A stretch of 64,000 nucleotides of DNA from Candidatus Omnitrophota bacterium. GTDB lineage: Bacteria > Omnitrophota > Gorgyraeia > Gygaellales > Profunditerraquicolaceae. The translations under genes and the position numbers were made by a program. The stretch lies in the NCBI GenBank assembly GCA_028715785.1, contig JAQURC010000002.1, forward strand, positions 8,402 through 72,401, read 5' to 3'. The notes beneath the pieces were generated by a model. That model was not told where the DNA came from. It ran no database searches and saw only the letters and a program-made list of their open reading frames with translations. Below are positions 1 to 64,000 of this stretch, in pieces. Each line of letters begins with the position of its first letter. The stretch's first letter is position 1.

Positions 1-1
1 G

Positions 2-127
2 CACTTCCAGTTCATTAAATCAATTGCCTATGATTGCGATATGGACGCGCTTTTGATCAAGGTACGCCAGGCAGGCAAAGCCTGCCATACCGGAAATAGA
101 AGTTGTTTTTATAGAAAGATAAAATAG
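2..127 (+). CDS. hisI: phosphoribosyl-AMP cyclohydrolase HisI, C-terminal fragment (5' end outside window)
   Basis: Frame-2 translation ...[32 protein letters not shown] matches conserved HisI C-terminal motif (CDxD...ACHTGxxSCF); stop TAG 125-127. Confidence 0.6.
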
Positions 128-135
128 GGCATCGA

Positions 136-1617
136 TTGATAAAACCGACTTTTAAAGAATTTTTAAAATTAAGCAGTAAAGGTAATGTTATACCGGTCTA
201 TAAGGAGATAAATGCCGACCTGGATACCCCGGTTTCTGCTTTTTTAAAAATCAAGCAAGGCAATTATTCCTTTCTCTTGGAATCCGTGGAAGGCCAGGAA
301 AAGATTGCCCGTTATTCTTTCTTAGGCACCGATCCCAGCCTGATTTTTAAAAGCAAAGGAAGGCAGATAGAAATTATTGATACGGCCAGAAACAAGAAAA
401 GGAGTTTTATTACCGGCAGCTCCCCCTTGGCTGAAATTAAGAAGATAATGCGGGATTTTAGAAGTGTTGAGGTTGCCGGACTGCCGCGTTTTTATGGGGG
501 CCTGGTGGGTTATATCGGTTATGATATGGTAAGGTTTTTTGAGGATATCCCCGATAAAAATAAAGATGACCTGCGTATTCCCGACACGGTTTTACTCCTT
601 ACGGATACGCTTTTGATCTTTGACCGGCTTAACCATAGCATAAAAATCGTAAATAATGTTATTCTGCCCAAAGCCTCGGGGGCGCTTAATAAAAAGAAGC
701 TTTATGAAAAGGCAGTTAAAAAGATCGAATCAATATATAATGGTTTTAACCGTTCGGTTATCCGAAAAGATAGCCTGGTTAAGCCCGGAAAATTACATAT
801 TAGCAGCAATCTTAAGCAGTCGGAATTCGTCAGTATGGTTAAGAGGGGCAAGGAGTATATAAAAAAGGGCGATATTATTCAAGTAGTCCTGTCGCAGAGG
901 TTTAAGGTCAAGACGCAAAGAGACGCTTTTGCCATTTACCGGTCGCTGCGCAGCCTCAATCCTTCGCCCTACATGTATTATCTAAAGTTAAAAGACTTTT
1001 CTATTGTTGGTTCAAGCCCGGAGATGCTGGTGCGTTGCGAAAATGGTTTTGTGCAGAACCGCCCGATTGCCGGTACGCGCAGGCGCGGTAAGGGCCAAGA
1101 GGAGGATGCGCGGCTTGAAAAAGAGCTTTTGGCCGATGATAAGGAAAGGGCCGAGCACCTGATGCTGGTAGATTTGGGCAGGAATGATTTAGGCCGGATA
1201 AGTAAACCGGGTAAGGTTAAAGTTGATGAGTTTATGCGCGTGGAAAAATTTTCCCATGTAATGCACCTGGTCAGCCAGGTAAGCGCGATACTTGACAAAA
1301 AAAGGTTTGATATCTATGATGTGTTAAGATCCACGTTTCCCGCGGGCACGGTAACCGGCGCGCCCAAGATCCGGGCGATGGAGATTATCGATGAGCTGGA
1401 AAATTCAAGGCGCTCGTTATATGCCGGGGCAATCGGTTATTTTAGTTTCTCGCATAATCTGGATACTTGCATTGCCATCCGCACGGTACTTCTTAAAAAT
1501 GGCTTTGCTTATGTGCAGGCCGGCTCAGGGATTGTCGCTGACTCTGTTCCGCAAAAAGAATATCAGGAATCAGTGAATAAAGCAGAAGCTTTGATGGAAG
1601 CAATAAGATTTGTATAA
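136..1617 (+). CDS. trpE: anthranilate synthase component I (chorismate-binding enzyme)
   Basis: 493-aa ORF with TTG start; chorismate-binding family motifs (LLESVEG, GYIGYD, PIAGTRRRG, LMLVDLGRNDLGR, GAIGYF). Confidence 0.85.
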   Translation: MIKPTFKEFLKLSSKGNVIPVYKEINADLDTPVSAFLKIKQGNYSFLLESVEGQEKIARYSFLGTDPSLIFKSKGRQIEIIDTARNKKRSFITGSSPLAEIKKIMRDFRSVEVAGLPRFYGGLVGYIGYDMVRFFEDIPDKNKDDLRIPDTVLLLTDTLLIFDRLNHSIKIVNNVILPKASGALNKKKLYEKAVKKIESIYNGFNRSVIRKDSLVKPGKLHISSNLKQSEFVSMVKRGKEYIKKGDIIQVVLSQRFKVKTQRDAFAIYRSLRSLNPSPYMYYLKLKDFSIVGSSPEMLVRCENGFVQNRPIAGTRRRGKGQEEDARLEKELLADDKERAEHLMLVDLGRNDLGRISKPGKVKVDEFMRVEKFSHVMHLVSQVSAILDKKRFDIYDVLRSTFPAGTVTGAPKIRAMEIIDELENSRRSLYAGAIGYFSFSHNLDTCIAIRTVLLKNGFAYVQAGSGIVADSVPQKEYQESVNKAEALMEAIRFV

Positions 1618-1723
1618 TGCATAATGTGTAATGCGGGTGTAAAGTAACTATGCGCAACGGAAAAACAAAGATTTTTGCATTACACATTTAACATTACACA
1701 AAAATAACAAGGGAGGTATAAAA

Positions 1724-1975
1724 ATGGCAGTACATATTCGACTAAGAAGGATTGGTAAAAATCCCGGCGGAAAGCCGCATTTCCGCGTTACCGTCTTTGA
1801 TGAGCGCAGGGGCCGGGACAGCCGGATAATCGAAGAGCTGGGTTATTATAAACCGACCAGCGGCTCGGCAGTGCTTAAGCAAGAGCGCATCGCAGCCTGG
1901 ATAAAAAATGGCGCCCAGTTGTCTGCAACCGTAAAGAGTTTATTGAAGAAGTCCAATAATACCCCGCGCTTATAA
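1724..1975 (+). CDS. rpsP: 30S ribosomal protein S16
   Basis: MAVHIRLRRIGKNPGGKPHFRVTV... typical S16 N-terminus; SD GGGAGG upstream. Confidence 0.9.
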   Translation: MAVHIRLRRIGKNPGGKPHFRVTVFDERRGRDSRIIEELGYYKPTSGSAVLKQERIAAWIKNGAQLSATVKSLLKKSNNTPRL

Positions 1976-2030
1976 GGAATTGCGCGCCTGCCTACCGGCA
2001 GGCAGGGGCAGCCCTTTTGGGCAAAGGAGC
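1961..2030 (+). repeat. gene-proximal hairpin+SD element, variant copy with extra palindrome (CCTGCCTACCGGCAGGCAGG) upstream of yajC; overlaps rpsP stop
   Basis: ACCCCGCGCTTATAAGGAATTGCGCG...GGCAGCCCTTTTGGGCAAAGGAG; rpsP ends ...NNTPRL* with TAA inside the element loop. Confidence 0.65.
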
Positions 2031-2035
2031 TTAAT

Positions 2036-2314
2036 ATGCCACAGCAAAACGCAGTTAACCCGATAGTTCAGCTTTTACCGTTAGCTTTGATCTTTGTTAT
2101 TTTTTATTTTCTGTTGATCCGCCCGCAGAAGCAAAAGGAAAAAGAGCACCAGAAAATGCTGGCGGGAATTAATAAAAATGACGAGGTGGTAACTTCAGGC
2201 GGGATACACGGGGTGGTAGTCAATGTAAAGGAGAAGACCTTGACGCTGCGCATCGATGAAAATGTGAAGATGGAGATTGAAAAGAACAGCGTCGCTTATA
2301 TCAAAAAGCCTTAA
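2036..2314 (+). CDS. yajC: preprotein translocase subunit YajC
   Basis: 92 aa, single TM helix then FYFLLIRPQKQ motif; directly upstream of secDF. Confidence 0.8.
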   Translation: MPQQNAVNPIVQLLPLALIFVIFYFLLIRPQKQKEKEHQKMLAGINKNDEVVTSGGIHGVVVNVKEKTLTLRIDENVKMEIEKNSVAYIKKP

Positions 2315-2342
2315 AATATATCAGAAAAACAGGAGCTAAATA

Positions 2343-4544
2343 ATGGAAAGAAAGCTGACCTATAAAATATTGCTTATCTTAGGCGTAATTGGATTGTGCG
2401 CATATTATACCTTTCCCCTGAGTAAGCATATTAACCTGGGCCTGGATTTGCAGGGAGGGATGCATCTGTTGCTTAAAGTTGATACCAGTCATCTTGAGGG
2501 AAAGGCAAAATTAGATGCCTGTGACCGGGCAGTCGAGGTTATCCGTAACCGCATCGATGAGTTCGGGGTCAGGGAGACTTCCATTCAAAAGCAGGGCGAG
2601 GATGAAATTGTAGTGCAGCTTCCCGGGGTTACTGACCGGCAGCGCGCCATTGATTTAATCGGTAAAACCGCAATGCTTGAATTTAAAGTTGTCTCCAATG
2701 ATGCGGATAAGCTCAAGGAGTCAATCGCCGGCACGATCCCTGAAGGTTATGAATTAAAATATTCTCAGGAAGAGAATGAGCCGTTATTGCTTGAGAAGAA
2801 AACCGTTTTAGTCGGGGATTCTTTAACCGATGCTTCGGTGCGTTTTGATCAAAGCCAATTCAGCGAGCCGATTGTTGCTTTACAGTTTAACGCCGCAGGC
2901 TCCAAGAAATTTGCCGAAATAACCGCGGCAAATGTAGGAAAGCGCCTGGCGATTGTCCTGGATGGAAAGGTGCAGTCAGCGCCCAGGATCAGGGAGGCGA
3001 TCCCTTCAGGGGAGGCGGTAATTACCGGCAGGTTTGATGTTCAAACTGCCCAGGACCTGGCCTTAGTTTTAAGGGTAGGGGCCTTACCTGCGCCAATGCA
3101 TATTGAGGAGGAAAGGACAATCGGCCCGTTATTGGGGCAGGATTCGATAAGTAAAGGAGTTAAGGCCTGCATTATCGGCATCGGCTTAGTTTTTATTTTT
3201 ATGGCTGTTTATTACCTTTTAGCCGGGATCGTTGCCAATATCGCCCTTATGCTTAACCTGCTTATAATCTTAGGATCGTTGGGCATGCTTCCTTTAATAT
3301 TTCCCGGCATATCCGCCACTTTGACTCTTCCGGGGATTGCCGGTATCGCTCTTTCTTTAGGTATGGCAGTAGATGCCAACGTCTTGATTAATGAGCGCAT
3401 AAGAGAAGAGTTGGCCGCGGGCAGAAGTTTACGCCTGGCAATAACCAACGGATATGGGAGGGCTTTTAGCGCCATATTCGATTCAAACCTTACTACCTTA
3501 ATTGCCGCGTTCCTTTTGTTCCAATTTGGCACCGGGCCCATAAGGGGTTTTGCGGTTACCTTAACCATCGGTTTGATTGCCAGCATGTTTACCGCTATTA
3601 TCGTAACCAGGGTAATCTTTGAACTCCTTTTAAATTCGGGAATCCTGAAATCATTGCCGATGTTAAAGTTGATCAAGGATACAAAAATAGATTTTATTAG
3701 CAAAAGAAAGATTTTTTATGCGCTTTCTATTGTAGTTACGGTAGTAGGGTTGGTTTCGTTCTTAATGAAAGGGAGCAAGGCTTACGGTATAGATTTTTCC
3801 GGAGGGCAGCTCCAGGAGTATATGTTTAAGGCCCCGCCTTCTGTTGATAAGGTTAGAAAGGTTTTAGACCAGATAAATCTCAGTAACGCTTCCATACAGC
3901 AGTTCAAAGACAACCCGAATGTTTTACTGATCAGGACCTCTGAAGATAAGAATGAGATATTGACTAAGGAACTAAAACAAAGTTTTCCCCAGGATGATAT
4001 TCAAGTTTTAAGGATCGAGCGCGTTGGCCCTGTAGCGGGAAAACACTTAAGGGATAAGGCGGTGCTGGCGCTTTTCTGGGCGTTGGCAGGGATCCTTATT
4101 TACGTTGCTTTCAGGTTCAAGCATTTTAACTTTGCGATCGCCGGGATTATCGCTCTTCTTCATGATGTTTTAGTTTCTTTGGGCATGCTTTCCCTGACCG
4201 GCAGGCAAATAGACCTTTTAAGCGTCACTGCTTTTTTAACTATTGCCGGCTATTCAATAAATGATACGATTGTTATTTATGACCGGGTGCGGGAAAATGC
4301 CAAGTTTTACCGCAAATTGAATCTTTATGAATTGATAAACCTAAGCGTGAATCAATGTTTGGGGAGGACGCTGCTTACCAGCGGAGTTACCTTGTTGTGC
4401 GTTTTGGCAATATTTTTATACGGTGGGGAGATCCTCGGTAATTTTTCTTTTGCTTTGTTAGTTGGTTTTTTCTGCGGAGCTTATTCTACGGTTTATATCG
4501 CTTCACCGCTGGTGCTTGCTTGGAGCCGCAAAAGCTCTAAATAA
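2343..4544 (+). CDS. secDF: protein translocase subunit SecDF (fused SecD-SecF)
   Basis: 733 aa; SecD periplasmic domain plus two six-TM halves; yajC-secDF synteny. Confidence 0.9.
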   Translation: MERKLTYKILLILGVIGLCAYYTFPLSKHINLGLDLQGGMHLLLKVDTSHLEGKAKLDACDRAVEVIRNRIDEFGVRETSIQKQGEDEIVVQLPGVTDRQRAIDLIGKTAMLEFKVVSNDADKLKESIAGTIPEGYELKYSQEENEPLLLEKKTVLVGDSLTDASVRFDQSQFSEPIVALQFNAAGSKKFAEITAANVGKRLAIVLDGKVQSAPRIREAIPSGEAVITGRFDVQTAQDLALVLRVGALPAPMHIEEERTIGPLLGQDSISKGVKACIIGIGLVFIFMAVYYLLAGIVANIALMLNLLIILGSLGMLPLIFPGISATLTLPGIAGIALSLGMAVDANVLINERIREELAAGRSLRLAITNGYGRAFSAIFDSNLTTLIAAFLLFQFGTGPIRGFAVTLTIGLIASMFTAIIVTRVIFELLLNSGILKSLPMLKLIKDTKIDFISKRKIFYALSIVVTVVGLVSFLMKGSKAYGIDFSGGQLQEYMFKAPPSVDKVRKVLDQINLSNASIQQFKDNPNVLLIRTSEDKNEILTKELKQSFPQDDIQVLRIERVGPVAGKHLRDKAVLALFWALAGILIYVAFRFKHFNFAIAGIIALLHDVLVSLGMLSLTGRQIDLLSVTAFLTIAGYSINDTIVIYDRVRENAKFYRKLNLYELINLSVNQCLGRTLLTSGVTLLCVLAIFLYGGEILGNFSFALLVGFFCGAYSTVYIASPLVLAWSRKSSK

Positions 4545-4549
4545 AAAAT

Positions 4550-4600
4550 GGGGACGGTTCTATTTTTCTAAATTAAATCGGGAAAAATAGAACCGTCCCC
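4550..4600. repeat. 19-bp perfect inverted repeat hairpin (GGGGACGGTTCTATTTTTC / GAAAAATAGAACCGTCCCC, 13-nt loop); member of a long-hairpin repeat family; possible terminator for secDF
   Basis: Read directly; related copy at 62613-62691. Confidence 0.6.
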
Positions 4601-4611
4601 ATCCATTCAAT

Positions 4612-6507
4612 ATGTTATTTAAATCACTCAAACTATATCCTAATCAAGATATTAACTTAGAAACTCTTTCTGAGGCCCTGGTTGATTTTGGTTACCGCAG
4701 GCAGAAGATGGTTTCCGCAGAAGGCGATTTTAGCCGCCGCGGTTCGATTATCGATATTTTCCCGGCCTCCTTTGAATTACCCATCCGTATTGAATTAGGT
4801 AATGAAAAAATCATTTCCATCAAAACTTTTAATCCTTCCAGCGGCCAGGCCCTTTGGCAGCATAATATCGTTATTGTCCTGCCGCATAAAAAGTCCTCAG
4901 GCGCCAGAGGCCGCGTATTTAACGAAAAGTTCCCTTTAAAAAATTTCGTAGATTTGAATATCGGTGATTTTGTAGTGCATAACCAGCATGGCATAGGAAG
5001 GTTCCTGGGCATGCAGAAGATCAAGGCAGGAAGCGGCCTTAAGGACCACCTGGTGATTGAGTATGACCGCAATGAAAAACTGTATGTGCCGGTTGACGCC
5101 ATGCACCTGGTGCAGAAGTATATTGCTTTTCACGCGGGGCGGCCTAAACTCTACCGTTTAGGCAATAAGCAGTGGCAGAGGGTAAAGGCGAAGGCGCGCA
5201 AGGGCGTTCAAAAGCTGGCCTGGGAACTATTGAGTCTGCAGGCAATGCGCCTGGCTTCTAAGGGGTTTAAGTTTTCCGCGGATACCGATTGGCAGGCTGA
5301 TTTTGAAAAGACATTTCCGTATGAAGAAACCCCCGATCAGGCCAAGGCAATGGCAGAGGTTAAGCTCGATATGGAATCTTTTAAGCCCATGGACAGGCTG
5401 CTTTGCGGGGATGTGGGGTATGGAAAGACCGAAGTAGCGATGCGGGCGGCATTTAAATCGGTGATGGACAATAAACAGGTTGCTTATCTTGTCCCGACCA
5501 CTATTTTAGCCGAGCAGCATTATAAGAATTTCACCGGCCGGTTGGCTAATTTTGCGGTAAATGTTGCGATGCTTTCCCGTTTTAAAACCATCAGGCAGCA
5601 AAAAGAAATTATCGAAGGGTTAGCCGACGGAAGCGTGGATATAGTTATCGGCACGCACCGGCTGCTTTCGGATGACGTGGTTTTTAAGGATTTAGGTTTG
5701 GTTATCGTTGATGAAGAGCAGCGGTTTGGAGTTGAGGCTAAAGAAAAGCTGAAAAAACTTAAAACTACCATCGATGTCCTGGTTTTAACTGCCACACCGA
5801 TCCCGCGCACCTTGTATATGAGTTTAATGGGGGCAAAAGAAATTTCGGTAATCAATACCCCGCCGCAAAATAGGTTGCCTATCAAGACGGTTGTGGTAGA
5901 ATATGATGCGGATTTGGTAACCCAGGCCATTAAGCGGGAACTGGCGCGCCGCGGCCAGGTGTTTTTTCTGCATAACCGTATCCTGGATTTGGAAAAAATC
6001 CGGGATAAGATCGCAAAGAATTTGCCGGCAGGCGCGAGGATTGCCATGGCCCATGGCCAAATGAATTCTTCTTTGCTTGAGCGGATCATGTCGGATTTTA
6101 TTTCCGGCAATATCGATGTTTTGGTCTCAACCATGATTATTGAATCCGGCATCGATATACCAAATGCCAATACCATTATCGTAAATAACGCGCAGATGTT
6201 TGGATTATCTGATCTGCATCAATTACGCGGCAGGGTGGGCAGGTTTAACCGGTCCGCCTACGCGTATTTTATGGTTCCTGGCAATATGGTTTTGGAAGCC
6301 GATGCCAAAAAACGGCTGCAGGCGATAGAGGAATACACCGAGCTGGGGGCCGGTTTTAATATTGCCATGCAGGATCTGGAGATCCGCGGGGCCGGCAACA
6401 TCCTGGGACAAGAGCAGCACGGATTTATCGTGGCTGTGGGGTTTGACCTTTATTGCAGATTATTAAAAGAAGCGGTGGTCAATTTTAAGAAAGCAGGGGT
6501 ATTTTAA
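4612..6507 (+). CDS. mfd: transcription-repair coupling factor Mfd, short form (RNAP-interacting domain plus RecG-like translocase; lacks the UvrB-homology N-terminal module)
   Basis: 631 aa; [14 protein letters not shown] (Mfd RID motif), DEAD/DEAH helicase motifs ([35 protein letters not shown]). Confidence 0.8.
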
Positions 6508-7418
6508 TGAAGCGCATAATTAGTTTTTCGGCCATTGCAATTACGCTTATTTTTTTTATCCCCTTTCTTTACGCGCAGGATAAGGTGGTGGCGATAGTGA
6601 ACAATGAAATTATCACGCAAAAAGACCTCAATGATTTTTTGAATTATATACGCCTGCAGTATTCACGCGAAGTTAAAGGAAAGGCTTTGGCGGAAAAAGT
6701 AGAAGCGATGCGGCAGGATCTATTACAGCGTTTAATCGAAGACCGGATTATACTTGCGCAGGCAAAGATCGATAAGATAAATATCGATTCCAACAGGGTA
6801 AAAGAAAAAATTAATGAGATTAAAAAGCGTTACCGGTCGGATTCGGAAATGGAACGTGATTTGGCTAAACAGGGATTAGTGCAGGCGGATTTGGAAAATA
6901 AGATCCGGGAGCAGATGCTCACCTATAGCATTATCGAGCAGAAGGTGCGCAGTAAAGTAGTGGTTTGGCCGGAAGAAATCACCAGCTTTTATAACCAAAA
7001 TAAGCAGCAGTTTTTAAAACCTGAGGAGAGGATCCTCACGATTATTATCTTGCCCAGTGAAGATTTGGCTAAAACCGTCAGTTATCAGTTGAGGATTGGG
7101 TCAAAATTAGAGGAGCTTGCCGCAAAATACCAGTTTACCACCGATAAGCTTATTGCCTGGCAGGGGCAGCAGCTGCGCAGCGAGATCGAAGAAACGGTAT
7201 TTAAATTGGGAATAGGGGAAGTATCTAATCCGGTAAAAATCGACGAGCAATATTATATCTTCAAGTTAGATGATATTGCCGGAAGCCGGCAATTGAGTTT
7301 GGATGAGGCGCAGGCTAATATCCAGGCTTATTTATTCGATAAGAAACTGCAGGATGCCCTGGCCAAATGGTTAAATGAACTTAAAAAACAATCCTACATT
7401 AAAATCCTCGACAATTAG
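6507..7418 (+). CDS. surA: SurA-like periplasmic chaperone / PpiC-type peptidyl-prolyl isomerase
   Basis: Signal peptide, SurA N-domain, degenerate parvulin domain; conserved surA-pdxA-ksgA synteny. Confidence 0.7.
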   Translation: MKRIISFSAIAITLIFFIPFLYAQDKVVAIVNNEIITQKDLNDFLNYIRLQYSREVKGKALAEKVEAMRQDLLQRLIEDRIILAQAKIDKINIDSNRVKEKINEIKKRYRSDSEMERDLAKQGLVQADLENKIREQMLTYSIIEQKVRSKVVVWPEEITSFYNQNKQQFLKPEERILTIIILPSEDLAKTVSYQLRIGSKLEELAAKYQFTTDKLIAWQGQQLRSEIEETVFKLGIGEVSNPVKIDEQYYIFKLDDIAGSRQLSLDEAQANIQAYLFDKKLQDALAKWLNELKKQSYIKILDN

Positions 7419-8367
7419 AGTCGGTATTACTATAGGCGACCCTTCGGGAATCGGACCGGCCGTTACCCTTAAGGCTCTTGAAATATTAAAAGGTAAGGCC
7501 GGTTTTACGGTTATCGGTAACCGCCTCGTGTTGGCTAAGGCGGCTAAAATCTTAAAAATACGCTCCTTGCCTGCGGAGTTAATCGATTTAAATAATGTTA
7601 ATCCGGGGAATTTTACATTCGGCAGTTTAAGCGCGCAAAACGGCCGGGCTTCTTTGGAATACCTCGATGCGGCTTTGGATTTGTTTAAGAAAAATAAAAT
7701 TGATTGTCTGGTTACCTGCCCGGTCTCAAAAGAAGCGATCAACCTGGCAGGAGCTGAATTTTCCGGCCACACAGAATATCTTGGTAAAAAGACAGGCTGT
7801 AAGGACCTGGTCATGCTGCTGCTTAACGCTAAATTAAAATTCAGTTTAGTTACCAGGCACGTGGCGCTTAAGGATGTCTGCGGATTGCTGGACCGTAAAG
7901 TTTTAAGAACCAATATCCTAAAGACAATCAGGGGCCTGGAGTCTTTATTCCTGATAAAAAAACCAAGGCTGGTTGTCTGCGGGGTTAACCCTCATGCCTC
8001 GGATAACGGAGTAATCGGTAAGGAGGAAGGGAGGGTTATTACGCCGGTTGTAAAAAGCCTGAAGAAAAAAATCAGGGGCGTTTCCATAACCGGACCGCTT
8101 TCTGCGGATGTGGCGATATCACAGGCCGCAGGCGGAAATTTTGATTGTGTAATTGCCGCTTATCATGACCAGGCGCTTATTCCTTTAAAGTTAACGGATT
8201 TTGACAGCGGGGTAAACCTTACCCTTGGCCTTCCTTTTGTGCGCACCTCTCCTTTGCACGGGACAGCTTTTGATATCGCCAAAAAGCCCGCTATGGCCGA
8301 TCCCGGCTCGCTGGTGGCTGCCATAAAACTTGCCATAAAATGCGCATCAAACCAAAAAAAAGCTTAG
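7375..8367 (+). CDS. pdxA: 4-hydroxythreonine-4-phosphate dehydrogenase PdxA
   Basis: VGITIGDPSGIGP N-terminal motif, GPLSAD, AYHDQALIP; overlaps surA end (start may be later). Confidence 0.8.
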   Translation: MNLKNNPTLKSSTIRVGITIGDPSGIGPAVTLKALEILKGKAGFTVIGNRLVLAKAAKILKIRSLPAELIDLNNVNPGNFTFGSLSAQNGRASLEYLDAALDLFKKNKIDCLVTCPVSKEAINLAGAEFSGHTEYLGKKTGCKDLVMLLLNAKLKFSLVTRHVALKDVCGLLDRKVLRTNILKTIRGLESLFLIKKPRLVVCGVNPHASDNGVIGKEEGRVITPVVKSLKKKIRGVSITGPLSADVAISQAAGGNFDCVIAAYHDQALIPLKLTDFDSGVNLTLGLPFVRTSPLHGTAFDIAKKPAMADPGSLVAAIKLAIKCASNQKKA

Positions 8368-9158
8368 GCCAGAATTTTCTTACCGATAAAAATATTCAGA
8401 AAAAAATAATCCGCGCCTGCGGCCTGACCAATGAGGATATCGTTTTAGAGATAGGCGCCGGATACGGGGGTTTTAGCGCCCAGCTTGCGCCTTGCCTAAA
8501 GAAGCTCTATGCCCTTGAGATCGATTGGCGCCTGTATCCGGATCTTGAAAAAAATTTAAGCGCCTACAACAATTGTAAAATTATAAAAAGCGATATATTA
8601 AAATTTGAAATAACCGGATTTCTGCAGGAAGAAAAAATAAAACAAAAAATAAAAGTTATCGGCAATATCCCCTATTATATATCCAGTCCGATTATCGAAC
8701 ATCTGATCAATTATCGTAATAATATCGGTGAGGTTTTTATGACGGTGCAAAAAGAGTTCGGCCGCAGGGTTTGCGCTGTCCCCGGGTCAAAAGAATACGG
8801 ATCTTTCAGCTGTTTTGCGCAATATTACGCCCGGTGCAGGGTCCTTTTTGAAATCAACAAAAGATGCTTTAATCCCGTCCCAAAAGTAGATTCGTCTTTT
8901 TTATCGCTGAAGTTCAGGGAAAAGCCGGCTGTTAACGTAGGGGATGAGACGCTGTTCTTTAAGTTGATCCGCGCTGCTTTTAACCAGAGAAGGAAAACTT
9001 TACGCAACAGCCTGGAAGGCTTGCTGGACCGGCAGGAGTTAGAAAGGGTCCTGGATAGCGCCGGTATTAATAGGAATGTGCGCCCGGAGGATCTTTCCCT
9101 GGAGCAGTTGGCAAATTTGAGCAATTCCTTAAAATCATTACAGTTAAGCGTTCATTAA
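8340..9158 (+). CDS. rsmA: 16S rRNA (adenine1518/1519-N6)-dimethyltransferase RsmA/KsgA
   Basis: LGQNFLTD, VLEIGAGYG, GNIPYYISSPI motifs. Confidence 0.9.
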   Translation: MRIKPKKSLGQNFLTDKNIQKKIIRACGLTNEDIVLEIGAGYGGFSAQLAPCLKKLYALEIDWRLYPDLEKNLSAYNNCKIIKSDILKFEITGFLQEEKIKQKIKVIGNIPYYISSPIIEHLINYRNNIGEVFMTVQKEFGRRVCAVPGSKEYGSFSCFAQYYARCRVLFEINKRCFNPVPKVDSSFLSLKFREKPAVNVGDETLFFKLIRAAFNQRRKTLRNSLEGLLDRQELERVLDSAGINRNVRPEDLSLEQLANLSNSLKSLQLSVH

Positions 9159-9175
9159 AAAAGTCAAAAAATATC

Positions 9176-9233
9176 TTGACAAGCCCGCGTTTTTATTATA
9201 AACTTCTTTACTTTCACGATTATCTGGTAAAAT
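9176..9233 (+). promoter_or_regulatory. candidate sigma70-type promoter region for the tRNA-Thr/rpmG/tRNA-Trp/secE/nusG unit (TTGACA at 9176-9181; TATAAA and TAAAAT -10 candidates)
   Basis: Hexamer matches only; spacings suboptimal. Confidence 0.25.
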
Positions 9234-9342
9234 AGCACGTTTAATTTAATTTTATTATTACCAAAGAAAGAGTTTTGGATAATTTCTTGGGGTGTAGATT
9301 TTTTTTATTTATTGGCTTGCACGACTTGGCGAATCCATTTCT

Positions 9343-9415
9343 GCTGGAGTAGCTCAGTTGGCAGAGCACGTCCTTGGTAAGGACGGGGTCACGAGTTCAA
9401 TTCTCGTCTCCAGCT
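9343..9415 (+). tRNA. tRNA-Thr (anticodon GGT)
   Basis: Cloverleaf: acceptor GCTGGAG/CTCCAGC, D-arm AGCTCAGTTGG, anticodon loop TTGGTAA, T-arm GGTTCAATTCC. Confidence 0.85.
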
Positions 9416-9427
9416 TACTAAAAAAAT

Positions 9428-9577
9428 ATGCGTGAAACAATAACTTTAGAATGTACGGTTTGTAAAAATAGAAATTACACGACGTCAAAGAACAAAAAGT
9501 TGCATCAAGATAGGCTGGAGCTTAATAAGTTCTGCAACTGTTGTCATAAGCATACCCCGCATAAAGAGATTAAATAA
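9428..9577 (+). CDS. rpmG: 50S ribosomal protein L33 (zinc-ribbon C+ form)
   Basis: 49-aa [52 protein letters not shown] (below ORF-track cutoff); between tRNA-Thr and tRNA-Trp upstream of secE. Confidence 0.85.
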
Positions 9578-9581
9578 TATT

Positions 9582-9652
9582 AGGGGCGTCGGTTAATGGC
9601 AAACCAACGGTCTCCAAAACCGTGACTGCAGGTTCAAGTCCTGCCGCTCCTG
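9582..9652 (+). tRNA. tRNA-Trp (anticodon CCA)
   Basis: AGGGGCG acceptor, anticodon loop CTCCAAA, T-arm GGTTCAAGTCC; canonical position upstream of secE. Confidence 0.85.
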
Positions 9653-9810
9653 CAAAATTAGGACTTGAACCTAAAGGGGTGTGGGGGAAAATTCCCCCAC
9701 GTTTTCGGGGTAACAGCGAACGAAGTGAGCGCCATAGGGGCAGAGCCCCTTTGGGGAGCGATACGCCGAAGGCGTAGAGCGACAGGTTCTAGTCCTGCCG
9801 CTCCTGTAGT
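9653..9810 (+). ncRNA. structured secE-leader region: inverted copy of tRNA-Trp T-arm (9660-9672), two GC hairpins (GGGGGAAAATTCCCCC; GGGGCAGAGCCCC) and a direct repeat of the tRNA-Trp 3' end (CAGGTTCTAGTCCTGCCGCTCCTG, 9783-9806); tRNA-like remnant
   Basis: Read directly; 23/24 identity to tRNA-Trp 3' end. Confidence 0.45.
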
Positions 9811-9839
9811 CTATGGTTGAAAGGGAAGCGTAAAAATTT

Positions 9840-10031
9840 ATGAATATTTTAGCAAAACCGGTAAATTTTTTAAAGGAAGTCAGGAGCGAATTAAGCAAGG
9901 TTGCCTGGTCTACCAAAAGAGAGCTGCTTGCTTCTACGGTTTTGGTAATTACGGTTACGGTGATTATGACGGCTTTTATCGGGATAGTTGATCTGGGTTT
10001 ATCCAGGTTCCTAAGCGTGGTCTTTAAATGA
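9840..10031 (+). CDS. secE: preprotein translocase subunit SecE
   Basis: 63 aa, single C-terminal TM helix; immediately upstream of nusG with 4-nt overlap. Confidence 0.85.
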   Translation: MNILAKPVNFLKEVRSELSKVAWSTKRELLASTVLVITVTVIMTAFIGIVDLGLSRFLSVVFK

Positions 10032-10555
10032 AGAACTGGTACGTTGTGCATACGCAAACCGGGATTGAAGAAAAAGTAAAAGCATCTTTAGAGAAGAAGG
10101 TGGCCTCCGAAGGTTTGCAAGAGTTAATTTCTAGCGTTGTTATTCCTACCGAGCAGGTCTCGGAGGTGCGCGCGGGAAAGAAGAAGATTACGCAGAGAAA
10201 GTTTTTCCCGGGATATTTATTAGTGGAAATGGATCTAAGCGAACAGACCTACCTTTTTGTTAAGAATTCTCCCGGAGTAACGGGGTTTATCGGATTGGGC
10301 AGGAAACCCGTGCCGCTGCCTCAAGAAGAGGTGGACAATATCCTTAAGCGCACCAAGGAAACCGCGGCCAAGCCGTCCCCTAAAATAGTTTTTGAGAAAG
10401 GCGAACAGGTCAGGGTTAACGAAGGCCCGTTCCTGAATTTTAACGGCACAATCGAAGAAGTTTATCCTGAAAAAGGAAAGGTGAAAGTGAGCGTTTCTAT
10501 TTTTGGCCGCTCTACGCCGGTGGAGTTGGAATACTGGCAGGTGGAGAAAGTTTAA
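10028..10555 (+). CDS. nusG: transcription termination/antitermination factor NusG
   Basis: NGN domain (WYVVHTQTG), KOW domain; secE-nusG-rplK synteny. Confidence 0.9.
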
Positions 10556-10557
10556 CT

Positions 10558-10983
10558 ATGGCAAAGGCAATCAAGGCGCAGATTAAATTACACGTTCCGG
10601 CAGCGCAGGCAAACCCGGCGCCTCCGGTAGGCCCGGCATTAGGCCAGCATGGCGTGAATATTATGCAGTTCTGCAAGCAGTTTAATGACCAGACCAAAGG
10701 CAGGGACGGATTGATTCTTCCGGTAGTAATCAGTGTTTTTGAGGACAGGACCTTTACCTTTATTATTAAGAGCCCTCCATCATCTATTCTGCTAAAAAGG
10801 GCGGCGAATTTAGCCAAGGCGTCAGGGACAAGCGGAAAAGAGACCATCGGCAAAGTAACCAGGAAGCAGGTTGAAGAAATTGCCAAACTAAAGTTAGCGG
10901 ATTTAAATACCAATGACATGCAGCAGGCAATCAAGAGCATAGAAGGCACTGCCCGCAGTATGGGTATTGCCATTGAAGGATAA
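10558..10983 (+). CDS. rplK: 50S ribosomal protein L11
   Basis: [22 protein letters not shown] motif. Confidence 0.95.
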
Positions 10984-10986
10984 AGC

Positions 10987-11667
10987 ATGAAAACGCAGAG
11001 CAAAAGATATAAAGAATCGGTTAAACAGGTAGAGAAAGATAAATTTTATCAGTTAAAAGAAGCGGTGGCCATATTGAAAAAACTGCCTAAGCCAAAATTT
11101 GACGGCTCCGTCGACCTGCATTTTAATCTGGGCGTGGATACCAAAAAGAGCGATCAGATGATCCGCGGGACGGTTGTGCTTCCGCATGGGACCGGAAAAA
11201 AGGTGCGCGTGGCAGTATTCTGTAAAGGCGAGCATGAGCGCCAGGCCAGGGAGGCAAAGGCGGATTATGTCGGCGGCACGGAGTTGATGGATAAAGTTGC
11301 CGCGGGGTTTCTTGATTTTGACTGCGCCATCGCCACTCCTGAAATGATGAAAGATTTAAGCAAGCTTGGCAAAGTCCTGGGCCCGCGGGGCCTGATGCCC
11401 AGCCCTAAGACCGGCACGGTGACCAATGATATTTCAAAAGCCATCGAAGACGTGAGGAAGGGCAAGGTTGAGTTTCGCGTGGATAAGCAGGGCGGGATGC
11501 ATTTATCGATAGGCAAGATTTCTTTTGACGAAAACCAGATAAATGATAATGCTTCCAAAGTGATCGAGGCAGTTAACGAGTCAAGGCCGGCTTCGGTAAA
11601 AGGTAAATTTGTGAAAAGTCTGAGCATAACCGTTTCCATGAACCCGGGATTAAAGATTATCTGCTAA
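10987..11667 (+). CDS. rplA: 50S ribosomal protein L1
   Basis: L1 family, 226 aa, rplK-rplA synteny. Confidence 0.95.
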   Translation: MKTQSKRYKESVKQVEKDKFYQLKEAVAILKKLPKPKFDGSVDLHFNLGVDTKKSDQMIRGTVVLPHGTGKKVRVAVFCKGEHERQAREAKADYVGGTELMDKVAAGFLDFDCAIATPEMMKDLSKLGKVLGPRGLMPSPKTGTVTNDISKAIEDVRKGKVEFRVDKQGGMHLSIGKISFDENQINDNASKVIEAVNESRPASVKGKFVKSLSITVSMNPGLKIIC

Positions 11668-11668
11668 A

Positions 11669-12196
11669 ATGAAAAAAATCGGCCAATTAATCAAAGAAAC
11701 TTCAGAGAACCGCATAAAGAATACTTTCAAGTCATCCAAAGGATTGATTATTATAAAATACTCCGGAGTATCCAGTCCCGACATGAGTACTCTAAGAAAG
11801 GGCCTGAGGGCTTCCGGATCCGACCTTTTTGTAGTTAAAAACAGCATTGCCAAAAGAGCAATGAAAGAGTTGGGTCTGGTGGATTTAGCCAAATCAATAG
11901 AGACCCCCTGCGGAATGATTTTTTTCAAGGATGAACCGGTAGACACCTCCAGGATTTTGTGCGCTTTTCGAAAAGAGCATGAAAAACTGGTATTGGAAGG
12001 CGGATTATTGCAGGATAAATTGTTGAGTTTAAAAGATATTGAAGTCATGAGCACCCTGCCTTCAAAAGAGGTTATGAGGGCCAGGGTAGTGGTGACTTTG
12101 AATGCTCCAATTGCAAAATTGGCAATTGTCTTAAATCAGACATTAAAGAAGTTTGTTTATTGCTTGGATCAAATCAAACAGAAAAAGACAAGTTAA
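11669..12196 (+). CDS. rplJ: 50S ribosomal protein L10
   Basis: 175 aa L10 family; precedes rplL. Confidence 0.9.
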   Translation: MKKIGQLIKETSENRIKNTFKSSKGLIIIKYSGVSSPDMSTLRKGLRASGSDLFVVKNSIAKRAMKELGLVDLAKSIETPCGMIFFKDEPVDTSRILCAFRKEHEKLVLEGGLLQDKLLSLKDIEVMSTLPSKEVMRARVVVTLNAPIAKLAIVLNQTLKKFVYCLDQIKQKKTS

Positions 12197-12202
12197 AAAG
12201 TA

Positions 12203-12229
12203 CCCCGCGCTTAGCGGAATTGCGCGGGG
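12203..12229 (+). repeat. gene-proximal hairpin element, partial copy (hairpin 1 only: CCCGCGC-TTAGCGGAATT-GCGCGGG)
   Basis: Sequence family alignment; tandem with the next copy. Confidence 0.6.
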
Positions 12230-12244
12230 TTACACTATGGGCAA

Positions 12245-12294
12245 CACCCCGCGTTTATAAGGAATTACGCGGGTGTGTCCTACTGACAAGGAGG
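12245..12294 (+). repeat. gene-proximal two-hairpin+SD element (copy upstream of rplL; hairpin 2 variant GTGTCC-TAC-TGACA)
   Basis: CACCCCGCGTTTATAAGGAATTACGCGGGTGTGTCCTACTGACAAGGAGG then ATG. Confidence 0.7.
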
Positions 12295-12299
12295 AAGAA

Positions 12300-12683
12300 A
12301 TGGCAACTGCAAAAATGGAAGATTTAATCAAGTCAATTGAGACGATGAGCGTTCTTGAACTGGCCGACTTAGTTAAAGCTTTGGAGGAAAAATTTGGCGT
12401 AAGCGCAAACATGCCGATGGCCGCAGCGCCTGCTGCCGGTGCCGCAGGCGCAGCCCCCGCTGCCGAAGAGAAGAGCGCTTTTACCGTAGTGTTGACTAAT
12501 GCCGGGGCGAATAAAATCGCGGTAATCAAAGAAGTGCGCACGATTACCAGTCTCGGTTTGAAAGAAGCCAAAGATTTAGTCGATGCCGCTCCTAAGCCGA
12601 TCAAGGAAGGCGTAAATAAAGAAGAAGCTGCGGAAATGAAGAAGAAATTAGAAGCAGCCGGGGCTACCGTAGAATTAAAGTAA
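12300..12683 (+). CDS. rplL: 50S ribosomal protein L7/L12
   Basis: [34 protein letters not shown]..., Ala/Pro hinge; start corrected to ATG after SD (ORF-track start at 12273 runs through the repeat). Confidence 0.95.
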
Positions 12684-12719
12684 GTTTGAATAAACAGGCC
12701 AAAGGCCGGCCATAAAATA

Positions 12720-15700
12720 ATGATCAAACGAAAAAATTTTGCCAAGATAAAAGAAGTTTACGATCTGCCCGATCTTTTAGACGTTCAGCTGGATACGTAC
12801 CGTGAATTTCTGCAGATGGATGTTCCGGCGGCAGAAAAGAAAAATCAGGGATTGCAGGAAGTTTTTGGCGAGATCTTTCCTATAGAAAATGCCGACCGTT
12901 CGGTAAAGCTGGAATTCATCAGCTATTCTTTGGGAAAGCCCAAATACACGATGAGCGAGTCCAAAAACCGCTCATTGACCTATGCGGCTCCGTTAAAGGT
13001 GAAATTCCGCCTGACTACTCCCCGGGAAACCAAAGAGCAGGACGCTTATTTCGGGGAGATCCCTTTAATGACCGAGACCGGGACCTTCATTATCAACGGC
13101 GATGAGCGCGTAGTCGTCAGCCAGCTGCAGCGCTCCCCCGGAGTATCCTTTGAAGAAGAATTACATCCTACCGGAAAGAAGATCTTTTACGGCCGGATCA
13201 TCCCTTACCGCGGAGCCTGGCTGGAATTTAAATATGACCTTACCGAAACAGTCACCGCTTATGTTGACCGGCGCAGGAATTTTCCCGCAACCCAAATTTT
13301 AAGGATTTTAGGTTTTTCGCAAGACCAGCAGATATTTGCCGCTTTTGGCAAAGAGCATCCCGAAATCGTCAATACCTTAAAGAAAGATTACACTAAAAAT
13401 AAAGAAGAAGCATACCTTGATTTCTACCGTAAGATGCGGCCGACGGAGCCGGTAACTAAAGAGGCAGCCGAAGGCCTGTTTTACAGGTTATTTTTTGATC
13501 CCGCCAGATATGATCTAGAAAGAGCGGGCCGTTTTATTTTGAACCGTAAATTGGGGATGGAGGTGTCTTTAGATAAAAGGATACTTGATTCCGATACGGT
13601 AATTAAGGTGATCGAGTATTTAATCAAACTTAATGCCGGTTCGGGAAAGATCGATGATATTGACCACCTGGGAAACCGCCGCGTAAAGAGCGTCGGAGAG
13701 TTAGTTCAAAATCAGGTGCGTATCGGTTTATCCCGCGTTGAGCGTTCAATTAAGGAAAGGTTAAGTATTTTAGGGGAGTTTGATAATTTAAACGTGCATT
13801 ACCTGATCAATTCCAAACTGTTAAGCAACCAGATACGGGATTTCTTCGGGCGCAGCCAGTTGTCCCAGTTTATGGACCAGATCAATCCTTTGGCAGAAAT
13901 GACGCATAAGCGCCGTTTAAGCGCTTTAGGGCCGGGAGGGCTTTCACGCGAAAGAGCCGGGTTTGAGGTCAGGGATATCCATCCTTCACATTATGGAAGA
14001 GTTTGCCCTATCGAGACACCGGAAGGGCCAAATATCGGTTTGATTGCCTCTTTGAGCTGTTTTGCGCGGATTAATTCTTTGGGTTTGATCGAGACTCCTT
14101 ACCGTAAGGTAGAAGACGGCAGGGTGACTAAAAAATTTGAATATTTGACCGCAGACATCGAAGAGGATAAGTTTATCGCTCAAGCTGATGTCCCGTTAGA
14201 CAGCGAAGGGCGTTTTGTGGATAGGTTTGTTACCTGCCGCTATAAAGATGATTTTCCGAAAGTGCCGGCAAAAGACGTGCAGTATATGGATGTTTCCGCA
14301 AAACAGCTGGTTTCAGTTGCCGCCTCCTTAATTCCTTTCCTGGAGCATGATGATGCCAACCGCGCGTTAATGGGTTCAAACATGCAAAGGCAGGCTGTCC
14401 CGCTGATGATTACCGAGACGCCTTTGGTGGGAACAGACATGGAAGCAAAAGTTGCCCAGGATTCCGGCACCGTAGTTATCGCCGAGGATTCCGGGAAAGT
14501 AACCAGCGTAGATGCTTCAGCCATTACCGTGGGCAAGAAAATTTATCATCTGAAGAAATTTTTGCGCACTAATGCCGACACATCGATAAATCAAAGGCCG
14601 CTGGTAAAATTAGGCGACCGAATCGAAGCAGGGCAGGCAATCGCAGATGGCGTTGCTACCAAAGAAGGGGAACTGGCTTTAGGCAAGAATGTTTTAGTTG
14701 CTTTAATGCCCTGGAGAGGTTATAACTTTGAAGACGCTATTCTTATCAGCGAAAGATTGGTCAAGCAGGATTCTTTTACTTCGATTCATATCGAAGAATT
14801 TGAGATTGAAGCTGCCGAGACCCGGCTTGGCAATGAAGAGATCACCCGCGATATCCCTAACGTCAGCGAAGAGGCTTTACGGAACCTTGATGAGGACGGG
14901 ATTATCCGCGTCGGGGCAGAGGTTGGAGCCGGGGATATCCTGGTCGGCAAAATTACTCCCAAGACCGATTCTGAGCCCAGCCCGGAAGAAAGATTACTGC
15001 GCGCGATTTTCGGCGAGAAAGCCGGCGATGTGCGCGATACTTCTTTAATTGTCCCTCCCGGGGTTGAAGGGGTAGTTATCGATGTCCATGTTTTTCAGCG
15101 TAAGGACCGCGGCCGTAAAACTAAAGAAGAAAAGACCAAAGAGCTGGCTAAAATCCGCGAGCTCAAGGCTTATTATAAACAAGAGGTCGAGTTTTTACAG
15201 GTTGAGAAAACCTTGCGTTTATCTCAAGTGCTGGGCATAGATAAGAAAAAAGTAGAGAAGTTTGATTTTAGCGATAATGAAGAGGCAAAGATTTTGGCTG
15301 CCTCCTTTGACGAGCAGATGCAGGAATTGTTGGCTGAAGAGGAGCAGGAGATTGAGAAGGTGCGCCGCGGGGATGAATTGCCTACAGGTATCTTAAAGAG
15401 GGTTGTGGTTTATGTGGCTACAAAACGCAAGCTTTCCGAAGGCGATAAACTTGCCGGCCGGCACGGTAATAAAGGTGTTGTTGCCAGGATTATCGCCGAA
15501 GAAAATATGCCTTATATGCCCGATGGTACTCCGGTAGATGTGGTTTTGAACCCATTAGGCGTTCCTTCGCGTATGAACGTAGGCCAGATTTTGGAATGCC
15601 ATTTGGGTTGGGCAGCAAAAGCGTTAGGTATAAATGTCAGCTGTCCGGTATTTGACGGAGCAAAAGAGGTTGAAATCAAGGAATTGCTTAAGAAAGCCGG

Positions 15701-16124
15701 CCTGCCGGAAGACGGAAAGATTACTCTCTATGATGGTTATACGGGTGAGCCTTTTGACCAGAAGGTCACCGTAGGATATATGTATATTTTGAAACTTATC
15801 CATTTAGTCGATGAAAAAATTCATGCCCGTTCTATCGGGCCTTATTCTCTGGTTACCCAGCAGCCGTTGGGCGGCAAAGCCCAATTTGGCGGCCAGAGGT
15901 TGGGTGAAATGGAAGTTTGGGCCCTGGAAGCATATGGAGCGGCATTCACTTTGCAGGAGATGCTTACAGTCAAGAGCGATGATGTCAGCGGCAGGACGCG
16001 GATTTATGAAGCGATTGTTAAGGGTGAGCAGCGCCTGACTCACGGGACTCCCGAGTCATTTAATGTTCTAATCAAGGAATTACAAGGCTTATGCCTTGAT
16101 ATCAAGACAGAAAAGGGTAAATAA
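12720..16124 (+). CDS. rpoB: DNA-directed RNA polymerase subunit beta
   Basis: 1134 aa with RpoB signature regions. Confidence 0.97.
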
Positions 16125-19100
16125 TGGAAGAGATCGTATCGTTTGACAGTATTTCGATTAAGATTGCCAGCCCCCAGGTAATTAAAGGATGGTCTAAGGG
16201 CGACGTCAAAAAAGCGGAGACGATTAATTACCGCACCCTTAAGCCGGAAAAAGACGGCCTGTTTTGTGAAAAGATTTTTGGCCCGGTACGCGACTGGGAA
16301 TGTAATTGCGGTAAATATAAAGGCATAAAATTCAAAGGCATTACCTGTGACCGCTGCGGGGTAACGGTTGACCGTTCAAGCGTCAGGCGCGAGCGCATGG
16401 GGCATATCGATTTAGCCACGCCGGTCACGCATATCTGGTTTTTTAAGGCCGTGCCCAGCAGGATGAGCGCGCTCTTAGATATCGGCTTAAGGGATTTGGA
16501 AAGAATTATTTATTACGAGGAATATGTCGTTGTCGATCCGGGGACCACACCATTAAAGAAAAAAGAGCTGCTTACCGATGAACAGTATCAGGAAGCCCTG
16601 AGCAAATATGGCGCGAATTTCAAGGCCAGGATCGGCGCCGAGGCAATCAGCGAACTTTTAAAGGAATTAGACCTGGATGTCGTTTGCCGCAAGCTCAGGA
16701 AAGACCTGGAGAAATCCAAGGACATCTTAAATAACCGCAAAGCGATCAAGAGCTTAAAGATCGTCGAGGACTTCAAGAAAAGCGGGAATAAGCCGGAATG
16801 GATGATCTTGGAAATTGTCCCGGTAATCCCTCCGGACTTACGGCCCTTGGTCCCTTTAGAGGGCGGAAGGTTTGCCACAAGCGACCTTAATGATCTATAC
16901 CGTCGGGTAATTAACCGCAATAACCGTTTAAAGAAATTAATGGAGTTAAGCGCTCCCGAGATTATTATCCGCAATGAAAAGCGCATGCTTCAAGAAGCAG
17001 TGGACGCGCTCTTGGATAATGGGCGCCATGGCAAGCCGGTAAACGGGGCCAATAACCGGCCGTTAAAATCCCTTTCCGATATGCTTAAAGGAAAGCAGGG
17101 AAGGTTCCGCCAGAATCTCCTGGGTAAGCGCGTGGATTATTCGGGGCGTTCGGTAATCGTTGTCGGCCCGGAGCTAAAACTGCATGAATGCGGGCTTCCT
17201 AAACAGATGGCCCTTGAATTATTTGAGCCGTTTATCATCAAGAAATTAAGAGAAAAAGGTTTTGTGCATACGATCAAAGGCGCCCGCAGGATGGTTGAGC
17301 GCGGCAAGATCGAAGTCTGGGATATTTTGGATGAAGTAATCAAAGACCATCCGATCATGCTTAACCGCGCCCCGACCCTGCACCGTTTAGGTATCCAGGC
17401 ATTCCAACCGTTGTTAATCGAAGGAAAATCGATAAAAATTCATCCTTTGGTTTGCACCGCTTTTAACGCCGACTTTGACGGGGACCAGATGGCCGTGCAC
17501 GTGCCTCTGTCCCTGGAATCGCAGTTAGAGACCAAGGTGCTCATTATGGCCATTAATAACATATTTTCTCCCGCCGATGGCCGGCCGGTAATTTCTCCTA
17601 CTCAGGATATAATTTTAGGTTTGGCGTATTTAAGCCGGGAAAAAGCAGGCGCGCAAGGCGAGGGAAAAATTTTCTCTAGTTTCGATGAAGTTTTAATAGC
17701 TTATGATGATAAGGCAGTGGAGTTGCACGCTAAAATCAAGATTTATGTCCATAGCTTATATAATTTTGACCAGAAAAAGGCCATCGACGCAAAGCAGATG
17801 ATCTCAACCACTGTCGGCAGGATATTATTTAATCAAGCCTTGCCTGCGGAGTTCGGGTTTGTTAATTGCGATTTAAATAAAGGTAAAGTCAGCGATGTGG
17901 TTGTCAGTTGTTATAAGAGGTTTGGCCACACTACGACCATCAAGCTGCTCGATGATATTAAAAAATTAGGTTTTGAGATGGGGACTTTGGGCGGTATTTC
18001 TATCGGTATTGATGATATGACTGTCCCGGTAGATAAGCCGCAAGTCTTAAAAGAATCTAAAGAAGAGGTAGCTAAAGTTGAGGACCAGTACCGTAAGGGC
18101 ATTATTACCGATAGCGAGCGTAAATCCAAGGTAATTGATATCTGGACGCACGCGACGGATAAGATTTCGGACCTTTTATTTAAAGGCATGGATTCTTTTA
18201 ACCCGATCTTTATGATGGCGGACAGCGGGGCGCGCGGTTCGCGCCTGCAGGTCAGGCAGCTTGCCGGTATGCGCGGCCTGATGGCTAAGCCCAGCGGGGA
18301 AATCATTGAGAACCCGATTACGGCAAATTTCCGCGAAGGCTTGAATGTTTTGGAGTATTTTATTTCTACCCACGGCGCGCGAAAAGGGTTGGCCGATACC
18401 GCGCTTAAAACCGCCGACGCCGGTTACTTAACCCGCAGGCTCGTCGATGTCGCTCAAGAGGTGATTATTTGCGAGGAGGATTGCGGGACGCTTAATGGCA
18501 TTACGGTTTCGGCTATCATCGAAGGCGACGAAGAGGTGGTCGGGCTTAAAGACCGGATCATCGGAAGGGTCGCTTTGGATAATGTGGTCGATATTATTAC
18601 CGATGAGGTTATTGTCGAGCAGGGAAGCGAGATAACCGAAGAGAAGACCGACCAGATTGAAAAATTAGGTATTGAAAAAATCCGTATCCGCAGTGTTTTG
18701 ACCTGCGAGTCCGGAAGAGGGGTTTGCGCTAAATGCTATGGCCGGAATTTATCTACCGGCAGGCTGATCGAATTAGGGGAAGCTGTCGGGGTTGTGGCTG
18801 CCCAGAGTATCGGTGAGCCTGGTACGCAGTTGACCATGAGGACATTCCATATCGGAGGCACAGCCTCAAGGACTATTGAGCAGTCGTTTATTAAAGCCAA
18901 GAATGAAGGTATAATCAAATATCATAATTTAAGGGTTACGCTTAAGAATAAAGAGAACGTTGTCTTAAACCGCAACGGAGCAATCAGTATTAACGATGCC
19001 CAGGGCCGCGAACTTGAACGTTATCCGCTTCCGCAAGGCGCGTTCATTCTTATTGCCGACGGAGAAAAGGTTGCTAAGGGAGTGTCTTTTGTGCATTGGG

Positions 19101-20158
19101 ATCCTTATACCTTGCCGGTGCTTACTGAAGTTGGCGGTATAGTGCGTTTTGAAGATTTACGCGAAAATGTTACGATGCGTGAAGAGATTAATCCGGTCAC
19201 CAAATTAGCCGAGCGCGTGGTGGTTGAACATAAACCGGAGTATCATCCTCAGGTAGTTATCCTGGATGATAAAAAAGAAGTTTTAGGCATTTATCCGATT
19301 CCTATCGGAGCCCACATTATCGTTCGCGACGGTGAACGGGTAGGCGGAGGAGACCTTCTGGCGAAAATTCCGCGCACCGTTGTTAAAACCCGCGATATTA
19401 CCGGCGGCCTTCCGCGCGTTGCCGAGCTTTTTGAAGCCAGGCGGCCGAAGGATCCGGCCATTATCAGTGAAATTGACGGGTTCGTTGAGTTTGGTGAAAC
19501 CAAGAAAAATCAGCGCGTAATCATTATAAAATCGGCAACCGGGATGGCCAGGGAATATATTATTCCCCATGGCAAACATCCGAATGTTTACAAAGGGGAT
19601 AAAGTTACCGCCGGCCAGCAGCTTACAGATGGGCCGGTAGTTTTGCAGGATATTTTAAGTGTCTGCGGCGATAAGGTTTTGCAGGAATACCTGGTAAATG
19701 AAGTGCAGGAGGTTTATCGCCTGCAGGGAGTGCGGATTAACGATAAACATATCGAGGTAATTATCCGCCAGATGCTCAAAAAAGTAAGGGTTGAAGATCC
19801 GGGCGATACGGAATTTTTGGCTACCCAGCAGGTGGATAAATGGGTATTCCAAAAAGAGAACACCCGGGTGATCAAAAAAGGCGGCAAGCCGGCTCAAGCA
19901 ACGCCTCTGCTTTTGGGTATCACCAAGGCTTCGCTTACTACCGAAAGTTTTATCTCCGCTGCCAGTTTCCAGGAAACTACCCGCGTTTTAACCGAAGCGG
20001 CAACCAGCGGTAAACGTGACGAATTATTCGGTTTAAAAGAAAATGTTATCGTCGGCCACCTGATTCCGGCTGGTACCGGGTTTAAGGCCCATCGCGATAT
20101 TGAAGTAGTAAAAGCAGGAGCGGAAAACAGTGAAGAAAAGAAAGAAAAAAAGGAATAA
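16124..20158 (+). CDS. rpoC: DNA-directed RNA polymerase subunit beta'
   Basis: 1344 aa; zinc finger [27 protein letters not shown] catalytic motif; TAATG overlap with rpoB. Confidence 0.97.
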
Positions 20159-20161
20159 CCT

Positions 20162-20539
20162 ATGCCCACAATTGCCCAGTTGATCAGACACGGTAGGATT
20201 TCGAAAAAGAAGAGAAGCAAGTCCCCGGCTTTAAAAGCTTGTCCTCAGAGGAGAGGGGTGTGTATCCAGGTGCGCACGATGACGCCCAAAAAACCTAACT
20301 CCGCGCTGCGCAAGATTGCCAGGGTCAGGCTGACTACGGGTTTAGAGGTCACTGCCTATATTCCGGGCGAAGGGCATAATCTCCAAGAGCATTCCATTGT
20401 TATGGTCAGAGGCGGCAGGGTCAAGGATCTACCCGGTGTGCGTTATCATATTGTTAGAGGCACATTGGATGCTTCAGGGGTCAATGCCCGCAGAAGAGGC
20501 CGCTCTAAATACGGAGCCAAGAGGCCAAAAGCGGCATAA
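20162..20539 (+). CDS. rpsL: 30S ribosomal protein S12
   Basis: [12 protein letters not shown]..., [10 protein letters not shown] motif. Confidence 0.97.
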
Positions 20540-20568
20540 CTATAGAGAAACGCAATAGAGGATAATCG

Positions 20569-21039
20569 ATGAGAAGAAGAAAAGCACAGGAAAAAGTTAT
20601 TCTAGCAGACCCCAAATATAACAGCAAAATAATCGCCAAGTTTATGAATATGGTGATGGTGGACGGGAAAAAAGCTGTCGCGGAAAAATTAGTTTACAGC
20701 GCTTTTGATATTGTGCTCAAGAATTTAAATGAGCAGGATATTTTAAAAGTATTTTATAAGGCATTGGATAATGCCCGGCCGCGCTTAGAAGTAAAACCGC
20801 GCAGGGTCGGCGGAGCTACTTATCAGGTGCCTATAGAGGTAAGGCAGGAGCGCGGTACTTCCATTGCTCTGCGCTGGCTTAGAGATTTTGCCCAGAATAG
20901 AAAAGGCAAGCCCATGCAGGAAAAGTTAGCCGATGAAATTATCGCCGCGTACAAGGGCGAGGGGTCGGCAATCAAAAAGAGGGATGATACGCATAAGATG
21001 GCCGAGTCTAACAAGGCCTATGCGCATTTCCGTTGGTAA
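20569..21039 (+). CDS. rpsG: 30S ribosomal protein S7
   Basis: S7 family 156 aa. Confidence 0.95.
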   Translation: MRRRKAQEKVILADPKYNSKIIAKFMNMVMVDGKKAVAEKLVYSAFDIVLKNLNEQDILKVFYKALDNARPRLEVKPRRVGGATYQVPIEVRQERGTSIALRWLRDFAQNRKGKPMQEKLADEIIAAYKGEGSAIKKRDDTHKMAESNKAYAHFRW

Positions 21040-21042
21040 TCT

Positions 21043-23139
21043 ATGAGAAAGATTCCTTTAGATAAAATTAGAAATATTGGAATAATTGCCCACATCGACG
21101 CCGGAAAAACTACCACCAGCGAGCGCGTTTTGTTTTATACCGGTAAAAATTATAAGATTGGCGAGGTGCATGACGGGGCAGCGACTATGGACTGGATGGT
21201 CCAGGAGCAGGAGAGGGGCATTACGATTACCGCTGCCGCTACTACTTGCAAATGGAAGGATATCACGATTAATTTAATCGATACTCCCGGCCACGTAGAT
21301 TTTACTATCGAAGTGGAAAGATCGTTGAAGGTTCTGGACGGTGCGGTAGTTGTTTTTTGCGGAGTCGGCGGAGTTGAACCGCAATCAGAAACCGTATGGC
21401 GCCAGGCGGACCGTTACGGCGTTCCAAGGATCGCCTTTGTTAATAAAATGGACCGCACCGGTTCGGATTTTTTTGCGGCAATTGACCAGATGCATGAAAG
21501 ACTGGGGGCTAATGTTGCGGCTATTCAGCTTCCCGTTGGCAGGGAGAGCGGTTTTAACGGCCTGGTGGATCTGGTTGAAAAAAAATTAATCCATTACGAA
21601 GAAATTCTAGGTAAAGAATTTGAAGTAAAAGAGCTTCCGGAAGAGATGTTTGGCGATTTTGAAAAATACCGCGCGATTCTTGTCGAAAAAGTCGCTGAAG
21701 CGGATGATAAGATCATGGAAGATTATTTACAAGGTAAGACTGTAACTAACGAAGAGTTAAAAGCAGCGATACGCAGGAGCGTACTTATAAATAAATTTGT
21801 GCCGGTACTTTGCGGTTCAGCTTTTAAGAATAAAGGCGTGCAGATGGTTTTGGACGCGGTCAGAGACTATCTTCCTTCTCCGCTTGATGTCCCTCCGGTA
21901 AAAGGCACAAATCCGGATTCCGGAGAATTTGAAGAGGTAAAGGCCGATGATAATGCTCCTTTTGTCGCGTTATGTTTTAAGGTAGCCACCGATCCTTTTG
22001 TGGGAAAAATATTTTTTGTAAGGATGTATTCCGGAACGCTTACTTCAGGAACTTATATTTACAATGCTTCAAAGAGAGAAAGAGAGCGGGTTACTAAGAT
22101 TGTTAAATTGCATGCTAACCATCAGGAGGTAACTGACAGTATTTCCACAGGAGATATTGCTGCCTTTGTCGGTTTAAAAGATACAAAAACCGGAGATACC
22201 CTTTGTACCGAGAAAAATCCTATTCTTGTTGAGGCGATGCGTTTTCCGGATCCGGTTATCCAGCAGGCAATCGAACCTAAGTCCAAGGACGCCCAGGAAA
22301 AATTGGGTATGGCCATGCATAAGCTGGAAGATGAAGATCCGTCATTTAGAGTTACCTATAATCAGGAAACAGGCCAAACACTTATCGCCGGGATGGGGCA
22401 GTTACATTTGGAAATTATTGTCGATAGAATTTTACGCGAGTTTAATGTTGAGGCTACCGTGGGCGCTCCGCAGGTTGCTTATCGGGAAACGATCAGGAAA
22501 AGTGTTTCTAGCGTCGGAAAATTTATTTCCCAATCCGGCGGCCGCGGCCAATACGGCCATTGCGTTATTGAGATGAGCCCGCAAGAGACTCCCGGGACCG
22601 GTATTACATTCGAAGATAAAATTAAGAGCGGGGCAATTCCGCGCGAATTTATTCCTGCGGTAAAACAGGGAGTAATGGGTGCTGTCAAAAACGGGACATT
22701 AGCAGGATATCCGGTTACCGACGTCAAAGTCGTTTTGGTCGACGGGTCATTTCATGAAGTTGATTCTTCAGAGTTAGCGTTTAAAATGGCAGGGAGCATC
22801 GCGTTTCAGGATGGAATGAAAAAAGCCAATCCTGTTTTATTGGAACCGATTATGGATATTGAAGTTGTGGTACCTGAAGAATTTATGGGCCAGATTATCG
22901 GTGATCTCAGCAGCCGGCGCGCAAAAATAATTGCCCTTGGTCAGAGGCTGAACTTGCGTACTATCCGAGCCAATGTTCCGCTGTCGGAAGTTTTTAATTA
23001 CGCAACCGTAACAAGATCCTTGACACAAGGCCGTGCATCATATACAATGGAACCTTCTTTTTACAGCGAAGTTCCAGCACAGGTAGCTGAAAAAGTTATT
23101 CAAGGCTCAACCAATACAAAAGAAAGAAAAACTTTTTAA
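21043..23139 (+). CDS. fusA: elongation factor G
   Basis: 698 aa; G-domain [22 protein letters not shown]. Confidence 0.97.
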
Positions 23140-23145
23140 AAAAAC

Positions 23146-23196
23146 ACACCCCGCGCTTATAAGGAATTGCGCGGGTGTGCCCCTAGGGGCAAGGAG
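23146..23196 (+). repeat. gene-proximal two-hairpin+SD element (upstream of tuf)
   Basis: CACCCCGCGCTTATAAGGAATTGCGCGGGTGTGCCCCTAGGGGCAAGGAGG. Confidence 0.75.
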
Positions 23197-23204
23197 GATA
23201 AAAA

Positions 23205-24407
23205 ATGGCTAAAGAAAAATTCGTAAGGAGCAAGCCGCACGTAAATATCGGGACCATCGGGCACATCGATCACGGTAAAACTACCCTTACCGCCGCTATC
23301 TGCAATGTTCTTTCAAAGCTTGGAAAAGCTACTGCCAGGGATTACGCGGATATCGCCAAAGGCGGAACAGTAAGAGATGACACCAAGGTTGTGACTATCT
23401 CTGTCGCTCACGTAGAATATGAAACAGACAGCCGCCACTACGCGCATATTGACTGCCCGGGCCACGCGGATTATATCAAGAACATGATTACCGGCGCCGC
23501 CCAGATGGACGGGGCAATTTTGGTTGTCTCGGCAGCTGACGGCCCCATGCCTCAGACTAGAGAGCATATACTTTTAGCCCGCCAGGTAAACGTGCCGGCG
23601 ATGGTCGTGTTCATGAATAAGGTTGATTTAGTTGATGACAAAGAGCTTCTGGACCTGGTGGAGATGGAGATCAGGGACCTTTTAACCAAATATGGGTATC
23701 CGGGAGACAAAACTCCGATTATCCGCGGCAGTTCAAATAAAGCCTATGCGGCAACTGACCCTAATAGCCCGGAGGCCAAACCGATTCTGGATTTAATGAA
23801 AGCGGTTGATGAGTTTATTCCTCTTCCCCCCAGGGAGTTAGACAAACCTTTACTTATGGCAGTCGAAGATGTTTTTAGTATTGAAGGCAGGGGTACCGTG
23901 GCAACCGGAAGGATCGAGCGCGGTAAGGTTAAAGTCGGAGAAGAAGTCGAGATTATCGGTTTAAGGCCGGAGCCCAAGAAATCCGTGGTTACCGGAATCG
24001 AAATGTTCCGCAAGCTATTGGATGAAGGTCAGGCCGGAGATAACGTCGGTTTGCTTTTAAGAGGCGTGGAAAAGAATGATGTTGAGCGTGGGATGGTTAT
24101 CGCCGCTCCAAAATCCATTCATCCTCATACGAAATTCAAGGCCCAGGTTTACATCCTGACCAAAGAAGAAGGCGGAAGGCACACTCCATTTTTCAAGGGG
24201 TACAGGCCTCAGTTCTATTTTCGCACAACAGATGTAACCGGTACAGCCGGACTTCCCGCTAACGTCGAAATGGTTATGCCCGGTGACAACGTGGCTTTGG
24301 ATGTCGAATTGATTACTCCGATTGCCATTGAGAAGGAATCGCGTTTTGCTATCCGTGAAGGCGGCCATACAGTGGGAGCAGGCGTAGTTACCGAGGTTAT
24401 TGCATAA
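23205..24407 (+). CDS. tuf: elongation factor Tu
   Basis: 400 aa; [22 protein letters not shown]. Confidence 0.97.
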
Positions 24408-24410
24408 ACA

Positions 24411-24716
24411 ATGAATACGCAAAAGATCCGGATTAAACTAAAAGCCTACGATCACCGGCTTTTAGATCAGGCAGTTATCGAGATCGTGGATACCGTTAAG
24501 CGCACCGGGGCCAAGATTTCCGGCCCCGTACCGCTTCCCACAAAGAGGGAGATTTATACGGTGCTGCGTTCGGTGCATGTTGATAAAAAATCGCGCGAAC
24601 AGTTTGATTTATCTACTCATAAACGCCTTATTGACATCTTTGAACCCACAGCCAAGACCATCGATTCATTAAGGAAATTGAACCTGCCTGCAGGGGTGGA
24701 CGTAGAGATCAAGTAG
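24411..24716 (+). CDS. rpsJ: 30S ribosomal protein S10
   Basis: [15 protein letters not shown] motif. Confidence 0.95.
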
Positions 24717-24739
24717 CAAATCAAAGACGGATAAATAAA

Positions 24740-25375
24740 ATGATCGGTTTGATTGGTAAAAAAATTGGAATGACCCAGGTGTTTACGGCGGACAACAGCC
24801 AGGTTGGGGTTACCGCTATTCAGGCCGGGCCTTGCCCTGTCTTGAGGGTCATGGACAAGAACATTCAATTGGGTTTTGATCTGGCAAAAGAAAAAAATTT
24901 AAAGAAGCCGCAATTGGGGCTTTATAAAAAATTAAATATTGCCCCGCGCAAGGTGATTAAAGACATTTCAAAAGAAGTTAATGTTGAATATAAAGTGGGG
25001 GATGAGCTCAAAGTTGATCTTTTTGCCGAAGGTGATTTTGTGGATGTCCACGGCACTTCCATTGGAAAAAGTTTCCAAGGTGGCATGAAACGTTGGCATT
25101 GGAAAGGCGGCCCCAGAACGCACGGTTCAACTTCGCACCGCCGGGTCGGCTCTATCGGTTCCAGCACTACTCCCGGCCGCGTCTTTAGAGGGCATCATAT
25201 GCCCGGGCACATGGGCGCCAAAAACGCGACGGTACAAAACTTAAAAGTGATTAAAGTAGATTTAGAGAATAATCTTTTGCTGGTTGAAGGAGGGGTTCCC
25301 GGGTTCAAAAATGGGTATCTAGTGGTTACCAAATCTTTTAAAAAGAAAGCCAAGAAAGCGGCAGTGAAAAAATAA
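24740..25375 (+). CDS. rplC: 50S ribosomal protein L3
   Basis: GKKIGMTQVF N-terminus. Confidence 0.95.
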   Translation: MIGLIGKKIGMTQVFTADNSQVGVTAIQAGPCPVLRVMDKNIQLGFDLAKEKNLKKPQLGLYKKLNIAPRKVIKDISKEVNVEYKVGDELKVDLFAEGDFVDVHGTSIGKSFQGGMKRWHWKGGPRTHGSTSHRRVGSIGSSTTPGRVFRGHHMPGHMGAKNATVQNLKVIKVDLENNLLLVEGGVPGFKNGYLVVTKSFKKKAKKAAVKK

Positions 25376-25376
25376 T

Positions 25377-26021
25377 ATGTTTACTTTACCTGTATATAAT
25401 AGCCAAGGCGCGGAAGTTGAGACGATAAAACTCGACGCTTCGGTTTTTGACGCCAGCCTGAATACCAATAGCCTGCACCAGGCGATTGCCGGCTACCGGG
25501 CCAACCAGAGAAAAGGGCTGGCTTCGACTAAGACCCGCGGGGAGGTTTCCGGAGGCGGCAAGAAACCCTGGAAGCAAAAGGGGACAGGCCGGGCCCGTGT
25601 AGGCTCTACGCGTTCCCCTCTTTGGAGGCATGGCGGGGTAGTCTTTGGCCCGCATCCGCGCGATTTTTCTTATACCGTTCCTCAAAAAATCAAGGCCGCG
25701 GCTTTAAAAACAAGTTTAAATCTCAAGCTGAAAGAAAATAATTTTGTGATCCTGGATGATTTTAAAATCGACGCGCCTAAGACTAAGGAGGCGGTAAAGG
25801 TTCTGGCTAATTTAAAATTATTTTCCGCAAAAGAGAAGAAAATAAAAAAGGTTTTATTCTTAACGCATAAACTGGAGAGCCGGTTAAAAGCGGCCTTAAA
25901 GAATATCAATTTTTTAACTGTAGACCTGGCTTCTGATTGCCATGCTTATGAAGTAATGAATAACCAAAAGCTGCTGATCAGTAAAGCGGGTCTTGCGGAT
26001 TTGACCAAGAGGTTAAAGTAA
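25377..26021 (+). CDS. rplD: 50S ribosomal protein L4
   Basis: L4 family, S10-operon order. Confidence 0.93.
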   Translation: MFTLPVYNSQGAEVETIKLDASVFDASLNTNSLHQAIAGYRANQRKGLASTKTRGEVSGGGKKPWKQKGTGRARVGSTRSPLWRHGGVVFGPHPRDFSYTVPQKIKAAALKTSLNLKLKENNFVILDDFKIDAPKTKEAVKVLANLKLFSAKEKKIKKVLFLTHKLESRLKAALKNINFLTVDLASDCHAYEVMNNQKLLISKAGLADLTKRLK

Positions 26022-26299
26022 TGACTGCAATTACCACGATAATTAAATCGCTTTTACAAACTGAAAAATCAAGCACTTATTTGCCAAAGGGCAAGTATCT
26101 TTTTCTGGTAGATAATTCTGCCAATAAAATTCAGATTAAAAGAGCCGTAGAGCAGGCCTATAAAGTTAAGGTTAAGGATGTGAATACTTTTGTTTCCATG
26201 GGTAAGCTCAAAAGGGTAAGGCATCAATTGGGCCGCACATCCGATACGAAGAAGGCCGTAGTTACTCTGCTGGCCGGACAAAAAATAGAGGTAGCTTAA
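26021..26299 (+). CDS. rplW: 50S ribosomal protein L23
   Basis: 92 aa L23 family. Confidence 0.93.
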
Positions 26300-26300
26300 T

Positions 26301-27137
26301 ATGGGCATCATTAAATTTAAACCCACAACACCAAGCCGCAGGCATATGAGCGGCCCGGATTTTTCCGAGATTACCAAGAATAAGCCGGAGCGTTCCCTGC
26401 TGGTTGCGCTTAAAAAAACCGGCGGAAGAAATTCTTACGGCCGGATCACGACCCGCCATATCGGCGGCGGGCACAAGCGTATGCTGCGGATAATTGATTT
26501 TAAACGTAACATCTACGATCAACCGGCAAAAGTTATCGCTATTGAATATGACCCTAATCGTTCATCTAGGATTGCTTTAGTCGAATACCCCGATAAACGC
26601 AAGAGTTATATTATCGCGCCATTGGGGCTTAATGTGGGAGATGCGGTTGTTGCCAGCGACCAGAAAGACATTGAAATTAAAATCGGCAACTGCCTTCTTC
26701 TGCGCAATATTCCTTCCGGTACCTTGATCCACAACATTGAATTATCTAAGGGCAAAGGCGGACAAATTGTGCGCGGGGCAGGAACCAGCGCCCAGATTAT
26801 GGCCAAAGAGGCGGATATGGCGCATGTCAGACTGCCTTCCGGGGAGGTTAGATTAGTGAGTTTGGATTGCCATGCCACGATCGGCCAGATTGGCAATATC
26901 GATCATGACGCAATTGTTTTAGGCAAAGCCGGCAAGAGCCGCTGGCTGGGGATTAAACCCTCGGTAAGAGGAGTGGTAATGAATCCTTTCGACCATCCTC
27001 ACGGCGGCGGAGAAGGCAAGAGCGGACAGGGCAATCCGCATCCGGTTACTCCCTGGGGTAAGCCGACTAAAGGATATCGTACCAGGAACCGTAATAAGTA
27101 TTCTAATAAATTTATCGTTAAAAGAAGGAAACCATAA
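26301..27137 (+). CDS. rplB: 50S ribosomal protein L2
   Basis: 278 aa; GGGHKR, PHGGGEG motifs. Confidence 0.97.
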
Positions 27138-27139
27138 TT

Positions 27140-27427
27140 ATGCCGCGCTCACTGAAAAAAGGACCGTACGTGGAGGAAAGTTTATTAAAAAAGATAGAAA
27201 AACAGACCAAGGCCGGATTGCGCCAGGCAATTAAAACCTGGAGCAGGCGCTCGACGATCCTGCCGGATTTCGTGGGATTGACTTTCGCGGTTTATGACGG
27301 TAAAAAGCACGTTCCGGTTTTTATTACCGAAAATATGGTCGGCCATAAACTGGGAGAGTTTTCTCCTTCCAGGATCTTCAGGAAGCACGGCGGTATCAAG
27401 GCGAAGAAGGCGCTGGAGAAGACATAA
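27140..27427 (+). CDS. rpsS: 30S ribosomal protein S19
   Basis: [11 protein letters not shown]..., GHKLGEF. Confidence 0.95.
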
Positions 27428-27428
27428 A

Positions 27429-27761
27429 ATGATCTCAAGAGCGGAAGGAAAATTTTTAAGGATTTCACCCAGTAAGGTGCGCATCGTTGCCGATCTTATC
27501 CGCGGCAAGGATGCCCTCCAGGCGCAAAGTATCCTGCTGCATTTGAATAAAAGGTCAAAAGAGTACCTGATAAAAATATTGAAATCCGCGATCGCTAACG
27601 CTAAAGTCAAGGGTTTTGCGGCCGAGAAATTATATGTTTCCAAGATTGTTTGTAATCCCGGGCCGATGTGGAAAAGATTTAAGGCCGCTGCTTTTGGCCG
27701 GGCCGCGTCAATAGTTAAACGTACGGTGCATATAAAAATTGAATTGGATTTAAAAGCTTAG
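27429..27761 (+). CDS. rplV: 50S ribosomal protein L22
   Basis: MISRAEGKFLRISPSKVRIVADLIRGK...; start corrected from ORF-track 27294 to in-frame ATG just after the rpsS stop. Confidence 0.93.
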   Translation: MISRAEGKFLRISPSKVRIVADLIRGKDALQAQSILLHLNKRSKEYLIKILKSAIANAKVKGFAAEKLYVSKIVCNPGPMWKRFKAAAFGRAASIVKRTVHIKIELDLKA

Positions 27762-27811
27762 CACCCCGCGCTTATAATGTATTGGGCGGGTGTGCCCTTT
27801 TGGGCAAGGAG
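27762..27811 (+). repeat. gene-proximal two-hairpin+SD element (upstream of rpsC)
   Basis: CACCCCGCGCTTATAATGTATTGGGCGGGTGTGCCCTTTTGGGCAAGGAG. Confidence 0.75.
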
Positions 27812-27819
27812 AATAATTC

Positions 27820-28536
27820 ATGGGTCATAAGGTAAGTCCTTTATTGTTAAGGATCGGTTTTATAAGGCAGTGGCATTCACGCTGGTTTGCTAAAACCAAA
27901 GATTTCCCGCTGTTTATTCAGCAGGATTTTAAGATTAGAAAATTTATCAAGAGTAAATTCAAGCAGGCGGCGATATCCAAAATTGTCATTGAAAGGCTTG
28001 CCGAAAGAATCAAGATCCGCATATTCTCCGCCCGCCCGGGAATTATCATCGGCCGGCACGGTTCGGATATTGAGCGGCTGCGCTCGGACTTAAACGGACT
28101 GGTTAAAAATGAACTGTCTATTGATATACAAGAGGTTAATAATCCCGCCTGGGACGCGCAATTAGTCGCAGAAAACATTGCTTTGCAGCAGGAGAAGAGA
28201 ATTGCTTTCCGCCGGGCGGTAAAAAGAGCGATGGAGCAGTCAATTCAGTCCGGAGTAAAAGGTATCCGGGTCAGCTGTTCCGGCCGGCTTAACGGCGCGG
28301 AGATGAGCCGTAAAGAAACGTATAAAATCGGCAAGGTCCCTTTGCAAACTTTACGCGCGGATATCGATTATGGTTTTGCCGAAGCCCTTACCACGTATGG
28401 TTTAATCGGCGTTAAAGTCTGGATTTATAAAGGCGATATATTAGGAAAACAGTTTGTTCAGGAAGAGGTCAGGAGCGCTCAAGCGGGCCAGCCTAAAGAA
28501 GCTTTTAAGCCGGCTCGGCAGGACATCGCTAGATAA
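27820..28536 (+). CDS. rpsC: 30S ribosomal protein S3
   Basis: MGHKVSPLLLRIG..., KH domain. Confidence 0.95.
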   Translation: MGHKVSPLLLRIGFIRQWHSRWFAKTKDFPLFIQQDFKIRKFIKSKFKQAAISKIVIERLAERIKIRIFSARPGIIIGRHGSDIERLRSDLNGLVKNELSIDIQEVNNPAWDAQLVAENIALQQEKRIAFRRAVKRAMEQSIQSGVKGIRVSCSGRLNGAEMSRKETYKIGKVPLQTLRADIDYGFAEALTTYGLIGVKVWIYKGDILGKQFVQEEVRSAQAGQPKEAFKPARQDIAR

Positions 28537-28554
28537 AGGATTGAAGGAGCTTGA

Positions 28555-28971
28555 ATGGTTTTAATGCCCAAGAGGGTTAAATATCGTAAATTACAGAAAG
28601 GCCAGAGGCGCGGGATAGCTACTACCGGCTCAACCCTTGCTTTTGGAGAATTTGGCCTAAAGTCTTTGGATAACGGATGGGTCAAGAATACGCAAATCGA
28701 AGCTGTGCGCGTTATTTTGGCGCGCCAGCTGCATAAAGGCGGTAAATTATGGATCAGGATATTTCCGGATAAATCCATAACCAAGAAGCCGGCAGAAGTA
28801 CGTATGGGTAAAGGCAAGGGCGACCTTGACCATTGGGTTGCCGTAGTAAAGAGAGGGCGCATACTTTTTGAATTGGGCGGAGTTCCGCAGGAATATGCCA
28901 AGACCTGTTTTCGCCTGGCAGCCTATAAGATACCGCTGCGCACAAAATTTGTAACCCGGGCGCATAAATAA
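28555..28971 (+). CDS. rplP: 50S ribosomal protein L16
   Basis: MPKRVKYRK..., L16 family. Confidence 0.95.
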
Positions 28972-28972
28972 G

Positions 28973-29164
28973 ATGAAACCGCAGGAATTAAGAGATTTAC
29001 CGACAGGTGAGTTATTAGAGAAAGAAAAGGCTCTTTATGCCGAGCTGTCTAAGTTAAATACGCAGCGTTACACGGGCAATGTGGAGAAACCGCATAGGTT
29101 TGCGCTGCTGAAGAAGGATATCGCCCGGATTAGGACAGTTTTAAAAGGAAAGAAAGATAAATAA
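28973..29164 (+). CDS. rpmC: 50S ribosomal protein L29
   Basis: 63 aa L29 family in canonical position. Confidence 0.9.
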   Translation: MKPQELRDLPTGELLEKEKALYAELSKLNTQRYTGNVEKPHRFALLKKDIARIRTVLKGKKDK

Positions 29165-29165
29165 G

Positions 29166-29447
29166 ATGGGTAAACAGAAAGAGTTCACCGGAATAGTAAC
29201 CAGCGACAAGATGCAGAAGACCGTGGTGGTCAAGACGATGCATTTAACCAGGCATGCGAAATATTCTAAAACAATCAAACTGCACAATAAGTTTAAGGCC
29301 CACGATGAAAAAGGCATTGCCAAGCTTGGAGATACGGTAAGCATAGTAGAAACCCGTCCTTTGTCAAAAGATAAGCGTTTTATAGTCAAGGAAGTATTAA
29401 AGAAAGCCCCAAGTATGCATTTGGTGAATCCCGAGGAGATCGCATAA
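29166..29447 (+). CDS. rpsQ: 30S ribosomal protein S17
   Basis: GIVTSDKMQKTVVV... S17 motif. Confidence 0.93.
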   Translation: MGKQKEFTGIVTSDKMQKTVVVKTMHLTRHAKYSKTIKLHNKFKAHDEKGIAKLGDTVSIVETRPLSKDKRFIVKEVLKKAPSMHLVNPEEIA

Positions 29448-29816
29448 ATGCTTCAATTACGCAGTATTTTGGATGTGGCCGACAATACCGGAGCCCGCAA
29501 GGCCTCCTTGATTTGTGTATTGGGGAAAATGGGCAGTTTTAATGCCGACATCGGGGATGTTGTGAGGGTCAATATCAAGGAATCTATACCGGGGGCCACG
29601 GTGAAAAAAGGGGAGAAGGCCAGGGCGGTAATCGTGCGCACGAAACGGGATATCCGCAGGCCTGATGGCTCGATATTGCGTTTTGATCGTAATGCCATCG
29701 TAATCCTTGACGATAAAGATAACCCCAGGGGTACGCGCGTATTCGGACCGGTTGCCCGCGAGTTAAGGGATAAAAATTTTAATAAAATAATTTCATTAGC
29801 ACCAGAGGTAATTTAA
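29448..29816 (+). CDS. rplN: 50S ribosomal protein L14
   Basis: [16 protein letters not shown]... L14 N-terminus. Confidence 0.95.
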
Positions 29817-30127
29817 TGCAGAAAATCAGGAAGAATGATATTGTCCAGGTAATTAAAGGCAAGGATAAAGGCAAGCAGGGGAAGGTGATCAGTATCATTG
29901 AGGGCAACCGGCGCGCCATAGTCGAAGGCTTAAACCTTGCCAAGAAACACAAGCGCCAGAGCCGGCAGGACCAGAAGGGCGGGATAATTTCGATAGAGAT
30001 GCCTATCAGTGTGGCTAACCTTATGGTTTTCTGCAAGCGTTGTTCCAAGCCTGCGCGTACCGGTTCAATGATCCTAAAAGACGGAACAAAATCGAGATTT
30101 TGCAAAGTTTGTAAAGAGGCGTTATAA
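29816..30127 (+). CDS. rplX: 50S ribosomal protein L24 (KOW domain with C-terminal CxxC...CxxC tail)
   Basis: KGKDKGKQGKV KOW motif; C-terminus FCKRCSKPARTG...RFCKVCKEAL carries four Cys. Confidence 0.9.
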   Translation: MQKIRKNDIVQVIKGKDKGKQGKVISIIEGNRRAIVEGLNLAKKHKRQSRQDQKGGIISIEMPISVANLMVFCKRCSKPARTGSMILKDGTKSRFCKVCKEAL

Positions 30128-30128
30128 G

Positions 30129-30686
30129 ATGATACCCAGACTATTAGAAAAATACCGTAATGAAATTGTCCCTAAGTTGATGGAAGATTTTAAGCTTAAG
30201 AATAAGATGGCTGTGCCTGTAGTGGATAAGATCGTGGTCAATATGGGCATTGGCGAGGGTACTCAGGATGTTAAAATGCTGGAGAAATCGGTGGATGAGC
30301 TGGGCAATATTACCGGCCAGAAACCGATTATCCGCCGGGCAAAAAAGGCCATTGCTAATTTTAAAGTCAGGCAGGGGCAAGCGGTCGGTGCCAAGGTTAC
30401 TTTAAGAAGGACGATGATGTATGAGTTTATGGACCGGCTGCTGAATATCGCGCTTCCCCGTATCCGTGATTTTCGCGGTGTCTCCAGGGATTCATTCGAT
30501 GAAGGCAATAATTATACCCTGGGGCTTAGTGAACAGATTATCTTCCCGGAGATTGAATATGATAAGATTACCCGCACTCAGGGGATGGATATTACTTTTG
30601 TAATCAAGAATGCCAAGAATGTCGAGCAGGCAAGGAGTTTACTACGCTATTTTGGCATGCCCTTTAAGACTAAGGAAGAAAAATAA
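30129..30686 (+). CDS. rplE: 50S ribosomal protein L5
   Basis: 185 aa L5 family. Confidence 0.95.
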   Translation: MIPRLLEKYRNEIVPKLMEDFKLKNKMAVPVVDKIVVNMGIGEGTQDVKMLEKSVDELGNITGQKPIIRRAKKAIANFKVRQGQAVGAKVTLRRTMMYEFMDRLLNIALPRIRDFRGVSRDSFDEGNNYTLGLSEQIIFPEIEYDKITRTQGMDITFVIKNAKNVEQARSLLRYFGMPFKTKEEK

Positions 30687-30689
30687 AAA

Positions 30690-30875
30690 ATGGCAAAGAA
30701 TTCACAAATCGCAAGATGGAAAAGAAAGCCTAAGTTTTCAACTCGTAAGTACAATCGTTGTTCAATTTGCGGCAGAAGCGGCGGTTACTTAAGAAGGTTT
30801 CAGCTTTGCCGTATTTGTTTTAGAGAGCTGGTTTGGCAGGGGCTTATCCCCGGCGTTAAAAAAGCCAGCTGGTAG
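30690..30875 (+). CDS. rpsZ: 30S ribosomal protein S14 type Z (zinc-binding)
   Basis: 61 aa; [20 protein letters not shown]. Confidence 0.93.
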
Positions 30876-30878
30876 ATT

Positions 30879-30929
30879 ACACCCCGCGCTTATAATGAAT
30901 TGCGCGGGTGTGCCCGTGTGGGCTAGGAG
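30879..30929 (+). repeat. gene-proximal two-hairpin+SD element (upstream of rpsH)
   Basis: CACCCCGCGCTTATAATGAATTGCGCGGGTGTGCCCGTGTGGGCTAGGAG. Confidence 0.75.
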
Positions 30930-30934
30930 AATAA

Positions 30935-31330
30935 ATGTCCAGGACAGATTTAATCGCAGATGTTTTTACAATCATACGTAATGCAATATTGATTAAACGG
31001 GATACCGTGGATCTTCCGGCTTCCGGTAACATCAAATCGATTATGGCTATTCTTAAAAAGAATGAATACATCGATAATTTTAAGCTGATTGAAGATAAAA
31101 AGCAGGGATTGGTAAGGGTTTATTTAAAGTATACCGCCGGAAAATCAGCTATCCGCAATATCAAGCGGGTTTCCCGGCCGGGTTTGAGGGTTTATGCTCG
31201 AGGCAAAAAGGTCCCCACAGTTTTGCGCGGCAGGGGCCTGGCAATCGTTTCTACTTCTAAGGGCGTAATCACCGATAAAGAAGCCAGGGAGTTGGGTGTG
31301 GGTGGCGAAGTTATTGGTTATATTTGGTAA
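30935..31330 (+). CDS. rpsH: 30S ribosomal protein S8
   Basis: MSRTDLIADVFTIIRNA... S8 family. Confidence 0.95.
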   Translation: MSRTDLIADVFTIIRNAILIKRDTVDLPASGNIKSIMAILKKNEYIDNFKLIEDKKQGLVRVYLKYTAGKSAIRNIKRVSRPGLRVYARGKKVPTVLRGRGLAIVSTSKGVITDKEARELGVGGEVIGYIW

Positions 31331-31332
31331 AT

Positions 31333-31381
31333 ACCCCGCGTTTATAAGGTATTGCGCGGGTCTGCCCTTGCGGGCAAAGGA
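31333..31381 (+). repeat. gene-proximal two-hairpin+SD element (upstream of rplF; stem G-U variant, weak SD AAGGAAA)
   Basis: ACCCCGCGTTTATAAGGTATTGCGCGGGTCTGCCCTTGCGGGCAAAGGAAA. Confidence 0.7.
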
Positions 31382-31388
31382 AAAATAA

Positions 31389-31934
31389 ATGTCTAGGATC
31401 GGAAAAAAACCGGTAATCATACCAAAGGATGTAAAGATTGAAGTTAAAGATAGGGAGGTTTTTGTCCAGGGGCCTAAGGGCAAGCTTAGCCGTAAGTTGA
31501 CTGATCGGATCAATATCGAGATTAAAGATGATCAGCTTCTGGTTACCAGAGTAGCCGATACTAAGGTGGATAAATCCATGCATGGGTTATACCGGGCACT
31601 GATCGTGAATATGATCAAGGGCGTAACCGAAGGTTATCTCAAGGAGTTGGAGATCATCGGCGTAGGGTTTAAAGCCGCAGTGGCCGGGGATAAATTAAAT
31701 CTGGCTTTAGGTTTTTCACATCCGGTAAATTTTGCGATTCCGGCCGGCATTAAGATTGAAACTCCCAAACCTACGCAGCTGGTCATAAGAGGCATTGATA
31801 AGGAGCTAATCGGAGAGGTAGCAACTGAAATACGCGCAATTTATCCTCCCGAGCCTTATAAGGGTAAAGGGATCCGTTTTGCAGGGGAGCATGTAAAGAA
31901 GAAGATAGGAAAAGCGCAGGCAACCGGTAAATAA
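31389..31934 (+). CDS. rplF: 50S ribosomal protein L6
   Basis: MSRIGKKPV... L6 family. Confidence 0.95.
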   Translation: MSRIGKKPVIIPKDVKIEVKDREVFVQGPKGKLSRKLTDRINIEIKDDQLLVTRVADTKVDKSMHGLYRALIVNMIKGVTEGYLKELEIIGVGFKAAVAGDKLNLALGFSHPVNFAIPAGIKIETPKPTQLVIRGIDKELIGEVATEIRAIYPPEPYKGKGIRFAGEHVKKKIGKAQATGK

Positions 31935-31935
31935 A

Positions 31936-32295
31936 ATGAGAAAAAAAGAAGAGCTAAGGCTCAAGAGGCATAAAAGAATTAAAATGAAGATGCTGGGTAC
32001 CGCCGAGAAGCCCCGGCTGGTGGTGCACCGTTCTTTAAAGAATATTTCCGCCCAAGTCTTAGATGACACCGTAGGAAAGGTTTTGTTTTCTCTTTCCACT
32101 AAAGATAAGGCTTTGAAACAGAAATTTACCAGCGCCGGGAACGTGAAATCAGCGGAGCTTTTTGGCCAATTATTTGCCCAAGAGGCAAAGGGAAAAGGGT
32201 ATAGCAAGGTAATTTTCGACCGGGCAGGATATCTTTATCACGGCAGGATTAAATCTTTTGCCGATGCATTAAGAAAAGGCGGAATGGAGTTCTAA
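31936..32295 (+). CDS. rplR: 50S ribosomal protein L18
   Basis: 119 aa L18 family. Confidence 0.93.
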   Translation: MRKKEELRLKRHKRIKMKMLGTAEKPRLVVHRSLKNISAQVLDDTVGKVLFSLSTKDKALKQKFTSAGNVKSAELFGQLFAQEAKGKGYSKVIFDRAGYLYHGRIKSFADALRKGGMEF

Positions 32296-32298
32296 ATT

Positions 32299-32751
32299 AT
32301 GCGTGAACTAACTATCGGACAGCAATCGGATTTGGTGGAGAAGGTTATCAGTATTAACCGCGTTACCAAGGTAACTAAGGGCGGGAAAAAGCTGCATTTC
32401 AGCGCTTTAGTGGTTGTGGGAGATACCAAGGGCAGGGTTGGTTTTGCTTTGGATAAAGCCAATGAGGTGGCCGAGGCTATTCGTAAATCTTTAACCAAGG
32501 CCAAGAAGAGCCTGTTTAAGATCCCTCTTGAAGGGGCAACGATCCCGCATGAGATAATCGGTAAATTTGGAGCCGCCAGTGTTTTGCTCAAACCGGCATC
32601 GGAAGGTACAGGTGTTATTGCTGCCGGACCGGTGCGGGCAATTTGTGAAGCTGCCGGGATCAAAGATATACTCACCAAGTGTTTAAAGTCGAATAATCCG
32701 ATCAATGTTATTAAGGCGACGATGCAGGGGTTAAGGAGCCTGAAAGCTTAA
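32299..32751 (+). CDS. rpsE: 30S ribosomal protein S5
   Basis: 150 aa S5 family (dsRBD-like plus S5 C domain). Confidence 0.95.
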
Positions 32752-32758
32752 AAATAAA

Positions 32759-33313
32759 ATGAAAGAAAAAAAATCCGAAAGTAAGCCGATAGCTAAGAAA
32801 CCGGCGATAAAAAAGATTGTAAGAAAATCTATTCCTGAAGAGGTTAAGAAAGAGCCCGTAGTGAGTTTGGTTTCTTTGCATAACCTAAAGAGCCCGTTTG
32901 GTTCGCATAAAAAAAGAAAGCTTTTGGGGCGCGGTTCCAGTTCCGGACATGGCAAAACCTCAACCCGCGGAAGCAAGGGGCAAACCTCCCGCGCCGGCAG
33001 GCATTTTTATTTAGGTTTTGAAGGAGGCCAATCTCCGCTTATCCGCAGAATGCCTAAGCGCGGGTTTGTGAGTAACTTTAAAAAAGTTTATCAGATTGTT
33101 AACTTGGCGGATTTAAATTCGATTAAAGAAGCTGTGATTACTCCGCTTCTTTTAAAGCAGAGCGGCTTAATCAAGGATGAATCCGCCTTGATTAAGATAT
33201 TGGGAAACGGCAGCATTAAGAATGCGGTGACTATCCAGGCGCATGCATTTTCAAAACGTGCATCTTCGGAGATCGCCAGCGCCGGCGGCAAAGCAGAAAT
33301 CCTAAATGTTTAA
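32759..33313 (+). CDS. rplO: 50S ribosomal protein L15 with about 40-aa Lys-rich N-terminal extension
   Basis: KRKLLGRGSSSGHGKTSTRGSKGQTSRAG matches L15 N-terminal motif; no L30 gene between rpsE and rplO. Confidence 0.9.
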   Translation: MKEKKSESKPIAKKPAIKKIVRKSIPEEVKKEPVVSLVSLHNLKSPFGSHKKRKLLGRGSSSGHGKTSTRGSKGQTSRAGRHFYLGFEGGQSPLIRRMPKRGFVSNFKKVYQIVNLADLNSIKEAVITPLLLKQSGLIKDESALIKILGNGSIKNAVTIQAHAFSKRASSEIASAGGKAEILNV

Positions 33314-34652
33314 TGCACTGGTTAATGCTTTTAAGATCCCGGATTTAAAAAGAAGATTAATTATTACCGGCGCGCTGATTGCGGTTTATCGCGTGGGTTG
33401 TTATATTCCTACTCCCGGTATTGACGGAGCAGCGCTGGCGGATTTTTTTAACCGCATTGCTAAAACTCAAGGCGGTACGCTCTTTGGCATAATTAACATG
33501 TTTTCCGGCGGCGCTATGGAACGCTTAACCATCTTTGCCCTGGGGATAATGCCGTATATCTCATCCTCCATTATTATGCAGTTACTCACTGCGGTTATCC
33601 CGGCTTTTGAAAAAATGGCCAAAGAGGGCAAATCCGGATACGAAAAGATCAATCAGTTTACCCGTTACGGGACGGTCCTCTTGTCGGTTATCCAGTCTTA
33701 TTTTATCGCCCTCTGGCTTGAGAATCCGGCGCGTTTTGAAGGCTTGCAAATTGTCATGCATCCGGGTTGGGGGTTCCGTATTCTAACGGTTTTGACCCTG
33801 ACCACCGGAACGATTTTTATCATGTGGCTGGGCGAACAGATCCAGGAACGCGGGATCGGAAACGGTATTTCCCTGGTGATTACCGCCGGTATTATTTCGC
33901 GTATTCCTACGGCGCTCAATCAACTTTTTGTTTTAATTTCTCCGTTTGCCCCCAGCCGCAGGCAGATCCAGCCGGTCACTTTGTTGATCATGGCGGTTTT
34001 ATTAGTGGTTGTGGTGTTTTCGGTAATCATGATTACACAGGGCATACGTAAGATTCCCGTGCAATATGCCCGCAGGATCGTCGGACGCAAGATTTACGGG
34101 GGACAGAGCACATATATACCGCTTAAGGTAGATACCTCCGGAGTTATCGCGATTATTTTCGCGCAGTCAATTATTTTGTTTCCGGCCACATTAGCTTCTT
34201 TTATCCCGAATCCGGGTTTTCAACGGCTGGCCCAGGGTTTAATCCGCGGGCAGCTGCTTTATTCGCTGGTTTACGCTCTTTTGATAATTTTCTTCTGTTA
34301 TTTTTATACGGCCATTGTTTTTAATCCCAATGACCTGTCTGAAAACATGAAAAAGTACGGCGGTTTTATTCCCGGGATCCGGCCCGGGACACCTACCGCT
34401 GAATTCCTCGATTATGTGATGACCAGGATCACTTTGGCCGGCGCCAGTTTCATTGCGGTGATCGCCATTTTCCCGGATTTTATCATGGCCTGGTTAAAGG
34501 TGCCATACCTGGTTGCTTCATTTTTCGGCGGCACGGGTGTTTTGATTATCGTCGGGGTAATGCTGGATACTTTAAAACAAATCGAATCGCACCTGTTGAC
34601 GCACCATTACGAAGGTTTTATCAAAAGCGGCCAAATCAGGGGAAGAAGATAA
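33306..34652 (+). CDS. secY: preprotein translocase subunit SecY
   Basis: 448 aa, 10 TM, SecY family, canonical position. Confidence 0.95.
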   Translation: MFNALVNAFKIPDLKRRLIITGALIAVYRVGCYIPTPGIDGAALADFFNRIAKTQGGTLFGIINMFSGGAMERLTIFALGIMPYISSSIIMQLLTAVIPAFEKMAKEGKSGYEKINQFTRYGTVLLSVIQSYFIALWLENPARFEGLQIVMHPGWGFRILTVLTLTTGTIFIMWLGEQIQERGIGNGISLVITAGIISRIPTALNQLFVLISPFAPSRRQIQPVTLLIMAVLLVVVVFSVIMITQGIRKIPVQYARRIVGRKIYGGQSTYIPLKVDTSGVIAIIFAQSIILFPATLASFIPNPGFQRLAQGLIRGQLLYSLVYALLIIFFCYFYTAIVFNPNDLSENMKKYGGFIPGIRPGTPTAEFLDYVMTRITLAGASFIAVIAIFPDFIMAWLKVPYLVASFFGGTGVLIIVGVMLDTLKQIESHLLTHHYEGFIKSGQIRGRR

Positions 34653-35299
34653 TGTATCTGGTACTCTTAGGGCCTCCCGGGGCCGGTAAAGGCACTCAGG
34701 CAAAAAGGCTGGCCGAAAGATTGGCCCTGCCGCATATATCAACCGGAGACATCTTGAGGCAGAATGTCAAGGACGGCACGGATTTGGGCAAGCAGGCCAA
34801 GGGTATTATGGATAAAGGTTTGCTGGTGCCGGATGATTTAGTCGCTAAAATGCTGGATGAGCGTTTCAATAATCCGGATATAAAAAAAGGTTTTATCCTG
34901 GACGGCTACCCGCGGACATTGGCTCAGGCCAAAACATTAGATGATATATTGAGCCGTAAGGAACTGGCGGTGGATTTAGTGGTTTATTTAAATACCAGCG
35001 ATGAGATAATCATTAAGCGGCTTACCGGAAGGCTGGTTTGCTCTAAGTGCGGAGCGAACTTTCACGTAACTAATATGCCTCCCAGGGTTAAGGGGGTCTG
35101 TGATAGCTGCCAGGGTTCTCTGTATCAGCGTTCCGATGATAATGAAACAACGGTACGTAAGCGCCTGGAAGTCTATAAGCATGAAGTTGCTTCTTTGATA
35201 AAGTATTACACCCAAGCCAAAAAGCTGCGCAGTTTGAATGCGGATCTGGATCCGGGGGTAGTTTTAGGGCAGATTATCGAATTGAGCGCCAAGGCTTAA
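34652..35299 (+). CDS. adk: adenylate kinase (zinc-lid form CxxC...CxxC)
   Basis: GPPGAGKGTQA P-loop; CSKCG...CDSC lid. Confidence 0.95.
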   Translation: MYLVLLGPPGAGKGTQAKRLAERLALPHISTGDILRQNVKDGTDLGKQAKGIMDKGLLVPDDLVAKMLDERFNNPDIKKGFILDGYPRTLAQAKTLDDILSRKELAVDLVVYLNTSDEIIIKRLTGRLVCSKCGANFHVTNMPPRVKGVCDSCQGSLYQRSDDNETTVRKRLEVYKHEVASLIKYYTQAKKLRSLNADLDPGVVLGQIIELSAKA

Positions 35300-36043
35300 A
35301 TGATTTTCCTGAAGTCGCCAGAAGATTTAGAGATGCTCAAGCGCTCGGGAAAAATTCTGGCTGCGGTTATGCGCAAGGTTGAAAAAATCGTGCAGCCGGG
35401 GATTACGACTTTAGATATCGACCGCCTAAGCCAAGAGCTGATTATTAAAGAAAATGCCGTTGCGGCTTTTAAAGGTTATAAAGGTTTTCCGGCAGCCTCT
35501 TGTGTTTCCGTAAATGAAGAGATTGTGCACGGGATTCCCGGGCCAAGAGTGCTCCTGGAAGGGGATATCGTCAGCATAGATTTAGGGGTGAACTACCAGG
35601 GTTATTTTTCGGATATGGCGGTAACTTTGGCAGTCGGTAGAATAGATGAAAGCAGGAAAAAGTTAATCGCAGTAACCAGGCAGTCACTGGATACAGGTAT
35701 CAAGCAGGCGCGGGTAGGAAATAATTTAACTGATATTTCTCATAGTATTCAAACTTTTGTTGAGGCGCAGGGGTTCTCGGTGGTCAGGCAATTTGTCGGC
35801 CATGGCATAGGGGCTGCTTTGCATGAGGACCCTGAGATCCCTAACTTTGGACAGCCGCATTCAGGCCCGCTTTTAAAAAGCGGGATGGTCTTGGCTATTG
35901 AGCCGATGATCAATATGGGGGGCTGGGAGTGTCTTATCCTGGATAACGGCTGGACAGCGGTAACCAAAGACGGCGCCCCGTCCGCGCATTTCGAACACAC
36001 TGTAGCCGTTACCGATAAGGGGCCGGTAATATTGACGCAATAG
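35300..36043 (+). CDS. map: methionine aminopeptidase type I
   Basis: 247 aa; metal ligands in GHGIG, HEDP, E...E context. Confidence 0.93.
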
Positions 36044-36044
36044 C

Positions 36045-36263
36045 ATGCCAAAAGAAGAACTGATTGAGACAGAAGGAAAAATTATCGAAGCGCTGCCCAA
36101 TGCCATGTTTAAGGTAGAGCTTGAGAACGGACATGTGGTTTTAGCGCATGTTTCGGGAAAAATGCGGATGAATTTCATCAGGATTCTTCCGGGTGATAAA
36201 GTTAAGTTAGAGCTTTCTCCTTATGATTTAAGCCGGGGGAGAATTACTTTTAGGGTGAGATAA
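36045..36263 (+). CDS. infA: translation initiation factor IF-1
   Basis: 72 aa S1-like OB fold. Confidence 0.93.
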
Positions 36264-36377
36264 ATGAAAGTTAAAGCGTCGATCCGTAAAATTTGCGATA
36301 AGTGTAAAATAATCAAAAGAAGAGGGGTAGTGCGGGTTATTTGCGTAACTACCAAACATAAACAAAGGCAAGGGTAA
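36264..36377 (+). CDS. rpmJ: 50S ribosomal protein L36 (zinc form)
   Basis: 37-aa [40 protein letters not shown] (below ORF-track cutoff); between infA and rpsM. Confidence 0.9.
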
Positions 36378-36390
36378 AATTATTTTTTAA

Positions 36391-36440
36391 CACCCCGCGC
36401 TTAAAAGGAATCGCGCGGGTCTGCCCGCCTGGGCAAGGAG
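36391..36440 (+). repeat. gene-proximal two-hairpin+SD element (upstream of rpsM)
   Basis: CACCCCGCGCTTAAAAGGAATCGCGCGGGTCTGCCCGCCTGGGCAAGGAG. Confidence 0.75.
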
Positions 36441-36448
36441 CTTAAAAT

Positions 36449-36859
36449 ATGCCAAGAATTATCGGTGTTGATATACCAAAAGAAAAAAGGATTGAGATTG
36501 CTCTTACTTATTTATATGGAATAGGCAGGGCGCTTTCAAATGTTGTGCTTAAGGAAGCAGGGATCAACCCGGATAAGCGGGCCAAGGATTTAAGCGAAGA
36601 GGAGGTCTCCCGGATTACCAATATTTTGCAAAAAGGGACATGGAGGATCGAGGGGGATTTACGGCGCGATATATCGCAGAATATCAAGCGCCTTATGGAC
36701 ATTGGTTCCTGGAGGGGGATGCGCCATAAAAAAGGCCTTCCGGTCAGGGGTCAGCGCACGCGCACTAATTCGCGTACCAGAAAAGGCAAGAAGAGGGTAA
36801 ATCTTGCTCCTATAAAAAAAGCCGAACCGGCAAAAGCCGCTAAGCCTGCCGCAAAATAA
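36449..36859 (+). CDS. rpsM: 30S ribosomal protein S13
   Basis: [26 protein letters not shown]. Confidence 0.95.
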
Positions 36860-36861
36860 TA

Positions 36862-36910
36862 CACCCCGCGCTAATTTGAATTGCGCGGGTGTGTGTTCGT
36901 ACACAAGGAG
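36862..36910 (+). repeat. gene-proximal two-hairpin+SD element (upstream of rpsK; hairpin 2 fully covaried TGTGT-TCGT-ACACA)
   Basis: CACCCCGCGCTAATTTGAATTGCGCGGGTGTGTGTTCGTACACAAGGAG. Confidence 0.75.
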
Positions 36911-36921
36911 ATAAAAATAAA

Positions 36922-37311
36922 ATGGCGACAAAAGATAACGCAAAGAAGAAAAAAATCGCACGGGGCATAACCAGCGGTATTGCCCATATCCAGGCAAGCT
37001 TTAATAACACGATTATTTCAATAACCGACAAGCAGGGCAATGTCCTGGCTTGGAGCGCTCCGGGGACCGTTGGTTACAGCGGTTCTAAGAAATCCACGCC
37101 ATTTGCCGCCCAAATTGCGGCAACGGATGTTGCCAGGAAGGCCAAAGAAGTCGGTGTCAAGGAATTGGAAGTTTATGTGAAGGGTCCGGGTTTCGGCAGG
37201 GAGTCGGCGATCCGGGCGCTTCAGGCAGCAGGAATGGTTGTAACTTTGATTAAGGATGTGACTCCTATTCCTCATAATGGTTGCCGTCCTAAGAAGAAAA
37301 GGAGAGTCTAA
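36922..37311 (+). CDS. rpsK: 30S ribosomal protein S11
   Basis: S11 family; start corrected to ATG after SD (ORF-track start 36889 lies in the repeat). Confidence 0.93.
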
Positions 37312-37314
37312 CTT

Positions 37315-37944
37315 ATGGGCCGTTATACTGGTGCAGTTTGCAGGTTATGTCGCAGGCAGGGGGAAAAACTGTTTTTAAAGGGGACCAGGTGTCAGACTGA
37401 AAAGTGTGCCGCCAGTAAAAGGGCGTATCCGCCCGGCCAGCACGGGCAAGGCAGAAGGCAGAAGCTTTCTAACTACGGAGTGCAGCTGAAAGAGAAACAG
37501 AAAGTTAAAAGGATTTACGGTGTTTTGGAAAGGCAGTTCCGTAAATATTTCAAGATCGCCTCAAAGACTAAAGGGGTCACCGGCAAGGTGCTTTTGCAAT
37601 TGTTAGAGCGCCGGCTGGATAATGTGGTTTTCCGCATGGGCCTGGGTATTTCCCGTTCACAGGCGCGCCAGATTGTCAGGCACAATTTAGTGGCGGTTAA
37701 TTCCCGCAGGGTCAATATTCCGTCATATTTAGTGGATAAAGATGATTTGGTTGAGATTAAAGCCAAGGATAAAGCTAAAATTAAGATCAAAGATAATCTG
37801 GAGCTTTCTAAAGACAGGACTGTTCCCGGTTGGCTTGAATTCAATGCGGCGGAGATGAAAGCCAAAGTTGCCAGGCTTCCTGAGAAAACCGATATTCAAC
37901 AGCCGATACAAGAGCAGTTGATCGTTGAGTTGTATTCTAAATAA
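37315..37944 (+). CDS. rpsD: 30S ribosomal protein S4 (zinc-finger form)
   Basis: MGRYTGAVCRLCRRQGEKLFLKGTRCQTEKC. Confidence 0.95.
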   Translation: MGRYTGAVCRLCRRQGEKLFLKGTRCQTEKCAASKRAYPPGQHGQGRRQKLSNYGVQLKEKQKVKRIYGVLERQFRKYFKIASKTKGVTGKVLLQLLERRLDNVVFRMGLGISRSQARQIVRHNLVAVNSRRVNIPSYLVDKDDLVEIKAKDKAKIKIKDNLELSKDRTVPGWLEFNAAEMKAKVARLPEKTDIQQPIQEQLIVELYSK

Positions 37945-37991
37945 AAATAGAATTAATCCGTAGTTTTATTAAATACAATTAGGGGGATAAA

Positions 37992-38984
37992 ATGGGGATA
38001 AAATGGAGAGATTTTCAGTTTCCTAAGAAACTTGATTGTGATGAGTCGACATATACCGATACATACGGAAAATTTCAGGCGGCGCCTTTTGAAAGAGGAT
38101 ATGGGGTAACCCTGGGTAACTCTTTAAGAAGGGTGCTGCTTTCATCCATCGAAGGCAGCGCGGTTACGGCAATTAAAATTGCCGGAGTCTCCCATGAATT
38201 TTCCACTATACCCGGCATACTTGAGGATGTGCCGGAGATCATCTTAAATATCAAAAGCCTGGTTTTAAATTCTCACTCCAAAATCCCCAAAACAATTTAT
38301 TTAAAAGCGGATAAAAAAGGGGAGGTTAAGGCCAAGGATATCCAGGCGGATGAGACAATCGAGATCATTAATCCTGAGCTGCATATCGCCACCCTTACTA
38401 AGGATACCAAACTTAATATCGAAATGGAGGTATCCCGCGGCAGAGGTTATGTTCCGGCCGAAGCGAATAAAAAAGAAGATAAAGTCGCCGGTTTCATCGC
38501 CGTGGATTCGATATTCACGCCGATTAAAAAGATCAACTATTACGTGGAAAATACCCGCGTAGGCCAGCGGACGGATTACGATAAGCTGATCCTTGAGATC
38601 TGGACCAATGGCAGCATTAATCCTAAGGATGCCCTGCTCTATGCTTCTAATATTTTACAAAGGCATTTGGATATTTTTGTAAGTTTTGGCCAGCTTCCTG
38701 AAGATGTCGCTGAAGAGGAGCCGGAGATGACCAAGGAGGACGCGGCTTTGTATGAAAAATTAAGGCTGCCGATTTCCGAGCTTGAGCTTTCAGTGAGAAG
38801 CTCCAACTGTTTAAGGGAAGCCGGAATTAAAACTATCGCTGATCTGGTTAAGAGGACTGAAGATGAGATGCTCAATTTTAAGAATTTCGGCAAGAAGTCT
38901 CTTACCGAAATTCAGGAGCTGCTTATGGGTATGGGGGTCAGTTTAGGGATGCAGGTTGATCCCAAGAAAATGAAGAAGGGATAA
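37992..38984 (+). CDS. rpoA: DNA-directed RNA polymerase subunit alpha
   Basis: 330 aa; NTD dimerisation and CTD motifs (SVRSSNCLREAGIKTIADLV). Confidence 0.93.
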   Translation: MGIKWRDFQFPKKLDCDESTYTDTYGKFQAAPFERGYGVTLGNSLRRVLLSSIEGSAVTAIKIAGVSHEFSTIPGILEDVPEIILNIKSLVLNSHSKIPKTIYLKADKKGEVKAKDIQADETIEIINPELHIATLTKDTKLNIEMEVSRGRGYVPAEANKKEDKVAGFIAVDSIFTPIKKINYYVENTRVGQRTDYDKLILEIWTNGSINPKDALLYASNILQRHLDIFVSFGQLPEDVAEEEPEMTKEDAALYEKLRLPISELELSVRSSNCLREAGIKTIADLVKRTEDEMLNFKNFGKKSLTEIQELLMGMGVSLGMQVDPKKMKKG

Positions 38985-38990
38985 GAGTAA

Positions 38991-39557
38991 ATGAGACACG
39001 CAAAGAAAAGACTGCAGCTTGGCCGTTTTACCAGTTGGCATGATGCGACAATAAAGAGCTTAGCCAAAAATATGATCATTTGCCAGAGCATTAAAACTAC
39101 TTTGACCAGGGCCAAAGCCAGCAAGCAGATGGTCGATAAACTTATAACCCTGGCTAAGAAAAACACGCTTTTTGCCCGCAGGCAGGCGCAGAAAGTGCTC
39201 GGTGAACATAAAATAGTCAATCTGCTTTTTAATGAAATCGGGCCGCGTTTTGCTAACCGCAGCAGCGGTTTTACCAGGATTATCAGCATCGGCAAACGCC
39301 GCGGCGATAACGCAGAGATGGTTATTTTTGAGCTTACGGAATTAAAGAAAAAAGAACCTAAAAAAACCAAATTAGCCAAAGAAGCCAGGCCGCAGGCGAC
39401 CCAGGCAGAAGAGGTTGTTGAAGAAAAAATTACGCAGGAACAGAAAAAGGAACCCAAGGCGGTAACTAAAGAAGCTCCGGTTGATCAGAAGAAGCCGCAG
39501 AAGAAATTTATGGGGGGCTTGCGGACCATATTTAGAAAGAAAAGTGATTCTTTGTAA
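38991..39557 (+). CDS. rplQ: 50S ribosomal protein L17 with Lys/Glu-rich C-terminal extension
   Basis: MRHAKKRLQLGRFTSWHDATIKSLAKN... L17 family. Confidence 0.93.
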   Translation: MRHAKKRLQLGRFTSWHDATIKSLAKNMIICQSIKTTLTRAKASKQMVDKLITLAKKNTLFARRQAQKVLGEHKIVNLLFNEIGPRFANRSSGFTRIISIGKRRGDNAEMVIFELTELKKKEPKKTKLAKEARPQATQAEEVVEEKITQEQKKEPKAVTKEAPVDQKKPQKKFMGGLRTIFRKKSDSL

Positions 39558-39574
39558 ACTGAAGAAAAACTTTT

Positions 39575-40750
39575 ATGAAGATAGATACTCGGCTTGCTGA
39601 GCGCCTAAAAAAAATCCATCCTTCCTCGACGCTGGCGATAACCTCTAAAGCTAAAAAGCTTAAAAGCGAAGGCAAGGATATCGTTAATTTTGCCGCCGGT
39701 GAGCCGGATTTCGATACGCCGGATTTTATAAAGGAGGCGGCAATTGCGGCAATTACTTCCGGATTCACCAAGTATACCCCCACCACAGGCACCCCCGAAC
39801 TAAAAAAACTCATTTGTCAGAAATTCAAAAAAGATAATTCATTAGAATATGCGCCGGATCAGATCATAGTTTCTAACGGGGCAAAGCACAGTATTTATAA
39901 CGCCCTGATGGTGCTTTTAAACCGCTCTGATGAAGCGCTTATCCCTTTGCCTTATTGGGTCAGTTATCCTGAAATGGCCGGCCTCTGCGAGGCAAGCGCC
40001 CGTTTCATAAAGACGACTGCCGCAAATAATTTTAAAATTTCCGCAAAAGACCTCCAGAAGCACATTACCACTAAAACCAAAGTACTTATTCTCAATAGCC
40101 CGTCAAACCCGGCCGGGTCGGTTTATAGCCGCCAGGAGCTTGAAGAGATAGCTAAAATCTGCGTGGATAAAAATATTTTTGTAATCAGCGATGAGATTTA
40201 CGAGAAGATTACTTTTGACGGCTTAAAGCATAATTCGATTGCCAGCTTCAATAAAGATATTTATAACCTCACCATTACGGTTAACGGCCTGTCTAAAAGC
40301 CATTCCATGACCGGCTGGCGTATCGGCTATCTGGGCGCGCCAAGCGATATTGCCAATGCCATTTCAAACCTGCAGGATCATTCAACCTCCAATCCTAATT
40401 CCATCGCCCAGAAAGCAGCGGTGGCTGCGTTAAGCGCGCCGGAGGATTTTACGCATGAATTGTGCCGGGAGTTTGCCAAAAGGAGGGATTACCTGGCCGC
40501 AAGGCTAAAGGGGATTAAGAATTTGAATTTTTCTCTGCCGCAGGGCGCGTTTTATATGTTTTGCGATATTTCTAAAACCGGCCTTGATTCATTGACTTTT
40601 TCCAGGCGTCTGCTTGAGGAAGAATATGTCAGCCTTATTCCCGGAATAAGTTTCGGCATGGATGACCATATAAGGATAAGTTTTGCCACAAGCGTCGAAG
40701 AACTGCAAAAAGGCATGGATAGGATAGAAAAGTGGATAACAAAACTATGA
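39575..40750 (+). CDS. class I pyridoxal-phosphate aminotransferase (aspartate aminotransferase-like)
   Basis: 391 aa; SNPSNPAGSVYS and GLSKSHSMTGWRIGY (Lys-PLP motif). Confidence 0.8.
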   Translation: MKIDTRLAERLKKIHPSSTLAITSKAKKLKSEGKDIVNFAAGEPDFDTPDFIKEAAIAAITSGFTKYTPTTGTPELKKLICQKFKKDNSLEYAPDQIIVSNGAKHSIYNALMVLLNRSDEALIPLPYWVSYPEMAGLCEASARFIKTTAANNFKISAKDLQKHITTKTKVLILNSPSNPAGSVYSRQELEEIAKICVDKNIFVISDEIYEKITFDGLKHNSIASFNKDIYNLTITVNGLSKSHSMTGWRIGYLGAPSDIANAISNLQDHSTSNPNSIAQKAAVAALSAPEDFTHELCREFAKRRDYLAARLKGIKNLNFSLPQGAFYMFCDISKTGLDSLTFSRRLLEEEYVSLIPGISFGMDDHIRISFATSVEELQKGMDRIEKWITKL

Positions 40751-42003
40751 GCCAAGCGACTATAGCCGAAAAAATATTAAGCAAGCATGCCGGTAAAACC
40801 TTGCGCGCAGGAGATTTTGCGGTCTGCAAAATTGATTTTGCTTTTGGCCAGGATGGAACCTCCTCGATAATTATCGACCGGATAAAAGAGCTGGGGGTAA
40901 AAAAAATAAAAACCAAGTTTTGCATGGTAATTGACCATAGCGCCCCCAGCCCCAGCGAAGGGGTTTCCCGGGTGCATAAGAAGATGCGCGATTTTTCGCA
41001 GGATTTTAATACGGAAATTTTCGATATCGGCTGCGGGGTTTGCCATCAGGTTATCCCTGAATCGGGAAATGTTTTACCCGGAGATTTAGTTTTAGGGGCA
41101 GATTCCCATACCTGTACCTATGGGGCACTGGGGGCATTCTCTACGGGTGTGGGTTCTACGGATCTGGCGATAGCTTTAGCTACGGGAAAGAATTGGTTTA
41201 AAGTCCCGGCAACCGTGAAAATTATCGTTACGGGAAAACTTCCCAAAGGGGTTTTTGCCAAGGATATAATTTTGCATATAATCGGTAAATTAAAAAGTGA
41301 CGGGGCTACCTATAAAGCAGTTGAATTCTACGGCCCGGCGATTAATAATATGGGTATGGACGGCCGGTTCACTGTTGCCAATATGCTGGTTGAGATGGGG
41401 GCAAAGACAGGCTTTCTGCCGGTTGATGATAAAACCGCTGCCTGGTTAAAATCCAGGGTTAGCGGCAGCCGGCGCATTGAACATATTACCGCAGACAAAG
41501 GGGCTCTTTATGAGAATGTTTATGAGTTTGATATTTCAAAACTTGAACCGGTGGTTTCTATGCCCCATAGCGTAGATAATACCGCGCAGGCATCGACTTT
41601 AAAAAAGGTAAAAATAAACGAAGCTTTTTTGGGCACCTGTACTAACGGCCGGATCGATGATTTGAAGGTTGCGGCAAAGATCTTGAATAAACGCAAGGTT
41701 TCTCCGCAAGTTAAATTAATTATTGCTCCGAGTTCCCGCAGCGTCTATCTGGAGGCTTTAAAACTCGGCCTGGTTGAGATATTTATCAAAGCCGGGGCAG
41801 TGATTGTGGCTCCGGGCTGCGGCCCTTGCGTGGGCACGCATAACGGTATTCCCAGCGACGCAGAAGTGGTGATCTCAACCGCAAATCGTAATTTTAAAGG
41901 CAGGATGGGAAATCCTTCGGCTTTTATTTATCTGGCTTCTCCGGCTACGGTGGCGGTTTCGGCGCTTAAAGGTTACATTAGTGATCCCAGGGATTATTTC
42001 TAA
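40732..42003 (+). CDS. leuC: aconitase-family hydro-lyase large subunit, small type (3-isopropylmalate / homoaconitate dehydratase LeuC-like)
   Basis: 423 aa; Fe-S ligand context GTCTNGR, CGPCVG; paired LeuD-like gene downstream. Confidence 0.75.
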   Translation: MDNKTMSQATIAEKILSKHAGKTLRAGDFAVCKIDFAFGQDGTSSIIIDRIKELGVKKIKTKFCMVIDHSAPSPSEGVSRVHKKMRDFSQDFNTEIFDIGCGVCHQVIPESGNVLPGDLVLGADSHTCTYGALGAFSTGVGSTDLAIALATGKNWFKVPATVKIIVTGKLPKGVFAKDIILHIIGKLKSDGATYKAVEFYGPAINNMGMDGRFTVANMLVEMGAKTGFLPVDDKTAAWLKSRVSGSRRIEHITADKGALYENVYEFDISKLEPVVSMPHSVDNTAQASTLKKVKINEAFLGTCTNGRIDDLKVAAKILNKRKVSPQVKLIIAPSSRSVYLEALKLGLVEIFIKAGAVIVAPGCGPCVGTHNGIPSDAEVVISTANRNFKGRMGNPSAFIYLASPATVAVSALKGYISDPRDYF

Positions 42004-42004
42004 C

Positions 42005-42053
42005 CACCCCGCGCTTATAAGGAATTGCGCGGGTGTGCCCGTGTGGGCAAGGA
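42005..42053 (+). repeat. gene-proximal two-hairpin+SD element (upstream of pilT)
   Basis: CACCCCGCGCTTATAAGGAATTGCGCGGGTGTGCCCGTGTGGGCAAGGAGG. Confidence 0.75.
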
Positions 42054-42060
42054 GGAATTG

Positions 42061-43107
42061 ATGGAAATTCGCGATTTACTTTTAATGTGTATCGAGAAGG
42101 ACGCTTCGGATCTGCATGTCACGGAAAATGAACCGCCGATCCTGCGCATTGACGGCAGGTTACTGCGCACAAACCTGGAGAAATTAGATAAGCCAAGTTT
42201 AAAAAAAATGATCCACAGCGTTCTTTCCAATTCCCAGAAAGAGGTTTTTGAGCGCGAATTGGAGCTTGATTTTTCGCTTGCCTTGCCGGATCTGGACCGT
42301 TTCCGCGTAAATGTCCATCTGCAGAAGGGCGCGGTGGAAGCGGCTTTTCGCCGTATCCCGATAGAGATACCGACTGTGGCAAAATTAGGCCTGCCTAAGA
42401 TTATAAGCGATTTAGCGCGCAAGCCCAACGGTTTAGTTTTGGTAACCGGGCCTACAGGTATGGGCAAGACCACTACTTTGGCGGCGATGATCGACCTTAT
42501 TAACAGCGAACGGGAATGTCTGATTACCTGCATCGAAGACCCGATCGAGTTTATCTATAACAATAAAAAGAGCATCGTTAAACAGCGCGAGGTTTATTCG
42601 GATACGCATTCTTTTGCCGAAGCCTTGCGTCATGCCCTGCGCCAGGATCCCAATGTTATCGTAGTCGGTGAAATGCGCGACTTAGAAACTATATCCACCG
42701 CTTTAACCGCGGCGGAAACCGGCCATCTTGTTTTAGCGACCTTGCATACGCCGGATGCCCCGCAAACTATCTCCAGGATCATCGATGTTTTCCCGCCGCA
42801 TCAGCAGACGCAGGTCAAATTGCAGCTTTCCGATTGTTTGCAGGGGGTAATTTCGCAGCTTCTGCTTCCGCACGCATCAGGCAAAGGAAGGGTGTTGGCT
42901 ACCGAGATCATGGTGGCAACCTCCAGTATCCGCAATCTTATCCGCGAGCAGCAGATAGAGCAGATCCCGACGATGATGCAGACCGGTTTGCAATACGGCA
43001 TGAATACTATGGACAGCTGCCTTAAAGATTTGACCCAAAAAGGCCTGATCACTTTGGATGTGGCTATGTCTAAAGTAAAGAATAGGGAAGAGTTTAAACA
43101 GCTATGA
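42061..43107 (+). CDS. pilT: type IV pilus retraction ATPase PilT-family
   Basis: 348 aa; Walker A GPTGMGKTTT, PilT family core; start corrected from 42025 (TTG within repeat). Confidence 0.85.
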   Translation: MEIRDLLLMCIEKDASDLHVTENEPPILRIDGRLLRTNLEKLDKPSLKKMIHSVLSNSQKEVFERELELDFSLALPDLDRFRVNVHLQKGAVEAAFRRIPIEIPTVAKLGLPKIISDLARKPNGLVLVTGPTGMGKTTTLAAMIDLINSERECLITCIEDPIEFIYNNKKSIVKQREVYSDTHSFAEALRHALRQDPNVIVVGEMRDLETISTALTAAETGHLVLATLHTPDAPQTISRIIDVFPPHQQTQVKLQLSDCLQGVISQLLLPHASGKGRVLATEIMVATSSIRNLIREQQIEQIPTMMQTGLQYGMNTMDSCLKDLTQKGLITLDVAMSKVKNREEFKQL

Positions 43108-43607
43108 GTATTGAAGGCAAAAGCGTAAAACTCGGGGATAATATAAATACGGATTTTATCATTTCCGGAAGGTATAAGTTTGCCATTACCGATATGAAGG
43201 AGCTGGCCAAACACATTATGGAGGATATCGACCCGAATTTTCCGCAGAAGATTGTTCCGGGAAAAACCATTATCGTCGCCGGCAATAACTTTGGCATGGG
43301 TTCAAGCCGCGAACAGGCCCCGTTGGTAATCAAAGAGGCCGGGGTTGTTGCGGTCCTATCCCCGCAATTTGCGCGCATATTTTTTCGCAATAGCTTTAAT
43401 ATCGGGCTGCCTTTGATTGAAACTGACACCAGTAAAATTGAGGAGGCAGACCGGCTCCAAATCGATTTAGATAAAGGTTTGGTAAAAAATCTCACCAAAG
43501 GCATTGATTTAGAGATTAAGCCTCTGCCTAAATTCATGCAGGACCTTTTAAGCGAAGGCGGCATAATTAATTATTACAAAAAACACGGAGAACTACCTGC
43601 GTTATAA
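43104..43607 (+). CDS. leuD: aconitase-family hydro-lyase small subunit (LeuD-like)
   Basis: 167 aa aconitase C-terminal swivel domain; 4-nt overlap with pilT. Confidence 0.75.
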   Translation: MSIEGKSVKLGDNINTDFIISGRYKFAITDMKELAKHIMEDIDPNFPQKIVPGKTIIVAGNNFGMGSSREQAPLVIKEAGVVAVLSPQFARIFFRNSFNIGLPLIETDTSKIEEADRLQIDLDKGLVKNLTKGIDLEIKPLPKFMQDLLSEGGIINYYKKHGELPAL

Positions 43608-43689
43608 AATTTGTGTAATTGAAAAAAAGAAAGCAATAAACCAGCGTTACACGTTACGCATTAAACGTTACACAAAATAATTATTTAAT

Positions 43690-44778
43690 ATGGTTCATAA
43701 AATAACTCTTATTCCCGGCGACGGTATCGGATATGAAGTTTCACTTGCGGCTAGGCGGTGCATCGAGGCCACGGGTGTTAATATCGAGTGGGAGAACGTG
43801 CTTGCCGGTTCCGATGCCCTGGATAAAACCGGGGAGCTCCTGCCGCAGAGCGCGCTGGATTCAATCAAGAAAAATAAGGTTGCCCTCAAAGGGCCGATCA
43901 CCACACCCATTGGAACCGGGTTTCGTTCGGTAAATGTGGCGATCAGGCAAGCGTTGGATCTTTACGCCTGCCTGCGTCCGGCTAAAAGTTATTTAGGGGT
44001 AAATAGCCGTTTTAAGGACATTGACTTGGTTATTGTCAGGGAAAACAGCGAAGACCTTTACGCCGGCATAGAATTTGAAGAGGGTAAGCCTGAAACTAAG
44101 AACCTGATCGCCCAGATTCAAAAGGACACCAAAAGGCTGATCCGCCGGGATTCCGGTATAAGCATCAAACCAATATCTAAATTCGCATCGGAGAGGATCG
44201 TAAAATTTGCCTTTGAGTATGCTTTAAAAAATAAACGTAAGAAAGTTACCTGCGTGCATAAGGCAAATATCATGAAATTTACCGACGGTTTATTTTTAAA
44301 AGTTGCCCGGGAGGTTGCCCAAAAGTATGCCGGAAAAATAATTTTTGAGGAAGCAATCGTGGATAATATGTGTATGCAGCTGGTGCAGAAGCCGCATAAT
44401 TATGATGTCTTGGTGCTGCCTAATCTTTACGGGGATATCATTTCTGACCTTTGCGCCGGGCTCATCGGCGGCCTGGGAATTGCACCCGGCGCCAATATCG
44501 GCGCGGAGCTGGCGGTTTTTGAAGCTGTGCATGGCTCTGCTCCGAAATATAAAGGGAAGAACAGAGTTAATCCCACGGCGATGATCTTGTCGGGGGCCTT
44601 GATGCTGCGTTATATTAATGAAGAAAAAGCTGCGGACAGCTTAGAAGAAGCGGTAAAGCAGGTGATTGCCGAAGGAAAATCCGTAACCTATGATTTAAAA
44701 GCCGATCCGCTTGACCCCGGCGCTGTTGGTACCGCGCAGATGGCTGATGCCATTATTGACAAGCTAAAAAGAATATAA
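43690..44778 (+). CDS. isocitrate/isopropylmalate dehydrogenase family protein (NAD-IDH-like)
   Basis: 362 aa; IPGDGIG, LDLYACLRP, NLYGDIISD motifs. Confidence 0.75.
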   Translation: MVHKITLIPGDGIGYEVSLAARRCIEATGVNIEWENVLAGSDALDKTGELLPQSALDSIKKNKVALKGPITTPIGTGFRSVNVAIRQALDLYACLRPAKSYLGVNSRFKDIDLVIVRENSEDLYAGIEFEEGKPETKNLIAQIQKDTKRLIRRDSGISIKPISKFASERIVKFAFEYALKNKRKKVTCVHKANIMKFTDGLFLKVAREVAQKYAGKIIFEEAIVDNMCMQLVQKPHNYDVLVLPNLYGDIISDLCAGLIGGLGIAPGANIGAELAVFEAVHGSAPKYKGKNRVNPTAMILSGALMLRYINEEKAADSLEEAVKQVIAEGKSVTYDLKADPLDPGAVGTAQMADAIIDKLKRI

Positions 44779-44782
44779 ACTT

Positions 44783-45703
44783 ATGAAGATTACCGTAATC
44801 GGCGCAGGAAACGTGGGGAGCCTGACTGCAATGCGCATCGCCCAGGATGGACTGGGCGATGTTTTGCTTATTGACATCGTCAAGGGGCTGGCGCATGGGA
44901 AGGCTTTGGATTTAGAGGATGCCCGGCCGCTCCTAAAACATAATTATAATATTCGAGGCAGTGATGATATCGCCCAGCTTAAGGATTCGGATATCGTGGT
45001 GGTTACCGCCGGCCTGGCGCGTAAACCCGGGATGAGCCGCGAAGAATTGCTGGCAAAGAATGCCCAGATTTTAAAAGGAGTGTGTTTGAATATAAAAGAG
45101 CTGGCCAGGAATGCGATTGTTATAATCGTCACCAATCCTTTGGATATTATGACTTTTTATGCCCTGAAAATTACCGGTTTTAAGCCCGGCAGACTTTTTG
45201 GCATGGGGATTAGTTTGGATACTGCCCGGTTTATCAATTTAATCGCCGGCGAATTAAATTTACCGGTTACGGATATTGAGGCATTAGTCATCGGCGCCCA
45301 CGGTGAAGGCATGCTTCCTTTGCCGGCTTTGGCTAAAGTTAAGGGTGTGGCGTTAGATGAATTTATCGGCGACGATAAGATTGGCGTATTAGTCAGCCGC
45401 ACGGTTGCCAGGGGCGCTGAAATCGTTGCCAACCTTGGAACAGGGAGCGCGTTTTTTGCCCCGTCAGCGGCAATCGCGGCAATAGTCAAAACAATAGTCA
45501 AGGATGAAAAACGCATTATTGGGTTGTGCAGTTATCTTAACGGAGAATACGGCATCAAGAATAGCTGTATAGGCGTTCCCTGCCGTTTAGGCAAAAACGG
45601 CATTGAACAGATTATTCAACTGGACCTTTCGCCGGAAGAGAAAAACAGGCTGACCAAATCCGCGCAGCTTGTAGCTGCTGCGGCAGCGCAATTATTGGCT
45701 TAA
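44783..45703 (+). CDS. mdh: malate dehydrogenase (LDH-like MDH)
   Basis: GAGNVG Rossmann motif; GLARKPGMSREEL with Arg specificity residue. Confidence 0.85.
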   Translation: MKITVIGAGNVGSLTAMRIAQDGLGDVLLIDIVKGLAHGKALDLEDARPLLKHNYNIRGSDDIAQLKDSDIVVVTAGLARKPGMSREELLAKNAQILKGVCLNIKELARNAIVIIVTNPLDIMTFYALKITGFKPGRLFGMGISLDTARFINLIAGELNLPVTDIEALVIGAHGEGMLPLPALAKVKGVALDEFIGDDKIGVLVSRTVARGAEIVANLGTGSAFFAPSAAIAAIVKTIVKDEKRIIGLCSYLNGEYGIKNSCIGVPCRLGKNGIEQIIQLDLSPEEKNRLTKSAQLVAAAAAQLLA

Positions 45704-45718
45704 AAACCAACCATACCT

Positions 45719-47002
45719 ATGTATGATCTGGCTGTTATTGGAGCAGGCTGGGCAGGTTTTAACGCTGCCCTAAAAGCAAAAGAGCTGGGCCTGAAGGTTT
45801 GCCTTATTGAATCCGGCCGGATCGGCGGAACCTGCCTTAATTTCGGATGTATTCCCACCAAAGCATTAATCGTTTGCGCGAAAATATTTCAGCTGGCTAA
45901 AAAAGCACCGGGTTTTGGGGTAGAGCTGGATAATCCGCGGTTTAATTTCACAAAAATCCAGGAAAGAAAAAATAAAATCGTCCGGGAGCTTGCCCAGGGG
46001 ATGCGCGGCAGGCTTGCCGGAATCGATCTTATCGAATCCGTTGCCCGGATCAGTTCTCCTAATGAAATAAAAGCCGATGGCCGCCTGATCAACAGTAAGT
46101 TTATACTTATTTCAACCGGCAGTCATTCGGTTCTATTGCCCGGGTTAAAGATTGATCAAGAAAAAATAATTTTAAGCGACCAAGCCCTGGCTTTATCGGA
46201 AATTCCCCAATCTTTATTAATTATCGGAGGAGGAGTAATTGGCTGTGAATTCGCCAGTCTTTTTTCTATTTTAGGCAGCAAGGTGGCCATTATTGAAAAG
46301 ATGCCGTTTCTTTTGCCGGGAGAAGACATGGATATAGCCAGAAAGATAGAAGTTATTTTTAAGAAAAAAGGAATCCAGGTAACTTGCGGCGCGGATATCG
46401 CTAATTTCAATTTGGAAGATTATTCCCGTATTTTAGTTTGCGTAGGCAGGACCGCCAATACCGCCGGTTTAGGTTTGGAAAACTTAGGCGTAGAATTGGC
46501 AAATAACAGGATAATCGTTGATGATTATCTTCAGAGCAGCGTTGCCGGTATATATGCGGCAGGAGATTGCGCCTCTAAGATAATGCTTGCTCATTATGCT
46601 GCTTATCAGGGGAGAGCGGCGGTTGAAAATATGGTTTCAAATAATAAGCATAAGGCGGATAATAAGATTGTGCCTGCCTGCATATTCACCGAGCCGCAGA
46701 TTGCCAGCGTCGGCTTAAATGAAGAGAACGCCCTGGCTGCCGGCTTATCGGTTAAAGTCCATAAATTTGATTTTCGCGCCAATGCCATGGCGCGCATTAT
46801 CGATGAGGCCGAAGGATTCATCAAGATTATTAGCAACCGGCAAACTCAGGAAGTGATCGGCGCCAGCATAATCGGTCCGCTTGCCAGCGAGTTAATCTCC
46901 ATTCTCTCTATGGCAATTTCAGCGCATTTGACTGTTGACCAGATTCGCGCGATGATATTGGCGCATCCCACTCTTTCTGAATCAATATATGAAGCTGTCT
47001 AA
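45719..47002 (+). CDS. lpd: dihydrolipoyl dehydrogenase
   Basis: 427 aa; GGTCLNFGCIPTK redox disulfide, FAD/NAD folds, C-terminal His-Pro-Thr-xSE. Confidence 0.85.
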   Translation: MYDLAVIGAGWAGFNAALKAKELGLKVCLIESGRIGGTCLNFGCIPTKALIVCAKIFQLAKKAPGFGVELDNPRFNFTKIQERKNKIVRELAQGMRGRLAGIDLIESVARISSPNEIKADGRLINSKFILISTGSHSVLLPGLKIDQEKIILSDQALALSEIPQSLLIIGGGVIGCEFASLFSILGSKVAIIEKMPFLLPGEDMDIARKIEVIFKKKGIQVTCGADIANFNLEDYSRILVCVGRTANTAGLGLENLGVELANNRIIVDDYLQSSVAGIYAAGDCASKIMLAHYAAYQGRAAVENMVSNNKHKADNKIVPACIFTEPQIASVGLNEENALAAGLSVKVHKFDFRANAMARIIDEAEGFIKIISNRQTQEVIGASIIGPLASELISILSMAISAHLTVDQIRAMILAHPTLSESIYEAV

Positions 47003-47007
47003 ACCAT

Positions 47008-47056
47008 CACCCCGCGCTTAGAGGAGTTGCGCGGGTGTGCCCTGGTGGGCAAGGAG
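47008..47056 (+). repeat. gene-proximal two-hairpin+SD element (upstream of lipoyl-domain gene)
   Basis: CACCCCGCGCTTAGAGGAGTTGCGCGGGTGTGCCCTGGTGGGCAAGGAGG. Confidence 0.75.
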
Positions 47057-47062
47057 GTTACC

Positions 47063-47299
47063 ATGATGAAAGTGGTGCTGCCGGAATTAGGGGAGGGTAT
47101 TACTAAGGCTACCGTGTCGTATTGGTTTTATAAGGACGGGGAAAAGGTAAACCGGAATGATGACCTGGTGGAATTGACTACCGATAAAACTACCTTTAAC
47201 CTGCCCAGCCCCTGCACAGGGGTAATTTCCGAAATAATGTATAGCGAAGGCGATAGCGTGGATGTGGGCCAGACATTGGCGGTAATTAACGAAGCCTGA
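47063..47299 (+). CDS. free-standing biotin/lipoyl attachment domain protein (78 aa)
   Basis: MMKVVLPELGEG...ELTTDKTTFNLPSPCTGVISEI (lipoyl-lysine context DKT); start corrected from 47027. Confidence 0.7.
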   Translation: MMKVVLPELGEGITKATVSYWFYKDGEKVNRNDDLVELTTDKTTFNLPSPCTGVISEIMYSEGDSVDVGQTLAVINEA

Positions 47300-47308
47300 C
47301 CATTCTTA

Positions 47309-47337
47309 TTGACATTATGCCGCTTCTTTAGTATACA
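47309..47337 (+). promoter_or_regulatory. candidate sigma70 promoter (TTGACA-17-TATACA) for the GAF/HD-GYP gene
   Basis: Hexamer match and spacing. Confidence 0.35.
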
Positions 47338-47373
47338 TGATTATGGTGGATAAACTAAGATTTAGACAGATAA

Positions 47374-48540
47374 ATGGCAATCGATTATAAAAAAGAATTA
47401 GAAAATACGGCCAGGAGCATGATCTTTGTGCATGATCCGGATTCCTTGATTAAATCAATCGTGCGCATGATCGTCAGTAAGGCTAAGATTACCCACGCCA
47501 GTTTCTTCTTGTATAGCCGGCAAAAACAGGGTTATCTGCTCACTGTTTCCAAGGGGTCGCTGGGCAAGAAGATTCCCTTGGATCTAATCTGTATCGATAA
47601 GGATGATGTGTTGGTCCGTTTTTTGAAGGAGCATAAGAGCGCCCCTATTTTTGGCAGAGAGGCCTTGGTTTACAGCCAGGCGGAAATTGCCTTAAAAAAT
47701 ACAAAATTAAAGCAGGACACCAAGAGCCAGCTGGCTCAGGTCCTTTATCAAATGGAGCTCTTGGATGCGGTTGTTTGCGTCCCGGGTTATTTCGGCAATG
47801 AGCTTCTGGGTTTTTTGTTATTGGGCAAGAAGGATTCAGGTAAGGATTTTATCGGCGAGGAATTAAATTTTTTTGCCGCCCTTAATTCTAATGTGGCAAT
47901 GGCTATTAAAAATGCCCAGCTTTTTAAGGAGCTGGAATATGAAGTAGAGCGCAAGCACCAGTTGTTTGTGCGTATCACCGTTGCATTTGCCGCGGCTATC
48001 GAGGCCAAGGATCATTATACCCGCAGCCATACCAGCCGGGTAACCAATATAAGCCTTGAGATTGCCCGCAGGATCGGACAAAAATCAAAAAGAAGCCTTG
48101 ATGGAAAATTTTTCGAGAATCTCCACATTGCCAGCCTCCTGCATGATATCGGCAAGATCGGCGTGCCGGAGTATATTTTAAACAAAAGAAGCGGGTTGAC
48201 TATCGGGGAGCGTAACCGCATCAAAGAGCACCCGATGATCGGGGTCGGTATTTTAAAACCGATTAAAGAACTGGAAGGGTCTTTGTTGGGGGTCAGGTAT
48301 CACCACGAGCGATTTGACGGCAAGGGGTATCCTGAAGGCTTAAAAGGAGACCAGATCCCCTTGGTTGCTTCGATAATCTCCGTAGCCGATTCTTTCGACG
48401 CCATGATTACTGACCGGCCCTATCGGACGGCTCTTAATAAGGCCGATGCGATTAATGAGATCAGGCATCTGGGCGGCCAGCAATTCTGTCCCCGCGTTAC
48501 CAATACTTTCCTGGAACTCTGCGAGGAAGGAAAAATCTAA
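47374..48540 (+). CDS. GAF-domain HD-GYP phosphodiesterase (c-di-GMP hydrolase family)
   Basis: HD motif HDIGKIGVP; HHERFDGKGYPEGL (GYP). Confidence 0.8.
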   Translation: MAIDYKKELENTARSMIFVHDPDSLIKSIVRMIVSKAKITHASFFLYSRQKQGYLLTVSKGSLGKKIPLDLICIDKDDVLVRFLKEHKSAPIFGREALVYSQAEIALKNTKLKQDTKSQLAQVLYQMELLDAVVCVPGYFGNELLGFLLLGKKDSGKDFIGEELNFFAALNSNVAMAIKNAQLFKELEYEVERKHQLFVRITVAFAAAIEAKDHYTRSHTSRVTNISLEIARRIGQKSKRSLDGKFFENLHIASLLHDIGKIGVPEYILNKRSGLTIGERNRIKEHPMIGVGILKPIKELEGSLLGVRYHHERFDGKGYPEGLKGDQIPLVASIISVADSFDAMITDRPYRTALNKADAINEIRHLGGQQFCPRVTNTFLELCEEGKI

Positions 48541-48547
48541 TTTTTCT

Positions 48548-49672
48548 ATGCGCCCTAAACGTATTATTTTGATGTATATTTCCGAAGTTTCCGGGCATCG
48601 CAGCGCCACCCTGGCCATTGAAAAGGCGGTCAAGGAATTACGTCCGGATACGGAGATCTTAAGCATCAATGCCTTTAATTACACTAATCCCATAACAGAA
48701 AAGGTGGTTAACCGGATCTATATGGAGGTAATTAAACGCACCCCCAAGCTTTGGGACTATCTTTATGATAATCCCAGCGTAGTTAAGGGGCTGGAAAATA
48801 TTAAACGGCGTATACATAAATCAAATTCGCCGAAACTTAAAAAACTTTTTGATCGTTTTAACCCCGATTTGGTGGTCTGCACCCAGGCATTCCCCTGCGG
48901 CATGGTTGCTGATTATAAAAAGGCTTATGGGTTAAATTTGCCGCTTGTGGCGGTGCTTACGGATTATATCCCGCATTCTTATTGGGTTTATGAGGAGGTG
49001 GATTACTATATAACCCCTTCGGAAGATGTCTCGGCGCGCTTAGAAAAAAAAGGAGTCGCTCCTTCAAAAATTAAGGCCTTGGGGATCCCCTTTGATCATA
49101 AGTTCAACCAAAAGTTGGATAAGGAAAGCGTCTTGCGTAAATTAAAATTAAACCCGCAGAAGCCGGTAATCTTAATTATGGGCGGCGGCCAGGGGCTGGG
49201 GCCGATTAAAACTATCGTTAAGTCATTGGAGAAAAGCGAAAATGATATCCAGGAATTGATTGTTGCCGGGATCAATAAAAAGTTATTGAATTCGCTAAAA
49301 CGAAAAATAAAGCATTATAAAAAAGACATCCATTTGTTTGGTTTTATACAAAATATCCATGAATTAATGCGTATCGCCGAGTTGATCATATCTAAACCGG
49401 GAGGGGTTACTACCGCCGAAGTCCTGAGTATGGGCCTGCCGATGATTATTGTCAAGCCTATCCCCGGCCAGGAGATCAATAATACCAATTTCTTGACGCA
49501 TAAGGGGGCGGCAATCAAGGTAGACAAGCCCGAAGAGGTCCATCGGGTTATCGATGATTTATTAAGGAACCGGACAAGATTAGAGCAGCTTAAGCTTGCT
49601 GCTTTAAGGATCGCCAAGCCCGGGGCAAGTATGGATATCGCCAAGCTTCTACTGAGTCTACAATCGTGCTAA
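48548..49672 (+). CDS. MGDG-synthase-like / GT28 diacylglycerol glycosyltransferase
   Basis: N-terminal MGDG_synth-like region (ILMYISEVSGHRSA), GT-B C-terminal; start corrected from 48446. Confidence 0.7.
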   Translation: MRPKRIILMYISEVSGHRSATLAIEKAVKELRPDTEILSINAFNYTNPITEKVVNRIYMEVIKRTPKLWDYLYDNPSVVKGLENIKRRIHKSNSPKLKKLFDRFNPDLVVCTQAFPCGMVADYKKAYGLNLPLVAVLTDYIPHSYWVYEEVDYYITPSEDVSARLEKKGVAPSKIKALGIPFDHKFNQKLDKESVLRKLKLNPQKPVILIMGGGQGLGPIKTIVKSLEKSENDIQELIVAGINKKLLNSLKRKIKHYKKDIHLFGFIQNIHELMRIAELIISKPGGVTTAEVLSMGLPMIIVKPIPGQEINNTNFLTHKGAAIKVDKPEEVHRVIDDLLRNRTRLEQLKLAALRIAKPGASMDIAKLLLSLQSC

Positions 49673-50523
49673 ATTATTATATTTATCGTTTTGGCCAATT
49701 TATCGCCCTAATCTTGCCAATCAAGATAGTTTATGCGATCGCGGTTTTTTTAGCCGACCTGCATTATTTTTTTGCTTTCCGCGACCGCCGGTTTGTAAAA
49801 GCCAACCTGCGGGTTATTTTTCCTGAAAGACCGGATAAAGAGCTGCGCAAAATAAGCAAACAGGTTTTTCGAAACTTCGCAAAATACCTGGTGGATTTTT
49901 TTCGTTTTGAAAAATTAAACCTTGGCTACATAGATAGAAACATAAAATTAGAAAATATGCATTATTTTGACCAGGCTCTAGCTAAGGGTAGAGGCGCGGT
50001 TGTCCTGACCGCCCACTTGGGCAATTGGGAGCTGGGAGGAGTGGTTATCGCGCTTTTAGGTTATCCCTTTTGGGTAGTGGCCCTGCCGCATAAAAACAAA
50101 AAAGTCGATATTTTCTTTAATACCCAGAGGAACAGGAAAGGAGTTAAGGTTGTGAGTATGGGCAAGGCTGTCCGAAGTTGTCTTTCCGAAATCAGGAATA
50201 ATCATATGGTCGCTTTGGTCGGTGACCGGGATTTTACCGAAAAAGGGATCACCATTGATTTTTTCGGTAAACCAACGCATTTTCCTGAAGGCCCGGCGGC
50301 TTTAAGCCTGATGACAGGGGCAAGTATTATTCCGGGTTTTATGCTTAGGAATCCGGATGATAGTTTTACATTAAGGATCGAAAAACCGGTGGAATTTTCT
50401 CCCACCGGGGATAAAACAAAAGATTTAGCCGGTTTGGTTGCGGTTTATAAAAATATTTTTGAGGATTATATCCGCCGGTATCCTGAACAGTGGTATGTTT
50501 TTCGCAGGTTTTGGGCTAAATAA
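49666..50523 (+). CDS. LpxL/HtrB-family lipid acyltransferase (lysophospholipid acyltransferase superfamily)
   Basis: HLGNWELGG motif; 285 aa. Confidence 0.7.
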   Translation: MLNYYIYRFGQFIALILPIKIVYAIAVFLADLHYFFAFRDRRFVKANLRVIFPERPDKELRKISKQVFRNFAKYLVDFFRFEKLNLGYIDRNIKLENMHYFDQALAKGRGAVVLTAHLGNWELGGVVIALLGYPFWVVALPHKNKKVDIFFNTQRNRKGVKVVSMGKAVRSCLSEIRNNHMVALVGDRDFTEKGITIDFFGKPTHFPEGPAALSLMTGASIIPGFMLRNPDDSFTLRIEKPVEFSPTGDKTKDLAGLVAVYKNIFEDYIRRYPEQWYVFRRFWAK

Positions 50524-50525
50524 AT

Positions 50526-51182
50526 ATGAATACTTGTGTAATTATTCCCACTTTTAATGAATCCAAGGCGATCGCCGGGCTAATTGGGCAAATACGCCAA
50601 CTAGGGTTGGAAGCTATCATCATCGATGATGGCTCAACTGATGATACGGTAAAAATCGCCCAAGCCTGCGGGGCCAAAGTCTTACGCAATGAGTCCAACC
50701 TCGGCAAAGGGGCTTCTTTAATCAAAGGGTATAATTATGCCATTGCTCAAGGGTTTGAGGCGGTGATCAGCATGGATGGGGATGGGCAGCATTCCTGCGA
50801 TGATATCGAAGCCTTTATCCGGAAAGCGAAAAACTCCCAAAGCGCAATTATCGTCGGTAACCGCATGGAGATGACTAAAAATATGCCTGTCGTGCGCATG
50901 TTGACTAACCGTCTTGTTTCAAAATTAATTTCAATTATTATTAAACAGAATGTCCCCGATACCCAATGCGGTTTCCGCCTGCTGAAAAAAGAGGCGCTGG
51001 CCCGATTGAATTTATCGGCATCTAAATACGAGATAGACTCTGAAGTTTTGATCAAGGCGGCGCGTTTAGGCTTTAAGATCGAATCCATTCCGATCCAGAC
51101 TATCTATTCCGGGCAAAAAAGCCAGATCAATCCTTTTATCGATACTTTAAGGTTCCTGCGTTTCATAATCCGAAATTTATGA
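50526..51182 (+). CDS. family 2 glycosyltransferase (polyprenyl-phosphate sugar transferase, DPM1-like)
   Basis: IIPTFNE, DDGSTD, DGDGQH motifs. Confidence 0.75.
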   Translation: MNTCVIIPTFNESKAIAGLIGQIRQLGLEAIIIDDGSTDDTVKIAQACGAKVLRNESNLGKGASLIKGYNYAIAQGFEAVISMDGDGQHSCDDIEAFIRKAKNSQSAIIVGNRMEMTKNMPVVRMLTNRLVSKLISIIIKQNVPDTQCGFRLLKKEALARLNLSASKYEIDSEVLIKAARLGFKIESIPIQTIYSGQKSQINPFIDTLRFLRFIIRNL

Positions 51183-51192
51183 GGGTTTCCAG

Positions 51193-51696
51193 ATGATCCA
51201 GGTTTACACGGGTAATGGCAAAGGTAAAACTACCGCGGCAATGGGGCTGGCTTTACGGGCTGCCGGAGCGGGTTTTAACGTTTATATCTGCCAGTTTGCC
51301 AAAGGGCATCTTTGCAGCGAGCATAAAGCGCTGAAAAAATTAAAGAATATAAAGGTCGAACAGTTTGGCAGGGATTGTTTTGTCAGGCGTAAGCCTGTGC
51401 AGGCTGATATCATATTAGCCCATCAGGGCCTGGAGAAGGCAAAAAAAATTATTGCTTGTAAAAAATATCGTTTAGTTATTCTGGATGAAATTAACATTGC
51501 TTTGAAGTTAAGGCTGGTATCCATTAAAGAGGTGCTGGATTTAATTAAGCATACACCGAAGAATATGGAATTAGTGCTTACTGGCCGGGATGCGCCCGCG
51601 CGGATTACTAAGGTTGCGGACCTAGTTAGCGATATAAAAGACCTTAAACATTATTATCTTAAAGGAATAAAAGCCCGCCGGGGAATTGAGCTCTGA
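51193..51696 (+). CDS. cobO: cob(I)yrinic acid a,c-diamide / corrinoid adenosyltransferase (CobA/CobO/BtuR family)
   Basis: MIQVYTGNGKGKTTAAMGLALRAAGAGF P-loop signature. Confidence 0.8.
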   Translation: MIQVYTGNGKGKTTAAMGLALRAAGAGFNVYICQFAKGHLCSEHKALKKLKNIKVEQFGRDCFVRRKPVQADIILAHQGLEKAKKIIACKKYRLVILDEINIALKLRLVSIKEVLDLIKHTPKNMELVLTGRDAPARITKVADLVSDIKDLKHYYLKGIKARRGIEL

Positions 51697-51826
51697 CACC
51701 TGAAACTGTTTCCAAGCTAATCGGGAAACAGGGTGTCCCTTTTGGGCGCGTCCCCATTATGAAGCATTATTATAAACGCGGGTTTAGGGCAAGAAAAGGC
51801 ATTGAATTATAATTTTAGGAAAATTA

Positions 51827-51854
51827 TTGACAAATTATTGTTGGGTGTTAAAGT
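51827..51854 (+). promoter_or_regulatory. candidate sigma70 promoter (TTGACA-16-TAAAGT) driving riboswitch 1
   Basis: Hexamer match upstream of riboswitch. Confidence 0.35.
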
Positions 51855-51867
51855 AATTAGACAATTT

Positions 51868-52100
51868 GGTAAACTTATAGGTTAAGGGAAATCCGTAAAT
51901 ACGGATGCGGTCCCGCCGCTGTAAGGGCAGACGAAAACTGCATAAGTCACTGTCTTTAGTGTTAAAGACGGGAAGACGCAGTAAGTAGGTTAGAAGCCCA
52001 AGCCAGAAGACCTGCCTATATAAAGAATGGTAATGCCTCGTGGAATGGGTTAAGAAATATTTGGGTGCAACCCGTCAGCAACTGTGGCGGGTTTTTTGTT
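51868..52100 (+). promoter_or_regulatory. cobalamin (B12) riboswitch with intrinsic-terminator expression platform
   Basis: AAGGGAA, CCCGCCGCTGTAAG, GTCACTG (B12 box), GGGAAG, GACCTGCC conserved blocks; terminator ACCCGTCA-GCAACTG-TGGCGGGT + TTTTTTGTTT at 52069-52100. Confidence 0.6.
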
Positions 52101-52110
52101 TAATATCTAT

Positions 52111-52941
52111 ATGAAAAAAATAATACTGATAAGTTTTTTTGTTTGCTGGCTGGCAAATACAGCCTTTGCCGCGCCCCGTTACATTTCTCTTGCGCCTTCA
52201 ACCACCGAGATCCTTTTTGCCCTGGGTTTAGACACGGAGATCGTAGGTGTAAGCACCTATTGTAATTATCCCGAGCAGGTAAAAAATAAAACCAAGGTTG
52301 GGGATTTCAGCAGCCCCAGCATCGAGAAAATAATTTCATTAAAGCCCGATTATATTTTTTGCACCGGGCTTGAGCAGGCTCCGGTTATCGCCCAGTTAAG
52401 AGGATTGGGTTTTAAAGTTTATGTGGCGGATCCGGCAAGTTTTGAAGAGCTATTTAAATCAATCAAGGAAATCGGAGAGATAACTAAAAAAACAGTTCAA
52501 GCTTCGGTCTTGATTGGAGAAATGCAAGCCCAGATCGCTGAGGTAACTTCCGCGGTAAAGCTTGTTCCCCGGGAAAAGAGAGTCAGGGTTTTTATTGAAA
52601 TCTGGCATGAGCCGTTGATGACTGCCGGAGGCGGCTCTTTTGTGGATGAATTGATTGCTTTAGCCGGCGGTATTAATATCGCCCACGATACGCTCAGGCC
52701 TTATTCTAATTATAGCGCGGAGAGAGTGGTTAGTTCTAATCCCCAGTGTATTATTATGGTTTATATGGACAAAGAGGCGCCGCTAAAGTTAATTGGACAG
52801 CGTTTTGGCTGGGATAAAATAGACGCGGTGAGAAACCAGCGCGTATTTAACGATATCAGCCCGGATATCTTGCTTCGGCCGGGGCCGCGATTAACTCTGG
52901 GTTTAAAGCAGCTTTACGGAAAACTATACTCTAAACAATGA
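52111..52941 (+). CDS. btuF: periplasmic cobalamin/siderophore-type substrate-binding protein (BtuF-like)
   Basis: Signal peptide MKKIILISFFVCWLANTAFA; class III binding-protein family; start corrected from 52084 (inside terminator). Confidence 0.75.
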   Translation: MKKIILISFFVCWLANTAFAAPRYISLAPSTTEILFALGLDTEIVGVSTYCNYPEQVKNKTKVGDFSSPSIEKIISLKPDYIFCTGLEQAPVIAQLRGLGFKVYVADPASFEELFKSIKEIGEITKKTVQASVLIGEMQAQIAEVTSAVKLVPREKRVRVFIEIWHEPLMTAGGGSFVDELIALAGGINIAHDTLRPYSNYSAERVVSSNPQCIIMVYMDKEAPLKLIGQRFGWDKIDAVRNQRVFNDISPDILLRPGPRLTLGLKQLYGKLYSKQ

Positions 52942-53897
52942 TTACGTATCTAAAGAAAAGTTTTTTAATATTATTTTCCTTGCTTTGTATAGCCGTAGTT
53001 TTTGCCTTGATCAAAGGCGCGGTAAATATCCCGCTGGCTGACCTTTTGTTCAGGGATAACCGGCCTATTTTAAACTTGAGGCTATTGCGCGTAATCGCGG
53101 CCCTTCTGGTCGGAAGCGGCCTGGCAGTTTCGGGCATAGCCCTGCAGGCAATTTTAAGAAATCCGTTGGCTGAGCCGTATCTTTTAGGGACTTCCAGCGG
53201 AGCCGGCCTGGCGGCGATAATCGCGGTGATTATGGGCGTCTCAAGGATATATATGCCTTTGGCAGCTTTTTTAGGGGCGGCTCTAAGTATTATTATAGTT
53301 TATAGTTTATCCCGCGAAAGAGGGGTGATTGCCGATAAGTCGCTGATCCTCTCCGGAGTAATTGTTTCGGTTGCTTTTTCTGCGATAATCGTATTTCTGG
53401 TGTCCTTGTTTGGTAATGAGGCAATGCATGAGATGAACTGGTGGTTATGGGGCAGCCTGCAGGTCTATGATCATAAGCTGCTTATCCTGGTTGCTGTTCC
53501 TGTTTTGTTAGGTATAGGCATAATTTATTTTTTTGCCCAGGATCTGAATGCGATCAGTATGGGGGAAGAAGAGGCAGTTCATTTAGGTATCGATACTCAG
53601 AATATAAAGAGGATTCTGATTTTTATCACCGCTTTGATTACCGCCAGCCTTATTTGTATCTGCGGAATAATCGGATTTGTCGGTTTGATCGTGCCGCACA
53701 TGATGCGGCTTTTGGTTGGCCCTAATCATAGAATACTTATTCCTACCACTTGTTTGGCTGCTTGCGTATTTATGGTGGTCTGCGATCTTATAGCGCGCAC
53801 GTTATTTACGCCGCTTGAAATACCGATAGGAGTGATTACGGCGATAATCGGAGCCCCTGTATTTATCATTCTTTTGAAAAAAGGCAGAAGGATCTAA
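52938..53897 (+). CDS. btuC: FecCD-family ABC permease (BtuC-like)
   Basis: 319 aa polytopic membrane protein, FecCD motifs. Confidence 0.8.
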   Translation: MITYLKKSFLILFSLLCIAVVFALIKGAVNIPLADLLFRDNRPILNLRLLRVIAALLVGSGLAVSGIALQAILRNPLAEPYLLGTSSGAGLAAIIAVIMGVSRIYMPLAAFLGAALSIIIVYSLSRERGVIADKSLILSGVIVSVAFSAIIVFLVSLFGNEAMHEMNWWLWGSLQVYDHKLLILVAVPVLLGIGIIYFFAQDLNAISMGEEEAVHLGIDTQNIKRILIFITALITASLICICGIIGFVGLIVPHMMRLLVGPNHRILIPTTCLAACVFMVVCDLIARTLFTPLEIPIGVITAIIGAPVFIILLKKGRRI

Positions 53898-54689
53898 ATG
53901 GGCGCATTGTTAAGAATAAATAACCTCTATGGCGGATATCATAAAAAAGATATTATTAAAGGATTGTCCCTGGATATAAATGAGGGTGATTTTTTGGTGA
54001 TTATCGGGCCTAACGGTTCCGGAAAAACCACTCTTCTTCGCCTGGCAAGCCGGGTGCTCAAATTAAAAAGCGGAGGAGTTTTTTACCAAGATGAGGATAT
54101 TTTCCGGATAGATCTGAAGGAATTTTGCAGGCAGGTGGCTTTTGTCTCCGGCGATACCGCGACGGGTTTTCCGCTTACGGCCATGGAGTTGGTTTTGATG
54201 GGAAGGATCCCGCATTTAAAGAGGCTGCAGTTTGAGACAAAAAAAGATATCCAAATTGCTCAAGAGATGCTTGTTTTAGCCGATGCCTGGGAGTTGCAGG
54301 ATAAGCGTATCGATGAATTAAGCGCCGGAGAGCTCCAGAGAGTCGTTCTTGCCCGGGCCCTGGCGCAGGAGCCGCGGCTTTTATTTCTGGATGAACCGAC
54401 CGCGCATTTAGATATCGGGCATCAAATACAGATCCTGGATTTATTAAAAAAACTTAACCGCAAAAATAACCTTACGATCGTGATGATCCTGCATGACCTG
54501 AATTTAGCCAGCGTTTATTCTAACCGGATCGCTCTCCTTGATAAAGGGGTTATTTTTAAAGAAGGCAGCCCCGAGGAAGTGCTGACATACCAAAATATCG
54601 AGGCGGTTTATAAAACCGTAGTTTTGGTGAATAATAATTCTTTGACCGGCAAGCCCAATGTAGTTTTAGTTCCGGGAGAAAACCGATGA
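53898..54689 (+). CDS. btuD: ABC transporter ATP-binding protein (BtuD-like)
   Basis: GPNGSGKTT Walker A, LSAGELQRV signature, LFLDEPT Walker B. Confidence 0.85.
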   Translation: MGALLRINNLYGGYHKKDIIKGLSLDINEGDFLVIIGPNGSGKTTLLRLASRVLKLKSGGVFYQDEDIFRIDLKEFCRQVAFVSGDTATGFPLTAMELVLMGRIPHLKRLQFETKKDIQIAQEMLVLADAWELQDKRIDELSAGELQRVVLARALAQEPRLLFLDEPTAHLDIGHQIQILDLLKKLNRKNNLTIVMILHDLNLASVYSNRIALLDKGVIFKEGSPEEVLTYQNIEAVYKTVVLVNNNSLTGKPNVVLVPGENR

Positions 54690-55288
54690 CCACCAGGCTT
54701 GTTTTAATCCGTCACGGAATAACTGAATGGAATAAAGACCGGCGTTATTGCGGATGTAAGGATGTGAGTTTAAGCAGGCAGGGCAGGCTTCAGGCGGCTA
54801 AATTACGCAAGCGGTTTAATAAGAGCGCCGCCGATTTTGACAAGATTTATTGCAGTGATCGAAAGCGCGCGTTGCAAACCCGGGCCATAATTTTTGGCAG
54901 GAGTGAATTTATCAGGCTAAATGGCTTAAGAGAAATTAATTTCGGGGTGTTCGAGGGGCTAAAGCACGAAGAAATTATGGAAAAATTTCCCGCTGTTTAT
55001 AGGAGGTGGCTGGCTGATCCCTATAAAGCGCGGATTCCGCAAGCCGAGCATATGCGGGTTTTTAAAAAACGGGTCCAGAATGCCATTAAAAAGATACTCC
55101 AAGCTAACTCCGGAAAAACTATTGCCGTGGTTTGTCACGGCGGAGTAATCGGTATACTGGTAAGCGGTATATTAAAGAGCAGGGATTTTTGGAAATACGT
55201 GCCTTCCGCGGCAAGCCTGACCATCGTAGAACATAAAGACAATAAATTCAGGATAAAGAAATTTAACGATAAGCGGCACCTTGGGTAA
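54686..55288 (+). CDS. cobC: alpha-ribazole phosphatase (histidine phosphatase family)
   Basis: RHGITEWN catalytic motif; cob context. Confidence 0.75.
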   Translation: MTTRLVLIRHGITEWNKDRRYCGCKDVSLSRQGRLQAAKLRKRFNKSAADFDKIYCSDRKRALQTRAIIFGRSEFIRLNGLREINFGVFEGLKHEEIMEKFPAVYRRWLADPYKARIPQAEHMRVFKKRVQNAIKKILQANSGKTIAVVCHGGVIGILVSGILKSRDFWKYVPSAASLTIVEHKDNKFRIKKFNDKRHLG

Positions 55289-55810
55289 ATGATGAATAAG
55301 GTAACTTTAATTTTAGGCGGGGCCAGAAGCGGAAAAAGCACTTATGCCTTGAAGCTGGCGGATAAATATAAAGAGGTGGCTTTTGTGGCAACCTGCCAGG
55401 CTTTGGATAAAGAGATGGAGGACAGGATTGAGCTGCATAAGAGGGCAAGGCCCAAGCATTGGCAGAGTTTTGAGGAGCCTAAAGATGTGGATTTACTGCT
55501 TAAGAAAATACCTGATATTTTTAATTGTATTGTTATCGATTGCTTGACGCTTTTGGTCTCAAATCTTCTTTTATCGGGTAGTAATCAAAAGGAAGTCGAG
55601 GATAAGGTTAAAAAAATACTTTCGGTTTTAAAAAATAAAAAAGCGCACGTAATAATCGTATCCAATGAGGTAGGCTTAGGCATAGTCCCAGAGCATAAAT
55701 TGGCAAGGGAATTCCGGGATATCGCCGGCAGGGTAAATCAACTCGTAGCCCGGCAGGCCGATGAAGTATGGTTTCTAGCCGCGGGCATACCTTTAAAAAT
55801 TAAAAACTAA
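55289..55810 (+). CDS. cobU: adenosylcobinamide kinase / adenosylcobinamide-phosphate guanylyltransferase
   Basis: LILGGARSGKS P-loop; about 170 aa CobU family. Confidence 0.85.
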   Translation: MMNKVTLILGGARSGKSTYALKLADKYKEVAFVATCQALDKEMEDRIELHKRARPKHWQSFEEPKDVDLLLKKIPDIFNCIVIDCLTLLVSNLLLSGSNQKEVEDKVKKILSVLKNKKAHVIIVSNEVGLGIVPEHKLAREFRDIAGRVNQLVARQADEVWFLAAGIPLKIKN

Positions 55811-55833
55811 AGAGAAAGGTAAAGGATAGAGGA

Positions 55834-56892
55834 ATGGAGAAACTTAGTTTGACGGTTAAAAAGATCACTGGGCCTAATCATAAACTTATGGAAGCTACCC
55901 AGATTAGGCTTGATAGCTTGACTAAACCTCTGGGAAGTTTAGGCAAATTGGAAGAATTGGCAAAACAGATCGTCGGGATTACGGGTAAGAATGAACCGGA
56001 ATTAAGTCAGAAAGTTATTTTTACCTTGGCCGCGGATCACGGCGTAACCGAAGAAGGAGTGAGCGCCTACCCGAAAGAAGTCACCGCGCAAATGGTCTAT
56101 AACTTTTTAAGGGGTGGAGCGGGAATAAATGTTTTAGCAAAACATACGGGAGCAAAAGTTGTCGTTGTGGATATAGGCGTCGCGGAAGATTTAAAACCCG
56201 ATCCCAGGCTGATTGTCAAAAAGGTTAATTATGGAACCAAGAATATGGCAAAGAGTGCGGCAATGACCAGAGAGGAAGCCATAAAAGCGATTGAAGCAGG
56301 CATCGAAATATTTAACGCGGAACTAAAAAACGGAATTGGTATTTTGGGCACGGGGGAAATGGGAATTGGAAACACTACCGCTGCCAGCGCGATTACCGCT
56401 TGTTTTACCAATAAGCCAGTTGAAGAAATAACCGGTAGGGGCGCAGGACTGAATGATTTGGGGTTAAAAAATAAAATTGATATTATTAAAAGATCACTAT
56501 TCTTAAATAAGCCGGATTCTTCTGACCCTATAGATGTTTTGTCTAAAGTGGGTGGATTTGAGATTGGAGGATTGGCCGGGATAATTTTAGCCGCCGCCGC
56601 CAATAATGTCCCGGTGATTATCGACGGGTTTATATCCGGCGCCGCGGCTTTAGTGGCTTTTAAGATTGAGCCGAAAGTAAAAGATTATATGATTGCCGCG
56701 CATTGTTCGGTAGAGGCAGGCCATCAGGTTATCCTGGAACATATTGGTTTAAAACCGCTTTTAGATTTAAATTTAAGGCTGGGGGAAGGCACGGGCGCGG
56801 CTCTGGGTATAGGATTAGCTGATGCGGCAATCAAGATCCTTACGCAGATGGCTACCTTTAAGAGTGCTAACGTATCGGAGAAGAAAGAATGA
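55834..56892 (+). CDS. cobT: nicotinate-nucleotide--dimethylbenzimidazole phosphoribosyltransferase
   Basis: GEMGIGNTTAASA signature. Confidence 0.9.
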   Translation: MEKLSLTVKKITGPNHKLMEATQIRLDSLTKPLGSLGKLEELAKQIVGITGKNEPELSQKVIFTLAADHGVTEEGVSAYPKEVTAQMVYNFLRGGAGINVLAKHTGAKVVVVDIGVAEDLKPDPRLIVKKVNYGTKNMAKSAAMTREEAIKAIEAGIEIFNAELKNGIGILGTGEMGIGNTTAASAITACFTNKPVEEITGRGAGLNDLGLKNKIDIIKRSLFLNKPDSSDPIDVLSKVGGFEIGGLAGIILAAAANNVPVIIDGFISGAAALVAFKIEPKVKDYMIAAHCSVEAGHQVILEHIGLKPLLDLNLRLGEGTGAALGIGLADAAIKILTQMATFKSANVSEKKE

Positions 56893-57638
56893 GCAGTTTT
56901 TTACTGGCAATACAATTTTTAACTATCCTGCCTTTGGGGGAAAAAAAGTTTAGCCCGGAAAAGCTGGCTTGGGCTTTAATCTATTTTCCCATAGTCGGTT
57001 TATTTTTAGGGGCAATACTTGCCGGGCTAAACATCTGTTTATCTTCTTTGGGTATTTCCGCTTTAGCCGTAAACATAATCTTGGTTATCGCTTTGGTTAT
57101 TCTTACCCGAGGAATACATTTAGACGGGCTGGCGGATACGACGGATGCTTTTTTAAGCGGCAAAGGGAAAGAAGAGACGCTTGAGATTATGCGCGATCCG
57201 CATATCGGGGTGATGGGTGCATTAAGCTTAATCAGCATCCTGATTTTAAAAATTGGCTTACTTTCATCGGTTAGCGCCGCGGTAAAACCCGCGGCTTTAA
57301 TGCTGATGTGTATCTCAGGCAGGTGGTCTGCTGTCCTAAGCATCTATTTATTTCCTTATGCCCGCCAGGAAGGAAAAGCAAAAGTATTTATCGAAGGGAT
57401 GAGCCTGAAGATCTTTATTATTTCGGCAATAATAGTTATTATTTGCGCGGCTATAGTTTTAAACATAGCGGGATTGGTTGTTTTATTGATTGTTTCCGGG
57501 TGCGCTTATATCATCGGCAGGTTTATTTGTAGTAAGATCGAAGGAGTAACCGGAGATACTTTGGGAGCGGTAATTGAGTTGACCGAAGTAATTACTTTAT
57601 TAATTATTTGTATTGGGCAAGGAGTAGTCAATGGATAA
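56889..57638 (+). CDS. cobS: adenosylcobinamide-GDP ribazoletransferase (cobalamin synthase)
   Basis: 249 aa polytopic membrane protein, CobS family, after cobT. Confidence 0.85.
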   Translation: MSSFLLAIQFLTILPLGEKKFSPEKLAWALIYFPIVGLFLGAILAGLNICLSSLGISALAVNIILVIALVILTRGIHLDGLADTTDAFLSGKGKEETLEIMRDPHIGVMGALSLISILILKIGLLSSVSAAVKPAALMLMCISGRWSAVLSIYLFPYARQEGKAKVFIEGMSLKIFIISAIIVIICAAIVLNIAGLVVLLIVSGCAYIIGRFICSKIEGVTGDTLGAVIELTEVITLLIICIGQGVVNG

Positions 57639-58305
57639 GCGCAAGGCGATAGCTTCTTGGAGCGGAGGTAAAGACAGCTGCCTGGCATGTTATCGGGCAA
57701 TGCAGCAGGGTTATGATGTAAAACTGCTTTTAAATTTTATCTCCCGGGAATCAAAACGCGGATGTTTCCACGGAATCGAAGGCAGGTTATTGAAGTTTCA
57801 GGCGGATTTAGTCGGCATTCCTCTTGAACAAAAAGAAGTCAGCCCGGATATGCATAAATATGAAGAGGAGTTTAAGTGCGCGGTTACTGAGCTCAGAGGC
57901 AAGGATATTGGCTCAATGGTTTTTGGCGATATCTACCTATTGGAGCATGAAAGCTGGATTGAGCGGGTCTGCGGCGATTTAAAAATCAATGCCTTGGAGC
58001 CGCTTTGGAATAATTCTCCGGAAAACATCATCGATGAGTTTTTAAGCGCGGGATTTAAGGCGATCATTGTCAGTTGTAAAGCGGATGTAATGGGTAAAGA
58101 GTTTCTTGGTTGTTATATTGATAAAGGGTTGATTGAAGAACTGAAGAAAAAAAATATCTGTCCCTGCGGGGAGAAAGGAGAATTCCATACTTTAGTGGTT
58201 GATGGGCCGATATTCAGGAAGCCGATTAAGATACTCGAGGCTGAACCTGTAATTAAGGAAAGTTTTTGGAAGCACTGGTTTTTAGATATTAAAAAATTCG
58301 AATAA
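57631..58305 (+). CDS. PP-loop ATP pyrophosphatase of the diphthine-ammonia ligase / MJ0570 (DUF71) family
   Basis: SGGKDS PP-loop; 224 aa; overlaps cobS stop by 8 nt (operonic). Confidence 0.7.
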   Translation: MDKRKAIASWSGGKDSCLACYRAMQQGYDVKLLLNFISRESKRGCFHGIEGRLLKFQADLVGIPLEQKEVSPDMHKYEEEFKCAVTELRGKDIGSMVFGDIYLLEHESWIERVCGDLKINALEPLWNNSPENIIDEFLSAGFKAIIVSCKADVMGKEFLGCYIDKGLIEELKKKNICPCGEKGEFHTLVVDGPIFRKPIKILEAEPVIKESFWKHWFLDIKKFE

Positions 58306-58321
58306 TTTATAGAGAAGAACA

Positions 58322-58452
58322 AACCAGATAGGCGGAGGAAATCCTGGTGTAATCCCAGGTACTGTCGCGCAACGGTAATCCCGCAAGGGTAGTCCGGTCG
58401 ACCACCTATCGCAAGGCCTGCCTGCCGGCAGGCAGGTAAGTACTCTCGCAGA
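58322..58452 (+). promoter_or_regulatory. cobalamin (B12) riboswitch upstream of btuB
   Basis: GGAAATCCTGGTGTAATCCCAGGTACTGTCGCGC (GGTG-AATCC / ACTGT core), GCAAGGCCTGCC; 10-bp palindrome CCTGCCTGCC/GGCAGGCAGG. Confidence 0.6.
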
Positions 58453-58468
58453 AGAGAAAGGGATTAAA

Positions 58469-60355
58469 ATGAAAAATATTTGCAAGAAATCGCTCATACC
58501 GGCATTGCTGGTTATGATCCTGTCAGGAATTTCATGGGCAGAAGAAGGGCAAGATATACATGATTTGGAGAAGATAATCGTTACCGCAACAAGGACAGAG
58601 GCAAGTCAGTATTCTACAGGTAGTTCTGCTACGGTAATAACCGCAGAAGAGGTTGGTCAAACAGGCAAAGATGAGTTCTCTGACCTGTTAAGGGATGTTC
58701 CGGGAGTTACGGTTTCTCAGTCGGGAAGCATCGGAGGTTTGACTAATGTTTATCTTCGTGGATCTAAGCCCGGCCACACATTAGTTATGGTTGATGGAGT
58801 GGAGCTTAACGATCCCATGAGTACCGATCGTTCCTTTGATTTTTCCAATCTAACCATGGATAATATTGAGCGTATTGAAGTGATCCGTGGGCCGCAGTCT
58901 GCCCTTTACGGTTCTGATGCTATGGCCGGCGTAATTAATATTATTACTAAAAAAGGCAGGGGGAAACCGGAGTTTAGTAGTTCCTTTGAAGGCGGCGCAC
59001 ACAATACATTTAGAGAAAATTTGACTTCAAGCGGCAATATAGATAAATTTAATTATTCCCTGTCTGTTTCGCGCCTTGATTCCGGCGGTATTTCCGCGGC
59101 AGCAGGAGGTTCTGAAAAAGATCCCTATCATAATAACGCTATCTCCTCTAGGATAGGGTATAAGGTTTTTGATAACAGCGAATTGAGTTTAGTTGCCCGC
59201 TATACGAATAGTAAGACTTCTATCGACAATGGCGCTTATGATGACGATCCTAATGATACTCTTTGGTCGAAGGATCTTGCCACTAGGTTGGCATTTGACC
59301 AGGCAATAAATTACTGGTGGAACCATTGTCTGTCATTTTCTTATAATGATGTCCGCCGCAAGGGTCGTAACGACAAGGATCCGTCGCACCCGGATGATTA
59401 TTCCAGCGATTGGTATAAAGGTAACATTAAAAAGGTTGAATGGCAGCACAATATTTCTCCTGCGAAATGGAATACTCTTACCGCTGGTTTTGAGTATGAA
59501 AGAGAAAGCGGATCATCTTATTATGAATCGGATAGTTCTTTTGGTCCTTTCTTAAGTAAGCAAGACAGAAAGAGTGTTGATAATAAAGGGTACTATTTTC
59601 AGGACCAGTTTAAGTTTTGGGAGAAACTTTTTATTACTCCCGGATTAAGGATCGACGATCACGAACTTTTCGGCGCTGAAACTACCTATAAAATATCCGC
59701 GGCCTATCTTATTCCCCAGACAGGAACTCGTCTTAAAGGTAACTGGGGCACAGGGTTTAAGGCACCGTCTCTTTATCAACTTTATTCAAGCTACGGCGAT
59801 ACTAGTCTCAAGCCGGATAAAAGCAGAAGTTATGATTTTGGGTTTGAGCAGAGTTTTTTTAAGGATAAACTATCTTTTGATTTAGCGTATTTTCATAATG
59901 ACTTTAGGAATTTGGTTGATTATGATTATAATACTAATAAGTATAAAAATATCGGCAGAGCAAGTACTAAGGGTTTTGAAGTCGGAGCAAAATTTTCGCC
60001 AGTTGAAAATCTAACAATAGGAGGAAACTTTACCTATACTGACACGCAAGATAAAGAAACTGGCCTTGAATTATTAAGGCGGCCGAAGAGGCAGTTTAAT
60101 TTTGACCTCAACTGGGGTTTTCTGCCCAACGCCAATCTTAACCTGGGGTTAAATCATGTGGGCAGCCGCAAAGATTATGTGTATATTACCGATAAATCCT
60201 ATACGATTGTCCGTCTGGCTTCTTCTTATAATGTAACAAAAAACTTCCAAATTTTTGGCAGGATAGAGAATCTTTTTGATAAGGAGTATCAGGAAGTTAA
60301 CGGCTATGCTACGCTCGGGCGTTCATTCTACGGAGGCATTAAGGGTAAATTCTAA
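58469..60355 (+). CDS. btuB: TonB-dependent outer-membrane receptor (BtuB-like)
   Basis: Signal peptide, TonB box EKIIVTATR, plug plus beta-barrel, C-terminal Phe. Confidence 0.85.
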   Translation: MKNICKKSLIPALLVMILSGISWAEEGQDIHDLEKIIVTATRTEASQYSTGSSATVITAEEVGQTGKDEFSDLLRDVPGVTVSQSGSIGGLTNVYLRGSKPGHTLVMVDGVELNDPMSTDRSFDFSNLTMDNIERIEVIRGPQSALYGSDAMAGVINIITKKGRGKPEFSSSFEGGAHNTFRENLTSSGNIDKFNYSLSVSRLDSGGISAAAGGSEKDPYHNNAISSRIGYKVFDNSELSLVARYTNSKTSIDNGAYDDDPNDTLWSKDLATRLAFDQAINYWWNHCLSFSYNDVRRKGRNDKDPSHPDDYSSDWYKGNIKKVEWQHNISPAKWNTLTAGFEYERESGSSYYESDSSFGPFLSKQDRKSVDNKGYYFQDQFKFWEKLFITPGLRIDDHELFGAETTYKISAAYLIPQTGTRLKGNWGTGFKAPSLYQLYSSYGDTSLKPDKSRSYDFGFEQSFFKDKLSFDLAYFHNDFRNLVDYDYNTNKYKNIGRASTKGFEVGAKFSPVENLTIGGNFTYTDTQDKETGLELLRRPKRQFNFDLNWGFLPNANLNLGLNHVGSRKDYVYITDKSYTIVRLASSYNVTKNFQIFGRIENLFDKEYQEVNGYATLGRSFYGGIKGKF

Positions 60356-60405
60356 CAGCAGCCGGGGACGTCCTGTTAGGGGACATCCTCTCAAACCAAT
60401 TGGTA

Positions 60406-60433
60406 TTGACAAATAACGCGGTTGTGCTATAGT
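60406..60433 (+). promoter_or_regulatory. sigma70 promoter TTGACA-16-TATAGT upstream of hppA
   Basis: Consensus hexamers. Confidence 0.5.
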
Positions 60434-60502
60434 CTTTTCTAATTTCCCAAAACTACAAAGTTGTAGTGAATTTCACAGATTTTTGAAAGGAGCGGAGTAA
60501 AG

Positions 60503-62602
60503 ATGGGTTTTGACCTGTTGTTGTTGGCGCCGGTTGGTTCGATATTGGCTTTGAGTTTCGCTTTTTATCTGGCCTTGAGTATTTTGAAAATGGATGAGGG
60601 CACGGATAAGATGAAGGAGATTGCCCAGGCGGTGCGCGTTGGCGCCCAGGCCTATTTAAAAAGGCAGTATCTGGGTGTCTCGATGTTTTTTATTGTGGTG
60701 TTTTTCATTCTTCTGGCGATGGCTATGAAGAATTATCTGGTCATCTTTGTGCCGTTTGCTTTTTTAACCGGCGGTTTCTTTTCAGGCTTGTCCGGTTTTA
60801 TCGGGATGACTATTGCCACCCAGTCCTCTAACCGTACCGCCCAAGCCGCGTCTAAGAGTTTGAATTCCGGCCTGCGCGTTGCTTTTTCCAGCGGGGCAGT
60901 TATGGGGCTTACCGTGGTCGGTTTAGGGCTATTGGATTTGAGTATCTGGTATTATTTTTTAAATTGGTATTATTCTTGCCATCCTACCCCGCTGGGAACG
61001 GATAAGATCGCGGCAATTACTTCAACTATGCTTTGCTTTGGTATGGGCGCCAGCTCGATGGCGCTTTTTGCCAGGGTCGGCGGAGGTATTTTTACTAAAG
61101 CCGCGGATGTCGGCGCGGACTTAGTCGGGAAGGTTGAGGCGGGAATCCCCGAGGACGATCCGCGCAACCCGGCAGTTATCGCTGATAATGTCGGCGATAA
61201 TGTCGGCGATGTCGCGGGTATGGGCGCTGACCTTTACGAGTCTTATGTCGGTTCCATTGTCGCCACTTCGGCTTTAGGCGTTGCCGCCGGCCTCGGTGTT
61301 GCCGGGGTGACTGTGCCGATGGTTATGGCCGCGGTAGGGGTTATCTCTTCGATTATCGGAACATTTTTTGTTAAAAGCGGAGAACAGGCCAGCCAAAAAG
61401 TTCTTTTGGCAGCTTTACGTAAAGGAGTCTTTACCAGTTCATTTATCGTCGCGGTAATCTCATTTTTTCTGGTTAAAGCAACATTGGGCGCCGGGAATTT
61501 AGGCGTTTATTGGTCGGTATTGGCGGGTTTAGTTGCCGGAGTATTGATTGGTTTGTGTACGGAGTATTATACTTCCAGCGGTTTTAAGCCAACGCGTTCA
61601 ATTGCCGATGCTTCTTTAACCGGCCCGGCAACCGTAATTATCGGCGGTATCGCGGTAGGGATGATGTCCACGGCTATTCCGGTAATTATCGTATGCATTG
61701 CTATTTTAATAAGTTTTTATTTATCCGGCGGGGCGGCTAATTTTAACGCCGGCCTTTACGGTATCGCCATTTCAGCAGTAGGGATGCTTTCTACTTTAGG
61801 TATAACTTTGGCTACTGATGCTTATGGCCCGGTCGCGGATAATGCCGGAGGAAACGCCGAGATGTCAAAGCTTCCTCCTGAAGTAAGGAAGAGAACTGAT
61901 GCCCTGGATGCTTTGGGTAATACGACCGCGGCAACCGGTAAAGGTTTTGCCATTGGTTCAGCAGCCCTGACAGCATTAGCTTTGATTGCCGCGTATAAAG
62001 ATCAAGTTTTGCTTTTTGGCAGGGATATTAATGCCAGTATGATGAATCCTACGGTGTTAATAGGTTTATTTCTAGGCGGAATGCTGCCGTTTTTATTCTG
62101 CTCTATGACTATGCGCGCCGTAGGAAGGGCAGCGGGTAAAATTGTCGTGGAAGTCCGCCGGCAGTTTAAGGAGATCATTGGTCTGATGGAAGGCACAGCT
62201 AAGCCTGATTACGCGCGTTGCGTAAGCATTGCCACTGCGGCAGCGCAAAAAGAAATGATCGCTCCTTCACTTTTAGCAATCGCGGCTCCAATAGGTGTGG
62301 GGTTACTGATAGGTATTGACGCGGTTGCCGGGCTTCTGGTTGGGGCAACGGTTACCGGATTTGTTTTAGCGGTTATGATGGCTAATTCCGGAGGCGCCTG
62401 GGATAATGCCAAGAAGTTTGTGGAAGAAGGGCATCATGGCGGTAAAGGCTCAAATGCCCATAAAGCTACCGTGGTTGGCGATACAGTGGGCGATCCCTTT
62501 AAAGATACTTCCGGGCCAAGCTTAAATATTTTGATCAAGCTTATGTCCATGGTCTCCATTGTTTTTGCCTCATTTATTATTAAAAATACGTTATTTAAGT
62601 AA
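60503..62602 (+). CDS. hppA: membrane-bound H+(or Na+)-translocating pyrophosphatase
   Basis: 699 aa; GDNVGD (twice) and DNAGG signature motifs. Confidence 0.9.
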
Positions 62603-62612
62603 TTCAGGTTAA

Positions 62613-62700
62613 GGGACTGTTTCTATTTTTTCATTACGGTAGAGGAGGTTTAAACCTCCTCTACCGTTGAAAGAAAAATAGGACTGTCCCCTTGTTTTTG
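62613..62700. terminator. long imperfect hairpin (about 38-nt arms, inner perfect 15-bp palindrome CGGTAGAGGAGGTTT/AAACCTCCTCTACCG) followed by TTGTTTTTG; likely hppA terminator; related to hairpin at 4550-4600
   Basis: Read directly. Confidence 0.5.
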
Positions 62701-62709
62701 TGCTATAAT
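62701..62709 (+). promoter_or_regulatory. extended -10 (TGcTATAAT) placing TSS at or next to the ATG of the ECF sigma gene (leaderless mRNA)
   Basis: TATAAT 62704-62709; ATG 62717; no SD. Confidence 0.4.
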
Positions 62710-62716
62710 TACAGCC

Positions 62717-63322
62717 ATGGATGATTTGGGGTTTGTCCAAGGCTGCCTCAAGGGGAACAAGCAATCCTGGTCTGAATTCATCTCGCGTTATTCCCGCCTG
62801 ATCTATAACTATATCTATAGTGTTTTGGCTGTCAAAGGCCACACCGCTCCTGCGGAACAGGTCGAGGACATCTTCCAAGAAATATTTCACGCCTTAATCA
62901 AGGATAACTATAAAAAACTATCCACTTACCAGGCAAAAAACGGCTGTTCTTTAGCCAGTTGGCTTAGACAGGTTACGATTAATTTTACCATTGATTATTT
63001 ACGCAAACTTAAGCCCGCTGTATCCCTTGACGCGGAGAATGAGGAGGGTTTTAGTTTAGGGGATACTCTCAAGGATCTAACGGCCGGGGCAATTGAATTT
63101 CTTAATGATCAGGATCGCCGTAAGACTCTGCAGGAATGTATCAGCTTGCTTGAATCCGATGAACAGTTCTTTCTTGAACTATTCCTGAATCAAGAGTTAA
63201 GCCTGGAGGAGATCAAGGATTATTATAAAATTAACCGCGGAGCAGTGGATATGCGCAAAAGCAGGATATTCCAGAAATTGCAGGATTGTTTCAAAAATAA
63301 AGGTTTTACTGAGGCTCAGTAG
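62717..63322 (+). CDS. ECF-type RNA polymerase sigma-70 family factor
   Basis: 201 aa; region 2 (IFQEIFHALIKD) and region 4 HTH (LSLEEIKDYYKINRGAVDMRKSRIFQKL). Confidence 0.75.
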   Translation: MDDLGFVQGCLKGNKQSWSEFISRYSRLIYNYIYSVLAVKGHTAPAEQVEDIFQEIFHALIKDNYKKLSTYQAKNGCSLASWLRQVTINFTIDYLRKLKPAVSLDAENEEGFSLGDTLKDLTAGAIEFLNDQDRRKTLQECISLLESDEQFFLELFLNQELSLEEIKDYYKINRGAVDMRKSRIFQKLQDCFKNKGFTEAQ

Positions 63323-63368
63323 TTAGATTTCTTAAGGTGATACGTCTATTGAGGCAGGAGAAGAAGAA

Positions 63369-64000
63369 TGGCTGGCTATTTAGAGAAAATAACAAAAATT
63401 ATTTACCGGGAGCGGAAAAGAGGCCGGAGTTTTAAGGCCAAGGCGCATCCCAGCGAAGAGGATCTGGTTTGTTTTCTTGAGGGTAAGTTTTCCGTTCAAG
63501 ATAAAGAAGCTGTCCAAAAACACCTGCTTAGCTGTGATCTTTGCGCCGAATATTTGAGTGTCCAGCTTAAGATACAGCCGCATTTAAGCCTGGATGTCCC
63601 GGGGCAGCTGTTAGAGAAGGTTAAAAAACTGCTGGGCCAGGAAACCGCTGAAAATTTATTAGAGGTATTCCTTAAACTCAAAGATAAAGCTATGGAGATT
63701 ATCCAGACTACCGGAGATGTGCTGGTTGGCCAGGAATTAGTCCCCGCTCCGGTTTTACGCAGCCGGAAAATCGATGAATTCAAGGAAGAAGTGAGTATTT
63801 TAAAGGATCTGCGGCAGATCAGGATATTGGCTAAGATCCAGAATAAGGGCGCTAAGAGCTTTAATCTTACAATTACCGTTAAGGATAAACAAAGCCAAAA
63901 AACCCATAAAAATTTACGGATCACTCTTCTCAAAGACGGAATTGAGCTGGAGTCATATATAACTGATTCAGCCGGCAGCAGTTTTTTTGAAAATATCCTG
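63369..64000 (+). CDS. putative zinc-binding anti-sigma factor (ZAS-like HxxxCxxC), 3' end outside window
   Basis: Open frame to window end: MAGYLEKITKIIYRERKRG...HLLSCDLCAEYLSVQ; adjacent to ECF sigma. Confidence 0.5.

Follow-up and report, generated by a model that had tools for sequence, protein, structure and literature searches.

A repeated two-hairpin element with its own Shine–Dalgarno sequence 5' of ribosomal protein and other genes in Omnitrophota

The window considered here is the whole stretch of 64,000 nucleotides that was analysed from a Candidatus Omnitrophota bacterium (GCA_028715785.1 JAQURC010000002.1:8402-72401). Within it, eleven copies of an element of about 50 nt stand 5' of ten different genes, all on the plus strand, which is also the strand of the genes. 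By Pfam, the downstream genes encode YajC, L7/L12, EF-Tu, S3, S8, L6, S13, S11, a PilT-type ATPase and a lipoyl-domain protein, in agreement with the names (yajC, rplL, tuf, rpsC, rpsH, rplF, rpsM, rpsK, pilT and the lipoyl-domain gene) given in a first-pass annotation of the DNA; the upstream genes encode S16, L10, EF-G, L22, S14, S8, (L36), S13, an aconitase-family protein and a lipoamide-type dehydrogenase. That annotation had described a family of two hairpins plus a Shine–Dalgarno (SD) sequence, and the family was borne out: a covariance model made from 76 copies, applied to the window with filters off, finds exactly eleven (E < 1e-6), with the next-best match (E = 0.04) being the hairpin 2 and SD part of the first copy. 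A stem-only pattern recovered eight sites against 0.23 expected by chance, and a repeat finder added the three that this pattern missed.

The copies and their junctions

The first copy (1958–2029) lies 5' of yajC (ATG at 2036) and scores in two parts, 27.4 bits at 1958–2006 and 12.5 bits at 2010–2029, the latter holding hairpin 2 and the SD. It is not degenerate but an intact copy interrupted by a different, foreign palindrome of 20 nt (1987–2006) in the 3' arm of hairpin 1, and its predicted fold is a three-way structure closed by CCCC/GGGG. The TAA in its loop (1973–1975) is the stop codon of rpsP. After rplJ come two copies in direct tandem. The distal one (12199–12242, 30.9 bits) has a hairpin 1 with an 11-nt loop and a degenerate hairpin 2, while the proximal one (12243–12294, 66.7 bits), 5' of rplL (ATG at 12300), has a closing pair compensated to U-A and a variant hairpin 2, GUC/GAC. 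The SD, which had been ascribed to the copies without distinction, is generally present but absent from the distal, upstream member of this pair; all other copies in the window end in AGGAG(G) followed by 4–10 nt and ATG.

A copy of consensus sequence occupies the fusA/tuf junction (23145–23197, 74.2 bits; tuf ATG at 23205) and has orthologous copies at seven other loci. The copy between rplV and rpsC (27760–27812, 68.6 bits; rpsC ATG at 27820) has the loop UUAUAAUGUAUU and a single G-G mismatch in the stem, with orthologous copies at L092, L129, L135 and L143. Two copies flank rpsH: that at the rpsN/rpsH junction (30878–30930, 72.7 bits; rpsH ATG at 30935) shares its site-specific loop, UUAUAAUGAAUU, with the orthologous copies in L001 and L065, and that at the rpsH/rplF junction (31330–31382, 64.1 bits; rplF ATG at 31389) has U-G as its closing pair. 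Further along, a copy follows rpmJ (36264–36377) and precedes rpsM (36389–36440, 64.2 bits; rpsM ATG at 36449; orthologous copy in L061), and the rpsM/rpsK junction holds another (36860–36911, 61.2 bits; rpsK ATG at 36922), with an 11-nt loop and a fully compensated hairpin 2 (UGUGU/ACACA). The last two lie between the aconitase-family gene and the pilT-like gene (42003–42055, 75.5 bits; ATG at 42061), where the sequence is again the consensus and orthologous copies are found in L034 and L125, and between the dihydrolipoamide-dehydrogenase-type gene and the lipoyl-domain gene (47006–47057, 69.1 bits; ATG at 47063), where the 11-nt loop is UUAGAGGAGUU.

The widened intergenic spacers that had been noted at these sites are real. 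Same-strand junctions that bear the element measure 58–65 nt in the window, apart from the doublet junction of 103 nt and one of 185 nt that takes in rpmJ, whereas most element-free junctions are shorter than 30 nt.

Fold, RNA-level evidence and coupling to start codons

Hairpin 1 has the form 5'-ACA-C(N)CCGCGC, loop UUAUAAKGWAUU, GCGCGGG-UGU-3', that is, a 10-bp stem with a single bulged nucleotide, topped by a conserved loop of 11–12 nt. The GC stem and the conserved loop had been recognised, but the stem was set too short at 7 bp, since the flanking ACA pairs with UGU. Hairpin 2 adjoins hairpin 1 with no linker and combines a GCCC/GGGC stem with a loop of 4–5 nt that varies freely; it is followed by AA or UA, a near-consensus SD (GGAGG), 4–9 nt and AUG. 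In minimum free energy folds both hairpins form, and the SD and AUG are mostly unpaired. The predicted accessibility of the SD and AUG region (0.565) did not differ significantly from that of the other genes in the window (0.53, p = 0.24), so the idea that the element serves to expose the SD is unsupported by folding alone.

That the two-hairpin structure is real is evident from compensatory changes in both hairpins. Among the 76 copies, 97.7% of cells pair and six pairs show compensatory changes, for example, ACA/UGU to AUA/UAU and the closing C-G to U-A. The same holds in a sample of 55 metagenome copies selected by loop, ACA/UGU and SD only, with the stems left unconstrained: the stems are complementary in all 55, 97.3% of cells pair, and compensatory changes occur in 9 of 14 pairs, which none of 500 shuffles reached. 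G-U pairs outnumber A-C (25 against 8), an excess that favours the sense strand and argues that the element acts as RNA.

The reading that the hairpins are not a terminator stands, as no U tract follows either: UGU and then hairpin 2 come directly after hairpin 1, and AAGGAGG after hairpin 2, and a terminator scan returned none of the eleven copies. The first-pass annotation did not recognise a described motif, and neither did Rfam 15, which at gathering score reported in the window only a cobalamin riboswitch and two tRNAs, while permissive scans of 36250–36950 and of L061, L086 and L092 gave noise or no match. An autoregulatory ribosomal protein leader, in which an operon-specific mimic of an rRNA site would be expected, was rejected with a single motif found before genes of 95 different Pfam families. 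Integron attC sites stand in promoterless cassette arrays beside intI and carry a GTTRRRY core, and DNA uptake sequences are 10–12-mers present in thousands of copies in either orientation; both were rejected, as the copies have a fixed orientation and lie dispersed between essential genes at orthologous positions, and the GTTRRRY core is absent.

The element is tightly associated with the start of the downstream gene. In 172 of 181 strong copies from related DNA, a start codon and open reading frame (ORF) directly follow the SD, with spacing peaking at 4–9 nt; only one antisense copy (L011) was identified, and even the SD-less copies in L019, L029 and L030 closely precede an ATG. The predicted SD/anti-SD duplex is far stronger for genes with the element (−9.1 kcal/mol) than for the other 61 genes of the window (−4.6 kcal/mol; p = 3e-5), as calculated with a generic anti-SD rather than the host 16S tail. 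In around two-thirds of copies the upstream stop codon lies inside the element or at most 8 nt before it, and in 16 of 115 the upstream ORF enters the element and terminates at the loop TAA. Because the element occurs not only between cistrons but also in the 5' UTR of the first genes of operons, its function appears to attach to the downstream start site.

Distribution, inheritance and spread

The first-pass annotation had left open whether relatives carry the element, and it proved abundant in them, with near-identical copies in 52 species-level metagenome-assembled genomes (MAGs) and 55 metagenome contigs; the 181 strong copies come from about 1.1 Mb of related DNA. Recurring orthogroups downstream include EF-Tu, S8, S3, GroES, L20, L31, L35, S13, L6 and Skp, together with DnaK, ClpP, pilins, PilT, PII, AmtB, GS and PEPCK. 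Orthologous copies 5' of tuf and rpsH are 85–98% identical while four-fold degenerate sites are only 31–69% identical; copies at orthologous sites are also found at rpsC, groES and others. Such identity beside near-saturated four-fold sites indicates purifying selection. Orthologs also hold site-specific signatures in common, such as the loop AAUGAA at rpsH, a bulged U 5' of a lipoprotein gene and a GCCU/AGGC hairpin 2 at Flp pilin genes, and orthologous pairs are more alike than non-orthologous ones (90.1% against 84.9% identity, a difference reached in none of 5000 resamples). Judged by these comparisons, many copies are of ancient date and have been passed down vertically under purifying selection; they are not recent insertions. 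A strict pattern finds a single match in some contigs of 0.6–0.9 Mb; copy number thus seems to vary widely among lineages, which is unexpected for an indispensable regulon signal.

The family has also multiplied. Tandem doublets and triplets occur in L132, L138 and the window (12199/12243), the tandem pairs of L088 and L025 have variant, compensated stems in the second copy, and in L134, L135, L124 and L061 copies are nested up to three levels deep inside a hairpin 1 loop that contains AAGGA. The rpsH-rplF junction is filled in the window and empty (27–33 nt) in L065 and L086. Tandem and nested copies, together with such differences in presence between species, point to copy-and-paste spread. 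The first-pass comparison with a REP- or MITE-like repeat that brings its own ribosome-binding site is therefore upheld, given also how far the attached SD exceeds that of other genes in strength.

A selfish mobile palindrome of the REP, MITE or PATE type, with no host function, would account for the spread, and the orientation and distance to the start codon would then be products of target-site choice, with insertion beside an SD-like AAGGA or just 3' of a stop codon. The nesting, the doublets and triplets, the filled and empty junctions and the ORFs that stop at the loop TAA all suit such an origin, as do the bulged base and conserved stem, reminiscent of the subterminal hairpins that Y1 transposases recognise. 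Nesting is also seen for other small palindromes of the same genomes. Nevertheless, this explanation is rather unlikely, since the persistence of orthologous copies and their signatures despite near-saturated synonymous sites points to long-term purifying selection and not to neutral decay after insertion. Precise SD targeting is made less likely by a linker between hairpin 2 and the SD that ranges from 0 to 5 A residues, and by SD-less copies that still precede an ATG. No consistent flanking repeat that would mark a target-site duplication was seen in the alignments, among which no closely related filled and empty pair was available to define the ends, and the doublets seen were direct tandem or nested, never inverted. 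A tblastn search of about 1.1 Mb around the copies with IS200 and IS608 TnpA returned no IS200/IS605-type transposase, a weak argument given approximate queries and part-genomes.

The element is a variant of the repeated intergenic hairpin elements typified by REP and MIRU that is absent from Rfam. The REP and BIME repeats of Proteobacteria are likewise GC-rich imperfect palindromes of small size that fold as RNA hairpins and are repeated many times in transcribed intergenic DNA, also within operons. According to Liang et al. (2015), as summarised in PMC12306157, REPs stabilise upstream mRNA and, where no more than 15 nt separate them from a stop codon, influence how the upstream gene is translated. 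The proximity of many copies to an upstream stop codon forms a parallel. However, REPs have no fixed relation to start codons, no SD, both orientations, inverted doublets, a conserved GTAG-type head, a cognate RAYT transposase and species-specific sequences, whereas the element is locked to an SD and start codon, has a conserved 12-nt loop and a second hairpin, occurs as direct tandems and nested copies, and is nearly constant in sequence over at least 52 species-level genomes. In place of a GTAG-type head, its 5' flank is (A)ACA, which belongs to the helix and covaries with UGU on the 3' side.

The mycobacterial MIRUs, repeats of 40–100 bp that, like the element, lie between operon genes and are oriented with them, come nearest among known systems to a repeat equipped with a translation signal of its own. 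They are regarded as mobile and as inserting at start codons with downstream expression preserved (PMC12548453). In MIRUs the signal is a short ORF that ends across the start of the next gene (translational coupling, −4 spacing), with no defining conserved hairpins, while in the element it is two hairpins and an SD, and the sequences are unrelated; by inspection, no conserved ORF runs through the element because a hairpin 2 loop of 4 or 5 nt shifts the frame. Correia/NEMIS elements of Neisseria and enterobacterial ERIC/IRU elements are also small inverted-repeat elements co-transcribed with their neighbours and are known to alter mRNA processing or stability. They differ in being 100–160 bp long and genus-restricted, with terminal inverted repeats, target duplications, both orientations and no fixed distance to a start codon; the present element measures about 50 nt, has a fixed orientation and no target duplication that was seen, and is found in many Omnitrophota species. 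Its hairpin 1 arms could serve as the inverted repeats expected of a MITE.

A putative translation-initiation module

With moderate confidence, the element is interpreted as a portable, structured translation-initiation module with an unusually strong SD. Inside operons it fills the whole intercistronic spacer, and in first genes it forms the 3' part of the 5' UTR; it would act in cis on the mRNA. The downstream gene would receive the strong SD, and the region from the upstream stop codon to the SD would be folded into a compact, stable and self-contained structure, such that initiation becomes independent of the upstream sequence and of translation of the upstream gene. In this way the element probably controls translation of the gene that follows it. 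The GC-rich hairpins may also protect both message segments from exonucleases, the upstream one at its 3' end and the downstream one at its 5' end, and such capping could lead to unequal expression within an operon (rplL over rplJ, tuf over fusA). Tandem, nested and lineage-specific copies show that the family expanded by copy-and-paste, and copies, once established, are passed on vertically under purifying selection, an origin that is shown in part.

Since the loop and stem sequence of hairpin 1 are conserved across species, a trans-acting partner is proposed to read it, and the conserved 12-nt loop is probably recognised by some such factor. A conserved RNA-binding protein or the 30S subunit itself would be candidates, and the partner would coordinate the some 100 genes that bear the module, among which those for ribosomal proteins, EF-Tu, chaperones, pilins and enzymes at nitrogen and carbon hubs are prominent. 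The fuller form of this idea is tentative, with hairpin 1 as the docking site of a lineage-specific global translation factor or of the Omnitrophota 30S, and a post-transcriptional regulon of around 100 growth-related genes whose cis-element was dispersed through the genome by copy-and-paste. If true, it would represent a bacterial counterpart of the eukaryotic 5'TOP system, in which membership of the regulon evolves by transposition of a ready-made ribosome-binding site. The stem is conserved far beyond structural need, and it could alternatively be a recognition signal at the level of DNA or transposition.

Omnitrophota are uncultured, ultra-small and apparently host-dependent bacteria, and we know of nothing on how their gene expression is regulated. 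Lying 5' of many of the most highly expressed genes, the element would offer the first handle on post-transcriptional control in the group and a defined bait with which to find its reader. A strong case can be made for a new RNA family, with covariation already documented; in Omnitrophota MAGs, the covariance model should point to the start codons actually used and, probably, to genes of high expression. A translation-initiation module of this kind would demonstrate that a repeat can carry a ribosome-binding site along as it spreads and that selection can afterwards retain the site, and genes could join a regulon by acquiring the repeat. It would also be a natural example of the insulated ribosome-binding-site parts of synthetic biology (hairpin or ribozyme insulators and bicistronic designs), which similarly place a self-folding structure directly 5' of a strong SD. 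The analogy is functional only, as those parts are engineered and their insulation was demonstrated experimentally, whereas insulation by the element is deduced.

A rival explanation is RNA punctuation, with an endoribonuclease that recognises hairpin 1 and cuts polycistronic transcripts into units of differing stability. The element does separate cistrons whose products are required in unequal amounts (rplJ/rplL, fusA/tuf, lipoamide dehydrogenase/lipoyl protein), the conservation of loop and stem is what a protein recognition site would lead one to expect, and the most conserved 3' part of the loop, G-W-A-U-U, resembles the cleavage preference of RNase E, RN|WUU. This is nonetheless improbable, as first-gene 5' UTRs have no cistrons to separate and the element is tied more tightly to the SD and start codon (172 of 181) than to the upstream stop (about two-thirds of copies).

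A further candidate is the operator of a CsrA/RsmA-like global translational repressor. Its dimer would span some 31 nt, from the GGA in the hairpin 1 loop downstream to that of the SD, and so keep ribosomes off the mRNAs of a large regulon. The two-site architecture of CsrA operators, a GGA in a hairpin loop and another overlapping the SD some tens of nucleotides downstream, is matched by A-A-G-G-A-A in the loop on a GC stem and AAGGAGG at the SD, and GGA is kept even in copies whose stems are fully variant. CsrA sites require GGA, however, and among 110 copies the loop has GGA in just 66 (60%), with GGU in 22 (20%) and neither in 22 (20%; UGA, UGU or AGA); the sequence-conserved stem and second hairpin, which CsrA does not require, are left unexplained. 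A tblastn search of the same 1.1 Mb with two CsrA sequences found no match, a weak point given a small fraction of the genomes and approximate queries, and the operator is very unlikely overall.

The least probable alternative, and by a wide measure an implausible one, places the signal in DNA, as a dimeric transcription-factor operator (CCCCGCGC-N12-GCGCGGGG) or a promoter with a −10-like TATAAG or TATAAT in the spacer; conserved half-sites, an AT-rich spacer fixed at 12 bp and the promoter-like rpsC copy speak for it, but it is largely refuted by the compensatory substitutions and G-U excess, which point to selection acting on a hairpin of the sense strand. A sigma-70 promoter score is reached by the rpsC copy alone, whose loop happens to read TATAAT. 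The copies share no conserved −35, 11-nt loops such as UUAGCGGAAUU have lost the resemblance to a −10, and promoter-like sites in the region are no commoner than in shuffled sequence. A simple duplicated promoter is likewise excluded: sigma-70-like boxes lie upstream of the element at variable distances, with −35/−10 boxes 7–50 nt upstream of copies that have no upstream gene and, within fusA, a TTGACA-17-TACAAT site some 100 nt before the tuf copy. Hairpin 2, for its part, changes its sequence and keeps its pairing.

Anatomy of the element and selection on its structure

The first-pass annotation had described a repeated module of about 50 nt, with two hairpins and a Shine–Dalgarno (SD) sequence, standing directly 5' of start codons. 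The element is real and as described, and its 11 copies were found again with a covariance model run over the whole window. A pattern of the stems alone matched 8 sites in the window against 0.23 expected by chance, and 3 more divergent copies came from repeat finding. The model used for counting copies (R1, built from 76 copies, with 53 positions and 14 base pairs) was searched with filters off through the entire window, returning 11 matches at E<1e-6 and nothing else notable. All 11 copies lie on the + strand, as does every gene concerned, and Pfam bore out the gene names given to these sites earlier. The copies start 2–10 nt past the upstream stop codon, except copy 1 before yajC, and end in AGGAG(G), followed by 4–10 nt and then ATG. 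Same-strand junctions with a copy measure 58–65 nt, the one that holds the tandem pair before rplL measures 103 nt, and the other junctions of the window are mostly between −8 and +30 nt. An apparent 185-nt gap before the rpsM copy arises because rpmJ (ribosomal protein L36, 37 aa; 36264–36377, + strand) sits there, a small ORF between infA and that copy that fell under the ORF-list cut-off.

The stem of hairpin 1 was borne out, but the length of 7 bp first assigned to it was too short, as an outer ACA pairs with UGU. Hairpin 1 thus has 10 bp and a single bulged base, most often C but in some copies U or A, and a loop with the consensus UUAUAAKGWAUU, of which 11-nt variants such as UUAGCGGAAUU also occur. 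Hairpin 2, GCCC-N4-GGGC, abuts hairpin 1 without a linker; its loop varies freely, and the SD begins two nucleotides past it.

The element is an RNA structure, part of the mRNA and in fixed association with the SD and start codon, and its loop and stem sequence are under purifying selection. In a first alignment, drawn from a stem-based search, 97.7% of cells were paired. Changes were compensatory in the outer helix (61 cases of ACA/UGU and 19 of AUA/UAU, mixed forms being few), at the closing pair (C-G 99, U-A 11, U-G 5) and in hairpin 2 as well. Since this set had been ascertained by its stems, a second, stem-free scan was made of a metagenome collection, using a pattern that fixed only the loop, ACA/UGU and the SD and left all 27 stem positions free. 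Complementary stems were present in all 55 matches, with 97.3% of cells paired and compensatory changes at 9 of the 14 pairs; none of 500 shuffles attained the observed values, and slid controls paired just 15–59%. The stem sequence itself is also conserved, with exact CCCCGCGC/GCGCGGG in 28 of these 55. G-U pairs exceeded A-C pairs (25 versus 8), which shows that selection for pairing acts on the sense strand, i.e., in the transcript.

Genomic setting and occurrence

Of 181 strong copies, meaning those of at least 40 bits, 172 precede a start codon that opens an ORF of 30 codons or more. The SD-to-start distance is mostly 4–9 nt, and 102 of 110 starts are ATG. The exceptions comprise distal members of tandems, copies whose downstream ORF is very small, a single copy at the end of a contig and a single antisense copy. 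The latter (5792–5836 of L011, one of the loci collected from other genomes) is the only clearly antisense copy and occupies a 62-nt spacer, with the genes on either side on the opposite strand; the element can thus persist reversed, without a role as a ribosome-binding site.

Some two thirds of the copies overlap the same-strand stop codon of an upstream ORF or start within 8 nt of it. The loop TAA is itself the stop codon of the upstream ORF in 16 of 115 copies, and also of rpsP at copy 1 of the window (1973–1975) and of rplV in locus L092. Where an ORF runs into hairpin 1 in this way, the 5' arm supplies the last codons of the protein, which read Thr-Pro-Arg-Leu in this frame. The remaining copies have a longer upstream spacer or no upstream gene, and clear sigma-70-like −35/−10 boxes lie about 7 to 50 nt upstream of the element, which is therefore part of the transcribed 5' UTR. 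A near-consensus site of this type (TTGACA-17-TACAAT, 11 of 12 matches; 23020–23048, + strand) is found within fusA, at its 3' end and some 100 nt ahead of the tuf copy; it suggests a tuf-specific transcript with the element in its 5' UTR. From these counts of context, the invariant partner of the element is the downstream start site and not the end of the upstream gene.

The genes preceded by the element are diverse and represent 95 Pfam families, which rules out an r-protein leader. Recurring orthogroups include EF-Tu, S8, S3, GroES, L20, L31, L35, S13, L6 and Skp, together with DnaK, ClpP, Flp pilin, PilT, MlaD, SMC, PII, AmtB, glutamine synthetase and PEPCK, mostly abundant housekeeping proteins. 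The idea that the element brings its own ribosome-binding site held up in the window, where the attached SD is far stronger than that of the other genes: the predicted duplex energy is −9.1 versus −4.6 kcal/mol (p=3e-5), calculated with a generic, assumed anti-SD that may not be the host's own. Predicted accessibility of the SD and AUG, by folding, did not differ significantly between element genes and other genes.

A loop-agnostic pattern run on a species-representative genome collection yielded 104 stretches, 97 of them from 52 MAGs. All but one of these MAGs (51/52) carry the label Candidatus Omnitrophota/Omnitrophica or 'uncultured Planctomycetales', and the remaining one that of Deltaproteobacteria. 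Loci L004, L035, L039, L044, L076, L087 and L100 come from GC-rich genomes and have neither the loop nor an SD; they were judged to be chance matches and excluded. The EF-Tu and S8 proteins encoded in the window share 82–97% identity with those on the element-bearing MAG contigs, which places the window in an Omnitrophota genome. The covariance-model search of related bins proposed in the first-pass annotation found the element to be abundant in Omnitrophota MAGs, with 122 and 79 matches in two locus sets. Genomes were sampled as stretches of up to 8 kb around matches, in which extra copies besides the locus-defining ones came to roughly one per 17–28 kb; this suggests, as a rough estimate, copies on the order of 100 per genome. 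Some long contigs had just one strict-pattern match each. Locus L064 holds a good copy without an SD (5190–5239; 55.9 bits); its contig was assigned to a Deltaproteobacteria MAG and could be mis-binned Omnitrophota, or the copy could reflect a transfer.

Scans of IMG/VR with the element gave 0 matches, and there is thus no sign of phages carrying it. The view that this is not a described motif stood: no Rfam 15 family matched it, in the window at gathering score or in permissive scans, and searches of the full text of publications, the main Omnitrophota genome papers among them, turned up no description of it.

Evolution, proposed role and rival readings

Two signals coexist in the copies, namely long-term vertical inheritance under constraint and copy-and-paste dynamics. 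With respect to the first, orthologous tuf and rpsH copies are 85–98% identical, against 31–69% at four-fold degenerate sites of the same species. Orthologs share site-specific traits, e.g., the loop AAUGAA at rpsH, a U-A closing pair before tuf, a bulged U before a lipoprotein gene and a hairpin 2 of GCCU/AGGC before the Flp pilin gene. Orthologous pairs are also more alike than non-orthologous ones (90.1% versus 84.9% identity; 0 of 5000 resamples). With respect to the second, the REP/MITE-like behaviour ascribed to the element earlier was recovered. The rpsH-rplF junction holds a copy in the window and a plain 27–33-nt spacer in L065 and L086; direct tandem doublets or triplets occur at window 12199/12243, in L132 (on either side of rpsH) and in L138; and complete copies are nested within the loops of others, up to three levels deep (L134, L135, L124, L061). 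Where two copies stand in tandem, the stems of the second are often fully compensated variants (CCCGGCG/CGCCGG, GCGC/GCGC), which would keep neighbouring copies from mispairing.

In its working the element resembles a cross between REP and MIRU, by analogy. Like REP, which affects mRNA fate, it is a transcribed GC palindrome; like MIRU, a gene-oriented repeat that lies within operons and keeps the downstream gene translated (PMC12548453), it is found inside operons and oriented with the genes. However, it departs from both in defining traits. In contrast to REP, it has no GTAG-type head, inverted doublets or orientation freedom, and no transposase was seen for it in a small sample with approximate queries; unlike MIRU, it has no coupled internal ORF. 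It was classed among the repeated intergenic hairpin elements, distinct in its fixed coupling to a ribosome-binding site, its conserved loop and a sequence kept across many species of one phylum.

Most likely, we infer from sequence, the element is a portable translation-initiation module. Such a module would pack the RNA from the upstream stop codon to the SD into a compact, stable fold, making downstream initiation strong and independent of context. As folding alone gives no higher SD accessibility than in other genes, this insulation is a putative step. The GC hairpins could shield flanking segments of the message. The conserved loop and stem of hairpin 1 may be read by some factor, a protein or the ribosome, which would co-regulate the genes that carry the element. 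Hairpin 1 would be melted by terminating ribosomes because it is so close to the upstream stop codon. In E. coli, REP hairpins that lie no more than 15 nt from a stop codon are reported to reduce the output of the gene upstream (Liang et al. 2015, as cited in PMC12306157); by analogy, and as speculation, a similar drop might add to unequal output across the junction.

It is unlikely, though worth weighing, that the element is a mobile palindrome of a purely selfish kind, with SD-like AAGGA as its target. Copies do nest inside the AAGGA-containing loop, but their long-term conservation and site-specific signatures speak against this reading, as do a variable linker and SD-less copies that still precede ATG. 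A tblastn search for IS200/IS608 TnpA in the sampled DNA around copies found none, in a small sample with approximate queries. A supposed RAYT-like gene between two inverted matches in L011 was rejected, as the ORFs there are ordinary (by translation, aminotransferase, Lrp/AsnC-like, NAD synthetase-like and PhoU-like) and one match is the antisense copy. A punctuation site for an endonuclease, possible for intercistronic copies, is improbable as a general reading and leaves the 5' UTR copies unexplained. The two-GGA architecture matches a CsrA-type operator, yet GGA is present in only 60% of loops, and this reading is quite doubtful; no csrA was found by tblastn in the sampled DNA around copies, again a small sample with approximate queries. 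A DNA operator or promoter is scarcely credible in view of the covariation, the G-U bias and the promoters upstream of the element.

Several other identities were discarded. A promoter and terminator scan scored the element as neither class, in agreement with the earlier opinion against a terminator. Dimerisation by kissing loops at the UUAUAA palindrome was dropped, as the palindrome is not kept in 11-nt loops, and so was a leader peptide from GUG past hairpin 1, whose frame is not conserved. Defining features are absent for boxA/nut-like antitermination sites, RNase P tRNA-like punctuation, integron attC sites and DNA uptake sequences.

Other features nearby

A second element is the 20-nt perfect palindrome CCTGCCTGCCGGCAGGCAGG, with sites in the window and in L006, L071 and L091. 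The copy at 58417–58436 forms part of the 5' UTR for the ORF at 58469, and a variant at 1987–2006 is a foreign insert in the 3' arm of copy 1, which is intact. In L071 the palindrome is within yet another repeat. These sites seem to make up a family of their own, also of nesting palindromes.

A different conserved element of about 75 nt occupies ribosomal-protein junctions of other Omnitrophota MAGs (L086, 1520–1597; the rpsC-rplP junction in L092 and L135, which are one contig; L021, L061 and L071). It reads GGGATTAATTCGCGCATT..ACTTACTCAYACT.TCGTGTTCGTAAGT.AAGCGCTCATTWA, then SD and ATG, with internal complementarity (ACTTAC/GTAAGT, GCGC/GCGC); it had no Rfam match, and the window contains none. 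The window does contain a cobalamin riboswitch (RF00174; 51862–52033, + strand; 88.4 bits, E=1.8e-20), upstream of ORFs from 52084 that look like a candidate transport operon.

Follow-up and report, generated by a model that had tools for sequence, protein, structure and literature searches.

The window, that is, the whole stretch of 64,000 nucleotides analyzed here, carries near its start the gene of ribosomal protein S16 (rpsP), followed by yajC. The end of rpsP lies within a copy of a short repeat, hereafter the element, which in this copy is itself split by a palindrome. The features of the junction are as follows:

1724..1975, plus strand: rpsP (ribosomal protein S16), 83 aa, Pfam PF00886
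1958..2022, plus strand: net insert of 65 nt relative to empty-site relatives, made of the 45-nt two-hairpin element and the 20-nt palindrome; boundaries ambiguous by 2 nt (AA)
1961..1986, plus strand: first part of hairpin 1 of the rpsP copy, with arm ACCCCGCGC (1961-1969), loop TTATAAGGAATT (1970-1981) and inner 3' arm GCGCG (1982-1986)
1987..2006, plus strand: palindrome copy 1, CCTGCCTACCGGCAGGCAGG, interrupting the 3' arm of hairpin 1; the orthologous element of L236 and L237 lacks it
2011..2022, plus strand: hairpin 2 of the rpsP copy (GCCC TTTT GGGC)
2023..2034, plus strand: AAA GGA GCT TAA, remnant of the former end of rpsP (K G A stop), no longer coding, and Shine-Dalgarno (SD) sequence AAAGGAG of yajC
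2036..2314, plus strand: yajC, PF02699

The element is built of hairpin 1 (CAC-C-CCGCGC, a loop of 11-12 nt, GCGCGG-GTG), a hairpin 2 of 4-5 bp, AAGGAG and a start codon; at rpsP, the stem base of hairpin 1 is closed by GGGG at 2005-2008. The S16 protein of the window, which is 100 % identical to the NCBI-annotated Omnitrophota S16 P0001, ends in ...KKSNNTPRL, with the stop TAA at 1973-1975. Its last four residues, TPRL (ACC CCG CGC TTA), and this stop are encoded by the element, the final four sense codons and the stop lying within the 5' arm (1961-1969) and the loop (1970-1981) of hairpin 1. A sequence-only reading of this DNA had placed the NNTPRL-TAA end of rpsP inside a repeat copy, which the ORF (1724-1975) and its overlap with the arm and loop of hairpin 1 confirm.

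In orthologues without the element, S16 ends in ...SNKGA, ...DKGA or ...DK, and the stop overlaps the ribosome-binding site of yajC. There, the string AAAGGAGCTTAA provides the codons of ...NKGA-TAA and doubles as the yajC ribosome-binding site; in the window, it is found unbroken at 2023-2034, 3' of the 65-nt insert. Alignment of the window with L006, L003 and L012 showed flanks collinear on both sides at ~80 % identity, separated by a clean 65-nt gap. The same compact, empty arrangement was found in distant relatives with 55-75 % S16 identity. Within the S16 cluster at >=90 % identity, 10 of 15 members have the empty-site tail, 4 have an element-derived tail (NNTPRL, NNTPR, NDTPRL, NDIPRL) and one has a palindrome-derived tail (NKSLPAGRQGA). 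A single cluster at 90 % identity thus contains empty, palindrome-only and element alleles at rpsP-yajC, to which the window adds an allele with element and palindrome. Another S16 protein, P0005, has the tail SNTPHA.

The window allele equals the empty allele plus 65 nt, with the remaining flanks collinear, and the first of two proposals made from the sequence alone, an insertion next to the gene end, is therefore the right one. None of the relatives compared ends in TPRL without having the element, and the insertion stands. The second proposal, recruitment of the hairpin as a coding end, holds as a consequence of the first. By comparison of alleles, we consider it demonstrated that a repeat inserted at the end of the S16 gene and replaced its last residues and its stop codon. 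The ancestral rpsP ended in ...AAT AAA GGA GCT TAA, its last codons serving also as the yajC SD, with the yajC ATG one base past the stop. A 45-nt copy of a repeat found throughout the Omnitrophota then landed just 5' of AAAGGAG, cutting rpsP off from its old tail and stop. The reading frame now enters the 5' arm of hairpin 1, where it gains four codons (TPRL), and stops at the loop TAA, which most copies of the element carry; the SD and ATG of yajC were left unchanged.

Elements at the rpsP-yajC junction occur in several lineages of differing S16 identity (the window, L236-L238, L081, L082). Such a distribution could mean that the element is ancestral there and that the empty relatives lost it by precise deletion. 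However, the empty arrangement, in which the rpsP stop overlaps or abuts the yajC SD, is the majority state down to 55-75 % S16 identity, and each loss would have had to restore exactly the in-frame KGA-stop tail, many times. Moreover, the element alleles differ (simple, nested, and nested with the outer arm lost), as expected of separate or ongoing events. We regard an ancestral element as quite improbable and, by parsimony only, favor separate insertions at rpsP in the clade of the window, in L081 and in L082 over one old insertion followed by precise losses.

The palindrome has a second copy in the window, at the end of a candidate riboswitch:

58313..58441, plus strand: cobalamin-type riboswitch candidate, AdoCbl RF01482, scoring 37 bits where the gathering score is 50, with E = 1.4e-5
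58417..58436, plus strand: palindrome copy 2, CCTGCCTGCCGGCAGGCAGG, lineage-specific insert in the 3' end of the riboswitch, absent in L239, L240 and L241

This candidate is followed by the gene of a B12-type TonB-dependent receptor (58469-60355), with cob genes upstream, a setting that suits a cobalamin riboswitch. Searching the window for the palindrome gave 2 matches against 0.00 expected, and the two copies agree at 19 of 20 bases. The near-identical twin reported in the sequence-only reading is thus real, but it lies at 58417-58436 and not at 58412-58431 (off by 5). Its location at the 3' end of a cobalamin-type riboswitch holds as well, although the match to the riboswitch is below the Rfam gathering threshold. 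The copy at rpsP had been described as lying between hairpins 1 and 2; it splits instead the 3' arm of hairpin 1 (GCGCG / palindrome / GGGG). The fold predicted with the palindrome is a Y-shaped three-way junction, at the base of which CCCC (1962-1965) pairs with GGGG (2005-2008).

In L236 and L237, the two relatives closest to the window among those sequenced, the orthologous element at rpsP has an unbroken GCGCGGGTA arm, an identical hairpin 2 and no palindrome. In the same assemblies the riboswitch leader is otherwise near-identical, also without the palindrome. Since these relatives have the element and neither palindrome, the element came first and the palindromes later. We also considered whether the palindrome-only allele seen in other relatives gave rise to that of the window, and rejected this since L236 and L237 have the element without the palindrome. 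The palindrome is common to both loci, as had been noticed, but it does not link them functionally: the two copies are independent, secondary and lineage-specific gains, which these two close relatives lack.

The palindrome could also be seen not as an inserted repeat but as a functional, regulatory hairpin that belongs to the expression platform of the riboswitch and was re-used at rpsP-yajC. It does align to the 3'-terminal hairpin of the AdoCbl model, and its place in relatives, immediately 5' of the yajC GGAG, is like that of hairpin 2. However, the two closest relatives share both the riboswitch leader and the rpsP element and lack the palindrome in each. Furthermore, the identical 20-mer is found at unrelated places: other elements have it within hairpin 2, tRNA genes contain it, and so do 35 stretches from unrelated viral contigs. 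Direct repeats were observed on its flanks in L199, L205, L060 and L215. A regulatory hairpin of this kind is thus improbable. We retain independent insertions: once the lineage had separated from its two closest sequenced relatives, a 20-nt perfect palindrome entered hairpin 1 in its 3' arm, and another copy entered the B12 riboswitch at 58.4 kb, in its 3' end. In one relative, the palindrome lies in frame in S16. The closest analogue is found in the mobile GC clusters of yeast mitochondria, GC-rich palindromes of 30-40 bp in an AT-richer organellar genome, which likewise occur in spacers, in frame in protein genes and in RNA genes, with presence/absence polymorphism. Unlike these clusters, the palindrome is 20 nt long, bacterial and present also in viral contigs.

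The rpsP copy of the element is one of many. A covariance model found 11 copies in the window, all on the plus strand, which is the gene strand, and a 26-nt probe with <=3 mismatches found 8 copies against 0.00 expected in shuffles. The other copies are:

12202..12228, plus strand: hairpin-1-only copy, with a full copy directly after
12245..12294, plus strand: copy between rplJ and rplL
23147..23197, plus strand: copy between fusA and tuf
27762..27812, plus strand: copy upstream of rpsC
30880..30930, plus strand: copy between rpsN and rpsH
31332..31382, plus strand: copy between rpsH and rplF
36391..36441, plus strand: copy upstream of rpsM
36862..36911, plus strand: copy between rpsM and rpsK
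42005..42055, plus strand: copy upstream of a T2SSE/PilT-type ATPase gene
47008..47057, plus strand: copy upstream of a lipoyl/biotinyl-domain protein gene

The hairpin-1 pattern was found in at least 114 stretches of species-representative genomes, nearly all from Omnitrophota, and the covariance model gave 172 matches over all loci examined. The element is present in roughly 55 species-level Omnitrophota genomes, including that of Ca. Velamenicoccus archaeovorus LiM, whose complete genome, NZ_CP019384.1, contains both the element and the palindrome. Among viral contigs, the hairpin-1 pattern was found in only 4 stretches; the element is therefore not phage-borne. At gathering thresholds, Rfam recognized in the whole window only one Cobalamin riboswitch and two tRNAs, and no family corresponding to the element; a permissive Rfam search with one element copy gave only E >= 0.62. 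In the literature searched, that on Omnitrophota/Omnitrophica included, we found no description of the 45-base repeat or of the palindrome, nor their sequence strings, and the Omnitrophota genome papers examined are silent on repeats, hairpins, intergenic regions and SD sequences.

Compensatory variation of the base pairs is strong among the copies. In their alignment, which was fitted to the model, pairing holds in 98 % of the cells and compensatory changes affect 13 of 14 pairs, values that none of 500 shuffles attained; slid registers of the alignment are only 29-64 % paired. The foot CAC(C)...GTG is conserved in 155 of 156 aligned copies and the unpaired C near the foot of hairpin 1 is invariant in the same proportion (155/156), while hairpin 2 is conserved only as a fold. 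Mismatches weakly favor the sense strand (18 G-U against 8 A-C), and the z-scores of single-sequence folding are modest (-0.7 to -4). Stems vary within one genome with pairing kept (CCGGCC/GGCCGG and CAAATC/GATTTG in L088 and L086), and orthologous copies upstream of rpsH, rplF, rpsM and tuf show compensatory differences across species. With its covarying pairs and its fixed orientation and position relative to genes, the element corresponds, as a candidate, to a generic structured cis-acting RNA.

A DNA site was considered as well. The inverted repeat of hairpin 1 might be the operator of a dimeric regulator, with two half sites of 9-10 bp placed 11-12 bp apart, or part of an internal promoter, its loop TTATAA resembling TATAAT and serving as a -10 box. 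Copies do precede tuf, rplL and rpsM, where other bacteria have internal promoters. However, the upstream sequence shows no -35-like conservation, a promoter scan finds nothing at the elements, and hairpin 2 is conserved only in its pairing. Variation of the stems within one genome with pairing kept also fits base pairing and not half-site recognition, so that a DNA site appears highly improbable. More specifically, the scan for sigma-70 promoters (-35/-10, spacing of 16-18 nt) found none at 1960-2030 or 12245-12294, and the 5' flank is not conserved. Scanning for intrinsic terminators found none on the plus strand at the elements: GTGCCC comes after hairpin 1 and AAGGAG after hairpin 2, with no T/U run.

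In 124 of the 172 copies, a start codon lies from -3 to +29 nt past the modelled end of the element (SD included), with a mode at +4 to +7. Of 121 copies, 90 have a downstream start in their own orientation and only 12 when the orientation is reversed, and in L149 opposite-strand copies each stand ahead of their own gene. Among the 101 copies with an upstream co-oriented ORF, the stop lies <=12 nt upstream in 44, and 26 are read into, 22 of these with the stop in the loop. About a quarter of the copies with an upstream gene thus provide its stop codon. The genes downstream of the element are varied housekeeping genes. Some copies are not intercistronic, being located past the last gene of a unit, before a promoter-like site or before tRNA genes.

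Signs of proliferation were also observed. Copies are nested in the hairpin-1 loop of others in L081, L097, L125, L101, L156 and L238, right after the host-loop AAGG, and L108, L159 and L105 contain tandem arrays. In one subfamily, many copies are bordered by AAGA or AAGG on the immediate 5' side and by AAGGAG on the 3' side, and the window copies lack this AAGR 5' flank. We term the element mobile only from its presence/absence pattern, its nested copies and its arrays; the analysis identified neither a transposase nor a target-site duplication or terminal inverted repeat for it. As regards the features of MITEs, the element has no terminal inverted repeats in addition to its two internal hairpins, the limits of the insert at rpsP can be shifted by AA, and the AAGR...AAGGAG flank occurs in one subfamily only. 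REP-associated and IS200-type transposases were searched among all ORFs of >=80 codons in ~1.9 Mb of loci, using two seed sequences. One weak match was obtained, a RAYT-like ORF (L095 5654-6154, E = 4e-7); as it is flanked by unrelated inverted repeats, no link to the element is established.

Several known repeats are comparable. REP/BIME sequences of Enterobacteria and Pseudomonas are short GC-rich imperfect palindromes located between operon genes and cotranscribed with them, often no more than ~15 nt from the upstream stop; they form clusters and mosaics, and are thought to stabilize or modulate the upstream mRNA. Like them, the element is a short, imperfect and extragenic palindrome in many copies (11 in 64 kb; 172 in the loci examined). 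However, its foot is CAC(C)...GTG and not GTAG, and it is co-oriented with the downstream gene (11 of 11 window copies on the gene strand) instead of occurring in both orientations or as inverted pairs (REPINs). It also abuts the SD, and has a second hairpin conserved only as a fold and one consensus over roughly 55 species. REP/BIME sequences have a RAYT transposase, and none was found associated with the element in ~1.9 Mb of loci. The mycobacterial MIRUs are gene-oriented units of 46-53 bp or more in operon gaps, sometimes in tandem, with ends that overlap the preceding gene's stop and the start region of the gene that follows. The likeness is one of placement and not of homology, MIRUs belonging to a different phylum and not being defined by covarying hairpins. 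The Rickettsia palindromic elements (RPE) and the Neisseria Correia elements measure 100-155 bp and have terminal inverted repeats, with a TA duplication in the latter. These palindromic repeats also enter or adjoin genes, join coding sequences or transcripts and can give new protein ends; unlike the element, they have no fixed relation to the SD.

These data could be accommodated by a purely selfish REP- or MITE-like repeat, moved in single-stranded form by a tyrosine (HUH) transposase or an enzyme of that sort, the hairpins serving transposition and not the mRNA. Adjacency to the SD and co-orientation with genes would then reflect target choice (asymmetric, AAGG/AAGGAG-like) or survival of harmless insertions. 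Presence/absence polymorphism among very close relatives, nested and tandem copies, and nesting right after the host-loop AAGG agree with this, as does the one subfamily whose AAGA/AAGG and AAGGAG flanks resemble a duplicated or preferred target. DNA hairpins, too, tolerate G-T wobble. However, copies persist across species at the same ribosomal-operon junctions with compensatory changes, which indicates purifying selection on the fold. Moreover, the window copies lack the AAGR flank, the sole RAYT-like ORF in ~1.9 Mb lies 5 kb from any element, and the single hairpin-1 consensus spans roughly 55 species, unlike REPs, which differ between species. A purely selfish repeat is, in our opinion, possible but doubtful.

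We infer instead that the element is an intercistronic mRNA module which also proliferates in the manner of REP elements. Taken as a whole, the insertion history at rpsP combined with such an mRNA cassette is the explanation that we hold with fair confidence. As an intercistronic cassette, the element would fold on itself in the mRNA, and this self-folding would keep the upstream stop (foot or loop of hairpin 1) and the downstream SD (foot of hairpin 2) close to each other, the SD remaining unpaired directly 3' of a stable hairpin. The invariant foot (CAC, bulged C, ...GUG) and the semi-conserved loop (U-W-A ... G-G-W-A-U-U) would probably be read by a putative trans-acting RNA-binding protein or RNase. 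The IRE and the MS2/PP7 operators similarly combine a conserved single-base bulge near the foot and conserved loop bases with a variable stem, and chloroplast intercistronic PPR sites similarly stand between cistrons beside a ribosome-binding site; both are functional analogies only. CsrA-type GGA sites (the GGA of the hairpin-1 loop and that of the SD, ~30 nt apart) were set aside because many loops have GGT or TGA instead. New copies would come from a duplicative process, seen as nested and tandem copies, and insertions may be tolerated because the element brings a stop and preserves the SD.

The junction studied here constitutes a clean, dated example of a small repeat that rewrites the end of a universal ribosomal protein gene and leaves the next gene unharmed. 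For annotation, it means that element and palindrome repeats shift gene ends and can mimic or disturb predictions of RNA motifs. The 20-nt palindrome, if mobile, would be an unusually small element. Beyond this locus, the repeat family shows the statistical hallmarks of a functional RNA, namely covariation, an invariant bulge, a fixed place beside the ribosome-binding site and conservation at orthologous junctions, over roughly 55 species. To our knowledge, experimental genetics hardly exists for the phylum Omnitrophota. For Ca. Velamenicoccus archaeovorus LiM, an enrichment culture has been reported together with its metatranscriptome, and with the element and the palindrome both in its genome, function is directly testable. 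We hypothesize, as a tentative and rather unlikely extension, that the element is the recognition site of a putative phylum-specific RNA-binding protein or ribonuclease which punctuates polycistronic mRNAs of Omnitrophota. The borders between cistrons would be marked by it in operons for ribosomal proteins and for biosynthesis, and now and then in clusters of tRNA genes, and it would set the relative output of the neighbors, while being also a self-propagating cassette with its own stop and a preserved SD. If true, such punctuation would be a bacterial counterpart to organellar intercistronic processing.

The genes of the window form one long run on the + strand, in the order trpE, rpsP, yajC, secDF, mfd, two tRNAs, the secE-nusG-rplKAJL-rpoBC-str-S10-spc-alpha ribosomal block, metabolic genes and a cobalamin gene cluster. 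A 26-nt string in this run (ACCCCGCGCTTATAAGGAATTGCGCG, first base 1961) has 8 occurrences at ≤3 mismatches, against 0.00 expected from shuffles. The full unit (the element), delimited by direct-repeat analysis and a covariance model, is made of hairpin 1 ((C/T)AC-C-CCGCGC, an 11-12-nt loop, GCGCGG-GTG), 1-2 linking nucleotides, hairpin 2 (4-5-bp stem and 4-5-nt loop, typically GCCC-NNNN-GGGC) and then AAGGAG, from which the start codon is mostly 4-7 nt away. The model finds 11 copies in the window, all on the + strand.

1724-1975, + strand: rpsP, C-terminus ...KKSNNTPRL-TAA
+ strand, element copies: upstream of yajC, rplL, tuf, rpsC, rpsH, rplF, rpsM, rpsK, a PilT-like ATPase gene and a lipoyl-domain gene
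12202-12294: upstream of rplL, a hairpin-1-only copy (12202-12228) with a full copy 17 nt later; no other copies of the window are in tandem

One of the two options raised by the sequence-only reading, that the element supplies the rpsP C-terminus and stop codon through insertion, is borne out by the junction DNA of relatives with an empty site, which is collinear with the window apart from 65 nt. In about 50 relatives, rpsP usually ends in AAT AAA GGA GCT TAA followed by T ATG, so that the final rpsP codons are also the yajC Shine-Dalgarno sequence (SD). The window reads TCCAAT, a 65-nt insert and AAAGGAGCTTAATATGCCACAG; the former K-G-A-stop codons, the yajC SD and the ATG are all unaltered (2023-2038), and both flanks of the insert are ~80 % identical to relatives with no further indel. 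Judged from these junctions, the rpsP end of the window is shown to have been created by insertion. The source is a Candidatus Omnitrophota MAG, and the encoded S16 is identical to an NCBI-annotated Omnitrophota S16. Among the best 120 S16 cluster representatives, the tails are commonly ...KKSNKGA, ...KKDKGA or ...KKDK, about ten end in ...NK(S/G)LP(A/T)G(R/G)QGA, and only four carry ...TP(R/H/G).... A TPRL ending was looked for in the S16 of element-free relatives and was not found; KGA or DK-type tails are present instead. The S16 cluster at ≥90 % identity contains 10 empty tails (junction without element), 4 element tails (NNTPRL, NNTPR, NDTPRL, NDIPRL) and 1 palindrome tail among its 15 members. 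Relative to S16 divergence, these events are recent. Four more distant Omnitrophota (L010, L038, L053, L055) carry unrelated inserts at rpsP-yajC, read in L038 and L053 as two hairpins followed by an SD, which suggests several hairpin-repeat families or a general liking for hairpins before SDs.

The rpsP copy also carries a 20-nt palindrome, which is a second oddity, separate from the element.

1987-2006: palindrome CCTGCCTACCGGCAGGCAGG, in the rpsP element copy
51862-52033: first cobalamin riboswitch, scoring 88 bits and so passing the Rfam threshold; a putative B12 transport cluster lies downstream
58313-58441: second, candidate cobalamin riboswitch, below the Rfam threshold
58417-58436: perfect version of the palindrome, in the leader of the second riboswitch
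62636-62667: 32-nt perfect palindrome ACGGTAGAGGAGGTTTAAACCTCCTCTACCGT, in the gap between genes ending at 62602 and starting at 62717, unrelated to the element or the 20-nt palindrome family

The likeness between the rpsP and riboswitch sequences had been recognized correctly, with riboswitch coordinates 5 too low; its supposed place between hairpins 1 and 2 had to be revised, as the palindrome actually interrupts the 3′ arm of hairpin 1, giving a Y-shaped junction in the predicted fold. Two relatives, L236 (GCA_041643235.1) and L237 (GCA_041643255.1), have the orthologous element at rpsP-yajC without the palindrome; the arm is unbroken (GCGCGGGTA), and hairpin 2 (GCCCTTTTGGGC) is that of the window. 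Their B12-riboswitch leaders are almost identical to that of the window, except that CGCAAGG plus the palindrome in the window is matched by ATATAGG or ACATAGG in theirs, so that the lengths differ by 20 nt net. Because these assemblies lack the palindrome at both sites, the element came before the palindromes, and one lineage acquired both palindromes afterwards and independently. On this comparison of leaders, the palindrome did not belong to the riboswitch platform ancestrally, although it aligns with the AdoCbl model at the 3′ hairpin. The riboswitch 3′ end in L239/L240 reads CCTAT-ATATAGG, where ATAGG of the P1 5′ strand recurs after the 3′ strand; the same stretch is changed to CGCAAGG beside the insert in the window, and at both palindrome sites 3-5 neighbouring bases are unlike relatives. 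In a third relative, L238, the rpsP-yajC element holds another element nested inside it.

The palindrome is also found alone at the rpsP end of some relatives, within the yajC SD region, where in-frame LPAGRQ or LPTGGQ gives an 88-aa S16. The rpsP-yajC junction gained it in two different configurations among related genomes; this junction may be a hot spot, or the palindrome may favour hairpins beside an SD. It occupies the same hairpin-1 position as in the window in Ca. Velamenicoccus archaeovorus LiM (L192), is embedded in hairpin 2 of the L112, L170, L180 and L186 elements, and stands immediately 5′ of another GGAGG...ATG in L171. A count over 1.72 Mb of Omnitrophota loci gives 26 copies at ≤3 substitutions, 6 of them within elements, which make up ~0.5 % of that sequence. 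The exact 20-mer CCTGCCTGCCGGCAGGCAGG, for which our estimate is about one occurrence in 10^12 bases, can be found in 35 stretches of unrelated IMG/VR viral contigs (L197-L231; GC 38-68 %), some with several copies each (for example L221:2239-2330, L228:515, L199:1660, L205:8396, L217). It forms a long extra arm of a tRNA-Met gene in L221:2239-2330, which ARAGORN still calls as a tRNA, and in L228:515 it lies within a D-loop-like GGTA^GAGC; direct repeats of 7-14 nt are present on either side in L199, L205, L060 and L215.

A degenerate hairpin-1 pattern occurs in at least 114 stretches of species-representative genomes, including roughly 55 assemblies labelled Omnitrophota or Omnitrophica among the matches listed (counted from record titles). 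The model also gave full-length hits in a small number of assemblies that bear the labels Planctomycetales, Margulisiibacteriota or Deltaproteobacteria. Six pattern matches in Actinomycetota, Aeromicrobium, Aurantimonas and Acidobacteriaceae gave no model hit and were taken as chance. The model located 105 and 51 copies in the pattern-matched loci, and only 6 in 776 kb of rpsP surroundings in relatives. No Rfam match was found for the element, nor any description by literature searches. When pairing was counted on an alignment fitted to the covariance model (104 distinct sequences), 98 % of cells were paired and 13 of the 14 pairs had changes on both sides; 0/500 shuffles attained these values, and slid registers were just 29-64 % paired. 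The modelled fold is therefore strongly supported. Hairpin 2 stems differ freely with pairing kept (GCCC/GGGC, GTCT/AGAC, CGCC/GGCG, GTGT/ACAC, CCTC/GAGG), the additional C of the hairpin-1 5′ arm is invariant, and conserved bases of the hairpin-1 loop are T-(T/A)-A on the 5′ side and G-G-(A/T)-A-T-T on the 3′ side. There are 18 G-U pairs versus 8 A-C mismatches, an excess that leans weakly to the sense strand. Copies of other species at matching junctions (among them those upstream of rpsH, rplF, rpsM and tuf; proteins 81-97 % identical) show compensatory differences, which argues for selection on the fold.

A start codon lies -3 to +29 nt past the modelled element end, SD included, in 124 of 172 copies. 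Downstream starts accompany 90/121 copies as oriented versus 12/121 when reversed, and L149 has two opposite-strand copies, each upstream of its own gene; orientation thus tracks transcription, not replication, on few examples. Near 101 copies a long co-oriented ORF comes to its end; its stop is ≤12 nt upstream in 44 of them, most often a TAA touching CACCCC. The ORF enters the element in 26, of which 22 stop at a loop TAA, TGA or TAG, so that the rpsP-type ending recurs in the family and is no isolated case. The genes that follow the copies have assorted housekeeping functions (DAHP synthase, SHMT, chorismate synthase, GDH, IGPD, NDK, P-II, S8, L6, S16, EF-Tu). Certain copies precede tRNA-Gly genes, directly so at L159:3730-3950 (three tandem copies) and L113:550-780; there, the tRNA begins (GCGGGTG...) within the 3′ arm of hairpin 2, and its opening bases are similar to the hairpin 1 3′ arm. 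Other copies form arrays between the end of a gene and a promoter-like site.

Nested elements are frequent, with inner hairpins 1 and 2 in the outer hairpin-1 loop, after ...AAGG and before AATT.

Examples of nested copies: L081 (once more at rpsP-yajC), L097, L125, L101, L156, L086, L192
Tandem arrays, period 46-49 nt: L108, L159

L105 contains a mosaic of related hairpins, and the LiM genome (NZ_CP019384.1, 1720001-1728000; L192:2040-2300) has both nested and tandem elements. No transposase tied to the element was found in about 1.9 Mb of loci; the lone RAYT-like ORF (L095) has unrelated flanking repeats. This RAYT/IS200-like ORF (L095:5654-6154, - strand; HVHLV motif) is inserted amid cell-wall genes, between inverted repeats of its own (GAACTGTCCCCC / GGGGGACAGTTC) that have nothing in common with the element. 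REP/BIME elements are closest in working; however, the present element departs from REPs in defining features, as it lacks the GTAG foot, keeps a single orientation and has no RAYT found for it in these loci. An essentially selfish, REP-like element, placed by target choice and survivorship, is a rather unlikely explanation.

The insertion history, the fold and the fixed stop-hairpin 1-hairpin 2-SD-start geometry are shown here. We tentatively propose, as a reading somewhat short of probable, that the element truly functions at the RNA level, together with a trans-acting partner; such a function is not mutually exclusive with a selfish nature. The element would act in mRNA, where its self-folding would keep the upstream stop and the SD spatial neighbours; in most predicted folds, the SD is single-stranded beside a stable hairpin. 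The invariant bulged foot and the loop of hairpin 1 resemble a protein recognition site. Plausible roles are ribosome-binding-site insulation, protection of cistron ends from exonucleases, or a processing site. By sequence, the element is neither an intrinsic terminator nor a sigma-70-type promoter.

Mycobacterial MIRUs are closest in placement, and the effect on rpsP resembles that of Rickettsia palindromic elements and Correia elements. The element belongs among small structured intergenic repeats, with a minority chance of being a new kind of operon-punctuating RNA signal. Ca. Velamenicoccus archaeovorus LiM, the sole enrichment-cultivated Omnitrophota with a complete genome, offers a ready experimental system.

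Follow-up and report, generated by a model that had tools for sequence, protein, structure and literature searches.

The window, i.e. the whole stretch of 64,000 nt that was analyzed, contains two long hairpins with related arms, each of them located directly behind a protein-coding gene (Table 1). The first hairpin (site 1) lies between a secDF fusion gene (2343-4544, stop codon TAA at 4542-4544) and a gene encoding an Mfd-like helicase; it begins 4-6 nt past the stop codon and ends 9-11 nt upstream of the ATG at position 4612. The second hairpin (site 2) follows hppA (60503-62602), encoding an H+-pyrophosphatase, and precedes a gene for an ECF-type sigma factor. Allowing up to three mismatches to the 19-mer, three matches were detected in the window (0.02 expected), a number reached in none of 100 shuffled sequences. 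In total, the 64 kb comprise four arms forming two hairpins, all arms being intergenic, and neither a third hairpin copy nor a transposase gene was found within them. Searching Rfam at gathering thresholds gave no match at either site; the matches in the window were a cobalamin riboswitch and two tRNAs. A simple terminator scan called neither site, since the loops exceed its limits.

Table 1. Features of the two hairpins in the window and arm pair of the full-length element.
Feature	Position	Strand	Remarks
Site 1, perfect inverted repeat of 21 bp	4548-4568 / 4582-4602		loop of 13 nt
Site 1, A-rich outer part of left arm (AAAAAAT)	4543-4549		overlaps the stop codon TAA of secDF by two bases (its last two)
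Site 1, left arm GGGGACGGTTCTATTTTTC	4550-4568		no mismatch to family consensus
Site 1, loop TAAATTAAATCGG	4569-4581		
Site 1, right arm GAAAAATAGAACCGTCCCC	4582-4600		AT on each side extends the repeat to 21 bp
Site 2, decayed left arm GGGACTGTTTCTATTTTTTC	62613-62632		indel and substitutions relative to consensus
Site 2, nested GTAG-type palindrome ACGGTAGAGGAGGTTTAAACCTCCTCTACCGT	62636-62667		perfect, 16+16 nt, in the loop of the outer hairpin
Site 2, right arm GAAAAATAGGACTGTCCCC	62673-62691		two mismatches to consensus and to the site-1 arm
Site 2, T-rich tract TTGTTTTTGTG	62692-62702	+	hppA sense strand, after the hairpin
Full-length element, arm pair GGGGACGGTTCTATTTTT / AAAAATAGAACCGTCCCC			

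The original prediction had described site 1 as a perfect inverted repeat of 19 bp at 4550-4600. Location and perfect pairing were confirmed, but the repeat is longer by 2 bp. Its predicted fold is exceptionally stable both as RNA (-35.9 kcal/mol, z = -8.3; none of 200 shuffled sequences equally stable) and as DNA (-23.1 kcal/mol, z = -8.4; none of 200 as good). The reverse complement of the loop, CCGATTTAATTTA, resembles the recurrent loop type CCGAGTnnAGTTCTA, and the loop can be regarded as a shortened member of such a type; it is homologous to the loop TAATTTAAGTCTG found at the same junction in locus L128. On the sense strand, an A tract precedes the hairpin and the following 8 nt include only three T, while the antisense strand carries ATTTTTTATTT. 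Both hairpins had been placed at operon ends, the first of them lacking a U tract. The missing U tract is evident from these counts, but site 1 probably does not mark the end of an operon, because so few T follow the hairpin and the start codon of mfd is located 11 nt past it. In all six species compared, mfd starts 10-20 nt beyond the hairpin, which leaves no space for a promoter, so that transcription must cross copy 1. By analogy to REPs inside E. coli operons (3' protection or attenuation), this copy more likely serves as a stabilizing or protective 3' hairpin or as a (partial) attenuator within the operon, or it may merely be tolerated and have no effect.

Site 2 shows a composite structure. 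Its outer arms had been reported to be the same as those of site 1, and they are indeed copies of them, although imperfect ones with an indel and mismatches. Over 41 nt, including the inner palindrome, the arms display 73% complementarity, and the whole structure is again far more stable than expected (-48.5 kcal/mol as RNA, z = -7.0; z = -7.9 as DNA; equalled by none of 200 shuffled sequences). The hairpin is directly followed by TTGTTTTT, with seven T in 8 nt. Beyond the T-rich tract TTGTTTTTGTG follows TGCTATAAT, at a distance of 7 nt from the ATG of the sigma factor gene, and this downstream arrangement is kept up to the sigma gene in three relatives. Copy 2 together with its T tract has the anatomy of an intrinsic terminator. 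Judging from this anatomy, copy 2 most likely terminates hppA transcription, and the promoter of the next gene would lie beyond the T tract.

The inner part of site 2 had been described as a perfect palindrome of 15 bp inserted between the outer arms. The palindrome is indeed perfect, but comprises 16+16 nt. Rather than being a variant of the outer element, it belongs to a second, independent family of GTAG-type repeats (the palindrome contains GTAG...CTAC) and is situated within the outer hairpin's loop. Among the matches listed, GGAGGTTTAAACCTCC palindromes occurred in 13 copies in the loci, ten of them alone and three nested within hairpins of the first family (in the window, L059, and L098). 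A GTAG-type palindrome stands alone in L075 at the site orthologous to one occupied by a family hairpin in L063. Hairpins that replace a family hairpin at orthologous sites of other species include GGGACTGTCCCCgaaGGGGACTGTCCC and the GTAG-type GTAGGGGAGGTTTAAACCTCCCCT.

To determine the spread of the outer arms, the exact pattern GGGGACNGTYCTATTTTTC was searched in 8-kb blocks of one genome per species. The pattern matched at least 115 genome blocks, mostly from Omnitrophota metagenome-assembled genomes (MAGs) and often several per MAG; copies per genome are lower bounds, and the taxonomy of MAG contigs depends on the quality of binning. Further matches came from Aminicenantes/Acidobacteriota, Planctomycetota, Nitrospirota, and others; those from Aminicenantes/Acidobacteriota include a closed chromosome of 4.35 Mb and contigs of 65% G+C whose flanking genes are native high-G+C genes. 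Nucleotide identity between the window and several hairpin-bearing Omnitrophota MAGs was 76-84%. The matches listed contained 306 arms (up to three mismatches) and 111 hairpins. Positions left free in the pattern were nearly invariant (N was G in 97%, Y was T in 96%), which indicates that the matches are relatives and did not arise by chance. Had only two copies existed genome-wide, with a differing sequence in relatives, this would have spoken against a repeat family; instead, the relatives carry many copies and have the same junctions occupied.

The conserved unit consists of seven A-rich nucleotides followed by the 19-mer GGGGACGGTTCTATTTTTC, the A-rich positions before GGGG being visible in the sequence logo. 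Complementarity between left and right flanks extends over 7 nt and drops to background at position 8, so that each arm comprises approximately 26 nt. Loop length varies between 0 and 90 nt (mode 15-18 nt), and the loops can be grouped into types that recur. Identical loops were found at L068:713 and L068:1153, and likewise at L057:146, 455, and 3776; loop subtypes are common to unrelated loci and genomes. With respect to transcription, loops of type F1 are mostly in sense orientation and those of type F2 mixed, as judged from few independent copies. Single arms and direct tandem arms occur as well, and many of the seemingly single arms have truncated or decayed partners. A literature search for the arm sequence returned only unrelated primer matches, and a search of phage and plasmid collections with the 71-nt consensus in distant mode gave matches at chance level only. 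In IMG/VR, the exact arm pattern matched once in 2.9 million contigs, which argues against a viral family.

Nearly all hairpins are intergenic, mostly between co-directional or convergent genes, and eleven copies lie between divergent genes. Apparent cases inside genes were mostly due to short or run-off ORFs of the crude ORF caller, and implausible 8-kb ORFs in L009, L100, and L103 were disregarded for such calls. In 58 co-directional contexts, a median of 12.5 nt separated the stop codon from the hairpin, and a median of 50 nt separated the hairpin from the following start codon. Averages of 5.9 A in the 8 nt upstream and 5.4 T in the 8 nt downstream of the hairpin were counted on the sense strand. 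With 19-26 bp of conserved sequence, the stems are much longer than those of typical intrinsic terminators. Every inserted copy would, by its anatomy, be shaped like a bidirectional intrinsic terminator, since the arms themselves supply the A tract, the GC-rich base of the stem, and the T tract. The suggestion that the hairpins are terminators therefore agrees with how site 2 and most members of the family are built, but not with site 1 on the sense strand. Neighboring genes are ordinary ones, encoding e.g. FabF, LeuCD, DegT, glycosyltransferases, and Mfd, and share no common function.

A gene linked to the arms was found by searching all six-frame ORFs of the fetched loci with E. coli RayT. 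Locus L112 contains an ORF of 225 aa with a PF01797 domain (E = 9 × 10−18) and hairpins on both sides, and a more distant second ORF was found in L063. As nearly every gene in L112 is trailed by a hairpin, flanking there is weak proof by itself. On the NCBIfam RayT model (REP_Tyr_transpos, cut-off 80), the L112 and L063 proteins scored 66 and 86 bits, respectively; on the IS200 model (cut-off 55), the L112 protein scored 28 bits. Approximately 2900 homologues were detected, the best named ones all from Omnitrophota and most protein clusters being seen on a single contig. At all five further loci, from different species and unrelated neighborhoods, a plus-oriented arm precedes the ATG by 65-95 nt and a minus-oriented arm overlaps the end of the transposase gene, whose stop codon is the TAG within GAAAAATAGAACCGTCCCC. 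The 5'UTR of approximately 50 nt between left arm and ATG is strongly conserved. A full-length element hence reads as seven A-rich nucleotides and GGGGACGGTTCTATTTTT, the 5'UTR, the 225-aa ORF, and GAAAAATAGAACCGTCCCC with seven T-rich nucleotides.

Scanning metagenomes with an alignment of the transposases yielded 80 more loci. An upstream arm was detected at 58 of 74 loci and a downstream arm at 61 of 78, and a strict test recognized both arms at 47 of 72; loci failing the test bear variant arms that match each other on both sides (GGGGACGCTTCGGGG, GGGACCGTTTCTATTT, and GGGGACAGGTCCC). The variable tetramer was the same in the left and right arm at 41 of 49 loci. In L123, a neighboring paralogous transposase gene has the same UTR and different arms, GGGGTCAGAATTATTTTT. 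Extra hairpins on transposase contigs carried the contig's own arm variant in eight out of ten cases by exact match, and the two mismatches, both in L196, look like an artefact of the regex scoring. A decayed transposase remnant in L065 still has the right arm behind it. In BLASTP searches, the protein aligned over its full length with the published TIRYTs sml1152 (44% identity, E = 3 × 10−53), pfs148A, and gbm2474, whereas E. coli RayT and classical RAYTs aligned over the catalytic core only. Its C-terminal 100 aa align with the C-termini of TIRYTs, including a GRPxK motif; a search of three members against Pfam for a C-terminal HTH domain, with E-values of up to 10, detected only Y1_Tnp. Given the five concordant loci, the linkage in metagenomes, the agreement of left and right variants, and the paralogue with arms of its own, the arms are the terminal inverted repeats (TIRs) of a Y1/HUH transposase unit, and the hairpins consist of both its ends joined by a short loop.

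Comparison of orthologous sites revealed both turnover and persistence. In LacPavin (L101), an insertion of approximately 93 nt with a hairpin separates rpsL and rpsG, a site that is empty in the window; further pairs of filled and empty orthologous sites are L006 and L055 as well as L041 and L082. L059 contains, at a non-orthologous site, a composite that shares 88.6% identity over 88 nt with that of copy 2. Together with the identical loops at different loci, this indicates that the miniature forms spread as such. Target-site duplications, whose presence the original prediction had proposed to check, are absent: at offsets of 0-11 nt and lengths of 2-8 nt, direct repeats were not in excess over those of shuffled partners.

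At the two junctions of the window, occupancy by hairpins persists across species. A family hairpin occupies the hppA-sigma junction in each of the four species compared, with stems kept and loops unrelated. At the secDF-mfd junction, a family hairpin is found in six out of six species (SecDF identity 94-80%); in the aligned arms, 98% of cells are paired, four pairs have changed on both sides, and none of 500 shuffles reached the covariation score. Compensatory variants between species at this junction comprise (i) GGTTC/GAACC, (ii) GCTCC/GGAGC, and (iii) GTTTC/GAAAC, and the arm variants found here are the variants that flank transposase genes. The window and L128 share a recognizable loop at secDF-mfd, whereas the closer relative L126 has another subtype, which indicates that hairpins have been inherited as well as replaced. 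In one metagenome, the GCTCC variant is found both at secDF-mfd (L129) and around a transposase gene (L184); this co-occurrence is suggestive only. Persistence and compensatory changes at these junctions could also mean that the host selects for the hairpin, rather than reflect transposition.

Taken together, we consider it highly probable that both hairpins are non-autonomous miniature derivatives, i.e. REPIN-like TIR dimers, of an element with a TIRYT/RAYT-like Y1 (HUH) transposase. IS200/IS605 TnpA and RAYT enzymes act on single-stranded DNA. By analogy, the transposase would recognize the arms on single-stranded DNA folded as a long hairpin and would move or copy them in trans without creating target-site duplications, the cleavage sites and exact element ends being ones that we infer. 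Miniature copies accumulate just past stop codons, where they might affect transcription. We know of no TIRYT with experimentally demonstrated activity.

The original prediction had named terminators, protein-binding palindromes, and MITE-like elements as options, and several other explanations were weighed here. The hairpins could be ordinary intrinsic terminators or attenuators of the host, maintained by selection and alike through descent and structure, the flanking of transposase genes being incidental. Their A tract, GC-rich stem base, and T tract at a median of 12.5 nt past stop codons would fit this explanation, as would the compensatory stem changes, the filling of both junctions in all relatives examined, and the hairpins behind most genes of L112. 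It nevertheless appears improbable, because the right arm holds the stop codon of the transposase gene and the left arm keeps its distance of 65-95 nt from the ATG in dozens of species and in unrelated neighborhoods, because arm variants co-vary with the transposase, and because a paralogous transposase has different arms of its own. Moreover, copies are located inside conserved operons (rpsL-rpsG and secDF-mfd), where termination would be harmful, and eleven lie between divergent genes; identity over 19 nt across phyla is not expected from structural selection alone. Slightly less credit is given to the idea that a full-length transposase element once inserted at each site and was reduced there by deletion to the present hairpin, without mobilization of a miniature element in trans. 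The decayed transposase of L065 with its right arm still in place, and the identity of hairpin arms and full-element ends, are in line with such an origin. Deletion at each site, however, does not account for recurrent loop types at unrelated loci and in unrelated genomes (L068 and L057) or for the recurrence of the copy-2 composite at the non-orthologous site of L059, and MAGs contain dozens of hairpins compared to a transposase gene on usually one contig per cluster.

Two remaining explanations replace either the enzyme or its role. If the hairpins were classical MITEs, they would be moved by a DDE transposase recognizing terminal inverted repeats. The family shares with MITEs such repeats, a short internal segment, and dispersed copies, and the label "MITE-like" in the original prediction came closest to our results in that the hairpins form a dispersed multi-copy family with transposase TIR arms. 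It does not hold for the mechanism, as the arms flank a Y1/HUH rather than a DDE transposase and no target-site duplication was found at any offset or length tested. Clustering of approximately 900 ORFs near copies revealed no recurrent DDE transposase, only housekeeping genes, AAA_14/DUF4143 ATPases, and ParE toxins, and we regard a DDE-driven origin as very unlikely. An equally faint chance is given to the 19-mer being a signal for a host protein (a DNA-uptake sequence, an operator, or a nucleoid-protein site) whose inverted pairs double as terminators. Uptake signals of Neisseria and Haemophilus often occur in inverted pairs that double as terminators. Pairing of uptake sequences in terminators is known (PMC1852404), and this precedent, like the single and direct tandem arms found besides inverted pairs, would suit such a signal. 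On the other hand, the density of two hairpins per 64 kb is low and nearly all copies are intergenic, unlike uptake sequences; the neighboring genes lack a common function, truncated or decayed partners accompany many "single" arms, and linkage to the transposase accounts for the conservation of the 19-mer.

Other candidates were discarded in the course of the analysis. AAA_14/DUF4143 ATPases, found on four cross-phylum contigs (among which L018 and L094 represent one sequence placed in two bins), and ParE toxins were considered as partners of the arms and turned out to be ordinary accessory genes. Integron attC sites were rejected, as the hairpins lack R or L box motifs, have perfect stems, and lie in core-gene contexts. 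Reading GGGGACG...CGTCCCC as a tRNA- or tmRNA-like acceptor was dropped given the transposase linkage.

The derivation from a Y1 transposase element can be extended in two directions. Conceivably, though we think it rather unlikely, the Omnitrophota transposase has become a domesticated curator of genome-wide terminator or attenuator hairpins, which it maintains at fixed gene junctions and continually rewrites to its own arm variant. Such a role would fit the occupancy of junctions in all species examined, the compensatory variants that equal the transposase-flanking ones, and the occurrence of GCTCC in both L129 and L184. As a further possibility, the near-identical arms in Aminicenantes, Planctomycetota, and others may reflect transfer between tiny, possibly host-attached cells and their neighbors.

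Among known systems, several share single traits with the family. Like IS200/IS605 elements and their miniature derivatives (PATEs), it combines an HUH/Y1 domain (PF01797) with hairpin-forming ends and the absence of target-site duplications. IS200/IS605 elements, however, have subterminal hairpins in direct orientation and no TIRs, whereas the ends of the family are complements of each other, and its transposase stays well below the cut-off of the IS200 model (28 versus 55 bits); this transposase appears to be single-copy. Intrinsic terminators and the REPs in E. coli 3'UTRs resemble the hairpins in their A tract, GC-rich stem base, T tract, and position just past stop codons, although copy 1 differs from intrinsic terminators in lacking a T tract on the sense strand. 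REPs are likewise described as residing mainly downstream of ORFs and as RNA elements (PMC3733652). DNA-uptake sequences (DUS/USS) occur about once per kb, many of them inside genes, unlike the four, exclusively intergenic arms in the 64 kb.

The apt comparison is with REPIN/RAYT or TIRtron/TIRYT systems and not with classical MITEs, because the enzyme is of the Y1/HUH and not the DDE type and target-site duplications are absent. According to Bertels and Rainey (2011; PMC3116915) and PMC3337134, REPINs consist of two inverted repeats and a spacer, are extragenic and non-autonomous, and persist for long times; the RAYT gene is flanked by the same repeats, and singlets look decayed. The present family likewise comprises extragenic, multi-copy hairpins of inverted units without target-site duplication, a Y1 gene with the same repeats, singlets resembling decayed remnants, and long persistence. 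It differs from REPINs in that its arm has neither a GTAG tag nor a convincing palindrome, in that its transposase belongs to the longer TIRYT type, with similarity to E. coli RayT limited to the catalytic core, and in that near-identical arms occur in several phyla, REPIN sequences being usually lineage-specific.

TIRtrons are RAYT-like genes with long terminal inverted repeats and encode TIRYTs (Di Nocera, De Gregorio and Rocco 2013; PMC3733652). Their TIRs often share GGGGWSAS, some overlap the 3' end of the gene, and some form moderately abundant repeat families arranged as dimers, in few genomes (PMC3733652). TIRYTs correspond to subclass 2.1 of the TnpA_REP-like Y1 proteins (Quentin et al. 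2018; PMC6006769), which have a C-terminal HTH-like extension (Bac_DnaA_C, HTH_23, or HTH_28; PMC6006769) and for most of whose genes no repeats were found nearby (PMC6006769, PMC3733652). The likeness to TIRtrons includes (i) a Y1/HUH transposase of approximately 220 aa which, in the related genomes, aligns with TIRYTs over its full length; (ii) a gene bounded by long terminal inverted repeats that start with GGGG, without GTAG REPs; (iii) TIRs dispersed as singles, dimers, and clusters; and (iv) paralogues that each have their own TIRs. The start of the family arm, GGGGACGG, matches the motif GGGG[AT][CG]A[CG] at seven of eight positions (G for A at position 7), and the arm of the paralogue, GGGGTCAG, matches GGGGWSAS fully. 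Differences to TIRtrons lie in the outcome of the Pfam search, which revealed no C-terminal HTH, in a host phylum that is not among the published ones, and in dimers that are abundant, phylum-wide in Omnitrophota, and fixed at conserved junctions.

The two hairpins would accordingly represent a known, REPIN- or TIRtron-like kind of element in a group for which it had not been described before, and would find their explanation as products of a mobile element rather than as bespoke regulatory sites. For the annotation of Omnitrophota and similar MAGs, the 19-mer provides a ready marker of gene ends and of the linked transposase. Since the elements arrive in the shape of terminators, they exemplify how mobile DNA can provide punctuation for transcription. 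TIRYTs are viewed in the literature as poor producers of repeat families, whereas here a TIRYT-type gene is tied to abundant, phylum-wide dimers whose arms co-vary with it, a natural system for studying how TIRYT enzymes recognize their ends.

Some dispersed hairpins of the main family carry a second kind of element in their loops. The GTAG-tagged palindromes (CA)ACnGTAGnGGAGGTTTAAACCTCCnCTACnGT(TG), one of which lies in the loop of the copy between hppA and the ECF-type sigma gene, were mostly solitary and situated behind genes, with three copies inside main-family hairpin loops. A third GTAG palindrome, GTAGACCTACGCGGTCTACATATATGTAGACCGCGTAGGTCTAC, was likewise nested in such loops, in the loci L006, L041, and L057 from other genomes. 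Loops of extruded hairpins may be preferred single-stranded targets.

Composite arrangements were also detected. A near-perfect palindrome of approximately 360 bp in L057 consists of three hairpins and mirrored flanks, and represents either genuine nesting or a product of misassembly. Tandem or stuttered arrays were made up of incomplete copies of a single arm plus its A/T tract (e.g. GAAAAATAGAACCGTCCCCTTTTTCTTT, with three repeats); a contig assigned to an archaeal bin also carried direct tandem arms. Binning noise accounts for some of the seeming spread of the main hairpin family across phyla, as two short contigs, L018 and L094, are 99% identical as reverse complements but were deposited under different phyla (a Smithella bin and a Bacteroidetes bin).

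Coordinates of the features (window positions unless preceded by the number of a locus from another genome or metagenome)
Feature	Window	Other loci	Details
(CA)ACnGTAGnGGAGGTTTAAACCTCCnCTACnGT(TG), GTAG-tagged palindrome	62636-62667	L006:7400; L008:5049, 6647; L030:6227; L058:1466; L059:2294, 5272; L073:5532; L075:115, 1382, 5201; L098:5369	
Composite palindrome		L057:146-509	
Tandem/stuttered arms		L056:456-530; L040:5340-5430; L103:1935-2040; L051:630-700	
CACCCCGCGCTTATAAGGAATTGCGCGGGTGTGCCC-N3-4-GGGCAAGGAGG repeat	23146-23198; 30873-30937; 42005-42056; 47008-47057	L068:6819-6876	
Extended -10 element TGCTATAAT	62701-62717	L040; L049; L071	
26-nt inverted repeat TTTGTATAATGCATAATGTGTAATGC ... 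GCATTACACATTTAACATTACACAAA	1609-1702		halves 42 nt apart, 85% complementary
Cobalamin riboswitch	51862-52033		88 bits
Second Y1 transposase paralogue		L123:4681-5373	1 kb from first transposase

The window also contains a repeat family distinct from the main hairpin family, CACCCCGCGCTTATAAGGAATTGCGCGGGTGTGCCC-N3-4-GGGCAAGGAGG, which forms two small hairpins side by side. Its 3′ end is a ribosome-binding site located 5-8 nt ahead of the ATG of the next gene (e.g. the gene starting at 23205), and the repeat shares 84-94% identity with a counterpart from a different Omnitrophota MAG. The repeat looks like a conserved 5′-UTR module. At the ECF-type sigma gene, the extended -10 element lies 7 nt ahead of the ATG, a layout that recurs in the three relatives; as a ribosome-binding site would not fit between, a leaderless mRNA is suggested. 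The 26-nt inverted repeat, rich in TAATG/CATTA motifs, lies between an ORF ending at 1617 and a small ORF at 1724, which synteny with L126 identifies as the ribosomal protein S16 gene. The cobalamin riboswitch is upstream of ORFs that start at 52084.

The 5′ UTR of the transposase, GTTAGATTTTnCCTCCTTTTACGTCTATTAAnAGTAGAAGGAGGnATTTTT-ATG, was strongly conserved over approximately 50 nt ahead of the ATG (L118-L124, L131-L210). Within it, CCTCC is complementary to the ribosome-binding site GGAGG and could pair with it, which suggests that translation of the transposase is self-limiting. The paralogue in L123 has the same UTR as the first transposase but different arms, GGGGTCAGAATTATTTTT / AAAAATAATTCTGACCCC, and these match the published GGGGWSAS motif exactly.

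Follow-up and report, generated by a model that had tools for sequence, protein, structure and literature searches.

A structured insert ending in a duplicate of the tRNA-Trp 3' end upstream of secE-nusG in a Candidatus Omnitrophota genome

Described systems that resemble the insert

Tyrosine-integrase islands and prophages that integrate into tRNA genes duplicate their att sites (Williams 2002, as cited in PMC9897764), and the published partial-tRNA duplications flank elements of 9-121 kb (PMC9897764). In these att duplications, the repeated tRNA portion has its start within the T-arm or ahead of it and runs to the last nucleotide of the tRNA, with an intact upstream tRNA and a downstream copy that is followed by the ancestral flank, and the same is seen in the inserts described here, which are referred to as type A. 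Unlike the integrase islands, the type A interior is 110-190 nt long and non-coding, and consists of a conserved structured RNA found behind at least 17 different tRNAs; it is also preceded by an inverted tRNA-derived strand, and has neither an integrase nor a phage or plasmid counterpart.

Another set of comparable elements is formed by the MITE, REP/BIME, ERIC, Correia and CIME repeats, which are short, non-coding, multi-copy, transcribed, structured and non-autonomous. Like these repeats, type A is situated within or between operons, is patchy among relatives, has inverted repeats as its bounds and can be folded as RNA. Its bounding repeats, however, are copied from the neighbouring tRNA and are locus-specific, its duplications are 18-31 nt or longer as opposed to 2-10 bp, its orientation is strict with respect to transcription, and about 45 unpaired bases are invariant. 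A classical MITE was rejected because each locus has its own inverted repeat, taken from the tRNA, and because the duplication, of 18, 24-26, 30-31 nt or longer, is tied to tRNA landmarks.

The omega RNAs of TnpB and IscB are found on IS200/IS605 elements, which make no target duplication and whose ORF-less derivatives are known as PATEs. These are like type A in having a scaffold of about 100-150 nt followed by a segment that matches the neighbouring target DNA, and in the existence of ORF-less copies. Type A differs in that there is a target duplication, no conserved left-boundary motif and no tnpB or tnpA gene seen, and in that its matching segment, at 18-31 nt, ends at the tRNA terminus. 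One further example is provided by RNAs from tRNA operon spacers, such as the E. coli 3'ETS-leuZ sponge, which are single-locus, unstructured trailers. As with 3'ETS-leuZ, type A would be a non-coding RNA in a transcribed tRNA trailer or spacer, whose ends would be set by tRNA processing, as opposed to which it has a conserved multi-copy core and tRNA-derived repeats.

When the window (the whole 64,000-nt stretch of DNA analysed) and 13 other type A copies were searched against Rfam 15 at permissive thresholds, only tRNAs and a distant cobalamin riboswitch reached threshold, and no ribozyme family was matched. A cobalamin riboswitch aptamer is situated at 51862-52033 (+) of the window (Rfam RF00174, 88 bits). 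Weak similarity to RF02937 (Clostridiales-2) extends over AAAGGGGUG, a hairpin and CG(U)UUU, with the rest of the type A core unaligned; the score of 20-24 bits, reached by the window and by 4 of the 13 other copies, is far below the threshold of 58.6, and type A is not a member. A likeness to RNase P RNA seen by eye (CCAUAGGG.CAG and GGUAAC) was set aside, as the order of the motifs is reversed and there is no Rfam match. A retron non-coding RNA was likewise rejected, since what lies downstream is secE and nusG here and tRNAs, rho or other genes elsewhere, with no reverse transcriptase gene, and for group I and group II introns, integron attC sites, CAST homing guides and bridge RNAs the defining gene or geometry is absent. 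No description of the type A family or of its layout was found in Rfam 15 or in the searchable literature, which yields just the kb-scale integrase cases. Type A appears to be a widespread and strongly conserved structured RNA family that is new to Rfam, accompanied by at least two sister layouts, in the largely uncultivated Omnitrophota.

The insert between tRNA-Trp and secE

In the window, whose top NusG matches carry the name Candidatus Omnitrophota, the gene order on the + strand is pdxA, ksgA, tRNA-Thr, rpmG, tRNA-Trp, the insert, secE, nusG, rplK, rplA, rplJ and rplL (ORF list; Pfam). The tRNA-Trp (CCA) at 9582..9652 is intact (ARAGORN; 59.3 bits with the Rfam tRNA model), and its last 24 nt (9629-9652, copy 1) are repeated 154 nt downstream at 9783..9806 (copy 2), where 23/24 positions of the T-arm, the acceptor 3' strand and the discriminator are the same. 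An earlier note on this DNA had pointed out this direct repeat, as well as an inverted copy of the T-arm, and both are borne out. The sole difference between the two copies lies in the T-loop (TTCAAGT vs TTCTAGT), and the T-loop of copy 2 has a U at the purine-57 position. The inverted copy follows a locus-specific spacer, CAAAATT (9653..9659), of a kind that varies among loci, and occupies 9660..9672 (AGGACTTGAACCT); this 5' anti-T strand is complementary at 13/13 positions to 9630-9642 in the tRNA, and at 12/13, with a central mismatch, to 9784-9796 in copy 2. The chance level for the direct repeat is given by 65 related tRNA-Trp-secE spacers that have no insert, in which the best tRNA-tail match is 10-16/24, and by the background of 20-mer tail matches within 450 nt, which peaks at 10-12/20 (323 tRNAs of the loci compared); the repeat in the window is far beyond chance.

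Between the anti-T strand and copy 2 lies a conserved structured core (9673..9783, +), which was delimited by alignments, RNAalifold, a covariance model termed R1 and pair counts. After AAA, it is made up of P2, a long hairpin rich in G-U pairs (9676-9706), GGGGUAACAG (9707-9716), which begins 54 nt from the end of tRNA-Trp, the variable hairpin P3 (9717-9731), the hairpin P4 (9732-9754), GGAGCGA (9755-9761), a second variable hairpin, P5 (9762-9776), and GAGCGAC (9777-9783). Three GC hairpins are present between the repeats (9680-9701, 9732-9754 and 9764-9774). The insert has a GC content of 57%, as opposed to 45% for the window, and no credible ORF is found in the 130 nt between the repeats. 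Past copy 2, the ancestral tRNA-Trp-secE spacer (9807..9839), which holds the secE ribosome-binding region and is like the 'empty' spacers of the related loci L001, L003 and L006, leads to secE (9840..10031; ORF list; Pfam SecE), the cistron downstream of the element, whose stop overlaps the start of nusG (10028-10555; ORF list; Pfam NusG). Since a scan of 9200-10100 found no promoter-like or terminator-like sites on the + strand, tRNA-Thr, rpmG, tRNA-Trp, the element and secE-nusG are probably co-transcribed. Neither a transposase nor an integrase gene is found in the roughly 2 kb before and 3 kb after the insert (ORF list, Pfam).

The tRNA-Trp-nusG junction was compared across 80 species-level genomes, in 76 of which tRNA-Trp was detectable. 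The distance from tRNA-Trp to nusG is usually about 200-240 nt, as opposed to 374 nt in the window, and in L001, L003, L005 and L006, where NusG is 91-94% identical, tRNA-Trp and secE are just 23-49 nt apart. Since these close relatives have short spacers, and since the window sequence past copy 2 resembles those of L001, L003 and L006, about 154 nt (9653-9806) were gained in the window or lost in those relatives. The comparison with related spacers, which the earlier note had proposed in search of an integrated element, identifies an insertion relative to close relatives. SecE itself carries an N-terminal extension of 20-25 residues in L002, L007, L011, L015 and L020, where it is 81-88 aa long vs 63 aa in the window.

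In 11 of the 76 genomes, the spacer holds an insert with a repeat of the genome's own tRNA-Trp tail after it, the tail differing between clades, and the inserts at this site are of three unrelated types, namely type A (the window, L039 and L045), type B (L049, L050, L068 and L079) and type C (L004, L007, L008 and L025). Type A aligns well across genomes with a NusG identity of 66-70%, with compensatory changes in a hairpin. Among the 80 NusG loci no type A copies were found other than those in the window, L039 and L045, and the 64-kb window holds no second type A copy (self-BLAST, covariance-model search). Types B and C share a layout in which a 5' strand is complementary to a tRNA-tail copy at the 3' end, and their cores are unrelated; type B, which is also found behind the tRNA-Ser of L117, ends in GAGGGCGCC and then the 3' half of the T-loop, and type C pairs GAGCGGC with the copied acceptor strand. 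In L009 (2767-2815), the 5' part of a type C insert (GAGCGGCGTA..) is present on its own, with no tail copy, and this spacer is apparently a deletion derivative of type C. In L011, L024, L041 and L054, an inverted T-arm strand follows the tRNA with no insert, and we read these strands as solo remnants. The strand in L054 (611-640) is a perfect 22-nt reverse complement of its own tRNA-Trp 3' end, situated after TTT, and could be either a snap-back-like inverted duplication or a solo remnant.

Extent, fold and tRNA-derived copies of the type A family

The insert in the window is one member of a large family in which a structured RNA and a duplicate of the tRNA tail are found together. Metagenomes were searched with a pattern taken from the type A core, GGGGTRACAG..GCCAWAGGGGC..GCCCCTWTGGGG, which matches at least 120 loci; as the pattern fixes the sequence of P4, the family-wide counts describe that subset of loci. 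Among the matches listed, 85 loci have a same-strand upstream tRNA (ARAGORN) that ends 47-152 nt before the pattern, and the 24-nt tail copy after the core matches at 24/24 positions in 30 loci, at 23/24 in 18, and at 17/24 or more in 79 of the 85. The tRNAs concerned, again among the matches listed, carry 17 anticodons and represent 11 amino-acid types (Met, Lys, Trp, Arg, Thr, Ala, Phe, Gln, Asn, Val and Pro), the core is always oriented with the tRNA strand, and core sequences cluster by tRNA (72 vs 16 nearest neighbours). Over all loci compared, 96 of 323 tRNAs have a tRNA-tail repeat within 450 nt, and in a few tail-repeat loci, behind tRNA-Gly, tRNA-Ser and tRNA-Arg, the core is divergent or different. 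No matches to type A were found in viral contigs, GenBank phages or PLSDB plasmids.

Type A units also occur in tandem. Four arrays consist of two units each (tail copy, spacer, anti-strand, core) and end in an extra tail copy (L125:1007-1620, L170:10653-11087, L198:1815-2100 and L086:2580-2920); the second unit of L125 has a 50-nt replacement within P2. An exception to the layout is seen at L081:879-994 and L111:8536-8651, where the core found between tRNA-Leu and tRNA-Gly lacks both the GAGCGAC end and a copy of the tail of the upstream tRNA. Core copies are also present in two high-GC contigs (L152:2393-2493 and L156:1433-1631), the latter with two cores in tandem after the end of an rpmF-like ORF. 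These two contigs suggest that the family may reach beyond the lineage of the window, possibly into another phylum, taxonomy having been checked for a minority of the metagenome loci.

The order of parts in a unit is the tRNA, a locus-specific spacer, the 5' anti-strand, AAAGGGG, P2, CGYUUUC-GGGGUAACAG, P3, P4 (CGCCAUAGGGGC-loop-GCCCCUUUGGGG), AGCGA, P5, GAGCGAC and the tail copy, and the type A consensus reads AAAGGGG-P2-CGYUUUC-GGGGURACAG-P3-CGCCAWAGGGGC..GCCCCUWUGGGG-AGCGA-P5-GAGCGAC. The window segment 9673-9783 aligns end to end with 66 other copies, and model R1 gives it 120 bits, with the window sequence in the seed, and gives independent copies 55-128 bits. The fold was tested with RNAalifold and with a covariance-model alignment of 106 copies, the test covering the helices other than P4, whose sequence is fixed by the search pattern. 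Paired cells amount to 97.8%, as opposed to 42-68% when the partners are slid, double changes occur at 13 pairs vs 4.3 in shuffles, and 10 of the 12 pairs of P2 covary. Four positions of P2 have G-U as their most frequent pair (56-83 of 95 distinct sequences); as these G-U pairs would be A-C mismatches on the other strand, the fold belongs to an RNA from the tRNA (+) strand. About 45 bases of the core are unpaired and invariant. CGA...GAGCG, which may be a K-turn-like or tandem G-A motif, flanks each of the two variable hairpins, P3 and P5. Variants of P3 are shared by copies behind different tRNAs (for instance CCCGCCAAGUUUUGUGGCGGG, CGAACGAAGUGAGCG and GCGAAUGAAAUGAGCG; alignment columns 55-85), which hints at exchange between copies or at genome-specific variants.

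For the copied tail, the anti-strand and the flanks, the figures given here apply to loci among the matches listed, which are pattern-selected. The start of the copy is set by a tRNA landmark, in that the copy is 24-26 nt long when it starts at the T-stem and 30-31 nt when it starts at the variable loop (Met, Thr, Val and some Phe), and it is 18 nt long where a hairpin is inserted in the copied T-loop. In L045 (2727-2780), L091, L106, L130, L135 and L180, the duplicated T-loop TTCTAG is followed by an extra hairpin of 10-20 nt, and in copies of this kind the 5' strand reads GAGAAC, which restores pairing. Whatever part of the tRNA is copied, the anti-strand can pair with the 6-13 nt at the start of the copy, with a mean run of 6.95 nt vs 4.23 nt when tRNA types are mismatched. 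It is mainly in the T-loop that the copy departs from its tRNA, by way of substitutions, 1-nt insertions and whole inserted hairpins. Where the gene lacks CCA, none is found after the copy, which rules out mature tRNA as its source. In the tRNA-Phe loci L126, L133, L157 and L125, the spacer holds a copy of the tRNA 5' acceptor strand (GCCGAGG).

Where tRNAs of the same anticodon differ, the copy matches its own tRNA in 3761 vs 83 comparisons, a count that is inflated by small shifts of the ARAGORN ends; a clean example is provided by the window, with CCGCTCCTG, vs L045, with CCAGGCCTG. In most loci the identity of the repeat stops at the tRNA 3' end. Over the 20 nt after each copy, measured without gaps, flank identity is at the control level in 46 of 71 loci, intermediate in about 14 of the 71 and near-complete (19-20/20) in 9 of the 71, and in 28 of the 46 with control-level flanks the repeat is still 23-24/24. 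Since the copy tracks the local tRNA and stays identical despite diverged flanks, it is maintained, by selection or by gene conversion, and the results together point to an older, often longer duplication of which the tRNA-derived part alone has been kept identical. Whether this maintained, locus-matched tail serves as an RNA-level partner, a homology arm or a guide is a testable question.

Nine loci among the matches listed have the core without a tRNA or a repeat. In these stand-alone copies, a hairpin, GGTTCTTTCG..CGAAAGAACC, precedes AAAGGGG, a ribosome-binding site and gene start follow 3-10 nt after GCGAC, and the left boundaries have no common motif. The genes that follow are rho (three loci) and those for an SDR, an AcrB-family pump, an ORF6N protein and others. 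To judge from the order of their parts, the tRNA-linked copies may be circular permutations of the stand-alone form, with the partner of the anti-strand placed after the core and not before it.

Explanations for the layout

The reading we favour, with belief and doubt about evenly balanced, is that the element is a co-transcribed structured domain, which the duplicate tail closes without trapping the tRNA, and which heads the secE-nusG message in the window. In this reading, the element would be transcribed together with tRNA-Thr, rpmG and tRNA-Trp upstream and secE-nusG downstream, and its fold would depend on a helix that pairs the 5' anti-strand with a T-arm-like sequence, a part that the local upstream hairpin would play in stand-alone copies. 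Behind a tRNA, the sole upstream partner would be the T-arm of the tRNA itself, at the cost of unfolding the tRNA. For the unprocessed precursor, the predicted minimum-energy structure has the anti-strand paired with the true T-arm (13 bp) and the cloverleaf broken. Competition of the inverted strand with tRNA-Trp folding, which the earlier note had suggested, is consistent with that predicted fold, and an inverted strand that is able to unfold a tRNA raises the question of competition with tRNA maturation. The downstream duplicate would offer a second partner, such that the tRNA matures and the rest closes on itself (9660-9672 with 9784-9796). When the 186-nt tRNA-secE spacer is folded (z = -4.1 vs shuffles), this same helix closes the whole insert in the minimum-energy structure, the first 13 nt of copy 2 being its 3' half. 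The closed, G-rich, multi-helix domain would then form the 5' end of the secE-nusG message and act as a putative insulator that separates the tRNA from the cistron after it in processing and stability. As the element is in the leader of secE-nusG in the window and of rho in other loci, it may affect the expression of core transcription and secretion genes. The most likely origin would be duplicative insertion or tandem duplication, with later loss by recombination between the repeats, which would explain the patchy presence, the tandem arrays and the 'solo' anti-T remnants.

Several observations speak against this favoured reading. The anti-T strand of the window fits the real tRNA (13/13) better than it fits copy 2 (12/13). 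Conservation of copy 2 is highest over its final 18 nt or so, outside the closing helix; as the helix leaves these unused, the second partner leaves the retention of the acceptor strand unexplained. In the tRNA-Phe loci L126, L133, L157 and L125, intrinsic-terminator-like hairpins of different sequence are found after both the tRNA and the downstream copy, and a terminator-like hairpin between tRNA and element argues against obligatory co-transcription. Lastly, that at least two unrelated cores (types B and C) have the same layout points to a general DNA-level insertion and not to the need of one RNA.

This last point belongs to the main rival, a purely selfish reading, which is possible though on the unlikely side. 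Here the insert would be a small mobile DNA of MITE- or CIME-like kind, inserted, with duplication of the tail, by an enzyme encoded elsewhere or by homologous recombination via the tRNA arms, and the RNA fold would serve the element or be tolerated, without a host function. Presence or absence among species with NusG 90-94% identical, and different insert types at one site, are as such mobility would produce, as are the use of at least 17 tRNA targets and of non-tRNA sites, the tandem arrays and solo remnants, the three unrelated cores in one layout and the GC content of the insert (57% vs 45%). The repeat, moreover, ends at the tRNA end, where conservation between species also ends. On the other side, the surrounding stretch (about 2 kb upstream and 3 kb downstream) lacks a transposase or integrase, no such gene recurs beside copies, and repeats of 18-31 nt or more match no known transposase. 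The orientation always equals that of transcription, selection on the RNA can be read from the G-U-rich stems and from some 45 unpaired bases that do not vary, and the clustering of cores by tRNA (72 vs 16) is expected of old orthologous insertions.

A more specific proposal, and a doubtful one, is that type A stands for a new class of tRNA-keyed RNA elements, in which the 5' antisense and 3' sense tRNA segments are address labels, either for insertion or copying beside the matching tRNA gene or for the release of a possibly circular structured RNA. If so, types B and C would represent other families with the tRNA-keyed strategy, and on circular release the hairpin would be re-formed across the junction of the unit-length RNA. 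Improbable, in turn, is a guide-like or self-processing RNA, in which the core would be a scaffold and the tRNA-derived segments would direct a protein or RNA to the matching tRNA gene or transcript, or from which tRNA-3'-end processing, acting on both copies, would free an RNA of unit length that may be circular. A scaffold that leads into a locus-matched segment at its 3' side recalls TnpB omega RNAs and the guides of Cas12; the anti-strand begins exactly at the beginning of the copy, the layout is of 1.5 units with tandem arrays, and tRNA-linked and stand-alone forms appear related by circular permutation. Genes for an associated nuclease, transposase or reverse transcriptase were not seen, however, elements of the IS200/IS605 type make no target duplication, the missing CCA speaks against a copy made from mature tRNA, and no ribozyme family is matched.

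The earlier note had taken the stretch from GGAGCG to CCGCTCC for an acceptor-plus-T-arm mimic, and had proposed a tRNA-like RNA in the secE-nusG leader that would engage RNase P, RNase Z or the CCA-adding enzyme, which is now very improbable. Part of this stands, in that GGAGCG (9755-9760), or GAGCG, can pair with CGCTCC (9799-9804; CGCUCC in the RNA) beside an intact copy of the T-stem, and some further support comes from the few tRNA-Phe and tRNA-Met copies that carry a copy of the 5' acceptor strand, and from the maintenance of the copied tail together with its discriminator and, where the gene encodes it, the CCA. The mini-structure, however, is not conserved as a tRNA-like one. The search for a pseudogene with ARAGORN and the Rfam tRNA model found no second tRNA or pseudo-tRNA in 9654-9810, and complementarity to the copied acceptor strand shows no excess across the family (4.98 vs 4.81 nt in controls; 61 loci, among the matches listed). 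Since GGGGAGCGA is conserved behind every tRNA type, and is kept even in L045, where the acceptor strand is CCAGGCC (alignment), the proposed 'acceptor stem' GGAGCG/CGCUCC is a coincidence. The copied T-loops, with their frequent substitutions, 1-nt insertions and inserted hairpins, also speak against a tRNA mimic.

The other proposal of the earlier note, a decayed scar whose attL and attR were left after an integrase-borne island or prophage in tRNA-Trp had lost its interior, is exceedingly improbable: a direct repeat ending where the tRNA ends is the classic mark of an integrase (PMC9897764) and the sequence past copy 2 is the ancestral flank, but the interior is a complete, conserved, ORF-less structured unit of about 110 nt, found behind at least 17 anticodons, each with its own duplicate, the neighbours are pdxA, ksgA, rpmG, secE, nusG and rplKAJL, and viral contigs, phages and plasmids hold no match that could be a free attP form. 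The breadth of targets also speaks against such a scar, since an integrase family is not known to use more than one tRNA. Duplication of a tRNA tail is therefore not always an integrase footprint, and pipelines for island finding or tRNA annotation that make use of partial tRNA repeats would misread such loci. One minor observation on the tRNAs themselves is a T-loop, GGTCCGAA, with a C at the normally invariant U55, which is found in tRNA-Met, tRNA-Val and tRNA-Phe of L082, L086, L124, L126, L133, L145, L197 and others; in an example at L108:1172-1245 and elsewhere, the downstream copies share the U55 change.
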